Source: an uncultured Vampirovibrionales bacterium (GTDB taxonomy: Bacteria; Cyanobacteriota; Vampirovibrionia; Vampirovibrionales; JAJTHC01). From it: a DNA stretch of 55,892 nt. This document shows, one piece after another, positions 1 to 55,892 of the stretch (positions are counted from its first letter, which is position 1; each line of letters opens with the position of its first letter). The translations under genes were made by a program, and so were the position numbers. The notes under the pieces were generated by a model. It ran no database searches and was not told the DNA's origin. It saw nothing but the letters and a program-made list of their open reading frames with translations. Location: contig CAZDMD010000001.1 in the NCBI GenBank assembly GCA_964506805.1, positions 1 through 55,892 of the forward strand, given 5' to 3'.

Positions 1-409
1 CAAGACAAAAGCCCAACGCTAAATGGTAAGGATCCGCAGGGGAAGAATATTTTTTTAGTAACGCTTCTTTCTTAATCACAGCACTAATCAATTTAAAAGA
101 AGAATTCTTTAGAACCTCGTTAATACGGTAGAAAAATGAGTCTCTCAACGAAGCAGAAGTACGCAAAATGCCGAATTGCCCTTCTTGCTTTCGCATTTCT
201 CGTTCATGAAAAATAACCCTATCATGCCCCCAGAAATCAAACTTCACCTGTTGAATGGCTGGCACAATAGCATGAATATAGTCTTGCTTTTTAATGACGC
301 ACAAGGTTAAGCAAAATACAGGAAACCTTGGGTTAATGGTTTCGTAGCTTAAATCGCCTGACTCATCAGCATAAATAATGTAATCGCTAAAAATAGGGCG
401 TGTTGTCAT
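1..409 (-). CDS. DUF3800-like protein, 3' end cut by the window edge
   Basis: Hand translation of the minus strand from ATG 409-407 gives MTTRPIFSDYIIYADESGDLSYETINPRFPVFCL..., open to position 1. The IYxDESG start is typical of DUF3800. Its ATG overlaps the hsdS stop (ATGA at 409-406). Confidence 0.55.
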   Translation of the reverse strand, partial: MTTRPIFSDYIIYADESGDLSYETINPRFPVFCLTLCVIKKQDYIHAIVPAIQQVKFDFWGHDRVIFHEREMRKQEGQFGILRTSASLRDSFFYRINEVLKNSSFKLISAVIKKEALLKKYSSPADPYHLALGFCL

Positions 410-1668
410 TGTGTTTCCCCTTCCCCACAATGACCCACCCGAACGCTACCCGACATGAGCTTGGGGAGCAACGCATCACGGAGGCGTTCCAGCGTTTGAA
501 TTTGCGAATAATTACTCTCTATTTTGGAATAAAAACTCTCAAGATGGAATGCCAACTTATCCACTATAGCCTTCTGCGGTACTTGCATTAGAATAGATTT
601 TAATCCACTTATTGTCAGTGCTGATTGGGTGCTACCTATTGTGATGCCATCCAGCTTTTCTTTCCCGTATTGAGAGTTTAACCAGCAATAAATTATCACA
701 CTAGGTATTATGTTAAAATCTTTAAACCAAGTTAAATTACCATCTTTGAAATAGAACGAGTCGTTTTCTTTGACTTTATAAGTTACGCCTAAAGTGCCTA
801 CAGAGGTTAGAAGAATATCTCCTTGCTGGGGAACGCCATATTTACTTTCAATATCTTTAAATCTTTCTATCGGAATAAATAATTCGCTATTGGTACTACC
901 TGTATTATGTAGCTCTATAATTTCTTTACTTCTATAAAAGGGAATACCTGTTGATACATATTCTTTGTAAAAAATCCTTTTACTGGAAGTAATTGTCATA
1001 AGTGATTCTAACGGCTTCTCCTCCCAATCAGGATTGGCTTCTTCTATAAACCACTGGCGAAACAGGGTTTCGGCTAGGGCTTCTAGGGTGCGGTTTTGGC
1101 GGTGTAACAGGTCAATTTTATCATCCAAACTGCTCAACACTTCGGCAATTGCCCGTTGTTCAGGTAGGGGGGGTAGGGTTAAAGCTATATTTTTCAAATC
1201 TCGAATAGGTAATTGTGGCTGTGCACTACCTGTACTGAAAGATTTTACTTGTTCTTGAAATAGAGACGACCTCAAAAACAAGTACAAAAAAGAGACTTCT
1301 ATTTCTTTTGGATTCGCTCTAAGGATAACCATTCCCGAGTTGATTCTAATATTTTCAAACGGTACTTTTTCATGAAAAAATGCAACGTTTCCTACAGTAC
1401 CTCTAGTAGTAAGAACCAAGTCATAGGGTTTTAGTTTTCCCTTCCTTAAAGTGCTATCTTTTTCTCTAGTTATGAATGAAGTATTTTGAAAATCAAACCC
1501 TTTAGAAGTTACATTTCCAGTATTTAAAAAAAGACAAAATTCCTTTTCAAAAAAATCGTCAGATTTTGGATAGTTTTTTCCTCTGTCTCCATCCAGTATT
1601 TCAAGAGAGGCATCTCCAAGCATGGTTTCTTGCCAATCGGTGGGGGTCATGCGGTTTGCCCTCCGCAT
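406..1668 (-). CDS. hsdS: Type I restriction-modification specificity subunit HsdS (two TRDs)
   Basis: Central conserved HsdS helix LPPLPEQRAIAEVLSSLDDKIDLLHRQNRTLEALAETLFRQWF and a C-terminal repeat of it (QIQTLERLRDALLPKLMSG). A second Met at 1650 (MTPTDWQE) overlaps the upstream ORF stop as ATGA and may be the real start. Confidence 0.9.
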   Translation of the reverse strand: MRRANRMTPTDWQETMLGDASLEILDGDRGKNYPKSDDFFEKEFCLFLNTGNVTSKGFDFQNTSFITREKDSTLRKGKLKPYDLVLTTRGTVGNVAFFHEKVPFENIRINSGMVILRANPKEIEVSFLYLFLRSSLFQEQVKSFSTGSAQPQLPIRDLKNIALTLPPLPEQRAIAEVLSSLDDKIDLLHRQNRTLEALAETLFRQWFIEEANPDWEEKPLESLMTITSSKRIFYKEYVSTGIPFYRSKEIIELHNTGSTNSELFIPIERFKDIESKYGVPQQGDILLTSVGTLGVTYKVKENDSFYFKDGNLTWFKDFNIIPSVIIYCWLNSQYGKEKLDGITIGSTQSALTISGLKSILMQVPQKAIVDKLAFHLESFYSKIESNYSQIQTLERLRDALLPKLMSGSVRVGHCGEGETQ

Positions 1669-2069
1669 AATTCGTCATTCTGAGCGTAGCGAAGAATCCC
1701 CTTATCTTGGACGGGAGATCCTTCGCTACACTCAGGATGACAGACTGCTTTTTGGGGAGATCCTTCGCTACACTCAGGATGACAGGGTGGCGATAAGTCT
1801 TGCCATTCAGGATTCATACTAGCAATAAGGCTATTTTTAAAAGCTCTTGTTTTACCTTTGATGTATTTTTCACGTTCAATGGCGGTTTGAATACTATTCC
1901 CAACTTCAAAGTAAACCAATTTGTTTAAATTATATTTAGCCGTAAATCCTTGTTTTACTTTATTTCTATGCTCATGTAACCGTTGTTCAAGGTTACTGGT
2001 AACACCAATGTATAACGTTGTATTGTGCTGATTCGTTAGAATATACACACTGGCTTGTTCCGTCATCAT
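1647..2069 (-). CDS. GIY-YIG nuclease-family protein with a C-terminal tail read through a repeat element
   Basis: N-terminus VYILTNQHNTTLYIGVTSNLEQRLHEHRN...YFE...AIEREKYIKGKTRAFK is a classic GIY-YIG (URI) domain. The last ~45 aa derive from the 1674-1785 repeat. Confidence 0.85.
   Translation of the reverse strand: MMTEQASVYILTNQHNTTLYIGVTSNLEQRLHEHRNKVKQGFTAKYNLNKLVYFEVGNSIQTAIEREKYIKGKTRAFKNSLIASMNPEWQDLSPPCHPECSEGSPQKAVCHPECSEGSPVQDKGILRYAQNDELCGGQTA
1674..1785. repeat. Hairpin-forming repeat: one left arm (1674-1698) and two tandem copies of the complementary arm (1715-1743, 1757-1785; 42-nt period)
   Basis: gtcattctgagcgtagcgaagaatc is the near reverse complement of gatccttcgctacactcaggatgac, which occurs twice. 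It translates to the CHPECSEGSP x2 and ILRYAQNDE tail of the GIY-YIG ORF. Confidence 0.75.
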
Positions 2070-2347
2070 GCTTGCTCCTGTTCCGTCCGCACCCCTCTAA
2101 TAACAAGGGCTTGTTCTAAGTGGTAGGTTTTTGCCTGCTTTTCTGCCGTCATATAGTCAGGCTGTTCATGGTTACCCAAATAATCCTCTGTATGAACATA
2201 TAAGGCTATTTCAATCGCTTCAAAGCGTAATTCATGGTTATAGCCCCCCTCGTAGCCTTCCAGCACCACAGGTAAATTTTGAGGCAGGGTTTGCAATTTT
2301 TTGATTAGTTCCGCAACCGTTAAAGCATTTTTCAAGATATTATTCAT
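2066..2347 (-). CDS. Hypothetical 93-aa protein embedded between hsdM and hsdS
   Basis: ORF with start and stop overlapping both neighbours (8-nt overlap with hsdM, ATGA with the GIY-YIG gene). No recognisable motif. Confidence 0.5.
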   Translation of the reverse strand: MNNILKNALTVAELIKKLQTLPQNLPVVLEGYEGGYNHELRFEAIEIALYVHTEDYLGNHEQPDYMTAEKQAKTYHLEQALVIRGVRTEQEQA

Positions 2348-3881
2348 TGGTTATTCCTCCACTGACTTGAACCTTGGCTAGGTTGGCTTTGATACGGTCG
2401 TTTAGCTGGGCTTCTTCCTGCATTTGTGCCATCAATTCGGCTTGCAAGCTGTTAAAGCGTTCTTCAAAATTAAAATCATCCTCGATGTCTTCCAAGCCTA
2501 CATACCGCCCTGGGGTTAGCACATAATCTCGTTCAGCAACTTCGGTAATGGTGGAAGATTTGCAAAAGCCTTTAATATCTTCGTAGCTGTTTCCTTCGCT
2601 TCGCCAATTATGATAAGTTTGTGCAATTCGTTGAATGTCTTCGTCGCTTAGCTCACGGGTGCGGCGGTTAATCAAGTGTCCAAGGTTTCGAGCATCGATA
2701 AAGAGCACTTCGTCTTGTCTATAGCTTTTGCCTCGGCGTAAAAACCACAACGAAGCAGGAATTTGCGTATTTAAAAAGAGTTTTGCGGGTAAATTGACAA
2801 CGCAATCCACCAAGCGAGCTTCGACCAAAGCCTTACGAATATCGCCTTCACCTGAAGATTTGGAAGTCAACGCCCCCTTTGCCATTACAAAGCCTGCAAG
2901 CCCGCCTGTTGGCTTCAGGTGATACAAGAAATGCTGAATCCAAGCATAGTTGGCGTTCCCACTGGGGGGCGTGCCAAACTGCCACCGTCCATCTGAACGC
3001 AATACATCCCCGCTCCAGTCGCTATCGTTAAAGGGTGGGTTGGCGATAATAAAATCCGCTTTTAAATCAGGGTGGGCATCCTTCAAAAATGACCCTTCAT
3101 TATTCCAACACACTTGGGAAGCATCAATCCCCCGAATGGCTAGGTTCATTTTGGCTAATCGCCATGTGGTTTGGTTGCTTTCTTGCCCGTAAATTGAAAT
3201 ATCCTGAATCCGCCCTTGATGCTCTTTTACAAAGGTTTCAGATTGAACAAACATCCCGCCTGAGCCACAGCAAGGGTCAAACACTCGCCCTTTATAGGGT
3301 TCTAGCATTTCTACCAATAACTGAACAACCGAACGGGGGGTGTAAAACTGCCCGCCTTTTTTACCTTCAGCTAAAGCAAATTCCCCTAAGAAGTATTCAA
3401 ACACTCGCCCTAATAAATCAGGGGTCGCTTTTTGAGCATGATTCACATCTAAATCACTAAATTTATCAATTAACCCGCCTAAATTAACAGGATCAATGTT
3501 CCCTTGAGCAAACACTTTCGGCAAAACGCCCTTCAAAGAAGGGTTCTCTCGTTCGATAACATCCATTGCTTCATCAATATATTTGCCGATGTTTGGATGT
3601 TTGGCATTACTCTTTAAAAAACCCCACCGTGCAGAAGGAGGCACAAAAAAGACGTTTTCTCCACTGTATTCGTCTTTATCTTCAGGGTCTGCTCCTGCAA
3701 GCTCCCCTTCGCCTGCTTTTAGTTCTTCATAACGCACCTCAAACGCATCTGAAATATATTTGAGAAAAATCAAGCCTAATACCACATACTTATATTGAGC
3801 GGCATCAATGTTTTTTCGTAAAGAATCGGCGGCTTCCCACAGTTTTTTTTCCATTGCGTTGTTTTCAATGATTTGTGCCAT
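2340..3881 (-). CDS. hsdM: Type I restriction-modification N6-adenine DNA methyltransferase HsdM
   Basis: N-terminal HsdM helical domain (LWEAADSLRKNIDAAQYKYVVLGLIFLKYISD), motif I VFDPCCGSGGMFV, motif IV IIANPPFN. Confidence 0.92.
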   Translation of the reverse strand: MAQIIENNAMEKKLWEAADSLRKNIDAAQYKYVVLGLIFLKYISDAFEVRYEELKAGEGELAGADPEDKDEYSGENVFFVPPSARWGFLKSNAKHPNIGKYIDEAMDVIERENPSLKGVLPKVFAQGNIDPVNLGGLIDKFSDLDVNHAQKATPDLLGRVFEYFLGEFALAEGKKGGQFYTPRSVVQLLVEMLEPYKGRVFDPCCGSGGMFVQSETFVKEHQGRIQDISIYGQESNQTTWRLAKMNLAIRGIDASQVCWNNEGSFLKDAHPDLKADFIIANPPFNDSDWSGDVLRSDGRWQFGTPPSGNANYAWIQHFLYHLKPTGGLAGFVMAKGALTSKSSGEGDIRKALVEARLVDCVVNLPAKLFLNTQIPASLWFLRRGKSYRQDEVLFIDARNLGHLINRRTRELSDEDIQRIAQTYHNWRSEGNSYEDIKGFCKSSTITEVAERDYVLTPGRYVGLEDIEDDFNFEERFNSLQAELMAQMQEEAQLNDRIKANLAKVQVSGGITNE

Positions 3882-4056
3882 GAAATAGAATCTTTCTAAG
3901 GGTTTTTAAGGATATTTACTCTATTTTACACTAAGTTAGTAAGATAAGAAATAGGAAAGTCCAAAGGTTGTCGAGAGCTAAGGAGAGGGTTCAAGAAAGA
4001 TCTGTTTTACAGCGGAAGACGCCATTGCTAGAATATAAGAAGAACCCCATACAATG

Positions 4057-4139
4057 TTAGGAGCTTCTAAAATGAGCCTACTCGCCTTTGTTTAGAAAAT
4101 TGCATCGGCTTTAAACTCAAAAGAAATGAAAGCCTTTGA
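4057..4139 (+). pseudogene. Dead 5' fragment (RBS + first codons, in-frame TAG) of the LuxR-type island gene whose intact copy starts at 43390
   Basis: 83 nt align without gaps to 43375-43457 with about 6 mismatches by eye. It reads aggagcttctaaaATGAGCCTACTCGCCTTTGTTTAG = MSLLAFV*. Similarity ends abruptly at 4140. Confidence 0.7.
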
Positions 4140-4203
4140 TGCCTTCTCGTTTTGTTGATGCTAAACTAGCTTTCATGCGTCAAATAAAGAAGGACAAGCC
4201 CCC

Positions 4204-6030
4204 ATGACACAAGCCATCGTTACCAATACAGATTATATTCAAGTGGGACAAAATCAAGGCATTATCAAGCTCCACACCGAAGGCGATCGAGAAAAAATCA
4301 CCTATCACGCCAAAGAAAGCAAAACCTACCACTACAAAGACCCCGAAGAAAAAGTAAGAGCCTCCTATTTCTGCGAGCTGGTGATGCTCTACGGATACGA
4401 CGCTAAGGACATTTCCCTTGAAGTTACCATGCCAGCACGCACCCCCAGCAACTTGGCGGATATTGTACTGTACACCAAAGACGGACACCCCTATTTAGTG
4501 GTAGAATGCAAGAAGGACAAAATCACCGATTCCGAGTTTAATCAAGCCGTCGAACAAGCCTTCGGCAACGCCAATAGTCTGCGAGCCAAGTTTACCGCCG
4601 TAGTGGCAGGCAATACACGTTCGTTTTATAACGTGGCGGATTATTCAGGAGCCGAGCGTGTTCATAACATTTTGGCGGATATTCCCAAGCATTACGGCAA
4701 GCCCCCCAAGTACAAGTTTAGTAAAGGCAACTTAGAGCCTAAAATCGTGAGCCGTGAAGAACTCATCGCCTCCCTTGAAAAATGCCACGACACCATTTGG
4801 CAAGGAGGCAAAGTCGCCCCCACCGTTGCCTTTGATGAAGTTTCGAAATTGTTGTTTTGTAAGCTGAAAGACGAAAAAGACACCAATTTTAAAGATGAAG
4901 TTTATAAGTTTCAAGTCGGTACGAATGAAACGCCTGAAAAAGTCGCCCAACGCATTAAGGAAATCTACATCGAAGCCAAAAAGCAAGATGCCGAAGTCTT
5001 TCAAGGCGATATACAGCTAGATGATGCCATTATTTTTCAAGTCGTGGAACACATTCAAGGGATTAACTTTGTCGGTACAGATTTAGACAGCAAGGGCGTT
5101 GCCTTTGAAAAGTTCTTAGGTGATTTTTTCAAGGGAAAAATGGGGCAGTACTTCACCCCACGAAAAGTGATTGAGTTTACCGTTAAAATGACGTTTGAAG
5201 CCATGGGGAAGGACATTCTTAAACGACCCAACAATTACAACGTGCTAGACCCTGCTTGTGGAAGCGGAGGCTTCTTGCTTTACGCCCTAGATGCCGTGCG
5301 AAAGTTCGCCGATACGAACTTTGACATAGGCTCTGCTCAATGGCATAAGCATTGGCACAGTTTCGCTGAAAAGAATTTGTACGGCATTGAAATTAACGAT
5401 CAAATCGCCCGAGTCTGTAAAATGAACATGATTATTCATGATGACGGACACACCAACGTCATTAGTCCCGACAAAACTCAAGGTTCATTAGGGAAAATGG
5501 CGGATATTACCCAGTATCACAAGGATTTTAAAGCCGATTACTTTGATATGGTACTCACCAACCCACCCTTTGGGGCGACCATTAAAGGCAGTGAAACAGG
5601 GGATTTATTGGAAAGCTACACACTAGGCAAAAGTAAGAAAAACCAAAAAACCGAGATTTTATTCATTGAACGGTGCATAGACTTCGTTAAACCGCAAGAC
5701 GGTTATTTAGCCCTTGTATTGCCCGACGGTATTTTAACCAACAGTAGCCTGCAATATGTGCGAGACTTCCTCATGGAACGATGCCAAATTTTGGCGGTGG
5801 TGTCGATTCCTCAATTTGCGTTTAGCCATTATGGGGCAGGCGTCAAATCAAGCGTGGTGTTTTTACGACGCAAAGGTGAAAATGAAACCTTAAAAGACTA
5901 CCCCATTTTTATGGCGATTGCCGAACGCATAGGCTACGACGCCACAGGTCGAGACGACGCCCACAACGACCTAGACGAGATATTTACGCAGTATTTGGCG
6001 TTTAAGGCGAACCCCGAAAATTTTATGTAA
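4204..6030 (+). CDS. Fusion of an HSDR_N-type PD-(D/E)xK domain with a gamma-class N6-adenine methyltransferase (BcgI-A-like / Type I-like M)
   Basis: N-terminus ADIVLYTKDGHPYLVVECKKD (D...ExK). Methylase motif I LDPACGSGGFL and motif IV VLTNPPFG. Confidence 0.85.
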   Translation: MTQAIVTNTDYIQVGQNQGIIKLHTEGDREKITYHAKESKTYHYKDPEEKVRASYFCELVMLYGYDAKDISLEVTMPARTPSNLADIVLYTKDGHPYLVVECKKDKITDSEFNQAVEQAFGNANSLRAKFTAVVAGNTRSFYNVADYSGAERVHNILADIPKHYGKPPKYKFSKGNLEPKIVSREELIASLEKCHDTIWQGGKVAPTVAFDEVSKLLFCKLKDEKDTNFKDEVYKFQVGTNETPEKVAQRIKEIYIEAKKQDAEVFQGDIQLDDAIIFQVVEHIQGINFVGTDLDSKGVAFEKFLGDFFKGKMGQYFTPRKVIEFTVKMTFEAMGKDILKRPNNYNVLDPACGSGGFLLYALDAVRKFADTNFDIGSAQWHKHWHSFAEKNLYGIEINDQIARVCKMNMIIHDDGHTNVISPDKTQGSLGKMADITQYHKDFKADYFDMVLTNPPFGATIKGSETGDLLESYTLGKSKKNQKTEILFIERCIDFVKPQDGYLALVLPDGILTNSSLQYVRDFLMERCQILAVVSIPQFAFSHYGAGVKSSVVFLRRKGENETLKDYPIFMAIAERIGYDATGRDDAHNDLDEIFTQYLAFKANPENFM

Positions 6031-6056
6031 GCCCTGATTGGGTAAACCGCATTTTT

Positions 6057-7430
6057 GTGGTCAATCAGGGCGAAATCGAAGGGCGTTTAGATGCGGATTT
6101 TTATTCAATCAATCTGTCTACAATAGCTTTGAAGACTAAGGATTTAGGAGAACTTATAGAATTTTCAAAAGAAACATGGAATCAAAAAGATTTATTTGAA
6201 AAAACATTCCCCTATATCGAAATTAGTGAAATTAACATCGAAACTGGATCACTTTCAGAAATAAAGGAAATTGAAATCAAAAACGCACCCAGCCGTGCTA
6301 AAATGCTTGTAAGAAATAATGATATTCTAGTTTCTACAACACGCCCAAATAGAGGAGCTATTGCTCATCTAAACTCATTAAATAGGGTTTCTGTCGCTTC
6401 AACTGGCTTTTCTATTTTGAGAGAAGTAATTGATGCTAGCATAAACAAATCTTTTCTTTTTCACATTTTGAGAAGTGATTTTTGTTTGTCGCAAATGTTA
6501 AAACATTCTAGCGGTGGTAATTATCCTGCAATTACACAAGAAGCCTTAAAGAAGATTCAAATCCCCGTCCCCCCAATGGAGGTGCAAGCCCACATCGTGG
6601 AGCTGATGCAAGACGCCCACGCCACCAAACAAAGCAAAGAAGCCGAAGCCACCGCCTTGCGTCAAAGTATTGACGGCTATGTGCTAGAACAACTCGGCAT
6701 TACCCTGCCCACCGTTGAAAAACGCTTGTGCTTTGGGGTGTCTAGTTCGCAGGTGCAAGGCTCTCGGTTGGATGGGGAGTATAATCAACAGCACAATCAG
6801 CATGTATCCCTCCAAAATCAAGAATACGAACCAGTCCCTCTTAAGCATTATTTAGATTTCTTTACTTCTGGTTCTCGTCCTAAAGGTGGAGTGTCTCAAT
6901 TTAGTGAAGGCATTCCAAGTATTGGAGGGGAGCATATTTTGGATACTGGAGAAATTGAAAGTACAAATCTAAAGTATATCCCTAAAGAATTTCATCAAAA
7001 AAATACAAAAAGTACCCTTTTTAAAAGGGATGTTTTGATTATTAAAGACGGAGCAACTACTGGTAAAGTAGGGATTTTACAAGAGGATTATCCTTACGAA
7101 GAAGTTAATATCAACGAACACGTTTTTTTATTGCGTGTTAAACCTGCATATAACCCTTATTTCTTGTTTAGTTTTTTAAGAACAGGTTTCGGACAAAATC
7201 AGCTCAAAAAAGAAATATCAGGTGGTACGATTACAGGCATTACAAAAAATGTTTTTGATGTTGTCCAAATCCCCCTCCCACCCCGACCGCTACAGGATGC
7301 GATCGCCGAAGAAGTCCAAGCCCGCTTGGCTCGTGCCAAGCAACTTGAAAGCGAAGCCAAGCTCGCCCTTGCCTCCGCCAAAGCCGAAGTCGAACGTCTG
7401 CTGTTTGGGGAAGCTAACCCCTCACCTTAA
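6057..7430 (+). CDS. Restriction-modification specificity (S) subunit, two TRDs, GTG start
   Basis: Two conserved S-subunit spacer helices: IQIPVPPMEVQAHIVELMQDAH... and VQIPLPPRPLQDAIAEEVQARLARAKQLE... It starts 27 nt after the methylase stop. Confidence 0.85.
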   Translation: MVNQGEIEGRLDADFYSINLSTIALKTKDLGELIEFSKETWNQKDLFEKTFPYIEISEINIETGSLSEIKEIEIKNAPSRAKMLVRNNDILVSTTRPNRGAIAHLNSLNRVSVASTGFSILREVIDASINKSFLFHILRSDFCLSQMLKHSSGGNYPAITQEALKKIQIPVPPMEVQAHIVELMQDAHATKQSKEAEATALRQSIDGYVLEQLGITLPTVEKRLCFGVSSSQVQGSRLDGEYNQQHNQHVSLQNQEYEPVPLKHYLDFFTSGSRPKGGVSQFSEGIPSIGGEHILDTGEIESTNLKYIPKEFHQKNTKSTLFKRDVLIIKDGATTGKVGILQEDYPYEEVNINEHVFLLRVKPAYNPYFLFSFLRTGFGQNQLKKEISGGTITGITKNVFDVVQIPLPPRPLQDAIAEEVQARLARAKQLESEAKLALASAKAEVERLLFGEANPSP

Positions 7431-7499
7431 ACACGGCGTTTCTTGAGCGTAAATCCTGCAAAGCCTTACTATGACTGGTTCTTCATAAAAAATGGTGGA
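7431..7499 (+). repeat. att-like direct repeat, distal copy, ending in tggtgga (complement of the tRNA-Ala 3' end TCCACCA)
   Basis: Ungapped alignment to 49804-49872: I count 59 of 69 identical positions. The shared block includes ccttactatgactggttctt and the terminal tggtgga. Confidence 0.7.
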
Positions 7500-7595
7500 A
7501 CATTGTAGACAAGTTCCGAACCTACTGTAGAGAAAACGGCGAGTGGTTGTCAATACTTTTAAAGCAAGTCGCCTAAAAAAACAGGAGTCCTTACC

Positions 7596-8186
7596 ATGCA
7601 AAAAGATGCCCTTGAAAAAGCGAAAGCCGATCTCGCTTCCCTTGACGAAGCGAGGAAAGCCAAGTTTAAACGCCTCGAACGGAACCACTTGGAACCCGTC
7701 AAGCTCAAGGTCGGGGAAGGAGGAAATATCGAGCTGAAGAATCCAAAAGCCAACATTGTGGATCATTACATTCAACTACTTGAAACCATTGGCGTGGCGG
7801 ATGATGATGTGCATCACTATGTGCTTACTCAACTGGTTGCGATTATGGGGGAAGACAACATGAATGCAGGGCTTGCCCTTTTAAGAGGTATCGCTCCACA
7901 AGATAGCACCGAAACCATGCTGGCATCTCAACTGGTGTGTGTGAATCATCTTGCGATAACGATGATGCGTCGTAGTCTAAATGAAAAATTACCTGCTGGT
8001 CATGTGGAATCCTTAATCAATCGTAGCACCAAGCTATTAAAGACTTTTACGACCCTAAACGATAGCTTGGTGAAGTATCGTAATCAAGGTAAGCAAGTGA
8101 TTCAAGTGCAACATTTTAATGTGGAAAATCACGGGCAAGCGATGATTGGCAATATCGGGGGAGGGGGAGTCCATGCGAAAACATGA
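7596..8186 (+). CDS. Hypothetical 196-aa protein
   Basis: Long ORF with no recognisable motif. It overlaps the next ORF by 14 nt. Confidence 0.5.
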   Translation: MQKDALEKAKADLASLDEARKAKFKRLERNHLEPVKLKVGEGGNIELKNPKANIVDHYIQLLETIGVADDDVHHYVLTQLVAIMGEDNMNAGLALLRGIAPQDSTETMLASQLVCVNHLAITMMRRSLNEKLPAGHVESLINRSTKLLKTFTTLNDSLVKYRNQGKQVIQVQHFNVENHGQAMIGNIGGGGVHAKT

Positions 8187-8460
8187 AGATCTACCCCTTG
8201 TCCAAACACTTCACCCTTTTAAGCAATGTGGAGCTACCAGTAAAAGAAGCGGTTTACCATGTGTGCAACCTGCGATGAAGAACGGTCGTTGTCGTTTTCA
8301 TGGGGGTAAATCTACAGGAGCAAAAACAGTGGAAGGTAAGCAAGCCCAAAGGCAAGGCAACTTCAAGCATGGCTATTATTCAATTGAGGCTAAACACGAA
8401 CGCCTGCAAGCCACGCTCTTGATGCAAGGTATCCACGAGGCAGTGGAGTTCAGTCCATAG
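8173..8460 (+). CDS. Small Cys-rich HGGxSTG-motif protein
   Basis: CGATSKRSGLPCVQPAMKNGRCRFHGGKSTGAKT. I chose ATG 8173 (MRKHEDL), in frame with the track ORF 8146-8460. Confidence 0.55.
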   Translation: MRKHEDLPLVQTLHPFKQCGATSKRSGLPCVQPAMKNGRCRFHGGKSTGAKTVEGKQAQRQGNFKHGYYSIEAKHERLQATLLMQGIHEAVEFSP

Positions 8461-8547
8461 TCTTGACAAATAAGGCGACATCGTTAATAATGAAGTTGAT
8501 AAGACCTCCCAAGGCTAGGCTTCGGCTCCTCAAACGGGGAGGTTACT

Positions 8548-9519
8548 TTGCTTTTAGGGGTTATAATGTCTGCTAAACAAAAATTCAATAAGCCTCCTCT
8601 TGAATATCAAAAGCAATTAGAAAAGCTTAAACAAAGAGGTATGAGTTTTCAAAATGAAACAGAAGCTATGCACTTGTTAGAGCATGTGAATTATTTTCGC
8701 TTTACCCCCTACTGGATACCCTTTCAAAAAGATGCTTCAAAACATTTATTTCATGAAGGAACCTGTTTTGAACAAATTCAAGCCCTTTACCAATTTGACA
8801 CAAAATTACGTCAACTTCTTTTTGAAGCGATTGAAAAAATAGAAGTATCTATACGTGCTAAATGGGCGTATGAAATTTCTCTAAGGCATGGCGCACATGC
8901 TCATTTACATCTTAAGTTCTTTGTAAGTTCTTCAAAGTACCAAAAAGATTTAAAAGATTTATACAAGGCGATTGATCAAGCTAAAGACAAAGAAGAGTTT
9001 GTGAAACATTATCTCAATAAATATGAAGAGTCTATGCCTCCTATATGGGTGGTGTCGGAAGTTATTTCGCTAGGTTTGCTTTCGAAGCTTTACACCAACT
9101 TAGATGATATAGGGGTGTCGGGATTCAATACGTCTGCTAAAAAAGCTATTGCTGGAGCCTATCAGATTGATTTCGAATTTTTGGAATCATGGCTTCATGT
9201 GTTGACTCAAGTGAGAAACTTTTCAGCACATCATGCACGATTATGGAATCGAGAGTTTAAAAGAACGCCTAAGCTTGTTATAAACAAGCCTAGTGCTTTA
9301 AAGGGTCAATTCGTGCAAGGCTCACGTAGGCTTTACAATGTTCTTGTGTTGATGCTTTATCTGATGGATCAAATTGATAGCAACAGTAGTTTTAGAAAAC
9401 GCCTCAAAACTCTATTGCTTTCAGAACATGGTTACTTGCCTCAAATGGGATTCCCTAGTGATTGGCAGAACAAAACAATATGGCATTTCAAAACTTCTAC
9501 GATGAAAGTCAATCTATAA
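8548..9519 (+). CDS. Abi_2 (AbiD/AbiF-like) abortive-infection family protein
   Basis: HVNYFRFTPYWIPF near the N-terminus and VRNFSAHHARLWNREF later, as in Abi_2/AbiD-F proteins. TTG start 8548 follows ggagg; the alternative ATG is at 8566. Confidence 0.8.
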   Translation: MLLGVIMSAKQKFNKPPLEYQKQLEKLKQRGMSFQNETEAMHLLEHVNYFRFTPYWIPFQKDASKHLFHEGTCFEQIQALYQFDTKLRQLLFEAIEKIEVSIRAKWAYEISLRHGAHAHLHLKFFVSSSKYQKDLKDLYKAIDQAKDKEEFVKHYLNKYEESMPPIWVVSEVISLGLLSKLYTNLDDIGVSGFNTSAKKAIAGAYQIDFEFLESWLHVLTQVRNFSAHHARLWNREFKRTPKLVINKPSALKGQFVQGSRRLYNVLVLMLYLMDQIDSNSSFRKRLKTLLLSEHGYLPQMGFPSDWQNKTIWHFKTSTMKVNL

Positions 9520-9563
9520 ATTGACAAGATATAGCATTTTGTCAATTTATAGGTTGATTTTTT
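9518..9563 (+). terminator. Hairpin plus T-run immediately after the Abi gene
   Basis: aaattgacaa (9518-9527) pairs with ttgtcaattt (9539-9548), followed by gattttttg. Confidence 0.45.
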
Positions 9564-9810
9564 GAATCGGTAGCTTTTACCCAAAACTTCCCATTGACGG
9601 ATGCGTGAACTTTGCCAACATAAGGTTTACACTATATTTCCAAATTGTTTTTACCTCACCCCTCCCCCTATGGCGAAACCTGCGAAAGTTTAGATTCTGA
9701 TTTCACCCAATCACGCCGTGCCAAACTGGTGAGGGCAATGGAGGACTTATCTTCTAACAGCCATAGCTGGTACTGCAGATACAACCCCACCGCTTCCAGA
9801 CGCCTGCCCC

Positions 9811-12800
9811 CTAACTTACGACAAAGCCCGACTCATACGCCCCACGAGGCATGGCAAACGTGGGATCAATCACCAGTACGTCGTCGTAGGTGAGTTGGTA
9901 AAGTTGGTAGACCAACACATCGATTTCGGCTTCAACTTCTTTCAACTGGAAAAGGATGTCTTCTTCAACGTGTAAGCCCTCAAATTGTTGATGCTTTAAA
10001 GCAACGGCTTTATCAAACAAAGATTGAAACTGAATCAATTGTTCTTTTGAAGGAATGATAATGGGCAACTGTCTCGCATCATTTATTTGAAAATGGGAGG
10101 TATTATTTATAAAGTCCTGAACTAAATGGCTAATAAACCTTGAGTTTATAAGAAAAACAAAATATGAGTTTGGTATTTCACACTGGCTAAATAAACTCAT
10201 ACTTAAAACATCATGGACAGATTCGCTTTTGATTCTTGCCTTTAAATATGTGCTATTCACATCTGTCCAGCAGAAACCTGATTTAAAGTAAAATTGAGGA
10301 TTCCGAACAACTGGCATTCCTTCCCCCTTTTTACCTGAATTGTTTTTAAGAAAAGCGACATTGGTTTTAGTCCACGCAATACAAAAAGGGGTTTCTAAAT
10401 ACCAGCGGTTTCCGTCTTTATCCCCTTTGTCATAAGGTACGTAGTACGGTTTTGTTTCTTCAATACCCTTCGTTTTTTCCTCTTCGCTTAGGGTTTCAAC
10501 ATTCGCTATTTCGGTTTCTTCAATCAACTTGTATAAATAACCTTGTCCAAAAATATCCCTTCCATAGCGTTCCTTTAAGTCGTCAAATAATTGGGCTATT
10601 TCTGCTTCATTTAAGTCCGCTAGGTGTAATTTAACCGATTCAAGACTTGTTAAATGTTTGAGTTCGGAAATGTTTGACTTCTTAATCGCTTCTAACAATT
10701 TTTTAGGTCGGCTTTCTACAATGTTGATTGCCCATTTGGTGCTTTTACGCACCGCCACATATTTGCCGTTACTACCTGTTTGTAAGCCTACCCCTCCGTC
10801 AGTTAAGCAACCTAGCAAGGTTACATCGCCTGCCTTTAAACTATCTCGGTAAGGTTGTAGTAAACGTTGGCTTTGACTGATTTGTTTACTGGTTGAAATG
10901 GCTAGCCAGTATTTTTCATGTAATTTTTTTAAGTGATCATTATATCGAGCATAAAAACTTCTATTAGCTTGATGCGGAAAGAAAAAGACTTGATGTATAG
11001 CCTTTCTAAACATCTCGATTTCAACCATTTCTTCCTTAGGTTTATTAAAATCATTAACGGCATCTTTAAAAATAAAACTATAGTTTTCTTTCATAGGCTC
11101 TTTGTTGAAAATTGCAATGGCAGGTGAAACCATTGCATTTTCAAACACATTACTGGTTTTAATCAACTCAACCAGTCTATTTTTTTGCAACAATTCACGG
11201 ATATTTTTCTTTGAGTTGATTGACAAGTAAGTGTCAGAAGTGATATAAGCTAAAGTGCCTTTTGGCTTTAAAATAGCTTCACCTTGAGTAAAAAAGTAAT
11301 TGTATAAATCGTCCGAAATCCCATAGACTTGTTTATACTTTTTCTTTTGTGCTTCAGTCGTACCTTTGTTGGAAACATAAGGAGGATTACCAATTACCAC
11401 ATCAAAGCCATTTTTCTTAAAAACAGTATGAAAAAATAATTTAAAATCAAACTTTTCATAGACGTTCATTTTCTCGGCTTCATCAAAAATATACTTTAAG
11501 TTCTCTTCAATCTCTCTTTTCATAACCTCTTTTTTATCAATGTCTGTACATGAAAATAATTTTTCTTGTAATTTATTTAATCTTTCCTTTCGTTCTAAAG
11601 AAATTGGAACACCGTCTAACCCCACAAGGGAATCTCCAGCCATTAGCTTATAGTCCATGTTGGGTAGGGGGTTAATGCGCAGGTTGGCTTCTAGTTCTTG
11701 ATCCACCACCAAGGCGAGCCAAAAGCGTAGCTTGGCAATTTCAATGGCGCCTGCGTCAATATCCACGCCGTAAATGCAATTTTCAATCGCATGGCGTTTT
11801 AGTTCGTAGGGGGTACGTTTAGGCGAAGGTGGCAAGTGTTCGGTTAAGGCTATTCTCGCTCGCACCAGCTCGTGTAGCATCCCCACGGGGAAGGCTCCTG
11901 AACCAATGGCAGGGTCGCACACGGTAATGGTGGCAAGGGCATCATCGAGGGCGGGGGCGTGGGTTTTAATGCTTTGGGGTAGGGCATCTTCTTTTTCGTG
12001 CTTCTTTTTATAATTGCCCCCTGCCAATTCCACAAAGGTGCGTAGGTCTTCCAAGGGGGTGGCTTCCACTTGGGTGTGCAGGTATTGAATCAGACTTTCT
12101 TGGCACATATAATGCACGATTTCTCGGGGGGTGTAGAAGGCTCCCTTGCTTTTGCGGTCTTTGACTTCCAGCAATTCTTCAAACACTTTGCCGAGCATTT
12201 CAGGGTCGACGGCGACTTCTTTTTCAAGCGGTTCGTCTTCTTTTACCGTAAAATTGTAAAGATTAAACGTGTCAAAAATCTCTTTAAATATCGCATTGTC
12301 AATGGTGATGTCTGTATCACCCCACTTGTACTCTTGCAACGGTTCAAACAGTCCCCCATTCAAAAAGGGAATACGACATTGAGTTGTCTCAAACCATGCC
12401 TCTTTACCTCTGTCAGTATTCAGAGCTTCGTAAAACAGGGGTTCGACAATCTCATTAAAAAAGTTGTCATACGGCTTGTATTTTCGTTCAAAAAGATTTT
12501 GCAGGAAGTTTTTATCACCCGTTCCCCATGCTTGCCCCTTCGCCACCCCGAGCCATCCTTTTTTTTGCAGAAACTGTAAAAACACCAGTTGCCCGAGCGT
12601 CTTTTTCGCAAAGTCGGCTAGGTGAATGTGGTGTTTGTCAAAGTCGGCTTTAATTTTAGCATCCGTGAATTGCAGGCGTTCGAGTTCTTCGTACAAGGCT
12701 TCGTATAGTTTTTTGTACTTTTCAAAGAACTCTTTAGAAACTTTTTCAACACTAAAGGCTTCTTGCAAATCTTCAAGGGTTATAACGGAATTACGCTTAG

Positions 12801-13350
12801 TTGATTTATCTAAACAGGTTAATAATCTTTCTGTTGCAGTGTGGATGCCTTCATTTTTGCCCACTAAAAATGAATGTCGTTTGGCTTGGCTTTTGGCTTT
12901 AAAGTTGATGTTTTTCTTTTTGACTTCATCAAATCGAGTTAGATAATCCAACGTTACAAGGGAAAGTCGCCACTGCTCCAAATCGTCGTCATGTACAAAA
13001 GCAACTAAGGCTCCATCTCGTAATTTACCACCTCGTCCACCTTCTAAATACCACGCCACAAAATCCCTTTGGTTCACTTTGAGTTCTTTTACTGAATGTC
13101 TATTCTGCAAATGAACAACAAGAACATCGATGATTACTTCTCTTGCGTTAGTGTCTTCATACACATATTGATGAATACGTTGATATTTTTTTACAAGTTT
13201 TCTAAATTGAAACTCTATAACATTACCTTTTAACTCCCCTGTTGGATTTGGGTTATCTGTGGGGAGTAGGTTCCGAACAAAGGCTTCAAAATGCTTCGGG
13301 TCAAAACGATTTTTCAATAATTGAGTAAGATCTTCTTTATTAGACATCAT
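9811..13350 (-). CDS. Large Eco57I/type IIG-like N6-adenine DNA methyltransferase with a C-terminal target-recognition region
   Basis: Helical linker LVFLQFLQKKGWLG, FYTPREIV, motif I VCDPAIGSGAFPV, motif IV VIGNPPYV, then about 500 aa of TRD-like sequence. It starts 3 nt after the stop of the helicase gene. Confidence 0.85.
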   Translation of the reverse strand: MMSNKEDLTQLLKNRFDPKHFEAFVRNLLPTDNPNPTGELKGNVIEFQFRKLVKKYQRIHQYVYEDTNAREVIIDVLVVHLQNRHSVKELKVNQRDFVAWYLEGGRGGKLRDGALVAFVHDDDLEQWRLSLVTLDYLTRFDEVKKKNINFKAKSQAKRHSFLVGKNEGIHTATERLLTCLDKSTKRNSVITLEDLQEAFSVEKVSKEFFEKYKKLYEALYEELERLQFTDAKIKADFDKHHIHLADFAKKTLGQLVFLQFLQKKGWLGVAKGQAWGTGDKNFLQNLFERKYKPYDNFFNEIVEPLFYEALNTDRGKEAWFETTQCRIPFLNGGLFEPLQEYKWGDTDITIDNAIFKEIFDTFNLYNFTVKEDEPLEKEVAVDPEMLGKVFEELLEVKDRKSKGAFYTPREIVHYMCQESLIQYLHTQVEATPLEDLRTFVELAGGNYKKKHEKEDALPQSIKTHAPALDDALATITVCDPAIGSGAFPVGMLHELVRARIALTEHLPPSPKRTPYELKRHAIENCIYGVDIDAGAIEIAKLRFWLALVVDQELEANLRINPLPNMDYKLMAGDSLVGLDGVPISLERKERLNKLQEKLFSCTDIDKKEVMKREIEENLKYIFDEAEKMNVYEKFDFKLFFHTVFKKNGFDVVIGNPPYVSNKGTTEAQKKKYKQVYGISDDLYNYFFTQGEAILKPKGTLAYITSDTYLSINSKKNIRELLQKNRLVELIKTSNVFENAMVSPAIAIFNKEPMKENYSFIFKDAVNDFNKPKEEMVEIEMFRKAIHQVFFFPHQANRSFYARYNDHLKKLHEKYWLAISTSKQISQSQRLLQPYRDSLKAGDVTLLGCLTDGGVGLQTGSNGKYVAVRKSTKWAINIVESRPKKLLEAIKKSNISELKHLTSLESVKLHLADLNEAEIAQLFDDLKERYGRDIFGQGYLYKLIEETEIANVETLSEEEKTKGIEETKPYYVPYDKGDKDGNRWYLETPFCIAWTKTNVAFLKNNSGKKGEGMPVVRNPQFYFKSGFCWTDVNSTYLKARIKSESVHDVLSMSLFSQCEIPNSYFVFLINSRFISHLVQDFINNTSHFQINDARQLPIIIPSKEQLIQFQSLFDKAVALKHQQFEGLHVEEDILFQLKEVEAEIDVLVYQLYQLTYDDVLVIDPTFAMPRGAYESGFVVS

Positions 13351-13353
13351 GGG

Positions 13354-16300
13354 TTAGGCATCCTTTTTTGGGGGGATTAAGGCATTAGAAAGAATCACTT
13401 GACGTGGGGCATCTTCCCAGTTACTTTGGTTATTTTTTCCTTTGGGTAGCGGAATCACGTTCATCAAGTGGTGATAGGCTTGAAGGTTGTCTTGCGTCCG
13501 TTCGAGGGCTTCTCTCATTTTTTTAAGTATCGCTGGTGCGTAGCCGTCTTCTTGCACATGTTTTAGCACAATACCCAAGGTGTGGCGTTGTTCATCCACC
13601 AGCTTGGGGTCATTCAGTAAGGCTCTTAAAAATTCATATACTTTTTTGGCAGTGCCTGTTAGCTTCGCATGGCGTTCATGGTTTTCGGCTTCAAGCTCTT
13701 CAGCGGTGTAGTAGTGTTCTTTGTTTGCTTCAAGCATGGGGTGATACTGTGAAGGTCGTTTTTGCTTGGGCGTGCCTTCGGGGCAGTCAAAATAACGCAC
13801 GGCTTCAGCAAAATCGAGCTCTTGGCTTTGCTTGTTGTGGTGGATCACAAACTTTTTATGCCTGCCTTCTTTAAACAGGGTGATTAACGCCTCTTCTTCA
13901 AGCCCTTCAAACGTTCGGGCGGAATAGCATTTTTTAGGGAGCTTTTGTATTCGTTCCCAGCGTGGGGTGTCTTCATCTCGAATACGGCGAATCAATTTAA
14001 GGTATTTTAATTCAGCGTTTGGATCCTCTTCTCCTTCTTGATAGGTGTCCGTATCGTTTAGTTTTGTAAACAAGCCATGCGACGTAAACTCTTCATTTTC
14101 TGAAAGGTATTGAGCATCTTCACCGAGTGCATTATGAAAGGCTTGAATCTTGGCGGTGATGCTTTCTTCAAGGCTTAGGTGTTCGTTCGTTTTAGCCGTT
14201 GGGAAGATGTTGAAAATATGAATATCGCTAAAGGTAGACCCGACACGATTCACCCGTCCCACACGTTGCAAGACTTTAGTGGGGTTCCATGGTAAATCGT
14301 AATTGATGATGATGTTGGATCGGTGCAAGTTGACTCCTTCAGCTAGTACATCGGTGGTGACTAAAATTTGAATGTCATTTTTCTGATAATGCTTGTCGCA
14401 ATTAGGGTCATAATTGGCTTCTATGATTTCACGTCCTTTTTTGCCGTCTTGGCTAGAATAGGACATCACACTTTCACCAAACGCCTCTTTCAACGCTTTT
14501 GTTAAGTCTTCGCCTGTTTCCTTGGATTCGGTGAAAATGAGGAGCTTTTTATTTTTAAGCGTTGAATTCGTTTGAAGTTCCTTGACAAAAGCTTCTTTTT
14601 TGAAGTCGGTTTTTATTTCTTTCCATTGCGATTGAAGGCTCTTCAATAAAGCCAAATCGCCTTCAAGGTCGATCATGAGTATATCTTTGAATTCTTCAAT
14701 TTTATGATGTTTGACTTTCGCATTCTCATCATGTGCATTAACAAACTTAAACAGCTCTTCTTCATTGTCGGCATCAAGGTAATCATAGACATCTATTTTT
14801 TTACTGATAAAAACCTCACCCTTTTTACACATGGCAATAAACTTTTCATAGGATTCAATCATGCGTGCTAGGGTTTTTTCAAAGGCGTACTTACTACTTT
14901 CTAAGCGTTTGACCATACGGCTTTTAATGAATCCCTTCATGTTAATCTCTGGTGCGTCACTGCGATCTGGTTTGTCTATGAGATACAAAAGCGGTGCATA
15001 ACGTGAATAAGTTAATTCTTTAATCGTGTGGATGCTTTTTTCTAAAACGGTATTAGTGGGGTCATCAAACTTATAAATAATTCGTTGCGGTGTTGAAACT
15101 GTTGGAAAATGAAGCCCTTGTTCTTTGATGTCTTCAGCATACTCAGTGATAATATCTTGACGAGTGCGTCGTTCCATAACATGTGTCAGCAATTTTGAGC
15201 GAACTTGTCGAGACGCTTCTTTAACCTGCTTTAGATAGGCATCTGAATCTTTACCCTCTTGTTCTTCAATATGTTTAATATCGCTTTTGAGTTTATTGAA
15301 AAAACCTTTTAGATTTTTAGCATCTTTAAAATCGCTTTTCAAAGGGTTCTGAAATAGAGTTAGCAAAGGATAGAAATCATAAAACGTATTGTTTAAAGGT
15401 GTTGCAGTTACAAGAATAACTTTCTTCCCTTCACAAATCGTTTTTAAATGGGCATATCGTTGTGAACTTTCGGTTCTGAAGCGGTGTGCTTCATCTACGA
15501 TAATGAGATCATAAGGGTTTGTTTTTTTTACGAGACTAGGCAGTTGCCCTGCTGATTCTACTTCATAACTAGAGACATGAAAATCCCTAAAAACGTTTTT
15601 CCAACTTTCAACCACTGGCGGGGGAGCCAGTACTAGAATCTTTCCCTGAAAACTTTGGGCAAACAGTGCCGTAATATAGGTTTTGCCTAAACCCACTACA
15701 TCTGAAATGAAAACACCATTGTACTTCTCTATTTTGTCCCGAATACGTCCAATCACATCTGTTTGATATTTTAGTTTTTTAAAATTAGAGGGTACTTTAA
15801 TATCAGAGTCACGGTCAAAATTCACTTCTTCGCCAAAGTATTCCAATAACGATTTTAAAAATAGATCATAAGGCAAAATATCATCCTTCAACCATGTCTT
15901 GTTTTGAACCGTGTCAACGTAATCTTCTGATACATCAATCGCTTTTTCCCATAAGGCATTAAAACGTTCTTCTGCATAACGAACATCGGCACTATTTTTT
16001 AGTTCTACATTAAACTCATATTGATCTTTCAAACCTGATTCAGAAAAATTGCTAGAACCTGTAATGACACTGCCATAATCCCTGTCGTCTTTAGAATAGC
16101 GTTTAATATAAAGCTTGGCATGGATGTCTTGACTTGGGTAAGCCCGTATTTCAAGTCTTCCTGCTTGAAGAAATGAAATAAACTGCTTAATACCACGTTC
16201 TACATCAAAAGAATCTTCTGAATTATCCATTTCAGTAACAAGTGCTTCAGCAAAGGATTCTTTTGTTTTTTTATGACTTTCATAATCAAGTTTTTGTTGG

Positions 16301-16533
16301 CGTGTTTGTTTGAAAGCTTTCACAACCGATGCGTTAGTATTAATACCCACAAGGATTCTTATTTTTTCAACTTGTTGAAGCTCTTCTTCTATTAAATAAA
16401 AACCACTACTTCTAAAATATCCAACCAAAACATCAAAAAATTGCACCGATTTCAAAGTTACTTTAAAGCGGTCTAACAGGGTTTGACCTTCTTCATTTGT
16501 AAAAAACGTTAAATCGGTGTGCTTTGTCATCAT
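13354..16533 (-). CDS. Fusion of an N-terminal PLD (HKD) nuclease-like domain with an SNF2/DEAH helicase
   Basis: HKD motif IHAKLYIKRY...GSSNFSESGL. Helicase motif I DVVGLGKTY, II IIVDEAHRFR, III LVTATPLNN, VI QRVGRVNRVG. Confidence 0.88.
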   Translation of the reverse strand: MMTKHTDLTFFTNEEGQTLLDRFKVTLKSVQFFDVLVGYFRSSGFYLIEEELQQVEKIRILVGINTNASVVKAFKQTRQQKLDYESHKKTKESFAEALVTEMDNSEDSFDVERGIKQFISFLQAGRLEIRAYPSQDIHAKLYIKRYSKDDRDYGSVITGSSNFSESGLKDQYEFNVELKNSADVRYAEERFNALWEKAIDVSEDYVDTVQNKTWLKDDILPYDLFLKSLLEYFGEEVNFDRDSDIKVPSNFKKLKYQTDVIGRIRDKIEKYNGVFISDVVGLGKTYITALFAQSFQGKILVLAPPPVVESWKNVFRDFHVSSYEVESAGQLPSLVKKTNPYDLIIVDEAHRFRTESSQRYAHLKTICEGKKVILVTATPLNNTFYDFYPLLTLFQNPLKSDFKDAKNLKGFFNKLKSDIKHIEEQEGKDSDAYLKQVKEASRQVRSKLLTHVMERRTRQDIITEYAEDIKEQGLHFPTVSTPQRIIYKFDDPTNTVLEKSIHTIKELTYSRYAPLLYLIDKPDRSDAPEINMKGFIKSRMVKRLESSKYAFEKTLARMIESYEKFIAMCKKGEVFISKKIDVYDYLDADNEEELFKFVNAHDENAKVKHHKIEEFKDILMIDLEGDLALLKSLQSQWKEIKTDFKKEAFVKELQTNSTLKNKKLLIFTESKETGEDLTKALKEAFGESVMSYSSQDGKKGREIIEANYDPNCDKHYQKNDIQILVTTDVLAEGVNLHRSNIIINYDLPWNPTKVLQRVGRVNRVGSTFSDIHIFNIFPTAKTNEHLSLEESITAKIQAFHNALGEDAQYLSENEEFTSHGLFTKLNDTDTYQEGEEDPNAELKYLKLIRRIRDEDTPRWERIQKLPKKCYSARTFEGLEEEALITLFKEGRHKKFVIHHNKQSQELDFAEAVRYFDCPEGTPKQKRPSQYHPMLEANKEHYYTAEELEAENHERHAKLTGTAKKVYEFLRALLNDPKLVDEQRHTLGIVLKHVQEDGYAPAILKKMREALERTQDNLQAYHHLMNVIPLPKGKNNQSNWEDAPRQVILSNALIPPKKDA

Positions 16534-16564
16534 CTTAAACTTTCATGTGATTTAAAAAATAGGC

Positions 16565-17281
16565 CTATTGGGCTATAATATCACACGCAAGCTCTAAAGG
16601 AAAAATCCATGAAACAAGCTGTTTATGGTTCATAGAAACTTTCTTCGCATGTTCTAATCCATGCTTCAACTCTTCAACTTCACAAGGATTTGAACTTAAA
16701 CGAGTATTTTTAATCTGCACTGTACCTGTTTCAGGATTTCTACGATATTCCGTACTTACTATAATATCAGAAACAGCGAGATTTATCATTTTCAAAAATT
16801 CGTTCATTTCGATGTAAAACAAACCTTCGTTTTTTGTTTTGTCTGAATTAAATAAAAAACCTGTAAAGATAAGACTTTCATTAATAGGATTGTCCGTCAC
16901 AACTGGGTCTAAGGTTATCTGAAAAATGAATGAGTGTCTTAACTGGTCACAAATAAAAGAAGCCTTTCGTCGTTCTTTATGTGTTTTGTCTGCATGGTAG
17001 AACTCATCCCATCGATGATGATTCATAATGTCTATTTTGCCTGATCCTTCTATGGATTTACGAGGTAACTTTTCTAAGGAAAATTGTTCTTTTTTAAACT
17101 CATCCGAAAGCTTGGTTTCCCAATTTAAAAGTTTATTGATGATATGTGCGACAAAAAAAACATCAAACTCCAAGTCAAAATAAGAAGACTCATAATTATG
17201 TGATGGTTGGGTGGATTTTTCAAGTATGTCTTTTGCTAAAGAATCTAACTTTACCTTATAGTAACTAGACTCATGCATCAT
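16565..17281 (-). CDS. Hypothetical 238-aa protein, first gene of the helicase/methylase operon
   Basis: ORF ending 31 nt before the helicase start on the same strand. I recognise no motif. Confidence 0.55.
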   Translation of the reverse strand: MMHESSYYKVKLDSLAKDILEKSTQPSHNYESSYFDLEFDVFFVAHIINKLLNWETKLSDEFKKEQFSLEKLPRKSIEGSGKIDIMNHHRWDEFYHADKTHKERRKASFICDQLRHSFIFQITLDPVVTDNPINESLIFTGFLFNSDKTKNEGLFYIEMNEFLKMINLAVSDIIVSTEYRRNPETGTVQIKNTRLSSNPCEVEELKHGLEHAKKVSMNHKQLVSWIFPLELACDIIAQ

Positions 17282-17292
17282 AAGATCCCCAA

Positions 17293-17313
17293 GGTTCTAA
17301 AAAATGGTGGAGG
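17293..17313 (+). repeat. Third, short remnant of the att repeat / tRNA-Ala 3' end
   Basis: ggttctaaaaaatggtggagg matches ggttctt..aaaaatggtgga at 7477-7499. tggtggagg matches the first 9 nt of the tRNA complement at 49866-49874. Confidence 0.5.
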
Positions 17314-17348
17314 ATAAAACTGATAGTATTCTAGCCATACAAGAATAA

Positions 17349-17516
17349 CAGGGAATTTACAGGGAAAATACTCAAAAAAATAGCGATTATTCGTCAGAAC
17401 ACTTGATTCAGAATACTTGAAATAGGGTGTAGAGAAGGATTTTAAAAAGCACGCTTCTAAAATTACCCTGAATTTTTCAAAAAAGAACAGGGAATATTTT
17501 AGACGAATCAGGGATT
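17349..17516. promoter_or_regulatory. Cluster of five CAGGGAAT-like iteron-type repeats (four direct, one inverted)
   Basis: cagggaat 17349-56, cagggaaa 17360-67, inverted attcaggg at 17466-73, cagggaat 17488-95, cagggatt 17509-16. All lie in a 430-nt ORF-free region next to the att remnant. Confidence 0.4.
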
Positions 17517-17718
17517 TTTCTCCAAAAACAACTTTTAATACCCCTATAGACTCGTATAATCAGGCTCGTATGCCATTGAATAAGGACGCCATGTCGCTAA
17601 AACGCTGCTATAAGCACGAAAGTTAAGCCCCTTTCGCTTACGAATATGACGCGAGACTTGCTTTTTTTATCCGTATAGAACAAGTTACTCTAGAGTTTTT
17701 TTCTTTTAGCATGGTAAA

Positions 17719-18189
17719 ATGAACTCGTACTCTGTAAGCCAAGCCTTAAATGATACCCCTCAAATGAAATTAGATATTTTTCGTCAAGAAGATTTAGAAG
17801 AATTGATCCCGCTTCCCTTGTTTTTAAACAAGGTGCCTGCTGGTTTTCCTTCACCTGCTGAAGACTACATTGAACAAAAGCTCAATGTTCAAGAACTGTT
17901 GGTTAAACGTCCTGCTTCCACTTTCTTTATTCGGGTGAGTGGTTATTCCATGCTTGATGCAGGCATTCACGACGGCGATATTCTTGTGGTAGATCGTTCC
18001 CTTAAAGCCTCAACCCATAAAATCATCGTGGCTGTTTTAGACGGTGAACTTACGATTAAACGCTTTGAACAATCAGAAAATACCATTTATCTTCACCCCG
18101 AAAATAGTGAGTATCAAACCATTACCATCACCCCTGATATGGATTTTGAGGTGTGGGGCGTCGTGACCAATGTCATTCATGCGGTTTGA
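17719..18189 (+). CDS. umuD: UmuD, LexA-like S24 peptidase subunit of translesion polymerase V
   Basis: FIRVSGYSMLDAGIHDGDILVVDRSL and ...IVAVLDGELTIKR (Ser/Lys dyad context). Its stop overlaps the umuC start. Confidence 0.9.
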   Translation: MNSYSVSQALNDTPQMKLDIFRQEDLEELIPLPLFLNKVPAGFPSPAEDYIEQKLNVQELLVKRPASTFFIRVSGYSMLDAGIHDGDILVVDRSLKASTHKIIVAVLDGELTIKRFEQSENTIYLHPENSEYQTITITPDMDFEVWGVVTNVIHAV

Positions 18190-19478
18190 TGATGAAAGCC
18201 CCTAAAAGTTCTCACGTTTTTGCCGTGGTTGATTGTAATAATTTTTTCGTGAGTTGTGAACGAGTCTTCCAGCCTCATCTCAATAAGCGTCCTGTTGTGG
18301 TGCTTTCTAACAATGACGGTTGTGCCATTTCACGTTCCAACGAAGCCAAAGCCCTTGGCATTAAAATGGGTGAACCCTTTTTTAAGTTTCAACACCTTGT
18401 CAAAGCTCATAATGTAGCAGTATTCTCTTCAAATTTCCCCCTTTATAGTGATTTAAGTCAACGGATTATGTCTATTCTTCAGGAAGATGTTCCTTCTGTT
18501 GAAATGTATTCGATTGATGAGGCTTTTTTAGATCTTTCCCATATTCCTAGTGAACATCGTACCCAATGGATGCTTGATTTAAAGGCGAAGATTTATCAAT
18601 GGGTCGGCGTTCCCGTTTCCATTGGGTGTGCCGAAACCAAGACGCTCGCCAAAGTAGCGGTGCATTATGCGAAGAAGTCTCCCAAAACGAAAGGCGTTTT
18701 AGATTTGACACACTCGGATTTTCAGAATGAGGCTCTAAAACGTTTGCCCATTGAAGAGATATGGGGTGTGGGAAGAAAAACCGCTCAGAAATGTCGAAGT
18801 AAAGCCATTCAAAATGCGTATGATTTTAAAGGCTTACAGACATCTGAAGTTCTAAAATTAGGATCGAGCGTCCTTGCACGAACGCATCAGGAACTGCACG
18901 GGGTATTGTGTTTTTTATTGGAAGACGCCCCCGATGATCGAAAAAACATGGCGTTTACCCGTTCTTTTGGAACCCCTGTTGAAAGTAAAGAAGATTTACA
19001 CCAAGTCTTTAGTGAATACGCAGGACGGCTCGGGCATAAATTGAGGAAGCATCAGCTCGAAGCGGTGGGGCTTTATGCGTTTATCCGTAGTAATCCGTTT
19101 GATGATTATCGTCCTTACGTTTACCACAGTCAAAACATTAGTTTTATAGAAGCGACCAATAGTACCCCTGATTTAATGAAGGCGTCTCATGCCATGCTTG
19201 AAAAGATGTATCGTGAAGGCGTGCAATATAAAAAAGCGGGGTTAATTGCGTTGGGGTTACAACCCGCTCACTTGCATCAAAGAAGTTTATTTGAAAAGCC
19301 TTTAAGAGAGAAGGAAGACGCCTTGATGAAGACTTTAGACCGTGTTCAAAACCGATTTGGTAGATCCAGTTTGCAATATGCGTCGGCAGGCATTCAAAAG
19401 GCATGGTGGATGAAGCAGAACAAGCGATCCTCTGATTTTACGATGCACTGGGGGAGTCTCCTCACGATTGAAATTTGA
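18189..19478 (+). CDS. umuC: UmuC, Y-family DNA polymerase V catalytic subunit
   Basis: FAVVDCNNFFVSCERVF, VVVLSNNDGC, YSIDEAFLDL. I chose ATG 18189 (TGATG overlap with umuD); the track ORF begins at 18153. Confidence 0.9.
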   Translation: MMKAPKSSHVFAVVDCNNFFVSCERVFQPHLNKRPVVVLSNNDGCAISRSNEAKALGIKMGEPFFKFQHLVKAHNVAVFSSNFPLYSDLSQRIMSILQEDVPSVEMYSIDEAFLDLSHIPSEHRTQWMLDLKAKIYQWVGVPVSIGCAETKTLAKVAVHYAKKSPKTKGVLDLTHSDFQNEALKRLPIEEIWGVGRKTAQKCRSKAIQNAYDFKGLQTSEVLKLGSSVLARTHQELHGVLCFLLEDAPDDRKNMAFTRSFGTPVESKEDLHQVFSEYAGRLGHKLRKHQLEAVGLYAFIRSNPFDDYRPYVYHSQNISFIEATNSTPDLMKASHAMLEKMYREGVQYKKAGLIALGLQPAHLHQRSLFEKPLREKEDALMKTLDRVQNRFGRSSLQYASAGIQKAWWMKQNKRSSDFTMHWGSLLTIEI

Positions 19479-19701
19479 TGAAGCGCTCAGGATTCCTTTG
19501 TTCTTTCCTTTGAAGACAGAGTGACAGACCCGACGGTATGAAGCTCGCACTTTTAGGGTAGGTCTTGAAAACAAGGTGCCAAAAGATCAGCGACAGAAAG
19601 TCAAGCTTGGTATATTACGGAGGGTTGTACAACATGTAATAGAGTCTTGTAGGTGAAGGTAGTTTCGCTTATACACCTTCTAAAATCTGTGTACTCACAT
19701 T

Positions 19702-19862
19702 CGCAGGTCATTTAACACAAAGAGCAAGGGGTACACCCTTGAAATCAAGAGGTGGAGCTTGTTTGGTGTGACTCGGGAACGTATTCGTCAGGTCGAAGTG
19801 TAAGAGCTTTTCGGAAATGGCGTCATCCGAACCGGAGCAGTCGATTAAAAGGCTATGATTTG
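19702..19862 (+). pseudogene. Frameshifted fragment of the 3' end of a sigma-70 (rpoD-like) gene, region 4.2
   Basis: Hand translation gives ...[29 protein letters not shown] and then, in another frame, RAFRKWRHPNRSSRLKGYDL. Compare E. coli RpoD ...[47 protein letters not shown]. Confidence 0.55.
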
Positions 19863-19942
19863 AGGTCTCAAAATATCTATGGTATTCTGCTAAAGGGATT
19901 GAGAGGGAATTCTCTCTAAATTATTAATGAGGTAGTCCTATT

Positions 19943-22900
19943 TTGACAGAATCAATTATAATAGATTTTCAGCCTAAAATTAATTTTGCATGTCACCAAA
20001 ATGACATTGCTATTTTAAGCGAACTCTTAATTACAAACACAGACGAATCAATCTGGAAAAATATAAAAGTCCATTTGTCAGCTTCACCTGCATTTATTAA
20101 ATCTAAAACTTGGTTTATAGAACAATTAGAACCCAAAGAACAACGTGCAATAAACGACAGGCGTATCGAACTAGACGCACAGTTTTTATTAAATCTTGAT
20201 GAATCAATACATGGCGAAATAAACCTGCAACTCGAAGTGAATGGCGAAATAATTAATGATGTAAAGCAGTCAGTAGAATTGCTTGCTTTTAATGAATGGG
20301 GAGGAGCCTATTATATTCCTGAATTATTAGCGGTATTTGTAACGCCAAATGCTAAAGGAATAGATGCTCTTCTTGGAGAGGTTGGAACACTTCTACAACA
20401 AAATGGAAAAAATGGATCACTCAATGGCTATCAAGATAAGAGTGCTTCTAAAGTTTGGGAAATGGTATCTGCCTTATACTCAGTTATCGCAAAAAAAGGA
20501 TTTACTTATTGCTTACCGCCTCAAAGCTTTGAAAAAAATGGGCAAAAAATACGACTACCACATAATATTCTTGAAGATAAAGTAGCGACTTGTCTAGATA
20601 CAACATTGCTCTTCGCTTCAGCTTTAGAACAGATGGGGCTTGCCCCTGTTGTCATACTTTTAAAAGAGCATGCTTTTGTTGGTGTCTGGTTGAAGCCAAC
20701 ATCATTGGGAAGCTTGATTGTCGAAGAAGCGGAATCGATTAGAAAAAGGATTCAATTACAAGAATTGATTGTCTTTGAAACGACCTTAGTCACACAGTCC
20801 ACAGTTCCTGCATTTTCCACTTCTAAACGATTGGCTGAAGAAAAACTGGCTTACGGACAGGATAAAGAATTTGAATTGATGCTTGATGTTCGTTTAGCTC
20901 GTTCGCACCAAATCAAGCCTTTGGCAATCGGTAAGCAGGACTCTATAATTAAACCAGTAACGCTTTCAGAAACGGATTCTCAAACTAAAGAAATCCCACT
21001 AGAACCCGCTCCTGTTGATTTGTCCGATTATAGCGAGGAATCCACCAACCAAAACCATGAATTAACAGAAGCAAACAGGTTGAATATATGGCAAAAAAAA
21101 TTACTTAATTTGTCTCCAAGCAACCCATTGTTGCACTGTAAAATTACTCAAAGTAACTTATCTATACTGTGTCCCGATCCTGCCAAAATGGAAGATATTC
21201 TTGCAAGTGATGTGAAATTATCTCTTGTCGCTGCAGAAAAAGTACTTCAAACCAAAATTGACCCTGAATTAAGAGCATTGCGGACAGGTGAAACGCTTTG
21301 GGTACAACAGGCTGAAGAAGCATTAAAGCATAAACAACTTTTAGTAAATGTCCCAGAAGCTAAACTCTCAAGTCAATTAGTGGCCTTATATAGAAAAACC
21401 AAAACGGTTTTAGAAGAAGGCGGTACAAACACTTTGTATTTGGCAGTAGGCTTCCTGAAATGGCGAAAAAACGACAAAACTGATAAGACCTATTACGCAC
21501 CACTTATTTTACTACCTGTCAAATTAGAACGACCCTCTGTTAATAGCGGAGTAAAGCTTGTCGCTCATGAAGATGAACCTACTTTTAATACGACTCTGCT
21601 ACAAATGTTAAAGCAGGATTTTGAGATTCCTATTCCCTCATTAGAAGGTGATTTGCCAACAGATGATAGTGGATTAGATGTGCCTCAAATTTGGAATCGT
21701 GTACGTCTTGCTGTTAAAGAAGTGGATGGATTTGAAGTCGTTCAAGAAGTGGTGCTTGGGCATTTTTCATTTAATAAGTATTTAATGTGGAAAGATTTAA
21801 TTGATCGAACAGATGATCTTATGAAGCATCCGCTTGTTGCTTACTTACTAGATCGTAAAAATCCTGCTCCAGAAGGAGGTGGATTTGTAGATCCTATGAA
21901 ATTAGACGAACTCTACAAACCAGAAGATTTTTTTGCACCTTTGCCAATGGATTCATCTCAACTGGCTGTGCTTGCCGCTGCAGACAAAGGGAAAAGCTTT
22001 GTTATTGAAGGCCCTCCCGGAACAGGAAAAAGTCAAACAATTACAAATTTAATTGCTCATTTAATGGCTAAAGGTAAAACGGTATTATTTGTTTCTGAAA
22101 AAATGGCCGCTTTGGATGTCGTCTATCGCCGATTGGAACAGGTGGGATTGGGGCGTTTTTGTTTACAGCTGCATTCAAATAAAGCAAACAAAAAAGATGT
22201 TTTGAACCAGTTACGTCTTTCATGGGACGGAGCAAACTCTAATACTGAAAGTGATTGGCAATCAACGGCACAAGAACTTCTTAGATTAAGAAATGACTTG
22301 AATCAATTCGTAAAAACGCTGCATGAATGTGGAGCTAATGGATTGACTCCTCACTATGCAATGGGCGTAAGTATTCAGCAAGAAAAACTAAGTAAGTTAG
22401 TTGAATTAGAATGGTCTTCGACAGAAGCACATGACTTAGAAGCTTTTAAAGCCTTAAAAGAGTTAGTCCACCAATTGCAAATTCAAGCCAAACAATGTTT
22501 TTTGTTATTTGATTCAAATGTATTTAATAAAATCTCCAATACTCAATGGACTCCTGTTTGGCAAAAGGCGATCATTTCTGAATCTCAAACGCTTTCAAAA
22601 ACGGTCAAAGATGTAGTAGAAACAAGTCGCTCGCTTGTGAAAACGATGAATATTCCTTTTGTTTACAATGAAACGCCTCAGTCATTGAAGCATTTATATC
22701 AATTAGCATTAATACTGAAGGACTCTTCATTGCAAAGTGCAAATTATGCCTTTAGTGATAATGGCATGGATAAAATCGATGCTTTAGAAGAAGCCATTCA
22801 GCAATTAACTGCCTATATTCAAGCAAAAGAATCCTTAAAGTGTGATTGCCCTGTGGATATTTGGAAAACAATTGATGGTGAAGCGTTGGCTTTGCAATGG

Positions 22901-25177
22901 GACTGTTCAGAAAGAAAGTGGTTTTTAGCAAAATGGTTGGAAAAAATAAGTATCCAAAAAGTACTTAAGAAAGCTGGTGCAAAAGGTCGTATTGTGATGC
23001 CTCAAGATGCCATAGCTATTCAAAAATTGAGACAGCATGGAATAGCACTAGAGGGATTAAATAATCTATTACAGGATGTACGTGTTTGGAAAACAGAATA
23101 TTCTAACGTTGAAGAGCTAGGGCATTCTACAGCTCTAGCTCGTAATTTAAGACAACTTTCAGGAAAGTTGGCGGATACCCCTGAATCTCTTAGTCAAATC
23201 AGAAAGGGTTTAAACCTATTATTAAAAGAAGGACGAGAGCTTCTTGATCCAGAGGGACATATTGGGCAGCAAATTCATGCTTTTATTGAAGCGTATCAAG
23301 TTTTTGATAGAAGCCATCAAACTGTTTTAAAATTACGCCTTTCCGAAGAATCTGTAAATACAATACTGGAAGAGGGTTTTACGGTAGAAAAGAACTGTCA
23401 GGAGTTAATTGATCAAGCCGTTGAGCTTGCAGAGCGAGAAGGTGATTTAAAAGAATGGTGTAATTGGCAACGTTTAAAGCAAGAAGCCATACAACAAGGA
23501 CTAGATCCTCTCGTTAAAGCCGTTGAACAATATCATATTGAGCCGAAGGATATAGAACAAGCTTTTGAAGCAGCCTATTGTCAATGGTGGGTTCAATTAC
23601 TGATGTCGAGTAATGCTACTTTAAGGGAGTTTTCTAGTATCCAACATATGGATAAAATTACTCGTTTCCAAAAATTAGATGATAAATTTCAAAAATTAAC
23701 GTTGGCTTATATAGCCGCATCTTTATCAAACGGCATTCCTTTGAGAGAAGAGTCCGTTTTATCAAAGGACTGGCAATTAATCCAGCGTGAAATACAAAAA
23801 CAGCGTCAACATAAAGCTGTGCGTCAACTCATTTGTGAAGCAAACGGGGCTGTTAAAAAGCTTGCACCGTGTATGATGATGTCTCCTTTATCTATTGCTC
23901 AATACCTACCTGTATCTCAAGATGCCTTTGATGTTGTTATTTTTGATGAAGCTTCTCAAATAACGGTTTGGGATGCAATAGGGGCTCTCTCACGAGGGAA
24001 GCAAGTGATTGTGGCGGGTGATCCAAAACAAATGCCTCCATCCAATTTCTTTGGTCGTGCGGTTGAACACAATGAAGAAGCATCAGGTCTTGAGGAAGAT
24101 TTAGAAAGTATATTAGATGAGTTGATTGGTTCAGGCATGCCTACTTTGAGGCTGAACTGGCACTATCGTTCTCGCTGTGAAAGTTTGATAGCATTCTCTA
24201 ATGACAGATATTACGATGGGACCTTGGTGACCTTTCCTTCAGCTTCAACCACTCAACAAGCCGTTTCTCTCAAGTATATTCAAGAGGCTTGTTATACGCC
24301 TGGAGCCAGAACCAATCAAAAAGAAGCTAAATCCTTAGTAGAAGAATGTGTACGTCGCTTGCTACACCCTGATCCCTCTATTCGGAATAAAAGCATAGGA
24401 ATTGTAACGTTTAACACGGATCAACAAAAACTGATAGAGGACTTACTTGATTCTCAGAGAAGTCAGTATCCTGAATTGGAAGCGGCTTTCAGCTCAGATA
24501 ATCAAGATGCCGTATTTGTTAAAAACTTAGAAACTGTTCAAGGTGATGAAAGAGATGTTATTCTCTTTAGCGTAACCTATGGTCCTGATACAAGTGGTAA
24601 GATTAGTATGAATTTTGGCCCATTAAATCGTTCAGGTGGGGAGCGTCGTTTAAATGTTGCGTTTACAAGAGCTCGGCATGAAATGGTTGTATTTTCTTCT
24701 CTTCTGCCAGAGCAAATAGATTTAAACCGTACTAAAGCACAAGGCGTTACAGACCTTAAACATTTTCTTCAATATGCCAAACAAGGTAAATCCGCTTTGG
24801 GTAGCTTTGTAACACATTCCTTGGGTGGTTATGAATCACCTTTTGAACAAGAAGTGGCTAATGCACTCCGTCAAAAAGGCTGGAGCGTACATACACAAGT
24901 AGGCTGCTCTTCTTATCGAATTGACTTGGCCATTGTTCATCCCGATAAACCAGGATCCTATCTCGCTGGAGTTGAATGTGATGGTGCCACCTATCATCGT
25001 TCTGCCACCGCTAAAGATAGGGATAAATTACGCCAAGCTGTGCTTCAAAATCTAGGGTGGACTATTCTTCGGGTGTGGTCAACTGATTGGTGGACGAATA
25101 AAAAAGGTGCTATTGAAAAACTACATGCTTCACTTGTTGAAATACAAACAGAGCTAATCAGCTGTACCAAATCTTAA
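19943..25177 (+). CDS. 1744-aa DUF4011 / Upf1-like SF1 helicase with a C-terminal Vsr/DUF559-like endonuclease domain (Hhe-like), TTG start
   Basis: DUF4011-like RLNIWQKKLLNLSPSNPLLH; Walker A GPPGTGKSQTITNLI; VIFDEASQ; VAGDPKQMPP; TVQGDERDVILFS; C-terminus YRIDLAIVHP...GVECDGATYH...GWTILRVWSTDWW. Confidence 0.85.
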   Translation: MTESIIIDFQPKINFACHQNDIAILSELLITNTDESIWKNIKVHLSASPAFIKSKTWFIEQLEPKEQRAINDRRIELDAQFLLNLDESIHGEINLQLEVNGEIINDVKQSVELLAFNEWGGAYYIPELLAVFVTPNAKGIDALLGEVGTLLQQNGKNGSLNGYQDKSASKVWEMVSALYSVIAKKGFTYCLPPQSFEKNGQKIRLPHNILEDKVATCLDTTLLFASALEQMGLAPVVILLKEHAFVGVWLKPTSLGSLIVEEAESIRKRIQLQELIVFETTLVTQSTVPAFSTSKRLAEEKLAYGQDKEFELMLDVRLARSHQIKPLAIGKQDSIIKPVTLSETDSQTKEIPLEPAPVDLSDYSEESTNQNHELTEANRLNIWQKKLLNLSPSNPLLHCKITQSNLSILCPDPAKMEDILASDVKLSLVAAEKVLQTKIDPELRALRTGETLWVQQAEEALKHKQLLVNVPEAKLSSQLVALYRKTKTVLEEGGTNTLYLAVGFLKWRKNDKTDKTYYAPLILLPVKLERPSVNSGVKLVAHEDEPTFNTTLLQMLKQDFEIPIPSLEGDLPTDDSGLDVPQIWNRVRLAVKEVDGFEVVQEVVLGHFSFNKYLMWKDLIDRTDDLMKHPLVAYLLDRKNPAPEGGGFVDPMKLDELYKPEDFFAPLPMDSSQLAVLAAADKGKSFVIEGPPGTGKSQTITNLIAHLMAKGKTVLFVSEKMAALDVVYRRLEQVGLGRFCLQLHSNKANKKDVLNQLRLSWDGANSNTESDWQSTAQELLRLRNDLNQFVKTLHECGANGLTPHYAMGVSIQQEKLSKLVELEWSSTEAHDLEAFKALKELVHQLQIQAKQCFLLFDSNVFNKISNTQWTPVWQKAIISESQTLSKTVKDVVETSRSLVKTMNIPFVYNETPQSLKHLYQLALILKDSSLQSANYAFSDNGMDKIDALEEAIQQLTAYIQAKESLKCDCPVDIWKTIDGEALALQWDCSERKWFLAKWLEKISIQKVLKKAGAKGRIVMPQDAIAIQKLRQHGIALEGLNNLLQDVRVWKTEYSNVEELGHSTALARNLRQLSGKLADTPESLSQIRKGLNLLLKEGRELLDPEGHIGQQIHAFIEAYQVFDRSHQTVLKLRLSEESVNTILEEGFTVEKNCQELIDQAVELAEREGDLKEWCNWQRLKQEAIQQGLDPLVKAVEQYHIEPKDIEQAFEAAYCQWWVQLLMSSNATLREFSSIQHMDKITRFQKLDDKFQKLTLAYIAASLSNGIPLREESVLSKDWQLIQREIQKQRQHKAVRQLICEANGAVKKLAPCMMMSPLSIAQYLPVSQDAFDVVIFDEASQITVWDAIGALSRGKQVIVAGDPKQMPPSNFFGRAVEHNEEASGLEEDLESILDELIGSGMPTLRLNWHYRSRCESLIAFSNDRYYDGTLVTFPSASTTQQAVSLKYIQEACYTPGARTNQKEAKSLVEECVRRLLHPDPSIRNKSIGIVTFNTDQQKLIEDLLDSQRSQYPELEAAFSSDNQDAVFVKNLETVQGDERDVILFSVTYGPDTSGKISMNFGPLNRSGGERRLNVAFTRARHEMVVFSSLLPEQIDLNRTKAQGVTDLKHFLQYAKQGKSALGSFVTHSLGGYESPFEQEVANALRQKGWSVHTQVGCSSYRIDLAIVHPDKPGSYLAGVECDGATYHRSATAKDRDKLRQAVLQNLGWTILRVWSTDWWTNKKGAIEKLHASLVEIQTELISCTKS

Positions 25178-25276
25178 AAAACGAGATCCTGAAATTAGGA
25201 GGGGCTTAGGGGGCGGTTAAATTCACAAACAGCGTCTAGGGTATTATGCCAAGGTCGGAACAGAAGAAGGTTGTAC

Positions 25277-28200
25277 TCATTTGCAACAATGAGTTCTTAG
25301 GCAGGAGAGACCATCGCCCCATACTTCTTTAACGATGTTCTGCCCCTGTTTCCACGCAACGCCTTCTATTCTAAGGTATGAACCTCCTCCCAGCATCCCT
25401 CCATGCTTCTTAAAGGCATTACGTTCGGCAAGAAAAACCCACAGACACTCATAATCATTATCCTTGAGATATTGCTCAAATAACTTTGTTTCCATAGCAA
25501 CAATTGAACCATCTTCGGGAGCTTGACCACATATAGCAGAAATACTTCCTGTAGTATCGACATAGGTGGTTGAGGTTTCATCTGCTCTTCTAAGTTCAAG
25601 TTCTTTACACAACCAAGGGCAAGGCATATAAACCTTAAATCCTTCTGGTAATGCCTTATCAAGATGAGATTCCCAACAATAGTCGCTTACTGTTCTTGAG
25701 ATTTGTGGGCTATCTTTTTCCCTAAATACTTTCTCCCATTTCTGATAATGCCATGCAGAATGCCAAGGATGCTCCAATAAGAAAGGACCGTCTGTAAAAT
25801 TTATTGAGCCCCAATCATTAAAATTAGAGATGGGTTTCTTTTTTAGTATATCCACAACACTCTTTCTGTCTCGCTTTGGTATAATTACAGCTGATATAAA
25901 ACGAAATTCCTGACGTCTATATCCATCATTGCTAGGGAAGTTTTCCGAAGTACATTGATGCTCATACAAGACAGAAAATTTCCTACCGTCGGGTGTAGTA
26001 CGATATACTAATGACTCAAGTTGTTCACCTAGATTCTTCAGGGAGACCCAGTGATCAATATCTGTATCTGTACATTCTTCTAAATCAATTTCTACTCCCA
26101 TGATATGATTTATAAGATCATTCTTTTTTGCCTGTTCAATTTTTTTAGGTCTTATAATGGTGGGGTCTATGTCTCGTTGATAGCCAATGTTTAAAGGGCT
26201 ATCATATTTTTGAGGGGGATTGTCATAGTCTTTAAGCCAATAATTATCCGCAAGGCGACATTGTAATTCACTTAAAGCAAGCCATTGATATTTTTTACCG
26301 ATACGTTCAACAGTTGGTCTTTCACGCCCATGCACATATCCATACCTATATCCAGTAATATCTTCTCCAAAAAGTTTTTCATTCCAACCGTAATCATAGG
26401 CTCTCTTAGCAACCCATAAACGACATTGAGTTAAGTCAAAAGATTTTGGGCGATTATCTTTGGTTGATTTTTCAAAGTAAGGCTTGGCTTCCTTATTATA
26501 ACGAATTTTTTCATTCTTGGACAAACTTGCAAAAAGACCTTTCTGAGCTGCCTGTATAATTGGCGAGATCTCTTCTTCTCGTTCCTTTATCGTTTTTTGA
26601 GCTTCTTCTTCATCTGATTCCAGAAATACCAGTATAGGCATGGATAAGCACTGCTGGGCTTTCTCTAATACCTCAAAAAATTCCTTATATTCTTTGTTAG
26701 GTTCTATAACTTCTTGTTTGAACTTATCATATTTCTCTTTAGTTGTCAGTGGCACATCCTTTTTCAGTGGCACTGTAAGGAAATCGTTCGTTGCATGAGG
26801 AATTTCGTAGTTCGCAAAGTCGCCGATATGAACCGTACAGGAAGACAATATTTGGTTGCCGCCTGCTTTGTTCGCAATTTGTTTTATTGCTTCTTCTTTG
26901 AGATTGAATCTTGGAGGCGATGAACGATAAGGCGGATAGGCTAACTGAACATCTACCCCTTTAAGGGAAAAATTTTGAATTTTAGCAATTTCAATCAAAC
27001 CACGGGCATAATCCCGAAGTAATAAGTGCAACGGTGGTTCCCCAAGAGAAAATAGATGTTTAAACGCCGTTTCCGCAAAGGAGGATATCCATTCAGCCTC
27101 ACAATTTCGACAGGCTGCCCCATATGCGGCTGCATAAATTCGTTCTAAAATGTAAAGATCATCAACCGCTTTAAACTCATCAACCAACCAAGGGAATATC
27201 GTAGGCTTATTTTCAATCAGAGCAACGAGTGATTTTGTCGCTCGGTCTCGTATATTGCGGTCAGTGGTAGAAAATGACCATGCCAATACTAAAGCGGCTA
27301 ATTCGTGAGACTTTCCTGAGTTGACATGAAGGCTTCCATCCAAAGACCAATCGATAATTCTATAAATGGGATGTTCACTATCAGAACCAGCCAAAATAGT
27401 AGACCACCAAGCATCTCTATGTGGCATATCAAGGCTCATCAATTTTGGATGTAGTAGGTTTTCAACATTAAAGGGATGATCTTCACAAATACTCATTTCT
27501 AAAACTAGCGAAATCAATTCTTCTGGCTGTAACCAATTTAAAAATTTTCGGGTTCGTTCTGTAAAAGCATTCTTATCTCGCCATCTCACGCTCTCTTTAA
27601 AAGCCTCTACAATCGAATAATCTAATTGCTGTTGTTGTTCTTCTGTAAGGCAATCGATCAATTCTTTCTCATAGTTTTCGGGAATGAGTATTGAAAGAGC
27701 AGAAATTAACCCACCCCATTGCCATCTATTTGTAAGACAAAAGGCGGCATCCCCACCTACTTCAAAGGCAGATACTGGGTCGATAACAGCTTCAAGAAGT
27801 TGGGTTGCCATAACATGATCTTGAAACCTTTGAAATGAAAAACCAACCACGTCTTCAGCAGGTTGAAGTGGATCTGGATCAGACTGGTAAACGGGCCAAC
27901 GTTGTAATAAACCATTACGAATAAGAACATCCAGCCACGAAATACCGTTTGGTGGAGAGTAACCTTCAAAAGAATTCTTTAAAATCTCTACGGCTTGTTC
28001 CCAAGAAATTCTATCCTGCTTTTGTGTCAGCATTTCTTTTACAAGGTTTTGTAAGCTCTTAAGTATATAGGAATAAAGTCTATGACTAAGTTCAGGATAC
28101 AGTCTACGCATATTTTCTGCCGTGGCTTCTACAAAATAGACAAAGATAGCACTGGTTCCTGTTAAACCTTTCGGGAACTCAGTCTTGCCATCTCTTTGCA

Positions 28201-29776
28201 GTGCAGTTGTGGTCGTCCGTAAAAACAAGGGATTGATAAATTCAGGATTGAGCCAAGGAGTAGCAGGGCGAGAAATCCCTCGCTTGTCTAAGTAGGCACG
28301 GGCAGCGGCCTCTTGTTCTTCAGGTTCAGAAAACCCCTTTATACGGTGTTTTGTTATGCTTTCATTAATTGTTTTAGTTTTAGGAATGGCGTAAGCTTCA
28401 TATTCTTTCCGACAGGTCAAAATACATGCAATATAAGGGTATCTACTTAGTGTTGTTATAAAAGCAAGCAGTTCCTTACGCCAATACTGCGAGCCTGCCC
28501 CTTCGTTAATGGCATCAATAATGATTAAAGCTCTAACCCTTGCCGCTTCACCTGCGGTATTAATCGCTCCAAAAACTTCATCCCAAGCAAGCCCCTTGCA
28601 AACTCTATCACTTATTTCATTGATGGGCGAAGTCCCAAACTTAAAATCAAACCCGTTAAACAGGAAAACAGGACGTTGTTCAGCAAGTGCCGATGTTGCC
28701 AAAAAACCAGAGAGGTGGGATTTTCCTATACCTGCTTCACCTGTTATAAGCACAAATTTTGTTTGATCAGATAAAAACTCCTTACTTTCGATAAAGTTGC
28801 AAAAGTTCTCTAGTTTTTCTCTGAAATCACCCAGCTTTCGGTAGAAATAATCCAATGAATCGGCATTTGTTTTCTTTTCCTTGTAAGATTGTTGCTTTTT
28901 CCAGTACCATTTTTTAACAAGCTCCACTTGATTCCTTATGTTTTTAACAATGTGATTGATTTCCCCGAATAGGGAATCTACTTTGCACGAGATGTTAAAA
29001 TCCAAGCTCCCTAAACTTTTCGCTTGTTGCTCCAATTCTTCAAGGTACTTTTTTAATTCCTTTACGTCATCGTCATTGCCTAAATCGGGAGCTGAAGGAA
29101 TTTTTAAAATTTTTGAGCGTAAATCACATATTTCTTTAATAAAATGAGGATGCCGAACAATGCTATGTCCAATAGCTTGAGCAGCTACATCCACGTGATC
29201 TTCTTGATGGTACCGTTCGCCAAGACTTTTAATTGCCACATTGATATGTTGTTGATACCATTCATTGCTAAATTCGGCTGTATCAAACCAAAACCTTTTA
29301 AGCCCCTGAGCATTCTCTTGTGCCAATTTGTCAATAATTTCTGATTGACCCCAAAGATCAAAAACGACAGTTAATCCTTGCTTAGTCGCCCAGCCTTCCC
29401 ATTTTCTTTTATGTGTTTCCCAATGTTCCCAACCTGATTTACCCCTCTTGCCTGTTTTGTCAGTTAAATCACAAGCGATAGCTATAACATAACGGCTAAG
29501 TGTAGGATGTATTTCAAGAGCTATTTTAACAGATTTATCTATCTGCGACCAGCCAATATCACCAGACTTAAGAAAATACTTCGCTTGATAACCTATTTTT
29601 GATCCATCTTGTTTCTTCCAATACGCTTCGACGCCACCGTCACCGCCTGCACCTTCGACTCTTTGAAAACAAAGGCTACTTTCAGGCAGATCTCGCCGTC
29701 CAAGCTGGCAGACTAATTCTTCAAACCCACCACTCTGAGTGCCTTTATATGTTCTAATTTTGGAAAAATCTATCAT
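25277..29776 (-). CDS. 1499-aa STAND-type P-loop NTPase with an N-terminal PD-(D/E)xK nuclease-like domain (Avs-like)
   Basis: N-terminus GFEELVCQL...GAGGDGGVEAYW...GYQAKYF (E...D-x-E...QxK). Walker A FVLITGEAGIGKSHL, Walker B ALIIIDAINEG, then about 1000 aa of C-terminal repeat-like region. Confidence 0.8.
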   Translation of the reverse strand: MIDFSKIRTYKGTQSGGFEELVCQLGRRDLPESSLCFQRVEGAGGDGGVEAYWKKQDGSKIGYQAKYFLKSGDIGWSQIDKSVKIALEIHPTLSRYVIAIACDLTDKTGKRGKSGWEHWETHKRKWEGWATKQGLTVVFDLWGQSEIIDKLAQENAQGLKRFWFDTAEFSNEWYQQHINVAIKSLGERYHQEDHVDVAAQAIGHSIVRHPHFIKEICDLRSKILKIPSAPDLGNDDDVKELKKYLEELEQQAKSLGSLDFNISCKVDSLFGEINHIVKNIRNQVELVKKWYWKKQQSYKEKKTNADSLDYFYRKLGDFREKLENFCNFIESKEFLSDQTKFVLITGEAGIGKSHLSGFLATSALAEQRPVFLFNGFDFKFGTSPINEISDRVCKGLAWDEVFGAINTAGEAARVRALIIIDAINEGAGSQYWRKELLAFITTLSRYPYIACILTCRKEYEAYAIPKTKTINESITKHRIKGFSEPEEQEAAARAYLDKRGISRPATPWLNPEFINPLFLRTTTTALQRDGKTEFPKGLTGTSAIFVYFVEATAENMRRLYPELSHRLYSYILKSLQNLVKEMLTQKQDRISWEQAVEILKNSFEGYSPPNGISWLDVLIRNGLLQRWPVYQSDPDPLQPAEDVVGFSFQRFQDHVMATQLLEAVIDPVSAFEVGGDAAFCLTNRWQWGGLISALSILIPENYEKELIDCLTEEQQQQLDYSIVEAFKESVRWRDKNAFTERTRKFLNWLQPEELISLVLEMSICEDHPFNVENLLHPKLMSLDMPHRDAWWSTILAGSDSEHPIYRIIDWSLDGSLHVNSGKSHELAALVLAWSFSTTDRNIRDRATKSLVALIENKPTIFPWLVDEFKAVDDLYILERIYAAAYGAACRNCEAEWISSFAETAFKHLFSLGEPPLHLLLRDYARGLIEIAKIQNFSLKGVDVQLAYPPYRSSPPRFNLKEEAIKQIANKAGGNQILSSCTVHIGDFANYEIPHATNDFLTVPLKKDVPLTTKEKYDKFKQEVIEPNKEYKEFFEVLEKAQQCLSMPILVFLESDEEEAQKTIKEREEEISPIIQAAQKGLFASLSKNEKIRYNKEAKPYFEKSTKDNRPKSFDLTQCRLWVAKRAYDYGWNEKLFGEDITGYRYGYVHGRERPTVERIGKKYQWLALSELQCRLADNYWLKDYDNPPQKYDSPLNIGYQRDIDPTIIRPKKIEQAKKNDLINHIMGVEIDLEECTDTDIDHWVSLKNLGEQLESLVYRTTPDGRKFSVLYEHQCTSENFPSNDGYRRQEFRFISAVIIPKRDRKSVVDILKKKPISNFNDWGSINFTDGPFLLEHPWHSAWHYQKWEKVFREKDSPQISRTVSDYCWESHLDKALPEGFKVYMPCPWLCKELELRRADETSTTYVDTTGSISAICGQAPEDGSIVAMETKLFEQYLKDNDYECLWVFLAERNAFKKHGGMLGGGSYLRIEGVAWKQGQNIVKEVWGDGLSCLRTHCCK

Positions 29777-29887
29777 TAAAGAAATCAGTCACTCCTGTTT
29801 ATTTGTCTATTCAATGCGTATCTTAGTACTCAAAAAAGGAAATTTTTCATCTTGTGCAAGTCAAATAGTAAAATCAGTGGCTTCATA

Positions 29888-31918
29888 TTACATAACCCCC
29901 AATGCTTTAAATACCGAGTCGTTTACATCTTGATAAAAAGTTGTCTGGAATTTTGTGAATAAATCTGTTGGTACTGTTGCAATGTCTGTAGCAGAAACCA
30001 TTGGAATTAAAACTCGTTTTCCTCCAGAATCAAAACAAACTTGAAGAGTATTTGCAAACTCATCAACCTTCTTTAGAGTTCCTCCAATACTGAAACTTCC
30101 AAGGACAACCATTTGTTCTTGAGTTGCTTTTGTCATAGCACCTGAGCAAAGGGTGATAAAAGTTGCTAAACTGATATCTTCTGGAACCCCTATTCCTTGT
30201 AAGTCATGGATATGTAAATGATAATCTGCTTCTTGAGTTTTAATTATTCCACTAATATTTTTGGCATTAGCTTTAAAATAATCAAAAGCCATATTTGCAG
30301 ACTCTTTACTTCTTGAGTTTGAATTAAATCCCGAAGTTTTTAATTTTCCTGATCCAGAAGTCACTTGAAGCTCAAGTTTATATACACCTAATTTTCCATC
30401 ATGCGTTTTCGCAACAGTATAAACATGACCAGGTTTATTCACACCCTCAGGAATTAACTTCCCACCTCCTTGTTCAGGAACTGATACAAAATGTTCTTCC
30501 AGTGAATCATTATCAAGATAAGAGAAGTGAACGTCAAAAAACTCCATTCCGCCCATTTTCTTCAGCTGTTCTTTTACTCTTCGTCTGCCTATTAGTGCAT
30601 ATTCAAAAATTTCAGATAATTCTTCTTTAGTGAAATCTCCATTTGGATAAATAAGTTTAATTAAACCTGATACAGTTTTTCTTACACCAATTACATCACG
30701 CTGATTTAGATTACTGCCAAATTTGAAATATTTATCAATTTCATCTGTAAATGAGCGCTTTCTCATTTCTCGTAAGTATTCTGCAAGGTAATCAACAATA
30801 AAGCCATATTGATTTGTAAAAAACTCAGGCTTCATCTTAGGGATTTCCCAACCCGGAATATAAAAATGCATTCTGTCAAAGAAAGCTGTATCGCTATTCA
30901 TTTCAGGAGGGAAAGGTGAAAACAAATGTGATGTTTTTACAACTGTTTCAAAACTTTGATTTATATTTCCCACAAAAACCATCGATGCATTTGCATTCTT
31001 TTCTTCTTTTCCTCTGGCAAATGAACCTGAAGCCATATAATCTTTCATTATCTGAATGCCATCTTTATCTTTGAAATTTATACCTGCGACTTCATCAAAT
31101 GCTACAGTATCCCATAAACCAACTAATCCAATGGTTCGTTGAGACATATTATAGAAAAGATTTGCTACTGTTGTTTGTCCACCTGATACAAGTACTGAAT
31201 ATGGTGAAATTTCTTTATATATGTGGGATTTCCCTGTACCTCTAGGTCCTAACTCGCAAACATTATAGTTATTTTCCGTTAAAGGAATCATTCTTGTTAA
31301 TAGATGCCATTTTTCATTAGTTTTAAATTGAGTTGGTTCCATTCCTGAAGAGCGCAATAAAATATCAATCCACTGGTCTTTAGTAAAATGTTTTCTGCCT
31401 TCAAATATTTCTGTCATATCCATATTAGGCATTTGAATAGGCTTTAAATCTCTAATAATAAATGGAGAACGGTCTTTTACTTCTTCATCATAGTAATAGC
31501 TCATTGTGAGGATACACCATATACCGCCAGCAAGAAGCTTATCATATTGTTTTATGTAGTGCTGATCGATTTCAACACCTTTAATTCCAAGGTTTGAAAA
31601 TTCCGCCTGATAAAAATCCTTCTTCTCATTTAGTTTTACGGTTACTTTATCTATAACTTTGTAAACTCCGAGATCTTTTATTTTAGATTTTACTTTTTCA
31701 GCTTCATCTGGTCTTACATAGTTATCTGCAAGTATGGCTTTAACTTTATGTAATCCATCATTAATTTCATCCTGATTATCAGAAGCACAATACATTCCAA
31801 GAAGATACTCTAAAACATAAACAGGAACATTATAACCTTGCTTAATTAATTTAGTGAGGTCTTTTCTTACGACTCTTCCCGAGAAATGTTCGTTTAATAA
31901 TTTATCTAAATCAGGCAT
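29888..31918 (-). CDS. brxL: BREX type 1 Lon-like protease/ATPase BrxL
   Basis: P-loop ELGPRGTGKSHIY, C-terminal Lon-protease-like domain, last position in the canonical BREX-1 gene order. Confidence 0.9.
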   Translation of the reverse strand: MPDLDKLLNEHFSGRVVRKDLTKLIKQGYNVPVYVLEYLLGMYCASDNQDEINDGLHKVKAILADNYVRPDEAEKVKSKIKDLGVYKVIDKVTVKLNEKKDFYQAEFSNLGIKGVEIDQHYIKQYDKLLAGGIWCILTMSYYYDEEVKDRSPFIIRDLKPIQMPNMDMTEIFEGRKHFTKDQWIDILLRSSGMEPTQFKTNEKWHLLTRMIPLTENNYNVCELGPRGTGKSHIYKEISPYSVLVSGGQTTVANLFYNMSQRTIGLVGLWDTVAFDEVAGINFKDKDGIQIMKDYMASGSFARGKEEKNANASMVFVGNINQSFETVVKTSHLFSPFPPEMNSDTAFFDRMHFYIPGWEIPKMKPEFFTNQYGFIVDYLAEYLREMRKRSFTDEIDKYFKFGSNLNQRDVIGVRKTVSGLIKLIYPNGDFTKEELSEIFEYALIGRRRVKEQLKKMGGMEFFDVHFSYLDNDSLEEHFVSVPEQGGGKLIPEGVNKPGHVYTVAKTHDGKLGVYKLELQVTSGSGKLKTSGFNSNSRSKESANMAFDYFKANAKNISGIIKTQEADYHLHIHDLQGIGVPEDISLATFITLCSGAMTKATQEQMVVLGSFSIGGTLKKVDEFANTLQVCFDSGGKRVLIPMVSATDIATVPTDLFTKFQTTFYQDVNDSVFKALGVM

Positions 31919-31929
31919 ATTCCTTACTC

Positions 31930-34449
31930 CTAAAAATCATTGGTAATTGCTAAATTTATTTGAAATGGAATAGGATTATCGATTTGCAAACCATCTTCTT
32001 CCAGTTTTAAATAATAATTCTTATTTTTATCGTAATCTTCACCCTTCAAAGTAAGGACTATTTTAAACTCTCTATCTTTCGGATTATCTGATTCAATATT
32101 TGCAAAAACAGTTTCTTCGCTAGAGATTTGTTTTTTTAGGTCAGTGTCCCATAAAGCTACTTTTAGTTTTCTTTGCAACACTTTATCCGAAACCCGCTCA
32201 ACTTGGAACAAATTTAACGTAAAGTTGTTGTTTGTTATCTTATTACTTCTGTTTGTTACTTTTATATCAACTTTTTTAGTGTCTTGATGACGTTTATATT
32301 GAAACTTGATTAAAGGAATTACAATTTCTTGTAACGAAGCACCACCGTGGACAAAGTTAATTCCCGTCCCCGCCGTTTTGAATCTGTGTATTCCTTTGGG
32401 AACAATAGCTTTCAGATCTGAACCTTTGCCAAGAATATACTCCATATTTATTTGTAGAGCTCCTGATTGCTGAGAAGGTTGGTTAGTTAAAATAAATCTT
32501 TTCTTCAATTCAATAGAATCTTTCTGAGCAACAGAAACTTTATCATGCTCTTCTAAAGAATCTCTCTTATATAAAAAACCGTGATCCGCTGTAATGTAAA
32601 CGTGAGTACCATTACAATTTATGATTATTTTTAGACAATGAATAAGCTCTTTAATGGTCTTTTTTACAGCATAAAAGGCATCATTTTCTGTCTTAGCGTC
32701 ATCACCTATCGCATCAATCTTATCGTGATAAATATAAATAACTTTCTTGTCCTTAAACACATCTCTTGCTTCGGAGAGTTTTAACTTTTTCAAGTCAAAA
32801 TACTTTACAACAACAGATTCAGGAACATAACTTTGAAGGATTTTTTCTCTGTTATTAGAGGAGTCCGAACGGATCCCATCAACTAAAACTTGTCCTTCAG
32901 TATTTATTTCAATTTTTTTATTAGGAAGTAAAGCTGCCATACCAAGCTTCGTATAAGAAGGCACAGAACCTAGCATATAATCAAGCTCAGCATCACCTTT
33001 AACTTCTTTATTTAGCTCGATCACGAGTTCTTGAGCAGCTTCATATCTCAATGCATCTGAAATCACGACGAATGTTTTGTACTTGCTGTTTTTAATATTT
33101 TCCGTATAAAAATCTTTTTGATTATGTATTCCCATAATATCCCAGTTTTCAGTCAATTCGATTTCGACCTGCTCAGACCAAACTTTAGTCAATTCATCAA
33201 GATACTTATTTGAATAGATGCCCTCAACTCTTTCTCTTAATTCATCTAAAATAGAGGACTCTTCTTTATCAAAAGCCGTATAAAACTTCCTGTAAGCTTG
33301 ATCTACTTTATAATATTCCTTAGTGTAAAGATAGAGCAAGTCCTTTGCATTTGTTAAAGGGAAGCCATTTTGATACTTGAACATAAAACTAAATAGTTCA
33401 AGTGCTGCTTCAAGAGCGTTATATATAGGCTCAAATCTTTCAAACCAATATTTAGCTTTTCTTTTTCTTAGGATTGTTGTTAAGCCTGCAAAACCGTTAT
33501 TATTAGCCAATAAGGTTTTGATAATCAGCATAATGGCTTCTCTATCAAAACATTCAAAAACATCAACTTCGTTGTAGTGAACAACAAGCTCTTCCCAGTC
33601 TTTAATGCTTTCTCTGATCTTTAGTTCTTGCTCTGTTTGCTTGGCAAGTGTTTTGTAGAACTCACCTGTTTGCTTGTTATTCATCCAATTATCAATGAAT
33701 ACCGTTGAGTTATGAGCCTTTGACTCATCACAAAGTAAATACTCAAGCGTTTTAGGGAAATAATCTTTTATGCCGTCTTTTAACGATGTTAGAATTATAG
33801 AGGTGAACAGTTTTTTTACGGAAGGTTCTTTATCTTCGTATCCGTAGAATTTTTTAGCGTATTGCCAAAACTTGCTTAACAGCTCAAACTTTTCAAGTTC
33901 TTTTAAAACGTCGTTATTTTCAATTAACGAATCAATAATAACTTTTTGCATTGTTGATTCAAACTGATATGCCTTACTTTTAGCAATAACAGCAATCATG
34001 GCATGTTCAAAGTTTTCTTCGTTGTTGCAGTCTGATAGCAAGCTTTTTAATTTTGTTACTCTGGCTGTATTATTGAAAAAATCAGCGTGGTTTTTTACCA
34101 GTTGTTTGACTGAAGGATCGTTAATTTTCAGATCAGCGATTGTCATAGCAACAACATCAGGGGTAAATTCGTGGGAATAAAAAATTATATCCGAAAGCCA
34201 ATTATCTTTCACCTCAGGTTTTTCGAATGGGGCATAAACAAGATAAGAGCTATTTTTATCATCATATTCAAGAAGTTTTTTGGTGGCAAAATAATTAGAA
34301 CCTGTAAGTTTGTGAAGTTTTACCCCATCAAGCTCAAGTTCGTTTACGGTTTCTGCTTCACAGCCGTCTGAATCGTACCAGAATACGATTTGTCGTTCTG
34401 GCGAATCAAAAAATTGACTGAGGAGTGCTTGTATCTTATCTTTATCCAT
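31930..34449 (-). CDS. pglZ: BREX alkaline-phosphatase-fold protein PglZ
   Basis: PglZ motifs FVVISDALRYEAAQEL and VYITADHGFLY, plus synteny. Confidence 0.92.
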   Translation of the reverse strand: MDKDKIQALLSQFFDSPERQIVFWYDSDGCEAETVNELELDGVKLHKLTGSNYFATKKLLEYDDKNSSYLVYAPFEKPEVKDNWLSDIIFYSHEFTPDVVAMTIADLKINDPSVKQLVKNHADFFNNTARVTKLKSLLSDCNNEENFEHAMIAVIAKSKAYQFESTMQKVIIDSLIENNDVLKELEKFELLSKFWQYAKKFYGYEDKEPSVKKLFTSIILTSLKDGIKDYFPKTLEYLLCDESKAHNSTVFIDNWMNNKQTGEFYKTLAKQTEQELKIRESIKDWEELVVHYNEVDVFECFDREAIMLIIKTLLANNNGFAGLTTILRKRKAKYWFERFEPIYNALEAALELFSFMFKYQNGFPLTNAKDLLYLYTKEYYKVDQAYRKFYTAFDKEESSILDELRERVEGIYSNKYLDELTKVWSEQVEIELTENWDIMGIHNQKDFYTENIKNSKYKTFVVISDALRYEAAQELVIELNKEVKGDAELDYMLGSVPSYTKLGMAALLPNKKIEINTEGQVLVDGIRSDSSNNREKILQSYVPESVVVKYFDLKKLKLSEARDVFKDKKVIYIYHDKIDAIGDDAKTENDAFYAVKKTIKELIHCLKIIINCNGTHVYITADHGFLYKRDSLEEHDKVSVAQKDSIELKKRFILTNQPSQQSGALQINMEYILGKGSDLKAIVPKGIHRFKTAGTGINFVHGGASLQEIVIPLIKFQYKRHQDTKKVDIKVTNRSNKITNNNFTLNLFQVERVSDKVLQRKLKVALWDTDLKKQISSEETVFANIESDNPKDREFKIVLTLKGEDYDKNKNYYLKLEEDGLQIDNPIPFQINLAITNDF

Positions 34450-34457
34450 AGTGTATA

Positions 34458-37400
34458 CTACTTTTCACCTGTAATCTTTTTTTCATCCATAAGTATGCCA
34501 GGGAATTTGGCGTAGTTGACTTTCACGCCATCATCAAGGTCGAGATCGATTTTTTCGTCGGCTAAGATTCTTAACTTTTCGTGGAATTGACGCATTTCGA
34601 CGATGTGTTTTTCTATTTGGATCTTTTCTTTTACTTTGCTTTCTTTTTCTAGTCTTGCTGCGTGGTCTTCCAGTTTGCCCTGAAGCCTGTCGAGATAATC
34701 GGTTCTCACACGGCTTAGCGTGTCTTTGTTGTATCTGTGCAGATATACAAGACAGTTGAAGGCTTTTTCCTTGCCTGAAGTGAACATCCAATAAATGGGG
34801 CGTTTTTTGTAGATTTTCAGATGATCTTCATAGAAGCCTTTTAAGAAGTAAGCTCTTATGGTTTCTTCGGCGGTTTGTTTGATCGGTTTTAACGCCCCGT
34901 TTTTGTCCCTGCCTTGCAGAACGCTTGCGATATAGTCTAGGTTTTGTGAGCCGTTTTCTTTCCCGAAAGCGACTTGTATAAACTCGGCGAACTTGGCGAC
35001 TATATCATCTTCGAACCAGCAATCACTAAGGACGGGAAGGATTGCATCGTCGTCAACAGGCATGGTTTTGTATTTAGACATATCAAACTCACCGCCTGCA
35101 TATACAAGACCTTTTTGGTCAAGGGAGTATCTGCCCATAATACAGCCGACAGCGTAAGAGATGAGTGATTTAATTTCTCTGGTTTCGTCTGCAAGGTTTA
35201 TGGTTACGTCCTTATCAGCCACATCAGGTGTAAGCTCGTCTTGCAAACCATAAATATCAATAAATATTCTGTTTAATTCTTCTTCATTTTGTTTTAATTG
35301 ATTGAATTGCTTTTCGCAGAATTCTGACCAGTTTACAAAGGCTGTTTCTACCTTGTTATCAGTATCAGAGGAGCGGAATCGAATAAGCGGATGTTCTTCA
35401 AAATCCCACGATGTTTCAAACGAATCCCAATCAGTTTTAGAAATTTGAATATTTTGTTCAACTAATTTGTTTATTACTTCTGCTTTGTTTTCATCCTGAT
35501 TAATTATTATAGGTATGTTGGCAATAACACCGGAGCTAAAATTTAAAGTAGGATTTAACATTTTTAAGAATTCATGAATCATTCTTGTATTTAATAATGC
35601 TGCAATGTAATTATATATTTCATCGTCACAAAAAGCTGAATGAGCACCAACATCAAATATAAAACCTCTTGGGAAACATCTGATTCCAAAATTTGCTGAA
35701 CTTATTAGAGACCAAGTTATTCCTTTTCTAAAATAGAATTCCCTGTTAATAACTCTGCCGTTGGACTTGACCCTTGCACCTGGAGTATTATCAATATAAT
35801 CACAGACAGCCTTACCATTATTCTCAAAGTTTATTAAAAAGTCATTATTTCCATACCATTTTCTGAATTCTCCACCCTTGTTATATGGGAACCATTTCAA
35901 TTTACTTTCTTTGGCTTCTTCCTTATCTTTAAACCCAAATCCAGCTTTATTAATATCGATTTCGCTCCATAATCTCAAAAATCTATTGTTGTCGCTTGTC
36001 GCCATACCTTGCCTTGGCTCTGCTATATTGCCAAGACGTTCAGCTGTTTTAAATATCTCTCTAACCCGATTACTCGCCCAGTAGGCAATCGGCGAACCAG
36101 GGATCGAGTGGAAGTCTTTTGAATAAGTTGTATATCTATAATCAACATTCGTATTTTTTACGGCTTCTTTTGTTTTGATCGGTTGATTTTCAGCACCTTT
36201 AAAATCAGCAAGTCTTATATACTCCCCTATATTAGTTTCATGGTTATTTTTAACAACAAAAGTACAAATTGGTACAGTGGCTTCTTCAAAACCTGAATAT
36301 TCTAGTTGTATCAAGCTTGAAATACTTTTAGTATTTAAAATATGTTTTCTTAAATTTTCATGAGTTTTGATAAACATCCAAGTCATTGGCGTCATCATTC
36401 CACAATAACCATTATACTTTGCCATATTATTACATTGGTAAATAAAAGCAGAATACAAATCAGATTTATACTCTTTATAATTTTTTTCGATAAATTGCTT
36501 CATATCAGAATTGTATTTATTATGGTAGGGTGGATTCGTAACAACGATCTCATATTTTTCTGATAATAATCTTGCTTCTTCAAGTATAGGCTTTAAGTTG
36601 ATCCTTATTTCTTCTTTCAATAAAGGACTTGAAGGAATACTAAACGTTAAATCAGAAAGAGATTGTTTGTCGAAACTATCAAGGCTTTTTATTCTATCCA
36701 AATACTTAACATAATCGATCTTAGGTGGATTGATTAAAGAACCAAAGCTTTTTGCATTGCTAAAGGACTTTATCAATTCTTGAATCTGATCCTTTTCTTC
36801 TTGATTTTGACAGAATAAATCTAATGCTGTTGATGAAAGTGGTTTCGCCTCTATAAATTCAAGAATTTTGAAATTTAAGCCGTTCAAACTTTTTGTATAG
36901 CTTCTGGCTTTCATCAAAAGTGCAAAATTAGCCAGTTGAACAGCTCTTCCACATATATCTAATCCCTTTATGTTGTTATTAGCAATTAATTTGGGAATAT
37001 CTTGTTCAAGGTATCCTTGAGCTTTATAAAGTTGATGAAAAATATCAAACGCATAAACTAAAGTGTGTCCCGAACCACAGCAAGGGTCAATAAATTTGAT
37101 TTGTTCAAGAGGAATAAAATCAATTTTAGTTTGATTGTCAATTCGTGGTTTTAAGAAAAATTCCCAGTTATTGATTAAATCACTATCAGGATTCATATCA
37201 TACCAAAGCTTCCCTAATGAATTTTGAACCATGTATTGAACAATCCACTTTGGAGTAAATAATTGAGTTGCTGCAGGTAAATCTTCTTTTTTCACAGTTC
37301 CTTTATTCATTCCAACGACTTCATCTTTTTTCTCAGAAATATAGTACTGATAAAGCCAGCCTATGATTTCAACTTCTTCCCAGTTCGCACGGGGTATTTC

Positions 37401-38021
37401 TATCATCTGTCTTATTACAGAACCTTGATTTAAAAGCCCTGTTGGGAATAAAAGTTCTGTGTAATCGCTGATTTTTTCAAACAAAAACGGTAGTTTTTCA
37501 TACAAAGCGTTGCATTGAGAGATTATCAGCTTTTTATACAGTTCTTCAAAGTTGCTGTCTTCTACTGCCAGTTTAAAGATTTGGTTTCTGTCCAAATTAG
37601 GCAAGTAATCAGGTGCTTTTGAAGATATACCGTTCAAACTATCCAAAGAAGCAAGAATTTTTAGATCGTGGTCAATGTAGTGATGCACTTCCATAAAATA
37701 CAAGGCAATAAAGCGGTTAAACCAAGTGTAAGCAACTTCGTCAACAACATGTTCAAAAGAAGTTTCGTTGATTTTGTCAATCAGTTTTTTTCTTTGTTCT
37801 TTTACTTCTTTCGGAAACACCTGACCCAATATAACAATGCCGTCAGAAGCTTCTATGACATGCTGTGTTTCGATATTGTCAGCCGTAATGCCCAGTTCGT
37901 GGCATTTATTGGTAATCGATTCAATCAGTTTTTTTCTTGCATTTATCGCAAAATCTTTGATTTTAGATTTATTCAGCGTTTCTTTTTTGTCTTGTGTCTG
38001 TTCTGTTACGACGGCTTCCAT
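34458..38021 (-). CDS. pglX: BREX N6-adenine DNA methyltransferase PglX
   Basis: Motif I FIDPCCGSGHTL, motif IV VVTNPPYH, 1187 aa, located between brxC and pglZ. Confidence 0.92.
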   Translation of the reverse strand: MEAVVTEQTQDKKETLNKSKIKDFAINARKKLIESITNKCHELGITADNIETQHVIEASDGIVILGQVFPKEVKEQRKKLIDKINETSFEHVVDEVAYTWFNRFIALYFMEVHHYIDHDLKILASLDSLNGISSKAPDYLPNLDRNQIFKLAVEDSNFEELYKKLIISQCNALYEKLPFLFEKISDYTELLFPTGLLNQGSVIRQMIEIPRANWEEVEIIGWLYQYYISEKKDEVVGMNKGTVKKEDLPAATQLFTPKWIVQYMVQNSLGKLWYDMNPDSDLINNWEFFLKPRIDNQTKIDFIPLEQIKFIDPCCGSGHTLVYAFDIFHQLYKAQGYLEQDIPKLIANNNIKGLDICGRAVQLANFALLMKARSYTKSLNGLNFKILEFIEAKPLSSTALDLFCQNQEEKDQIQELIKSFSNAKSFGSLINPPKIDYVKYLDRIKSLDSFDKQSLSDLTFSIPSSPLLKEEIRINLKPILEEARLLSEKYEIVVTNPPYHNKYNSDMKQFIEKNYKEYKSDLYSAFIYQCNNMAKYNGYCGMMTPMTWMFIKTHENLRKHILNTKSISSLIQLEYSGFEEATVPICTFVVKNNHETNIGEYIRLADFKGAENQPIKTKEAVKNTNVDYRYTTYSKDFHSIPGSPIAYWASNRVREIFKTAERLGNIAEPRQGMATSDNNRFLRLWSEIDINKAGFGFKDKEEAKESKLKWFPYNKGGEFRKWYGNNDFLINFENNGKAVCDYIDNTPGARVKSNGRVINREFYFRKGITWSLISSANFGIRCFPRGFIFDVGAHSAFCDDEIYNYIAALLNTRMIHEFLKMLNPTLNFSSGVIANIPIIINQDENKAEVINKLVEQNIQISKTDWDSFETSWDFEEHPLIRFRSSDTDNKVETAFVNWSEFCEKQFNQLKQNEEELNRIFIDIYGLQDELTPDVADKDVTINLADETREIKSLISYAVGCIMGRYSLDQKGLVYAGGEFDMSKYKTMPVDDDAILPVLSDCWFEDDIVAKFAEFIQVAFGKENGSQNLDYIASVLQGRDKNGALKPIKQTAEETIRAYFLKGFYEDHLKIYKKRPIYWMFTSGKEKAFNCLVYLHRYNKDTLSRVRTDYLDRLQGKLEDHAARLEKESKVKEKIQIEKHIVEMRQFHEKLRILADEKIDLDLDDGVKVNYAKFPGILMDEKKITGEK

Positions 38022-38068
38022 TGTTTATTCCTTCGCTTTTCTCTTTAGGTTACCACGTTTTCTTTGAG

Positions 38069-41000
38069 TTATGACAACCTTATTCGCTTGTTGCTTCTGA
38101 TTTGTTCTTTGAGGTAGGTTTCAACCTCTTTCAGGTATGTATCAACGTCGTCTTCTGTTTCAAGTATTTGTTTAGTTTTGACCACTTTTGCAGGATCCAC
38201 AAATACAAGCTCCTTTGTCTCGACTTTTGGAGGCTCTGGCATAACTTGTACCTGTTCACCAACGGGGTCTGTTGTCGAAGATTCCGTTTGTGCAATAAGT
38301 TTCATTTCTTCAAGTTTTTGTTCGATAAGTGCAATGCTTCTTTGAGAAACGGATTGTACTCTTTCATTTAGAGCAATCACATCGTTAAAGTCGGTCGCCT
38401 TTTCAAGCTCCGATTTTAGGCTTGTGAAAGGGTGTTTGAATTGTTCAGAATCAAGCGTATTGTTTTCAACTTCTGATTTTACAAATTCCCACTCTGCGTT
38501 TATTTCTTCCTGCACATTGGCTTTGGTATTTTGCAAGAGTTGAGAATACTGCTCATCAAACGTCTTGCAGATAAACGGCAGCTCTTTTACATCAGAGTAA
38601 GGTTTTGGATTGTTTAGAATCTGCTTTAATTTTTCTATATTTTCTTTAATATCTGCTTGATGCAGGTAATGGCTGTTTTTTTGATAAGTTTTAAGGGTTT
38701 TTATACCTGTATCAAAAATAGCTTTCTGACTATTAAAGAAGCTCTCAACCCGTTTATATTCTTCTTTCCAATTTGCCAGTGCATCAGCATTTTTGCTTAG
38801 CTCCTCAAGGAAAGAAAAAGCGTCTTTTTTGTATTCAAGTTCTTTAAGGATTTTTTGCCCCAATTCAAGAACATCTTTGCCAGGATAAGGATTGTTCTGA
38901 TATGAATAAAGATATTTAGTCAGCTCCTGAATTTCGGTTCTGATTAAATCCTCTCTTATTATCCTTGCAAGGTCTTCGCCATCTTCCGGCAAGTCGTGCT
39001 TGTCAAAGATTTCTCTTCCGATTTTCTTTGCCGTATCTATCAATGCTGTATCAATTCTTGGCTTTAGTTTGATTATAAGTTTGTCGTATTCTTTGTATTT
39101 TGTAAGATACCCGACAACTTTTGAATCTTCAGGTGTTAGATCTTCTGCGTTATAGGTGAGTTTGATTTCGTTCTTAGCGAACAATGCCGCAATAACTGCC
39201 GCAATATCATACTGAGCCCAACCGTAGGGCTTTTTAGAATATTTGTCTTTTAACTCTTGCAGAGTCACTGTTCTTGCAAAATCAGAATATTGTTTAACTA
39301 TTCCAAGAACATCCTCTTCTGCGGCTTTATTTCCACCGTCCGTTCTAAGCTGTGGGCTTGTAAGAATTCCATGAATTTCTCTCTCTGATTGAACATTGGC
39401 TTTGATTAAAGGTAATTTATAGAAAGTGTTTTTAACAAGGATTTCAAGTGCCTTATTAATTCGTTTTACGGCATCCACAGATTCTTCAACGCTTAATTTT
39501 TCACCCGAAGCAAACATTTCAGAATTTAAAATAGCAGCCGAAAGCGACTCTTGTACTCTTTTCTTTCTCTGAGAACGCTCATTTTCTTTTGCATTAATAA
39601 TATTTCTAACACTTTCAGACTTTGCAATGTCACTGTTTTGCTTAATATATTTGTCTGTTTTGATTATCTGTTCTACCTCTTCAAGATATGAACGGTCTGA
39701 AGGAAGCTTGATAAGTAAAAGTCCGCCAACATTTGTGTGTGATTTGTGAACATTTTCATCAAGGTTAAACTCATTGCTATCAGGAGTTAAAAACCTGATT
39801 TCTATGTCTTCACCTTGTTTTCCGACAAAATACTCATCAACTTTTTTAGTGAAATTATACAGATTGAACTTGCCGTATTTATAAGCTCTGTCTGCATAAA
39901 TCTCTTCAAAAAGAGTAGTGTAAACAAATTTGACAATCTCTCTATAATCAATAGATTGGTTTTTGATGCCACGATTAACATCCTGCTCTTCATCCGTTAA
40001 AAAGTCATACTCTAAACCATTTTGCTGAATAAGAACAACTTGTTTCAGCCTTGATAAAGAAGCGTTAATCTTGTTTCTTAACTCGATTTTATTCTCATGA
40101 ATGTTTGAAATCATTAGTGTTGCTATGTTTTCAATATCTGAAGAAAAGACCTTTATGTATTTAATCATAAATAGAATTTTTAAAACTTCAATATCAAATT
40201 CTTCTAATTCTGAAAGTTGTCTAGCTTTTGCGAAAATTCTTGTTATTGAGCTATCAAGGAATGTTTCAACTGTTCTATAAAAGGCATTAAACGGCACAAG
40301 TTCATTTAAGTTTTTATCAGCATAGTCCATTGCTGCCGTGTGAAAAGCATTAAGCATTGAACGTTCACCTTCAGAAAGGTGCTTGCCTGCATGGCTAAAT
40401 TTTCTTATACACTCAAATACGCTTTGTAATAAATCAAACTGATAAGGTACAAAAGGATAAGTTGCTACGAAATCATCATTTGAAGCATAAGATTTCATGC
40501 CAACAGCCTTGGAGAAGGTTATAAGATTCTTTAATATTGCATCTTGTTCTCGATAAATCTCGCCAAGAGTCTTTTTTGCAAAGTCTTCTTTTGCGAGAAG
40601 TCTTCTTTTTATTACTTCATCAGTGTTTGAGCTTGATAAATTTAGTCGTGTAGTAAATCTTCCTTGAATTTTAGAGAAGTCTTGGTCTTTAAATCTTTCT
40701 TTTGTTAAGGAGTCAATAGCTTCTTGTGATGTCACAATTACCCAAGCTTTACCCTGACAAATTGTTCCAAGATTTTCTGTTACAGTTTGCAAGTTCAACA
40801 TCAAATCTGTATTCTGACCAACATACTGCCCTACTTCGTCAACAAGGAAGACTATTCTTTGATTTTTACCCTTTTTATCAAGATATTTTTTAACTAATTT
40901 TGCAAAACCTTCTGTTGATAAAGAGTAGCTGTTTTCTGAATTTTCAAACATTTGTGATGCAGAATCTTCACTCATTCCAGTAGTTTTAACAATGGCTTCA

Positions 41001-41635
41001 ACAAAATAATCTTTGACAAAGTAGGTTAAATCTCTTTTTTCAATCCATTCTTCGCCAGTAATGTTTTTATACTCTTGTTTAAATCTATCATAGTTGCCTT
41101 CTTCATCAAGAGTTCGTTCAATCTGAGCAAGCCAAGGTATCTCTGCACAATAACCAAGTTTTTCGTTAAATACTTTCATAAAGACTTCAACAATAGCAGT
41201 TTTTCTTGTCTTGCTATCAGATGCACTCTTGGAATCTATATTAAACAAAATAGCATCAGTAGAGTATTTAGAAGCTCTTTCTATTTCACTAAATACATAC
41301 TTGTCTTCTACTTTATCTGTAAAGAAATCAACTGCTTTTTTTCCTTTAACTTCCCTATTCTCAAGCAAATAAGAAATCATCTTTAAGAAGTGAGATTTAC
41401 CTGAACCAAAAAAGCCTGAAATCCAAACACCTATTTGATCCGTATTTGACTCTAAGGATTTATTGTAGGAATTATAAAAATCAACAAAATGCTTTCTTAA
41501 TTCGTGTGTAATTACAAATTCATCAAGCTCTTGATAAACCTCTTCTTCTTTGGCTTGGTCAACTTTAATTACACCATTGATATTTCTTTTTATATCTTTT
41601 GAAAACAGTTCCTGTATCTTCATATCTTCCTGCAC
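38069..41635 (-). CDS. brxC: BREX P-loop ATPase BrxC/PglY
   Basis: Walker A WISGFFGSGKSHFLKMISYLLEN, Walker B VFLVDEVGQY, 1188 aa, synteny. Confidence 0.9.
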   Translation of the reverse strand: MQEDMKIQELFSKDIKRNINGVIKVDQAKEEEVYQELDEFVITHELRKHFVDFYNSYNKSLESNTDQIGVWISGFFGSGKSHFLKMISYLLENREVKGKKAVDFFTDKVEDKYVFSEIERASKYSTDAILFNIDSKSASDSKTRKTAIVEVFMKVFNEKLGYCAEIPWLAQIERTLDEEGNYDRFKQEYKNITGEEWIEKRDLTYFVKDYFVEAIVKTTGMSEDSASQMFENSENSYSLSTEGFAKLVKKYLDKKGKNQRIVFLVDEVGQYVGQNTDLMLNLQTVTENLGTICQGKAWVIVTSQEAIDSLTKERFKDQDFSKIQGRFTTRLNLSSSNTDEVIKRRLLAKEDFAKKTLGEIYREQDAILKNLITFSKAVGMKSYASNDDFVATYPFVPYQFDLLQSVFECIRKFSHAGKHLSEGERSMLNAFHTAAMDYADKNLNELVPFNAFYRTVETFLDSSITRIFAKARQLSELEEFDIEVLKILFMIKYIKVFSSDIENIATLMISNIHENKIELRNKINASLSRLKQVVLIQQNGLEYDFLTDEEQDVNRGIKNQSIDYREIVKFVYTTLFEEIYADRAYKYGKFNLYNFTKKVDEYFVGKQGEDIEIRFLTPDSNEFNLDENVHKSHTNVGGLLLIKLPSDRSYLEEVEQIIKTDKYIKQNSDIAKSESVRNIINAKENERSQRKKRVQESLSAAILNSEMFASGEKLSVEESVDAVKRINKALEILVKNTFYKLPLIKANVQSEREIHGILTSPQLRTDGGNKAAEEDVLGIVKQYSDFARTVTLQELKDKYSKKPYGWAQYDIAAVIAALFAKNEIKLTYNAEDLTPEDSKVVGYLTKYKEYDKLIIKLKPRIDTALIDTAKKIGREIFDKHDLPEDGEDLARIIREDLIRTEIQELTKYLYSYQNNPYPGKDVLELGQKILKELEYKKDAFSFLEELSKNADALANWKEEYKRVESFFNSQKAIFDTGIKTLKTYQKNSHYLHQADIKENIEKLKQILNNPKPYSDVKELPFICKTFDEQYSQLLQNTKANVQEEINAEWEFVKSEVENNTLDSEQFKHPFTSLKSELEKATDFNDVIALNERVQSVSQRSIALIEQKLEEMKLIAQTESSTTDPVGEQVQVMPEPPKVETKELVFVDPAKVVKTKQILETEDDVDTYLKEVETYLKEQIRSNKRIRLS

Positions 41636-41644
41636 CTTCTTTAT

Positions 41645-42271
41645 TTAGACATCATCTTCTACGAGTTTAAAGGCTCTGTAGTAGTTATCATCGGTTATTC
41701 CTGCAAAGACTTTGCTTTTGAACAATCTTAAGTCTTTTTGATCATAAGCACCAGGATAAAACATTATCACTGGAACTTTATCCAAGACGTGATGTAAGTT
41801 ATTCAAAATTGTGTGTGACCTAACAAGTGGCCATACTTTGCCTACCCCTGTTATTAAAACAAGATTTGCGTTTTTAACTTTTTCCTCAATTAAAGCTATG
41901 AATCTTTGAGGCTTCAATAGAGCAGTAAGCCCTTTTTCTAGCCTTAAAGTCCCATCTTTTTCTTCCATTAATGGTATTTCATCAAGGATAGTTTTATCTT
42001 TAATTTTTTGAGAATCAAGAATCTTAATCATAAGTTCAAATAGATCTAATTCTACAGGTTTTATTATTGAACTATCAAATTTATAACTTTGAATAAATTG
42101 TTCAACAAAACTTCTAGCTTTAATCTCGTCCTTTGGGTCATAATCAAAAATATAAAACCCAAGCTCACCGCCTTGTGTTTTATTATTCAGAAAACCATCG
42201 GTTTCAATTATTTCTTTTATTCTGTCAAATCGTTTTCCTATACTACTCAATCTAACCTCCCAACATCGCAT
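41645..42271 (-). CDS. brxB: BREX protein BrxB (DUF1788-like)
   Basis: About 200 aa with GFYIFDYDPKDE, positioned between brxA and brxC. It overlaps brxA by 20 nt, so the start is uncertain. Confidence 0.8.
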   Translation of the reverse strand: MRCWEVRLSSIGKRFDRIKEIIETDGFLNNKTQGGELGFYIFDYDPKDEIKARSFVEQFIQSYKFDSSIIKPVELDLFELMIKILDSQKIKDKTILDEIPLMEEKDGTLRLEKGLTALLKPQRFIALIEEKVKNANLVLITGVGKVWPLVRSHTILNNLHHVLDKVPVIMFYPGAYDQKDLRLFKSKVFAGITDDNYYRAFKLVEDDV

Positions 42272-42845
42272 TTAAATATTCACGATCTCCGATGGTCTTT
42301 AAATGATCAGATAGTTTCGAATCTATTATAGGAGGTTCAATCTCAAGCTTTACTGTGTCCTTAATATAACCAGCCTCAATTAAAATTTTAGTGTAAACTT
42401 GCTTTAATTTTGTTATAGTCGCATCTGTGAAGTTAGATACTATTTCAGATTGTTCAGCTTTAATATCTAAAAAGTTTTGAATAACGGCTTTGTTTAGTTG
42501 TGGCTGTAAAGACTTGTATCTCTCACAAACCACTTGTTGCATAAATTCAAAGAACATAAAATCAGTCTTCATAATTGAATATAACGCAACTAATCTGCCA
42601 GTTTCGTTTGATGAGTTAACTAGCATTTGAATCAACTCTTCATCTAAAATTTCAAGTCTTTCTATAACAGCTCCCAACCTTTTAGGCACACTTTTGATTG
42701 TTTTGTACTGAAATAAATTATTTTCGATTACTATTTTTTTTATGTCCTGATCTTTGATTCCAGCTGACTTTAATTTAGCAACTTCTTTGAGTTCTAAATA
42801 TAAAAAAGGATTTCCTGTTATTTTCGCACTATATTTTTTTTGCAT
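42252..42845 (-). CDS. brxA: BREX protein BrxA (DUF1819-like)
   Basis: 197-aa first gene of the operon. The call rests mainly on size and canonical BREX-1 order. Confidence 0.75.
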   Translation of the reverse strand: MQKKYSAKITGNPFLYLELKEVAKLKSAGIKDQDIKKIVIENNLFQYKTIKSVPKRLGAVIERLEILDEELIQMLVNSSNETGRLVALYSIMKTDFMFFEFMQQVVCERYKSLQPQLNKAVIQNFLDIKAEQSEIVSNFTDATITKLKQVYTKILIEAGYIKDTVKLEIEPPIIDSKLSDHLKTIGDREYLNAMLGG

Positions 42846-43177
42846 ACTAATAAACTCTTTGTATCATATTTGCAATTAGTTAGGATATAACAACTTTGAC
42901 ATTAATTTAAAGTTGGAGTCACCCCATTAAAGACATATCGTTATCCTCAATGAATGTGAAGGATCTCCTTAAGTAAGAACAAGGTGTTCAAAGGGAATTG
43001 TCAAGCCTAACGGCTCACAATAACGAAATAACCTTATGACGTAGTTGATGATATTATAGGGATTCAAATTAATATGAGTATTTTATAACAAAAATGTTAA
43101 TAACTTAACAAAAGATTACGTGCAAAATGGATTAAGGTGAAGTTACGGAAAAAGTCATTTCCTTGAAACTTTAATTT

Positions 43178-43275
43178 ACAGAGTTTTTTGTACGTTGTTG
43201 CTACGATTAGTTTGTTCAGTCCTGTAGCTTTATCTGAACCCACTCACAAAAGAATCTAGACTATTCGTCTAGGCT
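43178..43275 (-). repeat. Dispersed intergenic repeat (MITE-like), copy 1, inverted orientation
   Basis: tacgttgttgctacgattagtttgttcagtc...cacaaaagaatctag...cgtctaggct is the near reverse complement of 44185-44270. Confidence 0.7.
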
Positions 43276-43389
43276 ACTATTCCAAAAGATCTGGTGAATT
43301 CAAGAAACCTCTACTTTACAGGGGAAGACCACATAGCTATAATAATAAAAGTAACCCCATTAAACCCCAACCGTTTAGGAGCTTTTAAA

Positions 43390-44097
43390 ATGAGCCTTCT
43401 CGCCTTTGTTCAGAAAATTGAATCGGCTTTAAACTCGAAAGAAGTGAAAGCCTTTGAAAAGCAAGTGAACGCTTTCGTCCACAAACTCAATCAGATCGAC
43501 TGGCAAAAAGCCGAAGAGCATTTTAAAATAAACGCAGATATTTCTGAAAGTATCCTCGCTGAACTCGATCGTAAACAGATCGACAGCTCGGTATTAGACG
43601 GCATCAGCTTTCCTGAGGTGCTTGAACTCTACGTGCTGTCTACTCAGCAAAACTTGCCCTTTGGGGAATTACTTGAAGATAGTCTCGATCTCTTTAAAAA
43701 GGTGAACTATGACGCTTCTAAAACCTATCTCCGCGTATTAAAAAAACGAAGCACTCGCACGATAGAGGACCTCAAAGAGGTTAAACTCCCCGCAGACGTG
43801 CTGGTGAAGCTAAAAACCCACGATGCTTATATAAAGGAGCTATTTCAGGTCGCTGTTCAGAACTATACGGAAGGCAAGATCTCCCTTCCAGAAACGGAAC
43901 GCAAGATTCTCAAGGCATTGAAAAAGAATAGATGGCTAACGAATAAGGCACTGGCTGAACAACTTAATTATAGTGAACGCACTATTGAAGCCAACTGTTC
44001 CAAAATAAGAGAACGCTTTGGCTTAGATGACCTAAAAGATAAAAATAGCAAACGACGCATCGTGATCGATTTGGCACAATTCTTGACGCTCGACTAA
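43390..44097 (+). CDS. 235-aa protein with a C-terminal LuxR/GerE-type HTH; conserved anchor gene of the island family
   Basis: C-terminus ETERKILKALKKNRWLTNKALAEQLNYSERTIEANCSKIRERFGL. ATG 43390 lies 8 nt after aggag. The track ORF starts upstream at 43294, but the 4057-4139 remnant conserves only from the RBS onward. Confidence 0.7.
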   Translation: MSLLAFVQKIESALNSKEVKAFEKQVNAFVHKLNQIDWQKAEEHFKINADISESILAELDRKQIDSSVLDGISFPEVLELYVLSTQQNLPFGELLEDSLDLFKKVNYDASKTYLRVLKKRSTRTIEDLKEVKLPADVLVKLKTHDAYIKELFQVAVQNYTEGKISLPETERKILKALKKNRWLTNKALAEQLNYSERTIEANCSKIRERFGLDDLKDKNSKRRIVIDLAQFLTLD

Positions 44098-44146
44098 AGT
44101 CTGCGGTTATCCACATTTTAAATTGCTTCTCAATCGTGTATGGTGA

Positions 44147-44301
44147 AATTATAGTCGTTTTCAGAGTTTTTTGTAGAGATGGCTAGACGAGGAGCCTAGA
44201 TTATTTTGTGAATGGAGTGTAGACAGAACTACATGACTGAACAAAATACATCGTAGCGACAACGTATAGACGCTCTACAAAAAATTATGGGAACGACTAT
44301 A
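44147..44301 (+). repeat. Dispersed intergenic repeat (MITE-like), copy 2, with terminal inverted repeats
   Basis: Left end aattatagtcgttttcagagttttttgtagag, right end ctctacaaaaaattatgggaacgactata. The core ctagacgaggagcctagattattttgtga...catgactgaacaaaa..atcgtagcgacaa is shared with 51450-51535. Confidence 0.75.
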
Positions 44302-44329
44302 TCACATCAACCTAAAGGAGCCTCCCCCA

Positions 44330-45640
44330 ATGACCTTACACCTTGAGTATTTAAACACAACGACGATTCAGCCTTACAAGCAGAACCCACGGATTCACAA
44401 GAGTAAACAAATTGCTCAAATTGCCCATTCGATTCAAACCTTTGCGTTTAACAACCCTATTCTCATTGACGAAAAGAATGAAATCATCGCAGGTCACGGC
44501 AGATGGCTGGCCGCTCAACAGCTTCACTTGAGTGAGGTACCCGTGATCAAATTATTGCATTTGAGTGAAGCCCAGAAAAAAGCCTATCGCATCGCCGACA
44601 ACAAACTCACGGAAAACGGTCAATGGGACGTTGACTTATTGAAGATCGAGTTCTTGGAGCTAGAAGCGTTGGATCTAAACTTTGGCTTGGAGATTACAGG
44701 CTTTGACATCGCCGACATTGACTTGATTCTGGATGCACAGCTCGCAGACAAAAACACCCCGTTAGATGAACAAGCCAATGCCGTTCCTTTTGTACCCGAG
44801 CATGAAATTGTCACAACCCTAGGTGACACATGGCTTTTAGGTAAGCATAAAATCATCTGCGGCGATGCCTTAGTACCCGAAACCTATCAAGCCTTATGCC
44901 AAGACAAAAAAGCGAGTATGGTATTTACCGACCCACCCTACAACGTCAAGGTGGAGGGACATATTGGCGGCTTGGGGAAAATCAAGCATAAGGAGTTTCA
45001 AATGGCATCAGGGGAAATGTCTTCCGCTGAATTTCAGGCTTTTTTGCAGAAAAACTTCACCCTCCTAAAGGCTTTTTCAAAGAATGGATCGCTCCACTAT
45101 ATTTGCATGGATTGGCGACATATTAAGGAGATCATTGAAGCAGGCACCGCCGTGTATGACGATTTTAAAAACCTCTGCGTGTGGAATAAGGACAACGGCG
45201 GCATGGGGTCGCTCTATCGTTCCAAGCATGAACTCGTCTTTGTCTTCAAACACGGCAACCGCTCGCATCACAACAATGTAGAACTCGGTTCACACGGACG
45301 CTACCGAACCAATGTGTGGGATTACCCTGGTGTCAACTCCTTTGGCGGAGATAAAGACAAGCTCAAAATGCACCCCACCGTCAAACCTGTTGAAATGGTC
45401 AAAGATGCCATTTTAGATGTGTCCGCTCGGAGTGAAATCATACTCGATGCGTTTTTAGGCTCAGGGACAACATTAATCGCCGCAGAACAATGCGGACGGA
45501 TTTGTTACGGTATCGAGTTAGAACCGCTCTATGTCGATACCACGATTCGTCGTTGGCAGGACATTAGCGGGCAATCTGCGATTCACCAAGCGACAGGCCA
45601 AACATACCGAGAACTGCTGGAGGACAAAATCAATGCTTAA
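44330..45640 (+). CDS. ParB-like N-terminal domain fused to a beta-class N4/N6 DNA methyltransferase
   Basis: ParB/Srx-like IQPYKQNPRIHKSKQIAQIAHSIQTFAFNNPILIDEKNEIIAGHGRWLAA. Methylase motif IV VFTDPPYN and motif I ILDAFLGSGTTLIAAE. Confidence 0.88.
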   Translation: MTLHLEYLNTTTIQPYKQNPRIHKSKQIAQIAHSIQTFAFNNPILIDEKNEIIAGHGRWLAAQQLHLSEVPVIKLLHLSEAQKKAYRIADNKLTENGQWDVDLLKIEFLELEALDLNFGLEITGFDIADIDLILDAQLADKNTPLDEQANAVPFVPEHEIVTTLGDTWLLGKHKIICGDALVPETYQALCQDKKASMVFTDPPYNVKVEGHIGGLGKIKHKEFQMASGEMSSAEFQAFLQKNFTLLKAFSKNGSLHYICMDWRHIKEIIEAGTAVYDDFKNLCVWNKDNGGMGSLYRSKHELVFVFKHGNRSHHNNVELGSHGRYRTNVWDYPGVNSFGGDKDKLKMHPTVKPVEMVKDAILDVSARSEIILDAFLGSGTTLIAAEQCGRICYGIELEPLYVDTTIRRWQDISGQSAIHQATGQTYRELLEDKINA

Positions 45641-46025
45641 CGACTACGACATCGGCTACGGAAAACCTCCAGAAGAAAAACGCTTTAAACAGGGGAAATC
45701 AGGTAATCCGCAGGGGCGTCCCAAAGGGAGCAAAAATACCTACACCTTACTCAATGACATTCTTAACCAAAAAATCGTCGTCTCAGAAGGCGATGAAAAA
45801 ATCAAAATATCTAAGAAAATGGCGATGCTCACACAACTGGTCAATAAAGGCGTCAAAGGCGATATAAAAGCCATTACCGCCTTACTGCCTCACCTCTTAA
45901 TCGCCGATTTAAAAGAAGAAGAACGTCATCAGATACGAGAACTTTTAAATCAGGATGATCAATCGATTATTGCCGACTATCTTTCTCGGTATCATGGAAC
46001 TGCTGAGGACGAAGCCCATGAGTAA
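45633..46025 (+). CDS. DUF5681-like small protein, probable small terminase subunit
   Basis: MLNDYDIGYGKPPEEKRFKQGKSGNPQGRPKGSKN is the DUF5681 N-terminal signature. ATG 45633 overlaps the methylase stop, and the gene lies directly upstream of TerL. Confidence 0.65.
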   Translation: MLNDYDIGYGKPPEEKRFKQGKSGNPQGRPKGSKNTYTLLNDILNQKIVVSEGDEKIKISKKMAMLTQLVNKGVKGDIKAITALLPHLLIADLKEEERHQIRELLNQDDQSIIADYLSRYHGTAEDEAHE

Positions 46026-47454
46026 AAGCATTTTAAACGCCATCTTACGAAGCGACTTCACGGCCTTTGTCCAAAAAGTCTTTCTTGAAGTCTCCCCCAA
46101 TGCTCAGTATCTCGGTAACTGGCATATCGATTTAATTTGCCATGAACTCGAAGCCATGTTGGCAGGTCAAAACCCTCGACTCATTGTCAATATACCCCCA
46201 CGCTACATGAAGTCTATTATTTGCTCTATTGCCTTTCCTGCCTATATTTTAGGGAAGAATCCGAAAGCCACGATTATCGCCGTCAGTTATAACGAAGACT
46301 TGTCGCAGAAGTTGGCGTTAGATTGTAAACGGGTCATGGAAAGTCAGTGGTATCGGGATATTTTTCCGCATACCCGATTATCCAAAAATAAAAAAGCCAT
46401 TGCGGATTTTGAAACCAGCCGTGGAGGCGGTCGTTTTTCAACTTCTGTCAATGGCACCTTAACAGGTCGAGGAGCCGATTACCTGATTATAGATGACCCG
46501 ATTAAACCCGACGATGCCCTATCCGATCTCCTTAGAAAAAAGACAAATGATTGGTACGGCAGTACCCTCTATTCAAGGCTTAACAACAAAAACGACGGCA
46601 AAATCATGGTGATTATGCAACGCTTGCACGACGAAGATTTCACAGGCTACTTGCTTCAAAGCGACAAAACCTTTAAGCACTTAAAAATACCCGCCATAGC
46701 CGAAAGCAATGAAATATGGTCATTCAAGCATAAAACAGTAACGCGTCAAAAAGGTGAAGCCCTCCACCCTGAACGAGAGTCCCTCTCCAAGCTCATAGAA
46801 GCCAAAAAGCAAATGGGAGAATACCATTTTTCAGGTCAGTACCAACAAAACCCAGCTCCACGAGACGGCGGGATTATTAAGAAAAAATGGTTTAAATACT
46901 ATGATCCGAACGCCCTGTTTAAAGCCATCGCTGAGAAAGAAATCAGAATCAAATCTATTTTCCAGTCGTGGGATACCGCCAGTAAAATAGAGCAATACAA
47001 CGATTATTCCGTGTGTCTGACGGTATTGAGAGATAGAAAAGGCGTGCATTATATTTTAGACGCTTACCGAGAAAAACTAGAGTTCCCTCAACTCGTCAAT
47101 CAAGTCATTCAACGCTATAAATCCGCAGAAACGACCTATGGTCGACAAATAGACGTCTTGATTGAAGATAAGAACTCAGGCATCCAACTCATTCAAACCT
47201 TGAAAACCCAACATTATATCACGGCAAAAGCCGTGAAGCCTGAACATGATAAACGCACCCGACTCATGGCCGTGTCGCATTTGATTGAAAACGGAAGCTG
47301 TTTATTTCCTAACAACGACCCCCACTGGCTTCTTGAGTTTGAATCTGAACTACTCCGCTTTCCCAATGGTAAATATGACGACCAGTGCGATGCCTTAAGC
47401 CAAGTCTTGGTGCAACCCAATACCTACACCTTCGTAGATGCGTTTGGCGATTAA
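46018..47454 (+). CDS. terL: Phage terminase large subunit (TerL) homologue
   Basis: P-loop region RLIVNIPPRYMKS, Walker B ADYLIIDDPIK, nuclease-domain acidic motifs FQSWDTASK and KYDDQCDALSQ. ATG 46018 (MSKSIL) overlaps the preceding gene. Confidence 0.8.
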   Translation: MSKSILNAILRSDFTAFVQKVFLEVSPNAQYLGNWHIDLICHELEAMLAGQNPRLIVNIPPRYMKSIICSIAFPAYILGKNPKATIIAVSYNEDLSQKLALDCKRVMESQWYRDIFPHTRLSKNKKAIADFETSRGGGRFSTSVNGTLTGRGADYLIIDDPIKPDDALSDLLRKKTNDWYGSTLYSRLNNKNDGKIMVIMQRLHDEDFTGYLLQSDKTFKHLKIPAIAESNEIWSFKHKTVTRQKGEALHPERESLSKLIEAKKQMGEYHFSGQYQQNPAPRDGGIIKKKWFKYYDPNALFKAIAEKEIRIKSIFQSWDTASKIEQYNDYSVCLTVLRDRKGVHYILDAYREKLEFPQLVNQVIQRYKSAETTYGRQIDVLIEDKNSGIQLIQTLKTQHYITAKAVKPEHDKRTRLMAVSHLIENGSCLFPNNDPHWLLEFESELLRFPNGKYDDQCDALSQVLVQPNTYTFVDAFGD

Positions 47455-47535
47455 ACTCACTCATATAAAGAGGATTTCTCTGGTTTTTGTACAAAAAACC
47501 TTGATACTTCACCCCTTCCAAGTGATGAATAGAGC

Positions 47536-47997
47536 ATGAGAAAAACACCGCTCGATTTACCCAACACCCTAGAAGCCCTCAATGCCTTGGAAGCTGAAGA
47601 CGTCAAGCACTTATGGCAACGCTATTTTAAAATCCCCCCCAAGCACCTCAAAAGTGCAATGCTCAAACCCCTTTGGTATGAAATTCAGTGTGAACGTCAA
47701 AAGTTGAAACTCCCTCAAAAAGTCATCACCAAATTGAACCGCTATTCAAAAGACGTGAATCATAAGGTCACACGGGCGTGTAAAGTCAAGTACACGCTGT
47801 CCACAGGCACCGACATCATTAAGATGTTTAAAAACAAAGAATACAAAGTGAGCGTCCTAGGCGAAAACCAGTTTTTGTATAATCAGCTGACCTACAACAG
47901 CCTTTCTGCGGTGGCAAAAGTCATTTGCGGTCATAAAGTTTCAGGCAATGATTTCTTTGGCTTAAACAACAAAAAGGTGCGTTATGAAAATCAATAA
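47536..47997 (+). CDS. DUF2924-like protein (usual partner of large serine recombinases)
   Basis: LWQRYFKIPPKHLKSAMLKPLWYEIQCE and YKV...FLYNQLTYNSLSAVAKVICGHKVSGNDFFGL. It overlaps the recombinase start by 14 nt. Confidence 0.7.
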   Translation: MRKTPLDLPNTLEALNALEAEDVKHLWQRYFKIPPKHLKSAMLKPLWYEIQCERQKLKLPQKVITKLNRYSKDVNHKVTRACKVKYTLSTGTDIIKMFKNKEYKVSVLGENQFLYNQLTYNSLSAVAKVICGHKVSGNDFFGLNNKKVRYENQ

Positions 47998-49504
47998 CTG
48001 TGCGATTTATATTCGAAAGTCCAGTGAAAAAGGCTTGGAACAAGATTTTAACTCCCTCCATAATCAGGAAGAGGCCTGTAAAGCCTATATTTTATCCCAA
48101 GCCTATAACGGCTGGCAACATTACAAAACCTATGAAGATGGCGGACTCTCAGGCGGGAGTATGAAGCGTCCTGCCTTACAAGCGCTCTTAAAGGATATGG
48201 AAAATGGGGTCATTCAAACCGTCGTGGTTTATAAGGTCGACCGATTGTCTCGTTCCATTATCGATTTTTACCACATGATGCAAACCTTTGACAAGCATAA
48301 TTGTAGTTTCGTGTCGATTACGCAATCCTTTGACACCTCTAACTCAATGGGCAAGCTGACCTTGAATATGCTGCTGTCCTTTGCACAATTTGAACGAGAG
48401 GTGTCGTCTGAACGCATTCGAGATAAGATGCAAGCCAGCAAAGCCAAAGGCTTGTGGATGGGAGGGCCTTGCCCCTTGGGCTATACTCTTGAAGACAAAA
48501 AACTGCAGATTCATCCCAAAGAAGCAGAGCTGGTTCGGCAGATATTTACGCAATACCTCAAACTTGAATCCGTCCATACGCTCAGGCAATGGCTCAAAGA
48601 CGAGGGCTACCAAGGGAAACGAGGCGTGGCGTTTAGTCTTAGTGGACTACACCGCCTTTTAAGCAATCCGCTTTATACGGGTAAAGTCGTTCATAAACGA
48701 CTCGGTAAAATCTATGACGGTCAACACGAACCAATCCTTTCAGATGAATTATTTGAAGCCGTGCAACTCAAGTTGTCACAACGCTTTAAAGAAAAGGAAT
48801 CTCGAAAGGCCTATACCTTTCAAGAAAACCTACTAAACGGTATTTTTTACACCGAAGCAGGCGAAGGCTTTAAGTATTCCAATGCTAAAAAACAACAAAA
48901 ACACTTTAATTATTACTACGTCAAAGGAACCTACTTGGCCGCCGAACAAATCGAGACACAGGTGATTCAAGCACTGGCTTTCTTGGATTTATCTGAAGAT
49001 GCCTTACGGTCTTCGCTGAGTCAAGTGATTTATCGCAAAGCAGACCCTCTCGCTGAACTAGAAATACATCTGACCCTCAATGATTCGCTCGGTCACTTGA
49101 AATTGCCTCCTCATGCCGTGTTGAGCATGGATCAGAAAATCCTTATTTTAAGCACCCATCTGCTGATTAACAATCAGGCCCAAACCACTTTACGAGGAAC
49201 CCCAAACAAAAGCATCCTCTCCATCCACGAGATGAATGAGCAGGTAATTCAAGGAATTTCCTTGGCCTGGCATTACAGAAGTCTGTGGAAGCAAGGCGTC
49301 AGCGTTGAAGACATTGCCAAACAGGAATCCACAGGCAAGCGAAAAATACAGAAATATCTGGCTTTAACCCTCCTCTCTCCACCGATTATTGAAGCCCTAC
49401 TGAACTACCAAAACCCTCAACATTTTACCCTCACCCAACTCATTACACTCGCCGAACAAACCCCTGATTTTGACCAACAAGCACTCGCCTACTTTGGCAT
49501 GTAA
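47984..49504 (+). CDS. Large serine recombinase (resolvase/invertase N-terminal domain plus recombinase domain)
   Basis: CAIYIRKSSEKG (catalytic Ser context), YEDGGLSGGSMKRPALQALL, VVVYKVDRLSRS, FAQFEREVSSERIRDK, PCPLGY. Confidence 0.9.
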   Translation: MKINNCAIYIRKSSEKGLEQDFNSLHNQEEACKAYILSQAYNGWQHYKTYEDGGLSGGSMKRPALQALLKDMENGVIQTVVVYKVDRLSRSIIDFYHMMQTFDKHNCSFVSITQSFDTSNSMGKLTLNMLLSFAQFEREVSSERIRDKMQASKAKGLWMGGPCPLGYTLEDKKLQIHPKEAELVRQIFTQYLKLESVHTLRQWLKDEGYQGKRGVAFSLSGLHRLLSNPLYTGKVVHKRLGKIYDGQHEPILSDELFEAVQLKLSQRFKEKESRKAYTFQENLLNGIFYTEAGEGFKYSNAKKQQKHFNYYYVKGTYLAAEQIETQVIQALAFLDLSEDALRSSLSQVIYRKADPLAELEIHLTLNDSLGHLKLPPHAVLSMDQKILILSTHLLINNQAQTTLRGTPNKSILSIHEMNEQVIQGISLAWHYRSLWKQGVSVEDIAKQESTGKRKIQKYLALTLLSPPIIEALLNYQNPQHFTLTQLITLAEQTPDFDQQALAYFGM

Positions 49505-49544
49505 ATACAGGGGTTATCTTTATTCTAAACACCTTAAATAGCGT

Positions 49545-49693
49545 GTATAGTTTTCGATAGATGAAATAGGCTATGAGACTACTCTAGGAGCCTAGATTTT
49601 TTTTGTGCGGGCGTGTACATAGACGTACATAACCAAACAAAAAAATCGTAGCGACAACGAAGAGGCCATAGACCATTTTATCTAATAGTCGTG
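49545..49693 (+). repeat. Dispersed intergenic repeat (MITE-like), copy 3, more diverged
   Basis: ctaggagcctagattttttttgtg....aaatcgtagcgacaacg, with ends tatagttttcg / taatagtcgtg. Confidence 0.6.
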
Positions 49694-49803
49694 CCTTTTG
49701 AAATTAGGGCAATGTATAGAAACGCCGAAAAAAGCGGATACCTGAGCCATTAAAAAGGTATACCTGAATCTAAGGTGAGTACCCATCCGTCTTAGACTCG
49801 CAC

Positions 49804-49872
49804 ACACGGCGTTTTTTGAGTGTGAATCCTGTAAATCCTTACTATGACTGGTTCTTAAAGGAAAGTGGTGGA
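49804..49872 (+). repeat. att-like direct repeat, proximal copy, overlapping the last 7 nt of tRNA-Ala
   Basis: See 7431-7499. The last 7 nt (49866-49872) are the tRNA 3' end including CCA. Confidence 0.7.
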
Positions 49873-49941
49873 GGTTAGCGGATTCGAACCGCTGGCCTTC
49901 TCAATGCCATTGAGACGCGCTACCAACTGCGCCAAACCCCC
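49866..49941 (-). tRNA. tRNA-Ala(GGC): tRNA-Ala, anticodon GGC, CCA encoded
   Basis: The reverse complement is GGGGGTTTGGCGCAGTTGGTAGCGCGTCTCAATGGCATTGAGAAGGCCAGCGGTTCGAATCCGCTAACCTCCACCA (76 nt). It shows the G3:U70 Ala identity pair, anticodon stem TCTCA/TGAGA with loop ATGGCAT, and T-loop GGTTCGAATCC. Confidence 0.93.
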
Positions 49942-50127
49942 ACGCATTCAATTCTTTATCATCATACTGAATCAAAGTGAAAGTGCAAGCCTTTTGTGAA
50001 GAATTATTGAAAGGACTCTCAACATAAAAACGCCTCCCTCCAAAAACGATTCTGTAAATCGTTTGGCGATTCTCTTGCTTTACGCTAAAATAAAATAATA
50101 AAATCGTTTCAAGGACAAGTACCCCGA

Positions 50128-51381
50128 ATGTCAAACGCTCGCACCGCGATGCCTCAAACGCAACTCAACGTTTTGCGTTATCCCACCGACGCATCGACTT
50201 TCACGCCTGCTTCGCTCTTTAGCCTTGCCCCGAGTATGGATCACGTCCCCACCCCTGAAACACAGGAGGCTTTTTTTGGCGTGTTACAAGCTCAAAATCC
50301 TGCCTTTAAAGCCACCTTCAAACGCTTTTCCTCACGAGCCTTTAAACGACTCAATCTAAAAGAAGCAGAAGCCTTGCTACTGAGTTTGGTAGAAGAAGGC
50401 TTTTCCGCTGATGTTTTGCATCTGCACTTGGATTGGTTTTGCTACACAGGACGCTTTGCCCCCTTTCAAACCATGGGCTTATGGATGCAGCTTTTTCAAA
50501 TTTTTCGAGACAAGCCCTTGCTTTTGTTTGGACATGAACTCCCTAGCTTTTTAAATCATTCGCTTATGGTAAAAGAACGTGCCATTTGGAAGCAGTGGTG
50601 TGAACATTTTGAAGCAACACCGCAGCATCGTTTGGTTTTGCATCATCCGCATCACGCTATGGCGTGGCAGGCGTTTGGACTCCCTTTAGAATCTATACGC
50701 TTTTTGCCTAAACCTATGGATGCTCACAAAGTCCCTGAACGCTACCCTATTCAACCTTCGCTGTATGCGTTGGTCAAAAATCGTTTGCAGGCAAGCGTCG
50801 AGCGTCCCGTCCAAGTGATAGGGGTTATACCAAGTGATGATGACCCGACAAGCCTTGCTTTATTGACGGATGCTTTGACGCAAATGCCAGAGCATATTAA
50901 GTGCTTGGTTTTGGGTGGTAGTCAGGCTCAGCGTCCGCAATTTAAATGGGAACAAGATTTATTGCCTTTGATTCAGACGAAGCAGTTGGCAAGTCGTATG
51001 GTGCTAACAGGCGAAGTCCACGAGTCTGAACAGCATAGCTATATCAATGCGTGTGATTTGTTTTATTTGTGCCATCGGCATCACCTCGACGACTTTCAGC
51101 GACAAATCCATGGGGTTTTATCTGAAGCCAAACCTGTTTTAGTCCCTGCTTTTAGTGAAAGTGTTCAGGGGCTTCATCATTTATTCCCAGAGGCATGGCG
51201 AGATACCGCCGTGTTTAAAACAGGTTCGGTGGATGCCATTCGTGAACATATTTTAGGGGTGTTGAATCCCAGGCAGGCGGAGTTTCAAAAGTCGTTTACG
51301 CCTTTGTTGAATGCCATGAGTTTAGAAGCGGTTACCCTACAATACTGGCAGCAGTATCGATCGATGAATGTGCTTTTTTAA
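50128..51381 (+). CDS. Hypothetical 417-aa protein, possibly glycosyltransferase-fold (weak)
   Basis: Long ORF with higher GC. The C-terminal half (VIGVIPSDDD...CLVLGG...VLTGEV...ACDLFYL) loosely resembles a GT-B C-terminal domain. Confidence 0.5.
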   Translation: MSNARTAMPQTQLNVLRYPTDASTFTPASLFSLAPSMDHVPTPETQEAFFGVLQAQNPAFKATFKRFSSRAFKRLNLKEAEALLLSLVEEGFSADVLHLHLDWFCYTGRFAPFQTMGLWMQLFQIFRDKPLLLFGHELPSFLNHSLMVKERAIWKQWCEHFEATPQHRLVLHHPHHAMAWQAFGLPLESIRFLPKPMDAHKVPERYPIQPSLYALVKNRLQASVERPVQVIGVIPSDDDPTSLALLTDALTQMPEHIKCLVLGGSQAQRPQFKWEQDLLPLIQTKQLASRMVLTGEVHESEQHSYINACDLFYLCHRHHLDDFQRQIHGVLSEAKPVLVPAFSESVQGLHHLFPEAWRDTAVFKTGSVDAIREHILGVLNPRQAEFQKSFTPLLNAMSLEAVTLQYWQQYRSMNVLF

Positions 51382-51393
51382 TCGACACCACTT

Positions 51394-51594
51394 TATATAG
51401 ACGCTCTATACTCGATTAAAGATGTTTCCGAACAGTAGGCTAGACGATAATCCTAGACGAGGAGCCTAGATTATTTTGTGAAGGAGTGTAGATAGACCTA
51501 CATGACTGAACAAAATCATCGTAGCGACAAAGTATAGACGCTCTACAAGAAATTATGAATACGACTATACAAGAAATTATGGGGACGACTATAC
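51394..51594 (+). repeat. Dispersed intergenic repeat (MITE-like), copy 4, with a duplicated right end
   Basis: ctagacgaggagcctagattattttgtgaaggagtgtagatagacctacatgactgaacaaaatcatcgtagcgacaaagtatagacgctctacaagaaattatgaatacgactat, followed by a second acaagaaattatggggacgactat. Confidence 0.75.
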
Positions 51595-51620
51595 AAAACA
51601 CAATAGCAAGCTGTAAACAG

Positions 51621-51649
51621 ACAGGGTGTTGTATGACACAACACCCTGT
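51621..51649. terminator. Perfect 12-bp stem hairpin downstream of the lipoprotein gene
   Basis: acagggtgttgt / loop atgac / acaacaccctgt. There is no strong T-run, so terminator function is uncertain. Confidence 0.4.
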
Positions 51650-51698
51650 CGAACTAACAAATTAAATTAAATGAAATAAAATTTAATCTCGTTAAAAA

Positions 51699-51956
51699 TT
51701 AGCCGTGATGCTCGCCAGCATGTCCTTCTTCAGCATGTCCTTCTTCAGCAGGAGCAGCTTCTTCTTTCATTGCACCTTCTTCAGCAGGAGCGGTTTCTTC
51801 TTTCATTGCACCTTCTTCAGCACCCATTTCTTCAACGGCAACAGGTTCTGTGGTAGTCGTTGTGCTTTCAGCACTTTCCATGCAACCTGTTAAAGCGAAA
51901 GAACTGGCTAAAGCAAGAGAAACAAGAGACAATCCGAATAATTTAAACATCGTCAA
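51699..51956 (-). CDS. Small acidic lipoprotein with tandem EEGAMKEE(T/A)APA repeats and a His-rich C-terminus
   Basis: Signal peptide plus lipobox MTMFKLFGLSLVSLALASSFALTGC. Repeat AEEGAMKEETAPAEEGAMKEEAAPAEEGHAEEGHAGEHHG. Confidence 0.75.
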   Translation of the reverse strand: MTMFKLFGLSLVSLALASSFALTGCMESAESTTTTTEPVAVEEMGAEEGAMKEETAPAEEGAMKEEAAPAEEGHAEEGHAGEHHG

Positions 51957-52195
51957 AACTCCTAATTAAGTAAATTAAAACAAACGATTCGATTGTATCA
52001 GCCTAGAATCGAACGAATTCAATTTTAATTGCCCATACAACGTCATACAAATGCTACTCTATCAGAAAAATAAAAAAGTGGCATTGTTTTTATTTTGAAA
52101 ATGATAAAAATCTCCTCATCTAAATTCGTCTTCACAGCCCCCTATGTTTGAATTAGTATAAAGGATAGATGAAAAATCCCAATAAAGGACTCCGT

Positions 52196-53470
52196 ATGTT
52201 TGCCAGTGATTTTACGTTTGATTCGATTGAAGAGGCTTTAACCGCACTCAAAGCAGGACGGTGCGTCGTGTTAGTCGATGATGAAGATCGTGAGAATGAA
52301 GGGGATTTAGTGGCTTTGGCGGATCGTATTACCCCTGAAACGATTAACTTTATGGCAGTCGAAGGGCGGGGTTTAATTTGTTTGGCTTTGACGCCTGAAC
52401 GATGCAAGCAGCTGGATTTGCCTCAAATGGTTACCCAAAATGAAGAAATCATGCAAACGGCGTTTACTGTGAGCATTGACGGACATCCGAAATATGGGGT
52501 CAGCACAGGTATTTCTGCAAGCGATCGAGCCAAAACCATTCAACTTGCTGTGGCATTAGATGCCAAGCCTAGTGATCTCCGTCGCCCTGGACACATCTTC
52601 CCCCTACGAGCCAAAAAGGGAGGCGTGCTTGAGCGTGTCGGACACACCGAAGCCAGCGTCGATTTGGCACGACTGGCAGGGGCTTTGCCTGCAGGTGTGA
52701 TTTGCGAAATTATGAATGAAGACGGTACCATGGCACGTCGCAATGAATTACAAGCCTTTGCCCAGCATCATGGGTTGCCGTTTATCAGTATTGCCCAGTT
52801 GGTGTCGTATCGCTTGGGGACTGAAACGACGATTAAACGCATTTCTACCGCTAAAATGCCCACTCGTTTTGGGGAGTTTCAAATCGTGGCGTATGAAAAC
52901 ACCTTGAATGAATCGGAGCATGTGGCGTTGGTGAAAATCCCCGACACCTTTGAAGGCAATGAAACGCCTCTCGTGCGTGTGCATTCAGAATGTTTGACAG
53001 GCGATTTATTGGGGAGTTTGCGGTGCGATTGTGGCTTTCAGCTTCATGGGGCGTTAGAACAAATTGCCGACTATGGACACGGTGCCTTGGTGTATCTGCG
53101 TCAACATGAAGGACGAGGCATTGGTCTCAACAATAAAATCCGTGCGTATGCCTTGCAGGATGAGGGATTGGATACCGTTGAGGCGAATCACAAACTGGGC
53201 TTTAAGGCGGATTTACGGCAATACGGTATTGGGGCTCAAATTATTAGGGATTTGGGCTTTCATCGATTTGATTTACTCACGAATAATCCCCGAAAAATAA
53301 GGGGCTTAGATGGCTACGGTCTTGAAATTCGTCAGCGTGTCCCCTTGTTGAAGGGGGTTCAGGAAGACAACTTGTTTTATCTGCAAACGAAAAAAGACAA
53401 GCTCGGGCATTTAATAGAAAATCTGGAAGAAGCGTCTGAAAAAAGCAGTACATGTAAGGGGACTTTATGA
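52196..53470 (+). CDS. ribBA: Bifunctional 3,4-dihydroxy-2-butanone-4-phosphate synthase / GTP cyclohydrolase II (RibBA)
   Basis: VLVDDEDRENEGDL, GHTEASVDLARLAG (RibB); VRVHSECLTGDLLGSLRCDCG, YLRQHEGRGIGL (RibA). I prefer ATG 52196 (better RBS spacing); the track start is 52169. Confidence 0.93.
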   Translation: MFASDFTFDSIEEALTALKAGRCVVLVDDEDRENEGDLVALADRITPETINFMAVEGRGLICLALTPERCKQLDLPQMVTQNEEIMQTAFTVSIDGHPKYGVSTGISASDRAKTIQLAVALDAKPSDLRRPGHIFPLRAKKGGVLERVGHTEASVDLARLAGALPAGVICEIMNEDGTMARRNELQAFAQHHGLPFISIAQLVSYRLGTETTIKRISTAKMPTRFGEFQIVAYENTLNESEHVALVKIPDTFEGNETPLVRVHSECLTGDLLGSLRCDCGFQLHGALEQIADYGHGALVYLRQHEGRGIGLNNKIRAYALQDEGLDTVEANHKLGFKADLRQYGIGAQIIRDLGFHRFDLLTNNPRKIRGLDGYGLEIRQRVPLLKGVQEDNLFYLQTKKDKLGHLIENLEEASEKSSTCKGTL

Positions 53471-54030
53471 TGATCAGTCAAATCAGTAGCCAAGCAAAAG
53501 TCTCTGCCTTTCAGTCGTCTTTTCAATCATCTAAAGCGTGGCAATGGGGTCAAACGCAACGGCTTAAAATCGTTATGATTACCGCCACGTTTAACACGCA
53601 AATCACCCAAGCCTTGGAAAATGGAGCGAAACAACTTTTAGAGGCACTGCCTCATGTACAGGTGCAGTCCCTTTACGCACCTGGTGCGGTGGAATTGCCC
53701 GTGCTAGCTCAACACGCCTTAAAAGCAGGAGCAGATGCCGTGATTTGTCTCGGCTGTGTGATTCGAGGGGATACCACGCATTACGATTATGTGTGTTCCA
53801 TGACGGCACAAGGCATCATGCAAGTGAGTTTACAATCAGGTAAGCCTGTGATCTTTGGCGTGTTGACGTGTGAAAACGAGGCTCAAGCCATCGCTCGTAT
53901 GCTAGATGATTTAAACGATGCGGATGAAGCAACTGTCGCTAAACTGCAAGGTTTACCTGTGGTGGGGAATAAAGGGCGTGAAGCCGCCGAAGCCGTGCTT
54001 CAAAGCCTCTATGCTATTCATTGCTTATAG
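53467..54030 (+). CDS. ribH: 6,7-dimethyl-8-ribityllumazine synthase (RibH) with a long N-terminal extension
   Basis: LKIVMITATFNTQIT, VQSLYAPGAVELPVLAQ, AVICLGCVIRGDTTHYDYV, KPVIFGVLTCEN. Start overlaps the ribBA stop (ATGA). Confidence 0.88.
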   Translation: MMISQISSQAKVSAFQSSFQSSKAWQWGQTQRLKIVMITATFNTQITQALENGAKQLLEALPHVQVQSLYAPGAVELPVLAQHALKAGADAVICLGCVIRGDTTHYDYVCSMTAQGIMQVSLQSGKPVIFGVLTCENEAQAIARMLDDLNDADEATVAKLQGLPVVGNKGREAAEAVLQSLYAIHCL

Positions 54031-54137
54031 TATATCCTCCCATGAATAAAAGGGTATAGCACATTATATTTATCTGTAGGTTTTATGTTGAAGTAATACA
54101 AAAATGTTTAACACCCGAAAAGTAGGGATTTAATCTC

Positions 54138-54656
54138 ATGAAACTCACCTCTGTCGCAGATAATTTAAAACTTTTTTATCAAAAAATGCCTACCCCCCCC
54201 CCCCTGGGTGGTATTGAAAATAGGCTTTTGTTACACGACACACTGGCTCATAACTTTCTAGGTCATAATGACATAAGCTATGAAGGAGAAATGCGAGGTG
54301 TTATAGATGAAGGAATCCTAAGAAACCATTTGAATTTACCTAGTGCTGAAGTAGGCGGAGCCACAAGTATCCCAACTAATCCTAATGAATTTCTTGACTT
54401 TGTCAATACCAAAGGACGTCAGACTTATGCTAATGAATCAAAACAAAGCGTCAATGCTCTCCCACTAATTGACAGACAAACCGTTTCAAAGTGGTATCAG
54501 GAAGCCAATCAACGTCTAAATAAAGTCTGTTCAATAAATCCCCATTTCACAGAGATGTTCTTTAACCTTTCCCAAAAGGGAAAAGAGCTAGATATATTAA
54601 AACTCTTGGAGGTCAAAGTACCTTTAGAATGGTTTGCCGAACTTTATCAAAAATAA
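54138..54656 (+). CDS. Hypothetical 172-aa protein carrying a C12 homopolymer near its 5' end
   Basis: ORF with no recognisable motif. Codons 17-22 (PTPPPL) are encoded by the poly-C tract. Confidence 0.5.
   Translation: MKLTSVADNLKLFYQKMPTPPPLGGIENRLLLHDTLAHNFLGHNDISYEGEMRGVIDEGILRNHLNLPSAEVGGATSIPTNPNEFLDFVNTKGRQTYANESKQSVNALPLIDRQTVSKWYQEANQRLNKVCSINPHFTEMFFNLSQKGKELDILKLLEVKVPLEWFAELYQK
54193..54204 (+). repeat. Homopolymeric C12 tract inside a coding region
   Basis: The sequence reads atgcctaCCCCCCCCCCCCtgggtgg; I counted 12 consecutive C. Confidence 0.9.
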
Positions 54657-54727
54657 CAATCAGACAATGAAAATATTATTGCAGAGCTGTCTATACTATA
54701 AATCTGATTATGTGTTAATATCTTGAG

Positions 54728-55759
54728 ATGCAAATAGATCCTTTTACAACAGATATTGGTCAAGCAATAGAGACCCTAAAATCGGGGGGACTCGTGGGCT
54801 TGCCGACTGAAACAGTCTATGGCTTAGCGGCGGATGCCCGTAACCCCCAAGCCATTGCACGTATTTTTGAACTCAAGGAACGCCCCAAACAGCACCCCTT
54901 AATTCTACATGTGGCAGATACCCCTAACGCATGGAAGCCTTATACAACCGCAACGCATTCTCTGATTGACGCACTGGCACATGCGTTTTGGCCAGGTGCG
55001 ATGACGCTGATTCTCCCGAAAAGCGAGGCGGTTTCTCCATTGATTACAGGCGGAAAAAATAGCGTGGGGATTCGAGTGCCTCAACATCCTTTGGCACAAG
55101 CGGTTTTAAAAGAAAGCAATTTGGCACTCGTGGCACCTTCCGCAAATCGTTTTGGGCATATTAGCCCCACCACCGCTCAACATGTGTGGGATGAATTCAA
55201 AGATTCTCCCTTGATTCAGGGCTTTCCTTTTCAGATTTTAGACGGTGGCACGGCGTCGATTGGTTTAGAATCCACGATTATAGATGCCTGCGATATTGCC
55301 GAAAAAAGGCTTGTGATTAGACGCTTGGGGCAAATCAGCCAAGAGGCCATTGAAGCCGTCGCATCTAGGTTTGGGGTATCCGTTTCGATTTGGCAGGAAA
55401 ATGCCGAAACGCATGAAACAACCCTTGCTTCAGGGACGTATGCACGACACTATGCCCCCCAAACCCCGAGCCAGTTGATTCACGTCGGGGATTTTGAAGA
55501 GGCGTTGTGGGAAGAAAGCCGTCGGGCAGACGGCAAAGCGATTGGGGTTTTAGCCTTTCACGCTCAACCTGATTCGCTAGAAGGCACGTTGATTTGGAAA
55601 GAAGCCCCTGAATCGGCGGAAGAGTATGCTCATCATCTTTATGCCACTTTACGGGAGCTAGATGAAGCGGGCTGTTCGACGATACTGATTGAACGTCCTC
55701 CACTACAAAAGGAATGGTTGGCGATTTTGGATCGCTTAACACGTGCCACAACGCGTTGA
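54728..55759 (+). CDS. tsaC: L-threonylcarbamoyladenylate synthase, long Sua5/YwlC-type (t6A biosynthesis)
   Basis: GGLVGLPTETVYGLAADA, HPLILHV, FWPGAMTLIL, VGIRVPQHP, VAPSANRFGHISPTTAQHV, plus a C-terminal Sua5 domain. Confidence 0.9.
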   Translation: MQIDPFTTDIGQAIETLKSGGLVGLPTETVYGLAADARNPQAIARIFELKERPKQHPLILHVADTPNAWKPYTTATHSLIDALAHAFWPGAMTLILPKSEAVSPLITGGKNSVGIRVPQHPLAQAVLKESNLALVAPSANRFGHISPTTAQHVWDEFKDSPLIQGFPFQILDGGTASIGLESTIIDACDIAEKRLVIRRLGQISQEAIEAVASRFGVSVSIWQENAETHETTLASGTYARHYAPQTPSQLIHVGDFEEALWEESRRADGKAIGVLAFHAQPDSLEGTLIWKEAPESAEEYAHHLYATLRELDEAGCSTILIERPPLQKEWLAILDRLTRATTR

Positions 55760-55835
55760 GGGTTGACTCACATTTAGTTGTATAGTAATGTTTATTTTAT
55801 TTAATTTCGGAATAATACCCACAAGTACATAATAG

Positions 55836-55892
55836 AATTATAGTCAATTAAATATATTCCCGTACAGTGCCTATACTTTGTCGCTACGATGA
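55836..55892 (-). repeat. Dispersed intergenic repeat (MITE-like), copy 5, inverted and cut by the window edge
   Basis: aattatagtc... and cctatactttgtcgctacgatga, which is the reverse complement of tcatcgtagcgacaaagtatagg (compare 51517-51537). Confidence 0.6.

Follow-up and report, generated by a model that had tools for sequence, protein, structure and literature searches.

Where do the mobile units behind a tRNA gene begin and end? The question is raised by two 69-nt direct repeats in a window of 55,892 nt, the whole stretch of DNA analysed here, from an uncultured Vampirovibrionales bacterium whose Vampirovibrio metagenome-assembled genome comprises 1.87 Mb in 165 contigs and is 94.7% complete. 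An initial annotation had recognised direct repeats ending at the 3' end of tRNA-Ala, and re-alignment gave the same picture: 7431-7499 and 49804-49872 align without gaps with 59 of 69 identities (85.5% over 69 nt in blastn), for which P(>=59/69) is 8e-25 at the base composition of the window, where ~1e-15 such pairs are expected. Both close with TGGTGGA, the complement of the tRNA-Ala(GGC) 3' end (7493-7499 and 49866-49872), after which the right copy runs into the intact tRNA gene and the left copy diverges. The genome-wide search that the annotation had proposed for the 69-mer found copies at these two junctions and nowhere else in the assembly, none of them dispersed. The annotation took the repeats as the limits of one island of ~42 kb. 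Our analysis points to two related mobile islands, with a third unit in the same stack behind tRNA-Ala; the repeats are where the recombinase sides of those two islands end. Judged as a whole, the locus is probably a tandem array behind the 3' end of tRNA-Ala(GGC), built from three or more integrative units: E1 (17305-49874), an intact island that a large serine recombinase (LSR) drives; E2, a separate unit; and E3, an older relative (Table 1). That islands stack at tRNA genes and leave target scars is already well known; what is gained is a revised map of a hotspot for defence islands, with the limits of its mobile units and their attachment site, in a predatory and uncultured relative of the cyanobacteria.

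Table 1. Features of the window, with units E1 to E3 as in the preferred reading.
Feature	Position	Strand	Evidence or remark
E3, visible part	1..7430		Pfam, PADLOC; contig ends inside E3
DUF3800 (E3)	2-430	-	
hsdS (E3)	406-1668	-	
GIY-YIG (E3)	1647-2069	-	
hsdM (E3)	2340-3881	-	
HTH gene 5' fragment (E3)	3990-4139		80.5% to 43299-43457
Type I-like methylase (E3)	4204-6030	+	
hsdS (E3)	6057-7430	+	stop codon sets left limit of repeat, 7431
R3, predicted recombinase-proximal end of E3, non-tRNA part of left repeat	7431..7492	+	with core, 59/69 identity to R1 plus core
J3, TGGTGGA core copy between R3 and type-2 arm	7493..7499	+	same R-TGGTGGA-type-2-arm junction, different R allele, in G008:C12
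E2, 9.8-kb unit without recombinase	7500..17304		Pfam, PADLOC, NCBIfam; TGGTGGA on either side
Type-2 arm (E2)	7500-7595		
196-aa orphan (E2)	7596-8186	+	
HGGxSTG protein (E2)	8146-8460	+	
AbiD (E2)	8548-9519	+	
Type IIG-like methylase (E2)	9811-13350	-	
HKD-SNF2 helicase (E2)	13354-16533	-	
238-aa orphan (E2)	16565-17281	-	
E1, probable intact LSR-driven island, 32.6 kb	17305-49874		BREX, Avs2, terminase gene, LSR
J2, TGGTGGAGG core at predicted true far end of E1, attR-type junction	17305..17313	+	
Type-1 distal arm of E1 (predicted P side of attP), ~200 nt	17314..17520	+	conserved; homologous arms in relatives
umuD and umuC, beside distal arm	17719..19478	+	Pfam; 95.5-96% nucleotide identity in G003 and G008
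PDC-S37/Hhe-like helicase-nuclease	19943-25177	+	Pfam, PADLOC
Avs2	25277-29776	-	Pfam, PADLOC
Type 1 BREX brxL-pglZ-pglX-brxC-brxB-brxA	29888-42845	-	Pfam, PADLOC
HTH regulator, inner end of conserved backbone	43294..44097	+	Pfam HTH families; "island anchor gene" of the initial annotation
ParB-methyltransferase	44330-45640	+	Pfam
DUF5681 protein	45531-46025	+	Pfam
Terminase large subunit (TerL)	45955-47454	+	PHROG TerL 2.5e-110
DUF2924 protein	47536..47997	+	Pfam 1e-22; overlaps recombinase start
LSR, 506 aa	47984..49504	+	Pfam Resolvase (PF00239) 6.4e-39, Recombinase (PF07508) 7.4e-20; PHROG integrase 1.6e-99
Conserved spacer, recombinase stop codon to R1	49505..49803	+	alignment of 12 family members
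MITE copy, 138-nt, inside spacer	49546-49684		dozens of copies per genome in genus
Short repeats inside spacer	49736-49767		
R1, predicted 62-nt recombinase-proximal end of E1 (P' side of attP), non-tRNA part of right repeat	49804..49865	+	contiguous with recombinase gene
J1 core, last 9 nt of tRNA-Ala(GGC), CCTCCACCA; plus strand TGGTGGAGG	49866-49874	+	identical core at 17305-17313
tRNA-Ala(GGC), integration target	49866..49941	-	ARAGORN

Comparison with relatives (G001 to G008) identifies the 62 bases of the repeat outside the tRNA (R) as the recombinase-proximal end that belongs to the island family itself. R, spacer and LSR module are contiguous among these relatives at 77-93% identity, with R1 conserved beside tRNA-Ala(GGC) in G008, G001 and G006 and beside tRNA-Ala(TGC) in G007 and G004; in G004 the GGC contig stops just past R. 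These five other Vampirovibrio genomes bear out the earlier view that the repeat lies mostly on the island side and that its non-tRNA part is island, not native chromosome. The tRNA-Ala(GGC) abutting R1 is left intact, as is tRNA-Ala(TGC) in G007 and G004.

The LSR gene is intact and occurs once in the assembly. Its N-terminal resolvase catalytic domain with the serine nucleophile (PF00239, residues 7-157; the protein sequence starts ...AIYIRKSSEKG) is followed by PF07508 at residues 178-267, and it has partial matches to CcrB and XisF; CcrB is the best curated one (1.6e-44), and its 152 bits fall far short of the CcrB family cut-off of 900. For the zinc ribbon, a profile search returned no family at E <= 0.01 and no cysteine cluster appears past residue 270, so that what holds for the att sites of phage LSRs may not apply here. 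The short repeats in the spacer, previously suggested to be recombinase half-sites, are unlikely to have that role: they lie ~100-130 nt from the core, and the second alone is conserved as a motif in relatives.

The E1 backbone reads HTH, ParB-methylase, DUF5681, TerL, DUF2924, LSR, then R, with all reading frames intact. It is 88-93% identical over 43306-49538 in G007, G008, G001 and G006, and IMG/VR contigs have copies of the region 44330..47454, from the ParB-methyltransferase through DUF5681 to TerL, that match it at 92-94% of nucleotides. E1 has 37.7% GC versus 44.6% for the genome, and its defence cargo (helicase-nuclease, Avs2 and BREX) spans 19943..42845, with umuDC counted as cargo too. 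TerL and DUF5681 stand in the window without capsid, portal or tail families; Pfam scans of the window found no capsid, replication or conjugation genes, and among the 34 ORFs scanned there was no primase or replication family, with one uncharacterised HTH protein as regulator candidate. The LSR module has MITE and IS insertions, some within it and some nearby.

TGGTGGAGG occurs exactly twice in the window versus 0.16 expected, at 17305-17313 and 49866-49874. The junction at 17305-17313 was absent from the initial annotation. Immediately behind TGGTGGA(GG), homologous distal arms start at 10 junctions that have different left flanks, and the arm of E1 has clustered CAGGGAAT motifs and a TATTCT-N9-AGAATA dyad. 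By sequence comparison, R and the distal arm are homologous across genomes. The predicted true far end of E1 lies at 17305-17313, core first and conserved distal arm after it. There are three junctions at this locus, and TGGTGGA at 7493, 17305 and 49866, always on the same strand, parts successive units; the tandem array at tRNA-Ala that had been proposed is supported, with one junction more. A single island from 7431 or 7500 to 49872, whose 69-nt repeats are att duplications from its integration and which has an older island to its left, is improbable. The repeat is real, genome-unique and ends at the tRNA 3' end, and LSR cassettes of the Ccr type have direct repeats of ~50 bp on either side (PMC6222049); however, the interval itself contains a complete attR-type junction (17305-17520), in which the core is followed by the conserved distal arm, and J3 has R at its left and is therefore of the same type as J1 (R-core-target), not its partner. 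The left limit of the repeat, 7431, is given by the stop codon of hsdS, and in G001:C1 the homology extends further. All junction classes have in common just TGGTGGA(GG), which speaks against the 69 nt as an integration duplication, and 7500-17304, formerly counted in the same island, is a separate unit whose two ends adjoin each other in other genomes.

In the three-unit reading, the attP of E1 would read R - TGGTGGAGG - distal arm, and strand exchange by the LSR would take place within the 9 nt of the core, which match the CCTCCACCA end of tRNA-Ala; such an exchange would restore the tRNA end and duplicate the core alone. The closed genome G007 (CP050876.1) has LSR, R, TGGTGGAGG and distal arm contiguous at 1623192-1623769, 86% identical to the joined attP built from the E1 ends, with a second full-length LSR behind. 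Over 5.1 kb, the flank past the arm in G008 shares 95.6% identity with G005:C7, where it directly abuts tRNA-Ala(TGC), and homology between this occupied and this empty site breaks at the 9-nt core. The comparison with an empty tRNA-Ala site that had been suggested could be made for one pair, from relatives and at tRNA-Ala(TGC); no empty state turned up for this exact junction, and the search found neither a circular form nor an empty site for the E1 of this genome. In the same assembly, the tRNA-Ala(TGC) site on C59 is unoccupied. In G008:C12 a tRNA-Ala(TGC) flank adjoins a tRNA-Ala(GGC) context, possibly through chimeric assembly or a genuine rearrangement.

Between species, the backbone is 88-93% and umuDC 95-96% identical versus 76-80% for ribBA; these identities point to horizontal spread of backbone and umuDC among Vampirovibrio species. 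They bear on a view with no recent site-specific integration, namely a decayed prophage or fixed defence island whose repeats are old leftovers of duplication or homologous recombination and whose recombinase is inactive or irrelevant. The absent capsid, replication and conjugation genes, the MITE and IS insertions and the unseen excision product agree with it, yet we consider it very improbable given intact backbone frames, the precise boundary at the core in relatives, and the same backbone and both arms carrying different cargo at two tRNA-Ala genes in several species, with identity well above that of core genes. That the window joins unrelated pieces at repeats is the remotest option: it is a metagenome-assembled contig, and the join in G008:C12 may be chimeric, but repeats just 86% identical over 69 nt and a 9-nt core are too weak to mislead an assembler, and the single-contig G007 has the same tandem junctions.

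The left 69-nt copy would be the core plus the R end of E3. The DNA left of 7431 had been read as a related island, and R3 and the HTH 5' fragment are there in the right order and orientation; the dead anchor-gene copy placed at 4057-4139 is real and somewhat longer (Table 1). The order HTH fragment, restriction-modification (RM) genes, R recurs in G001:C1 and at the G007 tRNA-Ala(GGC) locus; G001:C1 has the same variant, with the hsdS-R-core arrangement at 85%, and in G007 the module is swapped for an MmeI-like gene, a parallel to E3. E3 would be an older unit whose recombinase and packaging module was replaced by RM genes; the contig stops before the array reaches its left end. The junctions were presumably made by the LSR, with E3 probably the oldest arrival and E1 the latest, and E1 may still be mobile. 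Recombination of attP with attL is not known from canonical phage LSRs, and repeated stacking therefore needs a permissive Ccr-like enzyme or another route.

E2 would be a third unit without a recombinase. Its two ends adjoin in G008:C15 and G001:C14, parted only by tRNA-Ile-derived scars, and metagenome scans gave no match to an E2-tRNA junction. Two unrelated distal arm types accompany closely related LSRs, type 1 in E1 and type 2 in G008, which sits uneasily with the three-unit reading. The same array would also arise, in an unlikely variant, if E2 had not inserted behind the tRNA by itself and its type-2 arm with TCCACCA were a secondary tRNA-like attB on a defence island. Either LSR elements would have integrated there, or an E2 circle would have been captured by the LSR at a tandem junction of the R-core-arm kind; a single attP x pseudo-attB exchange would then account for both J2 and J3 as its products. 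The uncut E2 junction reads A-run, TGGTGA, type-2 arm, oriented as in a real attB; the type-2 arm of G002:C65 leads via TGGTGGA to a T-rich non-R flank and looks unoccupied, those of the window and G008:C12 are joined to two different R alleles and look occupied, and GTTCCGAACC in the arm resembles the tRNA T-arm ATTCGAACC. However, this resemblance is weak with different spacing, the scars in G001:C14 and G008:C15 come from tRNA-Ile and not tRNA-Ala, and E2, of which no circle is known, lacks a recombinase gene.

Beyond the array of three units, we tentatively propose, as a rather doubtful whole, that the E1 family comprises undescribed capsid-less LSR-driven mobile defence islands of Vampirovibrionia with their own terminase, targeting the CCACCA end of tRNA-Ala and tRNA-Ile. 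They would form arrays with recombinase-less derivatives that keep both att arms (R and distal arm) and could be moved in trans by one intact copy, and in neighbouring islands the type-2 arm may serve as a secondary attachment site that is tRNA-like and portable. Apart from this proposal, the genome comparison indicates that Vampirovibrio species exchange BREX, Avs2 and restriction systems on a common recombinase and terminase backbone, and ~50 bp around TGGTGGAGG provide a candidate attP/attB pair for a tRNA-end-targeting serine recombinase without the usual zinc ribbon.

Accretion is familiar from streptococcal ICE/CIME: next to an autonomous element, tandem units that lack a recombinase retain att-like ends and could be mobilised in trans; these elements rely on tyrosine integrases and conjugation, whereas here conjugation genes are absent and mobilisation in trans is putative. 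With PICI and phage satellites the island shares an integrase by the att site, packaging genes without capsid genes, near phage genome size and defence cargo. It differs in a large terminase versus their usual small terminase or capsid-remodelling genes, and in that no replicon or helper-sensing regulator was identified in the window and no helper phage is known. In SCC/ECC composites, driven by Ccr large serine recombinases, a single site accumulates several att copies along with remnants that have no recombinase (PMC6222049). E1 is likewise an LSR-driven ~30-kb island with variable cargo at the 3' end of a conserved gene, and its LSR has CcrB as best partial match; in contrast, the target here is the CCA end of tRNA-Ala (tRNA-Ile in a sister clade) and not rlmH, one LSR with a DUF2924 protein replaces the CcrA/CcrB pair, and TerL and a ParB-methylase belong to the backbone. 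Tycheposons of Prochlorococcus are cargo islands at tRNA genes, with older elements pushed outward, partial tRNA copies between them and frequent degenerate remnants; large serine recombinases are found in a minority of them, and packaging genes in some (bioRxiv 10.1101/2020.12.28.424599). The present locus also stacks cargo islands, remnants included, at a tRNA gene; most tycheposons, however, have tyrosine recombinases and replication genes, neither found here, and here the separators are just 7-9 nt of tRNA and the host is a non-photosynthetic Vampirovibrio. The structure is of a known kind, comparable to SCC/ECC composites and tycheposon arrays: an ordinary, if tidy, island pile-up.

The 69-nt direct repeats reported in the initial annotation at 7431-7499 and 49804-49872 align without gaps with 59 of 69 identities, against a chance expectation of about 1e-15 such pairs for the window. 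The window is the entire contig C1 of a metagenome-assembled genome (MAG) of 1.87 Mb in 165 contigs, which its relatives place in Vampirovibrio. Both copies end in TGGTGGA as described, the right one running on into an intact tRNA-Ala(GGC), and the two junction copies are the only ones in the whole assembly. The observation thus stands, and its interpretation holds in part: the single island of ~42 kb thought to lie between the repeats is not borne out, since the far end is placed at 17305-17313, giving a unit of 32.6 kb. Coordinates are collected in the table below.

Features of the tRNA-Ala array in the window (R, the 62 non-tRNA bases of the repeat; core, TGGTGGA(GG))
Feature	Position	Strand	Remarks
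E3, older relative	up to 7492
Restriction-modification gene sets, two	left of 7431
HTH-gene 5' fragment	3990-4139		150 nt
hsdS and type I-like methylase	4204-7430
R3, left copy of R	7431-7492
J3	7493-7499		R3, core, type-2 arm
E2, unit without recombinase	7500-17304
Type-2 arm	7500-7595		96 nt
238-aa orphan, HKD-SNF2 helicase, type IIG-like methylase, AbiD, two small proteins	7596-17281
Imperfect palindrome	9505-9561		57 nt, 81% self-complementary
E1, proposed recombinase island	17305-49874
J2	17305-17313		core, distal arm
Distal arm (type 1)	17314-17520
Type 1 BREX, Avs2, PDC-S37/Hhe-like helicase-nuclease, umuDC	17719-42845
Avs2	25277-29776		PADLOC E = 0
HTH regulator, ParB-methyltransferase, DUF5681 protein, terminase large subunit, DUF2924 protein, large serine recombinase (LSR)	43294-49504	+	left of tRNA
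Terminase large subunit	45955-47454	+
LSR	47984-49504	+	506 aa
MITE copies	43191-43293, 44162-44301, 49546-49684, 51407-51569		~138 nt
R1, right copy of R	49804-49865
J1	49866-49874		R1, core, tRNA-Ala
tRNA-Ala(GGC)	49866-49941	-
Core genes: glycosyltransferase-like ORF, ribBA, ribH, sua5	right of tRNA

The nature of R is indicated by its context in other Vampirovibrio genomes (G001 to G008, of which G007, Vampirovibrio sp. OL03a, CP050876.1, is the closest closed genome). Other species of the genus carry the block 43306-49538 at 88-93% identity, far above the 76-80% identity of the core gene ribBA in the same genomes, and it extends there through the spacer and R to a tRNA-Ala gene, which is tRNA-Ala(GGC) in G008, G001 and G006 and tRNA-Ala(TGC) in G007 and G004 (the GGC contig of G004 stops just past R). 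Because R is contiguous with the conserved recombinase block up to the tRNA, we read it from these alignments as the island's own recombinase-proximal end, neither chromosome nor a product of integration, and this agrees with its previously noted position on the island side of the tRNA end. A role of R as tRNA terminator in this clade was rejected, as the RNA folds of R1 (z = 0.43) and R3 (z = 0.95) are no better than those of shuffled sequences. The short repeats at 49736-49767, once proposed as recombinase half-sites, are 100-130 nt off the core, and the second alone recurs as a conserved motif, so that this proposal was dropped. At two G007 loci (363.8 kb and 494.2 kb, L025/L026) the end of an IS element, present in more than 30 identical copies in that genome, truncates R to ~30 nt. 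The MITE has dozens of copies per genome throughout the genus; in the window, one copy separates R from the recombinase gene and others sit on either side of the HTH gene. IMG/VR contigs with a 96% identical terminase large subunit cover no more than parts of the same backbone and stop at the MITE, and are therefore uninformative on attachment sites.

No zinc-ribbon family of Pfam matches the recombinase itself, and cysteines do not cluster past residue 270; residues 415-500 at its C-terminus give weak matches to a PHROG "recombinase" family and to a ParB-type domain. A sister clade of 72-80% identical recombinases is found at tRNA-Ile(GAT), tRNA-Ala(TGC) and tRNA-Ala(GGC), which suggests that the family targets the CCACCA ends of tRNAs more generally. 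Its loci L033, L036 and L038 belong to Vampirovibrio sp. DET50b and a Melainabacteria MAG. The equivalent of R in this clade is a strong terminator-like hairpin directly after the tRNA (z = -5.6).

The far end of E1 is defined by junctions in the relatives. In G007 the recombinase gene, R and TGGTGGAGG run into a homologue of window 17314-17520, not of 7500 onward, and a model attP made by joining window 49505-49874 to 17314-17560 matches G007 1623192-1623769 with 86% identity across the joint; matches also span the joints in G003:C26, G001:C18, G001:C1 and two further G007 loci. When 21 junctions were aligned on TGGTGGA they fell into four classes having only TGGTGGA(GG) in common: attL-like (R, core, tRNA), tandem or attP-like (R, core, distal arm), attR-like (unrelated flank, core, distal arm) and empty (A-rich flank, core, tRNA). 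The only copies of TGGTGGAGG within the window are those at 17305-17313 and 49866-49874. The suggested search for empty sites in relatives yielded one occupied/empty pair that fixes the boundary at the core: past its distal arm, G008:C12 shares a 5.1-kb flank with G005:C7 at 95.6% identity; in G005:C7 this flank directly abuts tRNA-Ala(TGC), and the homology ends at the core. Based on the junction classes, the positions of TGGTGGAGG and this pair, we place the predicted mobile unit E1 between the outer edges of J2 and J1. The tRNA-Ala(TGC) of the same assembly (contig C59) is unoccupied. G005 did not serve as source of the native downstream neighbour of tRNA-Ala(GGC), as its synteny differs and the flanks match contigs C2 and C13 of the MAG itself.

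The array in G008:C12 (L017/L027) begins at tRNA-Ala(GGC) with the upstream context of that gene and ends at the flank found downstream of tRNA-Ala(TGC) in G005:C7 (L113). This points either to a rearrangement involving islands at both tRNA-Ala loci or to chimerism of the MAG contig. In the distal arm, CAGGGAAT-like motifs recur three or four times in ~170 nt, and a TATTCT-N9-AGAATA dyad located 14-37 nt from the core is near-invariant; both features are conserved in relatives and may be binding sites of an accessory protein. A dyad symmetry of attP, in which GGCTAGAAT and GGTTCTTAA by eye centre near the first core bases, was considered and set aside, as the spacings on the attB side fit inconsistently.

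The interval E2 is flanked by two TGGTGGA copies and its left end consists of the type-2 arm and a 196-aa gene. This end is ~90% identical in G001:C14, G008:C15, G002:C65 and G006:C250, all matches beginning at the core. In G008:C15 and G001:C14 it directly adjoins the opposite end of E2, where the 238-aa gene starts, and between the two are only scars derived from tRNA-Ile (a trailer motif and, in G001, also a 54-nt tRNA-Ile 3' half). Since the ends of E2 are adjacent in other genomes, both are ends of a unit and E2 is a separate one. Searches of its 238-aa, 196-aa and 104-aa proteins with Pfam, PHROGs, NCBIfam and PADLOC found no recombinase, and the 238-aa protein has only eight homologues, none of them named. 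E2 may have been inserted between the tRNA and E3; alternatively, the type-2 arm with TCCACCA may be a secondary attachment site, which looks empty in G002:C65 and occupied, with different R alleles, in the window and G008:C12. The empty joint of E2, core and tRNA-Ala that is predicted had no match in metagenomes in one exact 36-mer scan and one gapped-pattern scan. The palindrome, which separates AbiD from the 3' end of the type IIG-like methylase, probably terminates transcription in both directions.

Leftward of R3, the hsdS and methylase genes are followed by the HTH-gene fragment (80.5% identity to 43299-43457). Order and orientation in E3 are the same as in the E1 backbone, with restriction-modification genes replacing the recombinase and packaging genes. 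The dead copy of the anchor gene initially annotated at 4057-4139 is indeed a fragment, longer than described, and is a variant common to relatives instead of a private dead copy. The breakpoint from fragment to methylase is common to G003 and G001 (3983-4211 has 92% identity in G003:C26), and the order methylase, hsdS, R, core and distal arm recurs in G001:C1 at 85-88% identity. The hsdS stop codon (7428-7430) directly precedes 7431, and homology goes ~20 nt further in G001; the left limit of the repeat is the start of the gene replacement. At the G007 tRNA-Ala(GGC) locus an MmeI-like gene lies in place of the recombinase module, between 41 nt of R and an HTH fragment. A separate 3-kb contig of the MAG, C146, encodes an MmeI-like restriction-methylase with ~80% protein identity to it, and may come from a part of this array, or of another, that was not assembled.

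The junction anatomy is directly observed. From known behaviour of large serine recombinases, strand exchange would take place inside the 9-nt core and E1 would be excised by recombination of J1 with J2, and J1 and J3, as the same junction type, would not be partners. A caveat is that this recombinase shows no detectable zinc ribbon, so that the attachment-site rules of phage enzymes may not hold for it. For stacking to occur, the enzyme would have to be permissive, like Ccr, or the intervening unit would have to restore the target; the T-rich end of E2 adjoining the tRNA resembles an ordinary attB flank.

Avs2 is a type of sensor reported to recognise phage large terminases, and one island carries both Avs2 and a terminase large subunit. 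The terminase-bearing backbone might mark a new kind of phage satellite, a matter apart from the stacking. SCC/ECC cassettes (PMC6222049) and tycheposons (10.1101/2020.12.28.424599) are known examples of islands that stack, leave target scars and include remnants without a recombinase, and the array in the window belongs to the same class of stacked islands, in a host lineage that is little studied.

Follow-up and report, generated by a model that had tools for sequence, protein, structure and literature searches.

A PLD(HKD)–SNF2 helicase-nuclease gene followed by an Eco57I/PglX-type m6A methylase gene with a variable specificity domain is, on sequence comparison, a conserved two-gene unit, and homologous loci showed this pair to be widespread, near-obligate and co-diverging across many phyla. 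In the window, which is the whole 55,892-nucleotide stretch of DNA analyzed here from an uncultured Vampirovibrionales bacterium (GCA_964506805.1 CAZDMD010000001.1:1-55892), the minus-strand cassette (approximately 9803–16626) probably recombined in beside an unrelated gene for a 238-aa protein and probably constitutes a self-contained two-gene, ATP-dependent restriction-modification (R-M)-like unit.

Conservation of the helicase–methylase pair

The linkage of the two genes was evaluated from both sides. The methylase gene lay directly downstream of the helicase gene in 73 of 80 genome loci found via the helicase, and PLD–SNF2 was encoded directly upstream in 70 of 74 metagenome loci found via the methylase N-terminus. 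The 80 genome loci came from Gastranaerophilales, Nitrospirota, Bacteroidota, Chloroflexota, Firmicutes, Alphaproteobacteria, CPR and one Asgard archaeon, and at least 555 loci were counted among GTDB species-representative genomes. In most genome loci the gap between the genes was −8 to +6 nt, with stop and start codons overlapping or abutting. Furthermore, helicase and methylase co-diverged (r = 0.84, Mantel p ~0.001), and the motifs were kept across 52 pairs, both in the HxK...GSxN catalytic motif of the HKD/PLD superfamily (HAK in 51, GSSNF in 52) and elsewhere (GLGKT in 52, DEAH in 51, NPPY in 52, methylase motif I in 50).

Clustering of the flanks (usable upstream in 66 loci and downstream in 47) yielded no third conserved gene, the largest cluster being one of recombinases from seven loci, and no conserved partner gene was found within 3 kb among the 80 genome loci. 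About a dozen loci carried one extra gene between the two, encoding Fic, YhcG/DUF1016, Bro-N, RhuM, an ATPase or an IS200-like transposase; single-gene inserts of this sort are typical of classical R-M operons.

Boundaries and surroundings of the cassette

The initial annotation had described three co-oriented ORFs with gaps of 31 nt and 3 nt as a three-gene operon. The coordinates and gaps on the minus strand were reproduced (Table 1); the operon was not upheld, as the family of the 238-aa protein occurred in 0 of 160 related loci searched by tblastn and with a family HMM. Searches of Pfam, PADLOC, NCBIfam and PHROGs gave no match for this protein, in which no motif had been recognized initially. 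Together with its homologues, stand-alone proteins of ~185 aa, it makes up an unannotated family; the homologues' genes adjoin Abi_2/ksgA, RND efflux genes, Fic or integrases and in no case the pair. Residues 196–238 form a non-homologous, chimeric, low-confidence tail.

The cassette boundaries were located by DNA comparison. One contig (L091) was 94% identical over the helicase gene and carried an upstream gene unrelated to the 238-aa ORF; this identity spans window 13347–16626 and ends there. On the side of the 238-aa gene, homology to L001 covered window 16707–17309, and window 9713–9802 matched L001 with 87% identity. The recombination junction between the two homologies falls within the 3′-terminal part of the 238-aa ORF, which explains its chimeric tail. 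The 93 nt that move with the cassette 5′ of PLD–SNF2 overlap the last 62 nt of this ORF and are probably the cassette's own 5′ UTR and/or promoter. Judged from these alignments, the 238-aa gene is an unrelated neighbour outside the cassette.

Table 1. Positions of the genes, protein domains and cassette boundaries in the window
Feature	Nucleotides	Residues	Strand	Basis
238-aa ORF	16565-17281		minus	ORF listing
PLD(HKD)-SNF2 helicase-nuclease, 1059 aa	13354-16533		minus	ORF listing; Pfam, PADLOC, NCBIfam
HKD/PLD domain of PLD-SNF2, one copy	15934-16395	~47-200	minus	Pfam
SNF2 N-lobe of PLD-SNF2, with GLGKT and DEAH		~255-510
SNF2 C-lobe of PLD-SNF2, with QRVGRVNR		~640-840
Conserved C-terminal region of PLD-SNF2		~850-1059
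Eco57I/PglX-type N6-adenine methylase with C-terminal specificity domain, 1179 aa	9811-13350		minus	Pfam, PADLOC
Family-specific beta-rich N-terminal domain of methylase	12856-13350	~1-165	minus	model pLDDT 80
Helical spacer of methylase		~170-370
Gamma-class methylase domain, with DPAIGSGAF and NPPY		~380-800
Variable TRD of methylase	9814-10950	~800-1179	minus
Upstream recombination junction	16627-16706		.	between end of L091 cassette homology and start of L001 homology
Downstream cassette boundary	9803-9810		.	L001-type island DNA stops at 9802; methylase stop codon starts at 9811
93 nt 5′ of PLD-SNF2 start	16534-16626		minus	L091 identity

The proposed location in a defence island was also confirmed: the genes around the cassette encode Type I R-M, Abi_2, Hhe, Avs2 and BREX-1, with Abi_2, umuDC, Hhe, Avs2 and BREX as its neighbours in the window. 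The window also holds a complete BREX type 1 operon at 29888–42845, which encodes a PglX of its own; it is 12.6 kb from the cassette and separate from the PLD–SNF2/methylase unit. An att remnant had also been suggested and was not found; the sole tRNA in the window, tRNA-Ala (49866–49941), has no partial repeat elsewhere in it.

Domain organization of the two proteins

The HKD, SNF2/DEAH and methylase motifs quoted in the initial annotation were all present in the translations, namely HAKLYIKRY...GSSNFS, GLGKT, DEAH, TATPLNN and QRVGRVNRVG in the middle protein and DPAIGSGAF and GNPPYV in the last. Pfam assigned PLDc_2/RE_NgoFVII (aa 47–200), SNF2-rel_dom and Helicase_C to PLD–SNF2, and its ResIII match was confined to generic helicase motifs. 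Residues H138, K140, G159-S-S-N162, G281-K284-T285, D347-E-A-H350 and Q756-R763 were invariant in A1. The only significant PDB sequence match of the PLD domain was SauUSI (7CLG), collinear with the helicase N-lobe. The PLD domain in the window contains one HxK motif (H138), and each helicase protein has only one HKD motif. Since two HKD motifs are required to form a PLD active site (as in Nuc, BfiI, SauUSI and MtsD), the effector is expected to be dimeric. No reader domain was detected in PLD–SNF2 by Pfam; the C-terminal ~200 aa may serve to read DNA or its modifications.

In the methylase, Pfam detected Eco57I/N6_Mtase/MmeI_Mtase at aa 467–777, and the succession of a gamma-class N6-adenine methylase (motif I, NPPY) and a TRD is a Type IIG feature. 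The best PADLOC model was REase_MTase_IIG ('Type IIG', E 9e-168), with the N-terminus within the alignment. Comparison of homologues showed conservation over aa ~8–750 and a variable C-terminus, the mean pairwise identity being 24% for the TRD vs. 49–50% for the remainder. Moreover, the family alignments contained no conserved D/E...ExK nuclease motif in the N-terminal domain, in agreement with the initial impression that a convincing D...ExK was missing there, and E88-L-K90 of the window protein aligned with non-conserved or Arg positions. The invariant residues of this domain are R95, W127, R128, S130, R158, S160, G164, E167 and T171. It had no PDB sequence match, and Foldseek returned nothing better than E 0.02 for the whole 430-aa N-terminal model, a query with which a single-domain match may be missed. 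A few family members weakly matched the MmeI_hel spacer. The predicted strand order of the domain is beta-beta-alpha-beta-beta-beta, which, in our reading of the predicted structure, seems unlike the canonical PD-(D/E)xK core.

Comparison with known systems

The initial annotation had set the PLD–SNF2 and methylase pair apart from DISARM, BREX, Type ISP, Type I and Type III systems, and this separation was borne out. Type ISP enzymes (LlaGI, LlaBIII) share with the cassette a nuclease, a dsDNA-translocating SF2 motor, a gamma-class Eco57I-like m6A methylase and a C-terminal TRD, but combine them in a single polypeptide whose nuclease is Mrr/PD-(D/E)xK and whose helicase is Type I-like; the two ORFs, PLD nuclease and SNF2-family motor of the cassette led us to reject this assignment. 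Type ISP enzymes use asymmetric sites and cleave upon motor collision. Type III was rejected because the methylase resembles Eco57I and has its TRD at the C-terminus, unlike a beta-class Mod with an internal TRD, and because its partner combines an N-terminal PLD with an SNF2 motor, in contrast to the SF2 and PD-(D/E)xK domains of Res.

In both DISARM class 1 (DrmD, DrmMI, DrmA, DrmB and DrmC) and ARMADA (BrxHII-like helicase, PglX-like methylase and YprA), as in the cassette, the genes for an SNF2/RapA-like helicase and a PglX/Eco57I-like m6A methylase adjoin each other. The PLD nuclease that DISARM additionally contains is separately encoded, whereas that of the cassette is fused to the SNF2 protein. 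The window contained neither a YprA/DrmA helicase nor DUF1998/DrmB, and neither was a conserved neighbour among the 80 genome loci. The NCBIfam model DISARM_DrmD scored 129 bits (cut-off 610), and the PADLOC DrmD and DrmMI matches were partial. DISARM class 1 was therefore rejected for want of the DrmA/DrmB core, DrmD and DrmMI not being equivalogs, and ARMADA because a YprA-like gene was found neither within the cassette nor conserved beside it. BREX was rejected because PglZ/BrxC are not with the cassette and no additional gene is conserved within 3 kb of it in the genome loci; BREX_1_MTaseX (PglX) of NCBIfam scored 139 on the methylase against a cut-off of 500.

MANTIS/Gao_RL/BREX-related type 2 (MtsA-D) resembles the cassette in that MtsD has an N-terminal HKD/PLD fused to an SF2/Swi2-Snf2 ATPase, and it is ATP-dependent, as proposed for the cassette. 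It differs in requiring a DUF499 AAA+ loader (MtsA), a small DUF3780/DUF3870-family protein (MtsB) and a DUF1156-type methylase, all three absent here, and the cassette methylase is of the Eco57I/PglX type with its own N-terminal domain. The NCBIfam model phospholipD_antiphage (895 aa), which we take to be the Gao_RL/MtsD effector model, scored 162 bits on PLD–SNF2 against a cut-off of 1100. With only the PLD–SNF2 analogue present, membership was rejected. MtsD is a dimeric PLD-SF2 effector with one active site, and phage restriction requires it together with the MtsABC methylation/recognition complex (10.64898/2026.09.23.753747); in vitro DNA cleavage by MtsD has not yet been demonstrated. 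SauUSI (Type IV, 7CLG), a dimeric ATP-dependent translocating nuclease, shares with PLD–SNF2 a collinear N-terminal PLD and SF2 helicase, but has its own TRD, targets modified cytosines and lacks a partner methylase. A SauUSI-like Type IV assignment was rejected in view of the linked methylase in the genome and metagenome loci and the undetected reader domain.

Type IIG enzymes of the Eco57I/MmeI/Cj0031 kind are built like the cassette methylase, with a helical spacer between the N-terminal domain and the gamma-class methylase and the TRD last; the cassette departs from them in the lack of a conserved PD-(D/E)xK motif in the N-terminal domain and in its near-obligate PLD–SNF2 linkage. A table in Milman et al., 2023 (PMC9881135) includes methylase genes of this kind, described there as homologues of Cj0031 next to which lies a PLD+SNF CDS, and the paper also reports programmed inversions. 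This table is the only mention of the pair that we found in the searchable literature, where neither a name nor an experimental study was encountered. In that respect the initial description as 'undescribed' stands; it does not extend to the pairing itself, which that table records, to the methylase, which PADLOC matches as Type IIG, or to the related PLD-helicase effectors SauUSI and MtsD, which have been studied. Overall, the cassette looks like a Type ISP enzyme divided over two proteins, or like MANTIS/DISARM cut down to two genes.

Discussion

Most likely, the pair is a self-contained ATP-dependent R-M system in which specificity and the marking of self DNA come from the methylase and cleavage from a dimeric PLD–SNF2 translocase, and the split reading of the initial annotation, with specificity on one protein and motor plus PLD nuclease on the other, fits the data best. 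From sequence we infer methylation, ATPase activity, cleavage and the physical interaction of the two proteins alike. The methylase–TRD protein would bind a short, probably asymmetric site, and N6-adenine methylation would mark self DNA. On unmethylated DNA, the site-bound methylase would recruit or license PLD–SNF2, probably via the family-specific N-terminal domain. The SNF2 motor would then hydrolyze ATP to translocate along dsDNA, and the effector, acting as a dimer, would cut the DNA away from the recognition site, so that restriction would probably depend on site number and orientation. The cassette would then correspond in organization to a Type ISP enzyme split in two and, in minimal form, be related to MANTIS, DISARM class 1 and ARMADA.

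The methylase might alternatively be an autonomous Type IIG R-M enzyme whose N-terminal domain holds a divergent nuclease, and PLD–SNF2 an auxiliary or second-line effector. The REase_MTase_IIG match, which includes the N-terminus, agrees with this, as do the weak MmeI_hel matches and the placement of the domain where MmeI-type enzymes have their nuclease. Moreover, Cj0031 of C. jejuni, the cited homologue, restricts phage by itself, without a helicase partner (PMC4889913), leaving room for a cryptic nuclease in the methylase. However, the domain has no conserved D/E...ExK (E88-L-K90 included), no nuclease match by sequence or structure, and a predicted strand order seemingly unlike that of the canonical core, and two-way near-obligate linkage of abutting or overlapping genes is hard to square with an optional accessory; we consider this alternative unlikely. 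Rather improbable, in our view, is a non-cleaving BREX-like exclusion system or epigenetic switch, in which the methylase acts mainly as a phase-variable regulator and PLD–SNF2 remodels or blocks DNA. Inverted TRD fragments with a recombinase downstream at some loci (L029 and L059) match the programmed inversions of Milman et al. (PMC9881135), and the methylase domain is related to PglX, although under the NCBIfam cut-off. Nevertheless, true R-M systems also typically shuffle their TRDs, the cassette lies among defence genes, and the near-invariance of the HKD His/Lys and GSSN argues for a working phosphodiesterase.

A three-component system, with the 238-aa protein as an essential uncharacterised third subunit, would accommodate the co-orientation and the 31-nt gap in the window, and the identical arrangement recurs in one ENA contig (L090) that is 100% identical over the trio region and probably from the same organism. 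Set against this are the missing homologue in all 160 related loci, the unrelated contexts of its relatives, the unrelated upstream gene in L091 and the junction within the ORF with its chimeric tail. An essential third subunit is thus highly improbable, and the model is refuted as a conserved system.

Returning to the two-gene reading, we see an even chance that the pair represents an unnamed, self-sufficient class of ATP-dependent R-M, in which a dimeric PLD translocase would be linked to site recognition through a non-nuclease N-terminal domain of the PglX/Eco57I-type methylase. If so, many methylases annotated as 'Type IIG' would have no nuclease of their own, and the pair would be the minimal two-gene core that was elaborated into DISARM class 1, ARMADA and MANTIS-like systems.

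Gene and domain organization

ORF listing recovered the three genes that the initial annotation had joined into one operon, at the same positions and all on the minus strand, with spacings of 31 nt and 3 nt, and the motifs it had quoted were found in the translated helicase and methylase. In the helicase, Pfam placed PLDc_2/RE_NgoFVII at aa 47–200, followed by SNF2-rel_dom and Helicase_C, and top PDB matches to ISWI, Sso Rad54-like, CHD1, and RapA confirmed an SNF2-family motor. The PLD domain carries a single HKD motif (H138/K140), and its sole significant PDB sequence match was SauUSI (7CLG), with which the helicase family profile is collinear over the PLD domain and on into the N-lobe of the motor. 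The methylase matched Eco57I/N6_Mtase/MmeI_Mtase at aa 467–777 (Pfam); Pfam and the structural model together gave the order beta-rich N-terminal domain (aa 1–165), helical spacer (aa 170–370), gamma-class methylase, and target-recognition domain (TRD). The 238-aa protein, in which no motif had been recognized, matched no family in Pfam, PADLOC, NCBIfam, or PHROGs. A promoter and terminator scan of 9400–17800 returned counts equal to chance expectation.

The proposed defence-island setting was borne out, with R-M, Abi_2, Hhe, Avs2, and BREX genes surrounding the cassette. The Hhe/PDC-S37, Avs2, and BREX type 1 genes are arranged back to back, and the window as a whole forms a single extended defence island. 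The HSDR_N-methylase region encodes a 608-aa protein with HSDR_N_2 and N6_Mtase/Eco57I-like domains, then a 457-aa protein with two Methylase_S domains; it looks like a fused nuclease-methylase with a separate specificity subunit, an R-M system distinct from the neighbouring Type I hsdM/hsdS. An att remnant had also been proposed, and no partial tRNA-Ala copy was found elsewhere in the window.

Features of the window and the basis of their assignment
Feature	Position	Strand	Basis
Type I hsdS/hsdM	406–3881		
HSDR_N-methylase + S subunit	4204–7430	+	
Abi_2	8548–9519		
Methylase, 1179 aa	9811–13350	-	ORF listing
PLD-SNF2 helicase, 1059 aa	13354–16533	-	ORF listing
238-aa ORF	16565–17281	-	ORF listing
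umuDC	17719–19478		
Hhe/PDC-S37-like helicase, 1744 aa, DUF4011 + MTES_1575 nuclease	19943–25177	+	
Avs2 STAND NTPase, 1499 aa	25277–29776	-	
BREX type 1, complete (brxA, brxB, brxC, pglX, pglZ, brxL; own PglX)	29888–42845	-	

Conservation of the helicase–methylase pair

Full-length homologues of the PLD-SNF2 protein (~1066 aa, 45–51% identity) number in the thousands, and at least 555 loci were confirmed in GTDB species representatives. The best 80 of these loci come from very diverse phyla and one Promethearchaeota MAG; in 73 of the 80, the helicase gene is followed immediately, in the same orientation, by a gene homologous to the window methylase, and at least three of the other seven stop at a contig edge. 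In most loci, the helicase stop and the methylase start abut or overlap, with spacings of −8 to +6 nt. A reciprocal metagenome scan, using the N-terminal 430 aa of the methylase as query, gave 80 loci, and PLD-SNF2 was directly upstream in 70 of the 74 having at least 600 nt of upstream sequence. No third conserved gene was found in the usable flanks of the pair (upstream n = 66, downstream n = 47). One extra co-oriented gene separates helicase and methylase in about a dozen loci, encoding Bro-N, ATPase_2, YhcG/DUF1016, RhuM-Fic, RhuM, or Fic (L014, L019, L027, L039, L054, L056, L064, L077, and L081) or an IS200-like transposase (L025). Classical R-M operons often carry such hitchhiker genes. 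The unit conserved across these loci is a two-gene cassette, not a trio.

The two genes also co-diverge: pairwise identity of the helicase tracks that of methylase residues 1–780 (r = 0.84, Mantel p ~0.001). The C-terminal part of the methylase is hypervariable (mean identity 24% vs. 49–50%), as expected for a target-recognition domain. Among 52 pairs, nearly all kept the catalytic motifs, with HAK in 51, GSSNF in 52, GLGKT in 52, DEAH in 51, NPPY in 52, and methylase motif I in 50. Linkage, co-divergence, motif conservation, and domain content are direct observations on the pair.

The largest flank cluster comprised seven loci with ~200-aa recombinases, some beside inverted TRD fragments. In the homologous loci L029 (10364–11524) and L059 (7734–8852), inverted partial methylase C-termini were observed beside these recombinase genes, directly downstream of the methylase. 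Such fragments fit the phase-variable switching of specificity that has been reported for genes of this type (Milman et al., 2023; PMC9881135). The cassette was also observed in the Promethearchaeota (Asgard archaeon) MAG L086 (3953–10848), with identities of 42% (helicase) and 49% (methylase), and its occurrence there points to transfer between domains of life. A tblastn search of a sparsely annotated plasmid collection returned distant PLD-helicases only (at most 36% identity).

Distribution and chimeric end of the 238-aa ORF

The 238-aa gene, initially placed first in a three-gene operon, did not follow the pair. Homologues were found in none of the best 80 of the at least 555 genome loci and in none of the 80 metagenome loci, and an HMM of the wider 238-aa family detected nothing in the 3749 ORFs of these 160 loci carrying helicase/methylase genes, so that the trio was not conserved across genomes. 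A word-indexed search returned only eight close relatives, in contexts unrelated to the pair: adjoining an Abi_2 cluster and ksgA (metagenome contig L001), inside an integrase- and toxin-antitoxin-rich element (L004), or adjoining Fic or RND efflux genes (L006 and L007). In L091, the closest relative of the helicase gene (94% nucleotide identity), the upstream gene is unrelated and encodes 228 aa.

An exhaustive profile search showed that the core of the 238-aa protein belongs to a sizeable unannotated family of stand-alone ~180–200-aa proteins (1182 representative clusters at E ≤ 0.001), with invariant S5, E38, L51, K57, H116, and S117 and the motif C-N/D-Q-x-I/R-H-S-F (alignment A5). A profile built from 50 family members had no significant match in Pfam or PDB, and Foldseek with the AlphaFold model (pLDDT 71) gave no match below E 0.19 in PDB or BFVD. 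The homologues occupy mobile or defence contexts (beside Abi_2, beside Fic, and in integrase/toxin-antitoxin islands). The ORF may represent a small gene with a defence or immunity role of its own.

DNA comparison placed the cassette boundaries. Homology to L091 spans 13347–16626, covering the helicase gene and the adjoining 93 nt upstream; the final 62 nt of the 238-aa ORF fall within this upstream stretch (94% identical in L091). Homology of the 238-aa gene to L001 is confined to 16707–17309, and the 80 nt between the two types of DNA match neither relative. L001-type DNA is also present at 7496–9692 (196-aa, 104-aa, and Abi_2 genes) and at 9713–9802, the latter stopping 9 nt short of the methylase stop codon. 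From the ends of these homologies, the cassette extends from ~9803 to 16626–16706. The 238-aa ORF accordingly spans a recombination junction and has a chimeric 3′ end. This accounts for residues 196–238, which lack an equivalent in the homologues and receive a pLDDT <50 in the model. For the window, the practical result is a correction from three genes to two, with boundaries placed within ~80 nt.

The 196-aa/104-aa/Abi_2 module (7496–9802) is 79% identical in nucleotide sequence to L001 6571–9884, where its neighbours are a homologue of the 238-aa gene and a primase region of P4-like Toprim/DUF3987 type. The order in L001 differs from that in the window, which suggests that modules have been shuffled within a mobile island.

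N-terminal domain of the methylase

No convincing D...ExK nuclease motif had been seen at the methylase N-terminus, and family alignments agreed: ExK is not conserved, and E88-L-K90 of the window protein aligns with Arg or with variable positions. Residues invariant across the family are R95, W127, R128, S130, R158, S160, G164, E167, and T171. The domain profile had no sequence match in PDB, and Pfam scans of 45 members revealed no nuclease and no match for the domain. Foldseek with a 430-aa N-terminal model (pLDDT 80) gave nothing better than E 0.02. The Foldseek matches of the N-terminal domain (12856–13350) include YTH (m6A-reader) entries at a non-significant level (E ~0.4–0.5, probability ≤0.16, TM <0.3); reading modified bases would be of interest as another role for the domain. 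Methylases that carry the domain nearly always have a linked PLD-SNF2 gene. Most simply, the domain would couple to the helicase-nuclease rather than serve as a nuclease.

Comparison with named systems

The initial exclusion of DISARM, BREX, Type ISP, and Type III held for each system. Unlike class 1 DISARM, the cassette has no DrmA/DrmB, and the NCBIfam DrmD model scored 129 bits against a cut-off of 610; unlike BREX, it has no PglZ/BrxC, and the PglX model scored 139 against 500. DUF499, MtsB, and the DUF1156 methylase of MANTIS/Gao_RL are absent, and the NCBIfam PLD anti-phage model scored 162 against 1100 for the helicase; YprA of ARMADA is likewise absent. The cassette differs from Type ISP in its split proteins, PLD nuclease, and SNF2 motor, and it fell outside Type III and SauUSI-type Type IV. 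By analogy, its closest functional counterparts would be a split Type ISP enzyme or a MANTIS cut down to methylase and effector.

The claim that the system is undescribed stood in part. No name or experiment for the pair was found in the searchable full-text literature, where the pairing appeared only as a table entry (Milman et al., 2023; PMC9881135). PADLOC matched two of the three proteins: it labels the methylase REase_MTase_IIG, that is, a fused Type IIG restriction enzyme, and its top helicase model, C3a139 HKD+Snf2, denotes a cluster observed in the neighbourhood of Type III CRISPR loci. Pipelines built on such models probably count these methylases as single-gene R-M systems.

Proposed mechanism and alternatives

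We favour, with some confidence, an ATP-dependent R-M system of two proteins. In this model, the methylase-TRD protein would recognize a short site and methylate adenine, marking self; on unmodified DNA, it would recruit or license a dimeric PLD-SNF2 translocase, which would then cut. Nuc, BfiI, and SauUSI have one HKD motif per chain, and a dimer builds the single active site. The single HKD motif per helicase chain likewise implies a dimer forming one active site. MtsD, the PLD-SF2 effector of MANTIS/Gao_RL, is also dimeric with one active site (10.64898/2026.09.23.753747). Physical coupling, hemimethylation, translocation, and cleavage geometry are parts of the model that we infer.

It is unlikely that the methylase is a Type IIG enzyme acting autonomously through a cryptic nuclease, with the helicase as an accessory. 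Cj0031, a homologue according to Milman et al. (PMC9881135), restricts phage alone (PMC4889913). In Type IIG enzymes such as MmeI, a PD-(D/E)xK nuclease occupies the position held here by a domain without a conserved ExK. A non-cleaving or epigenetic role of the pair seems less probable still. The 238-aa protein as a third subunit was rejected on its absence from related loci, its unrelated contexts, and the recombination junction, and a three-gene model is considered highly improbable.

The two-protein R-M reading leaves a module that is real, probably autonomous, apparently uncharacterized, and ATP-dependent R-M-like, with two genes rather than three, and that belongs to a very large family previously noticed in passing. 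A specialist would see familiar parts modularly recombined rather than a surprise. If the two-gene model is true, the cassette would be among the commoner uncharacterized methylation-based defences and the simplest case of a PglX/Eco57I-type methylase directing a separate PLD-helicase nuclease. Built from two proteins without an AAA+ loader, it could serve as a tractable model for two questions open in BREX, DISARM, ARMADA, and MANTIS: by what means an ATP-driven effector is licensed by a hemimethylating methylase, and whether the orientation of sites matters for restriction.

Follow-up and report, generated by a model that had tools for sequence, protein, structure and literature searches.

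A tRNA-adjacent, terminase-bearing island core from an uncultured Vampirovibrionales bacterium as a candidate for a capsid-less family of satellite-type elements

PICIs use a packaging-specificity gene of their own to redirect the capsids of a helper phage. Elements of the PICI type contribute only a TerS or capsid-remodelling genes, usually carry a primase-replicase module, almost always encode a tyrosine integrase with AlpA, and measure 5–15 kb. PLEs bring a replication initiator and take the packaging machinery from the helper. PLEs of Vibrio cholerae are described as large-serine-recombinase satellites that depend on the helper virion and restrict the helper (PMC9638900, PMC7145576), and cf-PICIs as satellites with large and small terminase genes of their own (bioRxiv 10.1101/2022.09.08.507074). 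VEIMEs are marine, minimalist PICI variants and islands of the satellite type (PMC9618062). Tycheposons of Prochlorococcus target tRNA genes, combine a conserved mobility core with satellite-type genes or swappable cargo, and occur at tRNA hotspots as tandem arrays and remnants (bioRxiv 10.1101/2020.12.28.424599). Finally, the Wolbachia phage WO pairs DUF2924 with a serine recombinase and carries a methylase/ParB gene (PMC10299305, PMC9203015).

The window analysed here is a 55,892-nt stretch of DNA from an uncultured Vampirovibrionales bacterium. It contains a 42.4-kb element (~7500–49872) inserted at the 3' end of a tRNA-Ala gene, with the recombinase and DUF2924 genes at the tRNA-proximal end. 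The core genes and the ends of the element are as follows (L numbers denote related loci):

7431–7499, forward strand: right-end arm left by an older tandem element of this family, now decayed; ends in TGGTGGA
7493–7525, forward strand: attL-like junction at the left end of the 42.4-kb element, from inspection of the sequence
44330–45640, forward strand: ParB_N and N6_N4_Mtase fusion, a DNA methyltransferase (Pfam ParB_N 5.6e-08, N6_N4_Mtase 8.9e-30; PHROG phrog_498 4e-128)
45633–46025, forward strand: DUF5681 protein, 130 aa (Pfam DUF5681 1.9e-21)
46018–47454, forward strand: TerL, 478 aa (PHROG phrog_38 2.5e-110; Terminase_6C 2e-12; TIGR01630)
47536–47997, forward strand: DUF2924 protein (Pfam DUF2924 1e-22)
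47984–49504, forward strand: large serine recombinase, 506 aa (Pfam Resolvase 6e-39, Recombinase 7e-20; PHROG phrog_95 integrase 1.6e-99)
49505–49865, forward strand: non-coding right end of the element (P arm), conserved in L001, L002, L009 and L041
49866–49941, reverse strand: tRNA-Ala(GGC), the integration target (ARAGORN)

An earlier note on this DNA had described five tightly packed genes adjoining the tRNA-Ala gene, and the Pfam and PHROG assignments agree. Computed from the start codons used by homologues, the core junctions overlap by 8, 8 and 14 nt, the sole gap is the 81 nt between TerL and DUF2924, and the operon lies 361 nt from the tRNA. The DUF5681 gene overlaps the ParB-methylase gene at its start and the TerL gene at its stop. 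The longest TerL ORF begins at 45955, the 478-aa form being counted from M22; its score exceeds the cut-off for NCBIfam TIGR01630 and falls right at the Pfam threshold for Terminase_6N. The recombinase has the N-terminal motif YIRKSS, which includes the expected catalytic serine (read off the translation). DUF2924 is translationally coupled to the recombinase and lies directly 5' of it in nearly every locus, in all three arrangements. Its structural model had no significant match in the PDB, and it is presumed to be an accessory or directionality factor of the recombinase.

At the right end, the recombinase gene and the tRNA gene converge, 3' end towards 3' end. Conservation of the P arm in the four relatives runs up to the tRNA 3' end; in the window a copy of a MITE-like repeat interrupts the arm at ~49575–49684. 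The same element/tRNA junction is present in an independent assembly (L177, 99.9% identity). At the left junction, likeness to the right end ceases past TGGTGGA, the last 7 nt of the tRNA 3' end, and the arm that follows is ACATTGTAGACAAGTTCCGAACC. In its reverse complement GGTTC stands at positions 19–23 from the junction, as it does in the right arm; by our own inspection, this dyad symmetry resembles serine-integrase attP sites. Both copies of a 69-nt repeat (7431–7499 and 49804–49872, 86% identical) end at TGGTGGA, and the earlier note had taken them for att repeats. We rejected a duplicated att core, since the repeat is the element's right arm and is conserved in relatives, 7431–7499 matching the equivalent right-end DNA of L009 (85%), L001 (80%) and L002 (74%). 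The left copy is part of a second, decayed tandem element (1–7499), in which the arm comes after a remnant of the HTH gene (4057–4139) and cargo resembling that of L002, the core genes having been lost. Metagenome searches for the attP junction and for the left arm found nothing, and the IMG/VR contigs carrying the module had no terminal repeats; no trace of excision, a circular form or packaging emerged, which weighs against the satellite reading.

Between the left junction and the core lie the following features (Pfam, PADLOC):

7596–42845: cargo region as a whole
8548–9519: AbiD
9811–13350: type IIG restriction-modification enzyme
13354–16533: HKD-Snf2 helicase, paired with the type IIG enzyme
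16565–17281: ORF without annotation
17719–19478: umuD/umuC
19943–25177: PDC-S37/Hhe helicase-nuclease
25277–29776: Avs2
29888–42845: complete type 1 BREX (brxL, pglZ, pglX, brxC, brxB, brxA)
43390–44097, forward strand: HTH regulator of 235 aa if translated from its ATG at 43390 (weak HTH_24, HTH_Mga and GerE matches)
44153–44299, forward strand: MITE-like dispersed repeat, inserted between the HTH and ParB-methylase genes

The proposed defence cargo was recovered from AbiD through to BREX; three cargo ORFs have no annotation (196, 104 and 238 aa), two of them preceding AbiD. This cargo has nothing in common with that of relatives whose cores are 92–97% identical. The label "LuxR-type" proved too strong for the regulator, whose weak Pfam matches are confined to a C-terminal HTH, with GerE below its cut-off. 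Its longest ORF begins at 43294. It forms a sixth position with homologues restricted to a Vampirovibrio-like clade, and its dN/dS is 0.25–0.46. The repeat at 44153–44299 is not part of the family core and is missing from the matching intergenic region of L009, L001 and L002; further MITE-like copies lie at 43191–43293 (reverse), 49575–49684, 51452–51569 and 55839–55892 (reverse).

The claim that no portal, capsid, tail or lysis gene lies between the ends of the 42-kb element (~7500–49870) was borne out by Pfam, PHROG and PADLOC over ORFs of at least 100 aa, apart from a few opposite-strand ORFs that overlap longer genes. PHROG and Pfam summaries of 244 neighbouring ORFs gave methylases, helicases and host genes but no head or tail families, and Pfam gene lists precomputed for six independent contexts contained no virion genes; the relatives' flanks cover at most 10 kb, so that the exclusion of distant virion modules applies to the window's own complete element alone. 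It had also been considered that close homologues of the core might always sit inside full prophages. Homologues of portal, MuF and protease genes were found only at three loci (L123, L125 and L150), all of them TerL relatives without the module. Portal and capsid genes are confined to module-less TerL relatives, at or below 40–44% identity, and in phages with a related TerL (34–37% identity) the portal adjoins TerL or is one gene further. There was no replication initiator, primase or helicase in the core or at conserved neighbouring positions. Neither the cargo nor the relatives' neighbouring ORFs showed genes for conjugation or mobilisation.

A synteny search, as the earlier note had suggested, found the five-gene core conserved as a unit in ~160 (161) non-redundant loci from many phyla, with TerL identities of 34–97%. 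The hosts include Vampirovibrionia, Gracilibacteria, Vulcanimicrobiota, Elusimicrobia and gut Alphaproteobacteria, and the module also occurs in IMG/VR. Where the flank was long enough (112 loci), the ParB-methylase lay upstream of TerL in 107 and DUF5681 in 106; the serine recombinase was present in 129 of the 161 loci and DUF2924 in 116. Neighbouring genes are hypervariable and rich in restriction-modification and defence functions. The 279 non-core ORFs downstream of TerL fall into 235 clusters, and the PHROG and Pfam summaries list methylases, ResIII/SNF2 helicases, SMC and Fic. Of 59 informative loci, 18 have a tRNA gene no more than 900 nt from the recombinase gene and 31 have one no more than 3 kb away, convergent without exception. 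Right-end targets are Ala(GGC) in L002 and L009, Ala(TGC) in L001 and Ile(GAT) in L041; these targets occur among cores that are 90–97% identical, and cargo is wholly different between cores that are 92–97% identical. Several MAGs hold two to four copies of the module. In a neighbour-joining tree, module-bearing TerLs formed one large clade with phage TerLs basal to it or outside, and TerL appears to have descended together with the module, not to have been swapped with phages. We found no published description of this island family, which apparently has yet to be described.

Purifying selection acts on all five core genes (overall dN/dS 0.055–0.24): values were 0.07–0.10 for the ParB-methylase, 0.08–0.16 for DUF5681, 0.055–0.11 for TerL, 0.12–0.24 for DUF2924 and 0.14–0.23 for the recombinase. 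Reading frames are intact across loci save for occasional disrupted copies, e.g. L098. In TerL, K86/S87 (Walker A), D180/D181 (Walker B), D340 and E404 are invariant, and D476 and D479 are kept in at least 90% of sequences. Judged by this conservation, TerL is intact and strongly constrained, with both the ATPase-translocase and the nuclease motifs preserved, and the concern that TerL might be inactive and the core not conserved elsewhere is answered by these residues, its dN/dS and the ~160 loci. Of the "complete terminase pair" that had been proposed, the TerL half stands. The pair is only half demonstrated because DUF5681 has no detectable similarity, by fold or profile, to solved or annotated TerS proteins; it is presumed to be the DNA-recognition partner of TerL and is a TerS by gene position alone. 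Its N-terminal arm is basic and AT-hook-like. A paralogous small ORF sits ahead of DUF2924 in some clades, so DUF5681 may instead be a general DNA-binding factor.

Our best reading, unproven and with a probability of roughly 0.5, takes 44330–49504 as the conserved core of an ancient and widespread family of integrative islands that descend from a temperate phage and live as satellites through helper-dependent packaging. That the family is active, mobile and capsid-less, with a functional terminase, is very probable; transfer in helper-phage capsids is at best an even bet. The phage ancestor would have kept its DNA-side functions and lost all particle genes. The serine recombinase, with DUF2924 as its accessory or directionality factor, would integrate and excise the island at a short attP just 3' of its own gene. 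In the presence of a helper phage, the ParB-methylase/DUF5681/TerL operon would be expressed: the ParB-methylase would modify island DNA, DUF5681 would mark its packaging site, and TerL would cut the DNA and pump it into procapsids supplied by the helper. Packaged in this way, the defence cargo would spread as a satellite, and island transfer would compete with the helper for capsids.

Two of the island's features are not typical of satellites. With no replication module found, the source of a concatemeric packaging substrate lacks an explanation under helper-dependent packaging, and co-divergence with the module would not be expected of a TerL that has to dock on portals from diverse helpers. 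Avs2 is reported to sense phage TerL (PMC11564622). This island has both Avs2 and a TerL, which we counted against a satellite lifestyle.

The same two features would suit a packaging-interference or addiction module, which we regard as unlikely: the island would move by other means, and the ParB-methylase, DUF5681 and TerL would not package it. TerL could then harm infecting phages by DNA cutting, mis-packaging or procapsid competition, or the trio could stabilise the island much as a restriction-modification system does, the methylase protecting and TerL cutting. The core is accompanied by defence cargo everywhere, and the methylase is strictly coupled to a nuclease-ATPase, as such a module would have it. 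However, strict linkage to a recombinase at the element end and rapid spread over tRNA sites and phyla require an efficient transfer route, for which no conjugation or mobilisation genes were seen, and a full-length TerL with both motif sets exceeds the needs of a nuclease. In known satellites such as PICIs and PLEs, moreover, interference and self-packaging can coexist, which counts against interference as the only role.

It is improbable that the island is one part of a domesticated particle-producing system, with capsid, portal and tail genes elsewhere in the genome (GTA-like) or in a resident prophage that lacks a terminase. A TerL conserved and vertically stable in its module is what a stably inherited portal partner would lead one to expect, and SL25, the cultured phage with the closest TerL, has a portal and a protease annotated as GTA-type. 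Yet the scatter over very different phyla, two to four copies per genome and differing insertion sites indicate a mobile element rather than a domesticated locus. A decaying prophage, five functionless genes left after virion-gene loss, is very improbable and was rejected: the order ParB-methylase, small-subunit position, TerL does match the start of a phage late operon, SL25 carries a ParB_N homologue upstream of TerL and WO joins serine recombinase, DUF2924 and a methylase/ParB gene, but the identical "deletion" would recur in ~160 loci of many phyla with TerL identity down to ~34%, all five genes are under purifying selection with frames largely intact and TerL catalytic residues invariant, and the genuine decayed copy in the window (1–7499), its core gone, looks different.

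Compared with known systems, the element resembles PICIs/SaPIs, PICMI and VEIMEs as a site-specifically integrated island without a full virion set, often with defence cargo. It differs from PICIs in its full TerL, ParB-methylase and large serine recombinase with DUF2924, in having no recognisable replication module, and in its phage-like size of 42 kb. Cf-PICIs have capsid, portal, protease and connector genes as well and take only tails, whereas such particle genes are absent from this element and from every family member examined. PLEs are restricted to a single species and integrate in Vibrio repeats, while the family described here spans many phyla and uses tRNA genes; to our knowledge, PLEs share none of the core genes beyond the recombinase class. 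Tycheposons are alike in their tRNA target, a mobility core with changing cargo, and tandem remnants. They differ in using tyrosine recombinases (910 of 937 elements), many with replication genes, and in having a capsid gene or TerS only in a PICI-like subset that has no cargo; the TerL and ParB-methylase of the present family are missing from them. Phage WO shares the DUF2924/serine recombinase pair and a methylase/ParB gene, but has full head, baseplate and tail modules with a portal after the terminase, none of which occur in this family. Temperate phages that combine a serine recombinase, DUF2924 and a methylase/ParB gene, such as WO, are likely the ancestor type.

The reading best supported by our results is that the island belongs to a family of integrative elements that is active, derives from phage, and lacks capsid genes, its members carrying a functional terminase and fast-turnover defence cargo. 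Because a full packaging motor is kept without a shell, helper-dependent packaging, the strategy of a satellite, would be the most economical mechanism, and we give it a probability of roughly 0.45–0.5. The five-gene core described in the earlier note was recovered in full, with all five genes identified and tightly packed by the ORF listing and Pfam, and with PHROGs and NCBIfam in agreement. The genes are co-directional, with three junction overlaps of 8, 8, and 14 nt and a single gap of 81 nt:

44330-45640, + strand, ParB-methylase (ParB_N and N6_N4 DNA methylase), ORF listing and Pfam
45633-46025, + strand, DUF5681 protein, ORF listing and Pfam
46018-47454, + strand, TerL, with the start as in homologues, Pfam, PHROG, and NCBIfam
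47536-47997, + strand, DUF2924 protein, ORF listing and Pfam
47984-49504, + strand, large serine recombinase, Pfam and PHROG

TerL matched PHROG phrog_38 at 2.5e-110, with Terminase_6C and TIGR01630 above their cut-offs, and is predicted to have the N-terminal ATPase (Walker A and B) and the C-terminal RNase H-like nuclease with acidic catalytic residues expected of a large terminase. Across an alignment of 29 TerL sequences, 50–95% identical to that of the window, K86/S87 (Walker A), D180/D181 (Walker B), Q222/R223, and the acidic nuclease residues D340 and E404 were invariant, and D476 and D479 were kept in at least 90%. Against five close relatives, dN/dS was 0.055–0.11 for TerL, 0.07–0.10 for the ParB-methylase, 0.08–0.16 for DUF5681, 0.12–0.24 for DUF2924, and 0.14–0.23 for the recombinase. 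An inactive TerL in a core not conserved elsewhere, which would have undercut the satellite claim, is thus not what we observed: catalytic residues are kept, TerL is selected, and the module occurs in ~160 loci. An alternative in which the trio of ParB-methylase, DUF5681, and TerL has an interference or addiction role was considered unlikely. The HTH gene upstream of the core (43390-44097, +) evolves faster (dN/dS 0.25–0.46) and was rejected as a universal sixth core gene, its homologues being found in one clade only. One copy, in the IMG/VR locus L098 (1628-3292), is really decaying: it is a close relative (77% over the match) whose TerL is broken by stop codons or an insertion.

The earlier note had also described a complete-looking terminase pair, of which the TerL half stood, intact and under selection. 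Only gene position marks the DUF5681 protein as a putative small terminase subunit. Its N-terminal arm is basic and conserved (GYGKPP...SGNPxGRPKGSKN), and identity with TerS by sequence or fold found no support in the profile, structure, or hhalign comparisons. A profile search against PDB sequences returned nothing; the AlphaFold2 model (mean pLDDT 83) had no significant Foldseek match in PDB and, in BFVD, matched DUF5681 proteins only, plus one TerS at E 0.49; and hhalign comparison with the Geezett and PhiPLPE TerS proteins gave probabilities below 1%. Some clades have another small ORF that matches DUF5681, directly before DUF2924 (behind TerL in L037/L038; at 16297-16677 in L088 and 12600-12806 in L090, all loci of relatives), so that DUF5681-type proteins may serve recombination besides, or instead of, packaging. 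The sole Foldseek match of the DUF2924 model (pLDDT 79) was weak and non-significant, to the C-terminal DNA-binding domain of CcrM. No replication genes were found in the core or at the conserved upstream positions, which hold a metallo-beta-lactamase-fold protein, a DDE transposase, and uncharacterised proteins.

To describe the cargo, ORFs of at least 100 aa between ~7500 and 49870 were run through Pfam, PHROG, and PADLOC, leaving out a few that overlapped longer opposite-strand genes. The island carries AbiD, a type IIG restriction-modification enzyme with an HKD-Snf2 helicase, umuDC, a PDC-S37/Hhe helicase-nuclease, full-length Avs2, and a complete type 1 BREX system. For three ORFs no annotation was obtained. 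Within the defence cargo, at 17719-19478 (+), umuD and umuC form a translesion-polymerase pair. Avs2 (25277-29776, -; PADLOC PDLC02161, E = 0) shares the element with an intact, selected TerL. It is an NLR-like sensor for which recognition of phage large terminase has been reported (PMC11564622), and with both genes in one element something must prevent self-activation, either repression or a TerL that evades the sensor. As had been claimed from the sequence alone, the complete 42-kb element has no capsid, portal, tail, or lysis genes that Pfam, PHROG, or PADLOC detected. Pfam and PHROG detected none in the neighbouring ORFs of relatives either. A split system, with the capsid genes elsewhere in the genome, was judged quite improbable.

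A TerL protein search returned thousands of relatives, the best being 95% identical and from a Vampirovibrio MAG. Gene neighbourhoods were inspected for six matches (55–95% identity); all six had the same module and none had virion genes, the order being a small upstream gene, ParB-methylase, DUF5681, TerL, DUF2924, and serine recombinase. Their neighbours included type I restriction-modification, SNF2 helicase with methylase and Bro, Abi_C and RhuM, AAA_15/21, Vsr, GmrSD, ApeA, an AbiJ-kinase, and a group II intron, and housekeeping genes began directly past the recombinase. Scanning a single genome from each species gave 282 relatives (79 loci kept), and IMG/VR gave 98 relatives and 80 kept contigs (L094-L173). 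Genome-scan hosts were Vampirovibrionia/Melainabacteria, Gracilibacteria, Vulcanimicrobiota, Elusimicrobia/Endomicrobia, gut Alphaproteobacteria, and others. The syntenic-core search proposed in the earlier note thus found the module recurring in ~160 loci across phyla, and tblastn with the window proteins showed the five genes travelling together down to ~34% TerL identity. Where flanks sufficed, the ParB-methylase lay upstream of TerL in 107 of 112 loci and DUF5681 in 106; among 161 non-redundant loci, many on truncated contigs, 129 had the recombinase and 116 had DUF2924. Three arrangements were seen: DUF2924 and the recombinase at once behind TerL, as in the window; the same pair 1–8 kb past TerL with variable genes between; or the pair upstream and divergent, with cargo behind TerL. 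In a neighbour-joining tree with midpoint rooting and few outgroups, module-bearing TerLs formed one large clade, with phage TerLs basal or outside, a pattern that would fit a single ancient capture followed by co-inheritance.

Several individual loci were also of note. L028 (Elusimicrobia MAG, 108-5300) shows a third gene order, in which recombinase, ParB-methylase, DUF5681, and TerL are followed by a convergent tRNA-Val directly behind TerL. Single MAGs can hold two to four module copies on different contigs (L018/L019/L021/L022 in one Vulcanimicrobiota MAG; L028 and L042; L053 and L058). The ParB-methylase of L014 (Gracilibacteria MAG, 700-1623) looks split under table-11 translation, probably because this lineage reads UGA as sense, which would place the module in a recoded candidate phylum too.

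We then considered whether the module might belong to prophages. They do not look like prophages. Downstream of TerL, within flanks of up to 10 kb, the 279 non-core ORFs split into 235 clusters (40% identity), and a shared head-tail module should have produced large ones. PHROG and Pfam summaries of 149 downstream ORFs comprised DNA methylases, ResIII/SNF2 helicases, SMC, Fic, host ABC transporters, and glycosyltransferases, and no head or tail families were found in them or in 95 ORFs of the most divergent module-bearing contigs. Core homologues that always sat inside full prophages would have pointed to a remnant. tblastn probes taken from the nearest cultured phages (their portal, MuF-like, protease, and capsid proteins) matched L123, L125, and L150 only, three IMG/VR contigs with TerLs 40–44% identical and the other four core genes absent. 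Among phages with TerL 34–37% identical, the portal gene is directly behind TerL in SL25 and PhiPLPE and one gene further in Klebsiella phage Geezett; SL25 has a ParB_N homologue upstream of TerL. The best phage-collection match (46%) was a 5.4-kb unverified scaffold holding the module alone. MT839917 ('Bacteriophage sp.', 5.4 kb) and the small IMG/VR contigs were considered as circular core-only elements; they have no terminal repeats and are probably fragments. Nearly all of the 80 kept IMG/VR contigs, nominally viral, carry the module without any virion gene, and were probably called viral on TerL alone. A dead, defective, or decaying prophage was judged highly improbable, being contradicted by dN/dS of 0.055–0.24 for all five genes and by conservation of the same set in ~160 loci across phyla.

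The 506-aa recombinase matched Resolvase (6e-39) and Recombinase (7e-20) in Pfam and phrog_95 'integrase' (1.6e-99) in PHROG, with matches to CcrB and XisF below threshold. The motif YIRKSS was read from the translation of its N-terminal region, and a resolvase catalytic domain, a recombinase domain, and a long C-terminal extension predict a large serine recombinase of the phage integrase type. tRNA-Ala(GGC) (49866-49941, -) lies 361 nt past its stop codon, on the opposite strand. The ~300 nt 3' of the stop codon are element DNA, conserved in relatives and ending exactly at the 3' end of the convergent tRNA (TGGTGGA), and this right junction was reproduced at 99.9% identity in an independent 3.2-kb metagenome contig from the same population. 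In exact-match comparison with the assembly collection, the recombinase matched in this contig, whereas the window's TerL and RibBA had no match; the nearest relatives are Vampirovibrionales MAGs. With near-identical cores, the target is Ala(GGC) in the window, L002, and L009, Ala(TGC) in L001, and Ile(GAT) in L041. Across the family, a convergent tRNA lay within 900 nt of the recombinase gene in 18 of 59 informative loci and within 3 kb in 31, always in the same orientation. Most of these tRNAs are Ser; Ala, Val, Ile, Tyr, His, Pro, Gln, and Arg occur too.

The 69-nt repeat (7431-7499 and 49804-49872), earlier taken for a classical att duplication, turned out to be internal right-end element DNA common to relatives, which makes the copy at 7431-7499 the right arm of a further family element:

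1-7499, decayed second element, in tandem, its core gone, ending in the 69-nt right arm

Its type I hsdS/hsdM pair resembles the cargo of L002 at the same position, a methylase (4204-6030) and specificity subunit (6057-7430) occupy the expected core position, and a GIY-YIG gene is also present. An 83-nt HTH remnant with an in-frame stop (4057-4139) is 93% identical to 43375-43457. Two elements thus stand in tandem at one tRNA in the window, the decayed one first and behind it an intact one of 42.4 kb (~7500-49872). GGTTC, read by eye from the sequence, occurs on both junction arms, 19–23 nt from the crossover point. Neither the attP-circle junction nor the left arm had matches in metagenome contigs; no circular contigs were found, and the IMG/VR contigs had no terminal repeats.

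Other repeats were seen in the window. A 31-nt perfect tandem duplication lies in the GIY-YIG gene region (1713-1743, 1755-1785), and a run of 36-nt repeats (51709-51849) lies outside the island, inside a small ORF (51699-51956, -). A MITE-like dispersed repeat of ~110–150 nt has at least five copies in the 56 kb, inside and outside the island:

43191-43293, MITE-like copy, reverse
44153-44299, MITE-like copy
49575-49684, MITE-like copy
51452-51569, MITE-like copy
55839-55892, MITE-like copy, reverse

It is absent at equivalent positions in L001, L002, and L009 and present past the recombinase in L010, L095, and L097. Direct repeats flanking the core (44183 and 49579, 5.4 kb apart) were rejected as att sites of a mini-element, being MITE-like copies that also occur outside the island and are absent there in relatives.

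Returning to helper-dependent packaging, the element has no complete virion gene set, and the predicted large serine recombinase at its tRNA-side end would supply its own integration and excision functions, as in satellites generally. As candidates for directing its own DNA into helper capsids, it has an intact, selected TerL, and a DUF5681 protein without detectable similarity to known TerS. A joint reading, which we hold tentatively as somewhat short of an even chance, is that the family forms a new and ancient 'terminase-only' class of satellites, monophyletic and spread over many phyla, including candidate phyla and gut Alphaproteobacteria. Its members would keep a motor (TerL, a non-canonical DUF5681 specificity subunit, and the ParB-methylase) and a tRNA-targeting serine integrase, and would use helper procapsids to move phage-sized defence loads between cells. 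On this reading, DUF5681 would represent a novel type of small terminase, and DUF2924 a novel directionality factor of serine integrases.

If the element does combine its own terminase with borrowed capsids, this would be a satellite strategy unlike all described families, with an own motor and a stolen shell, and a route for large defence loads (BREX, Avs, Hhe, restriction-modification) among little-explored phyla (Vampirovibrionia, Elusimicrobia, Gracilibacteria, and gut Alphaproteobacteria). Whether or not the satellite reading holds, the five-gene core is a practical metagenome marker for defence islands and their variable cargo, and a TerL match alone can make virus-detection pipelines label such islands 'viral'. 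The DUF5681 and DUF2924 families gain testable roles, and for genome engineering the family offers large serine integrases that target tRNA genes and come with natural partner proteins.

Full-text literature on DUF2924, DUF5681, and combinations of terminase, serine recombinase, satellite, ParB, and defence, in which subscription journals are thinly covered, held no description of this gene set. Among known systems, the element would work most like PICI-type or PLE-type satellites, with a cargo logic like that of tycheposons. PICI/SaPI elements have a tyrosine integrase, AlpA/Stl-type regulators, a primase-replicase, and TerS or capsid-remodelling genes in ~10–15 kb, whereas this element has a serine recombinase, no primase/replicase domain that we found, TerL and not TerS alone, and a length of 42 kb. 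The cf-PICIs carry their own capsid, portal, protease, and head-tail connector genes besides the terminase; none of these was detected in the element or in the neighbourhoods of relatives. Its gene content therefore falls outside both definitions, as first proposed, by integrase class, size, and lack of a primase-replicase in the one case and of capsid genes in the other. Integration at tRNA hotspots is common to tycheposons and the element, but tycheposons share a tyrosine-recombinase and replication core, and the element differs in recombinase class and core genes and has no replication genes. Finally, temperate phages of the phage WO type share the DUF2924-recombinase pair and a methylase/ParB gene with the element (PMC10299305, PMC9203015), and probably resemble its ancestor.
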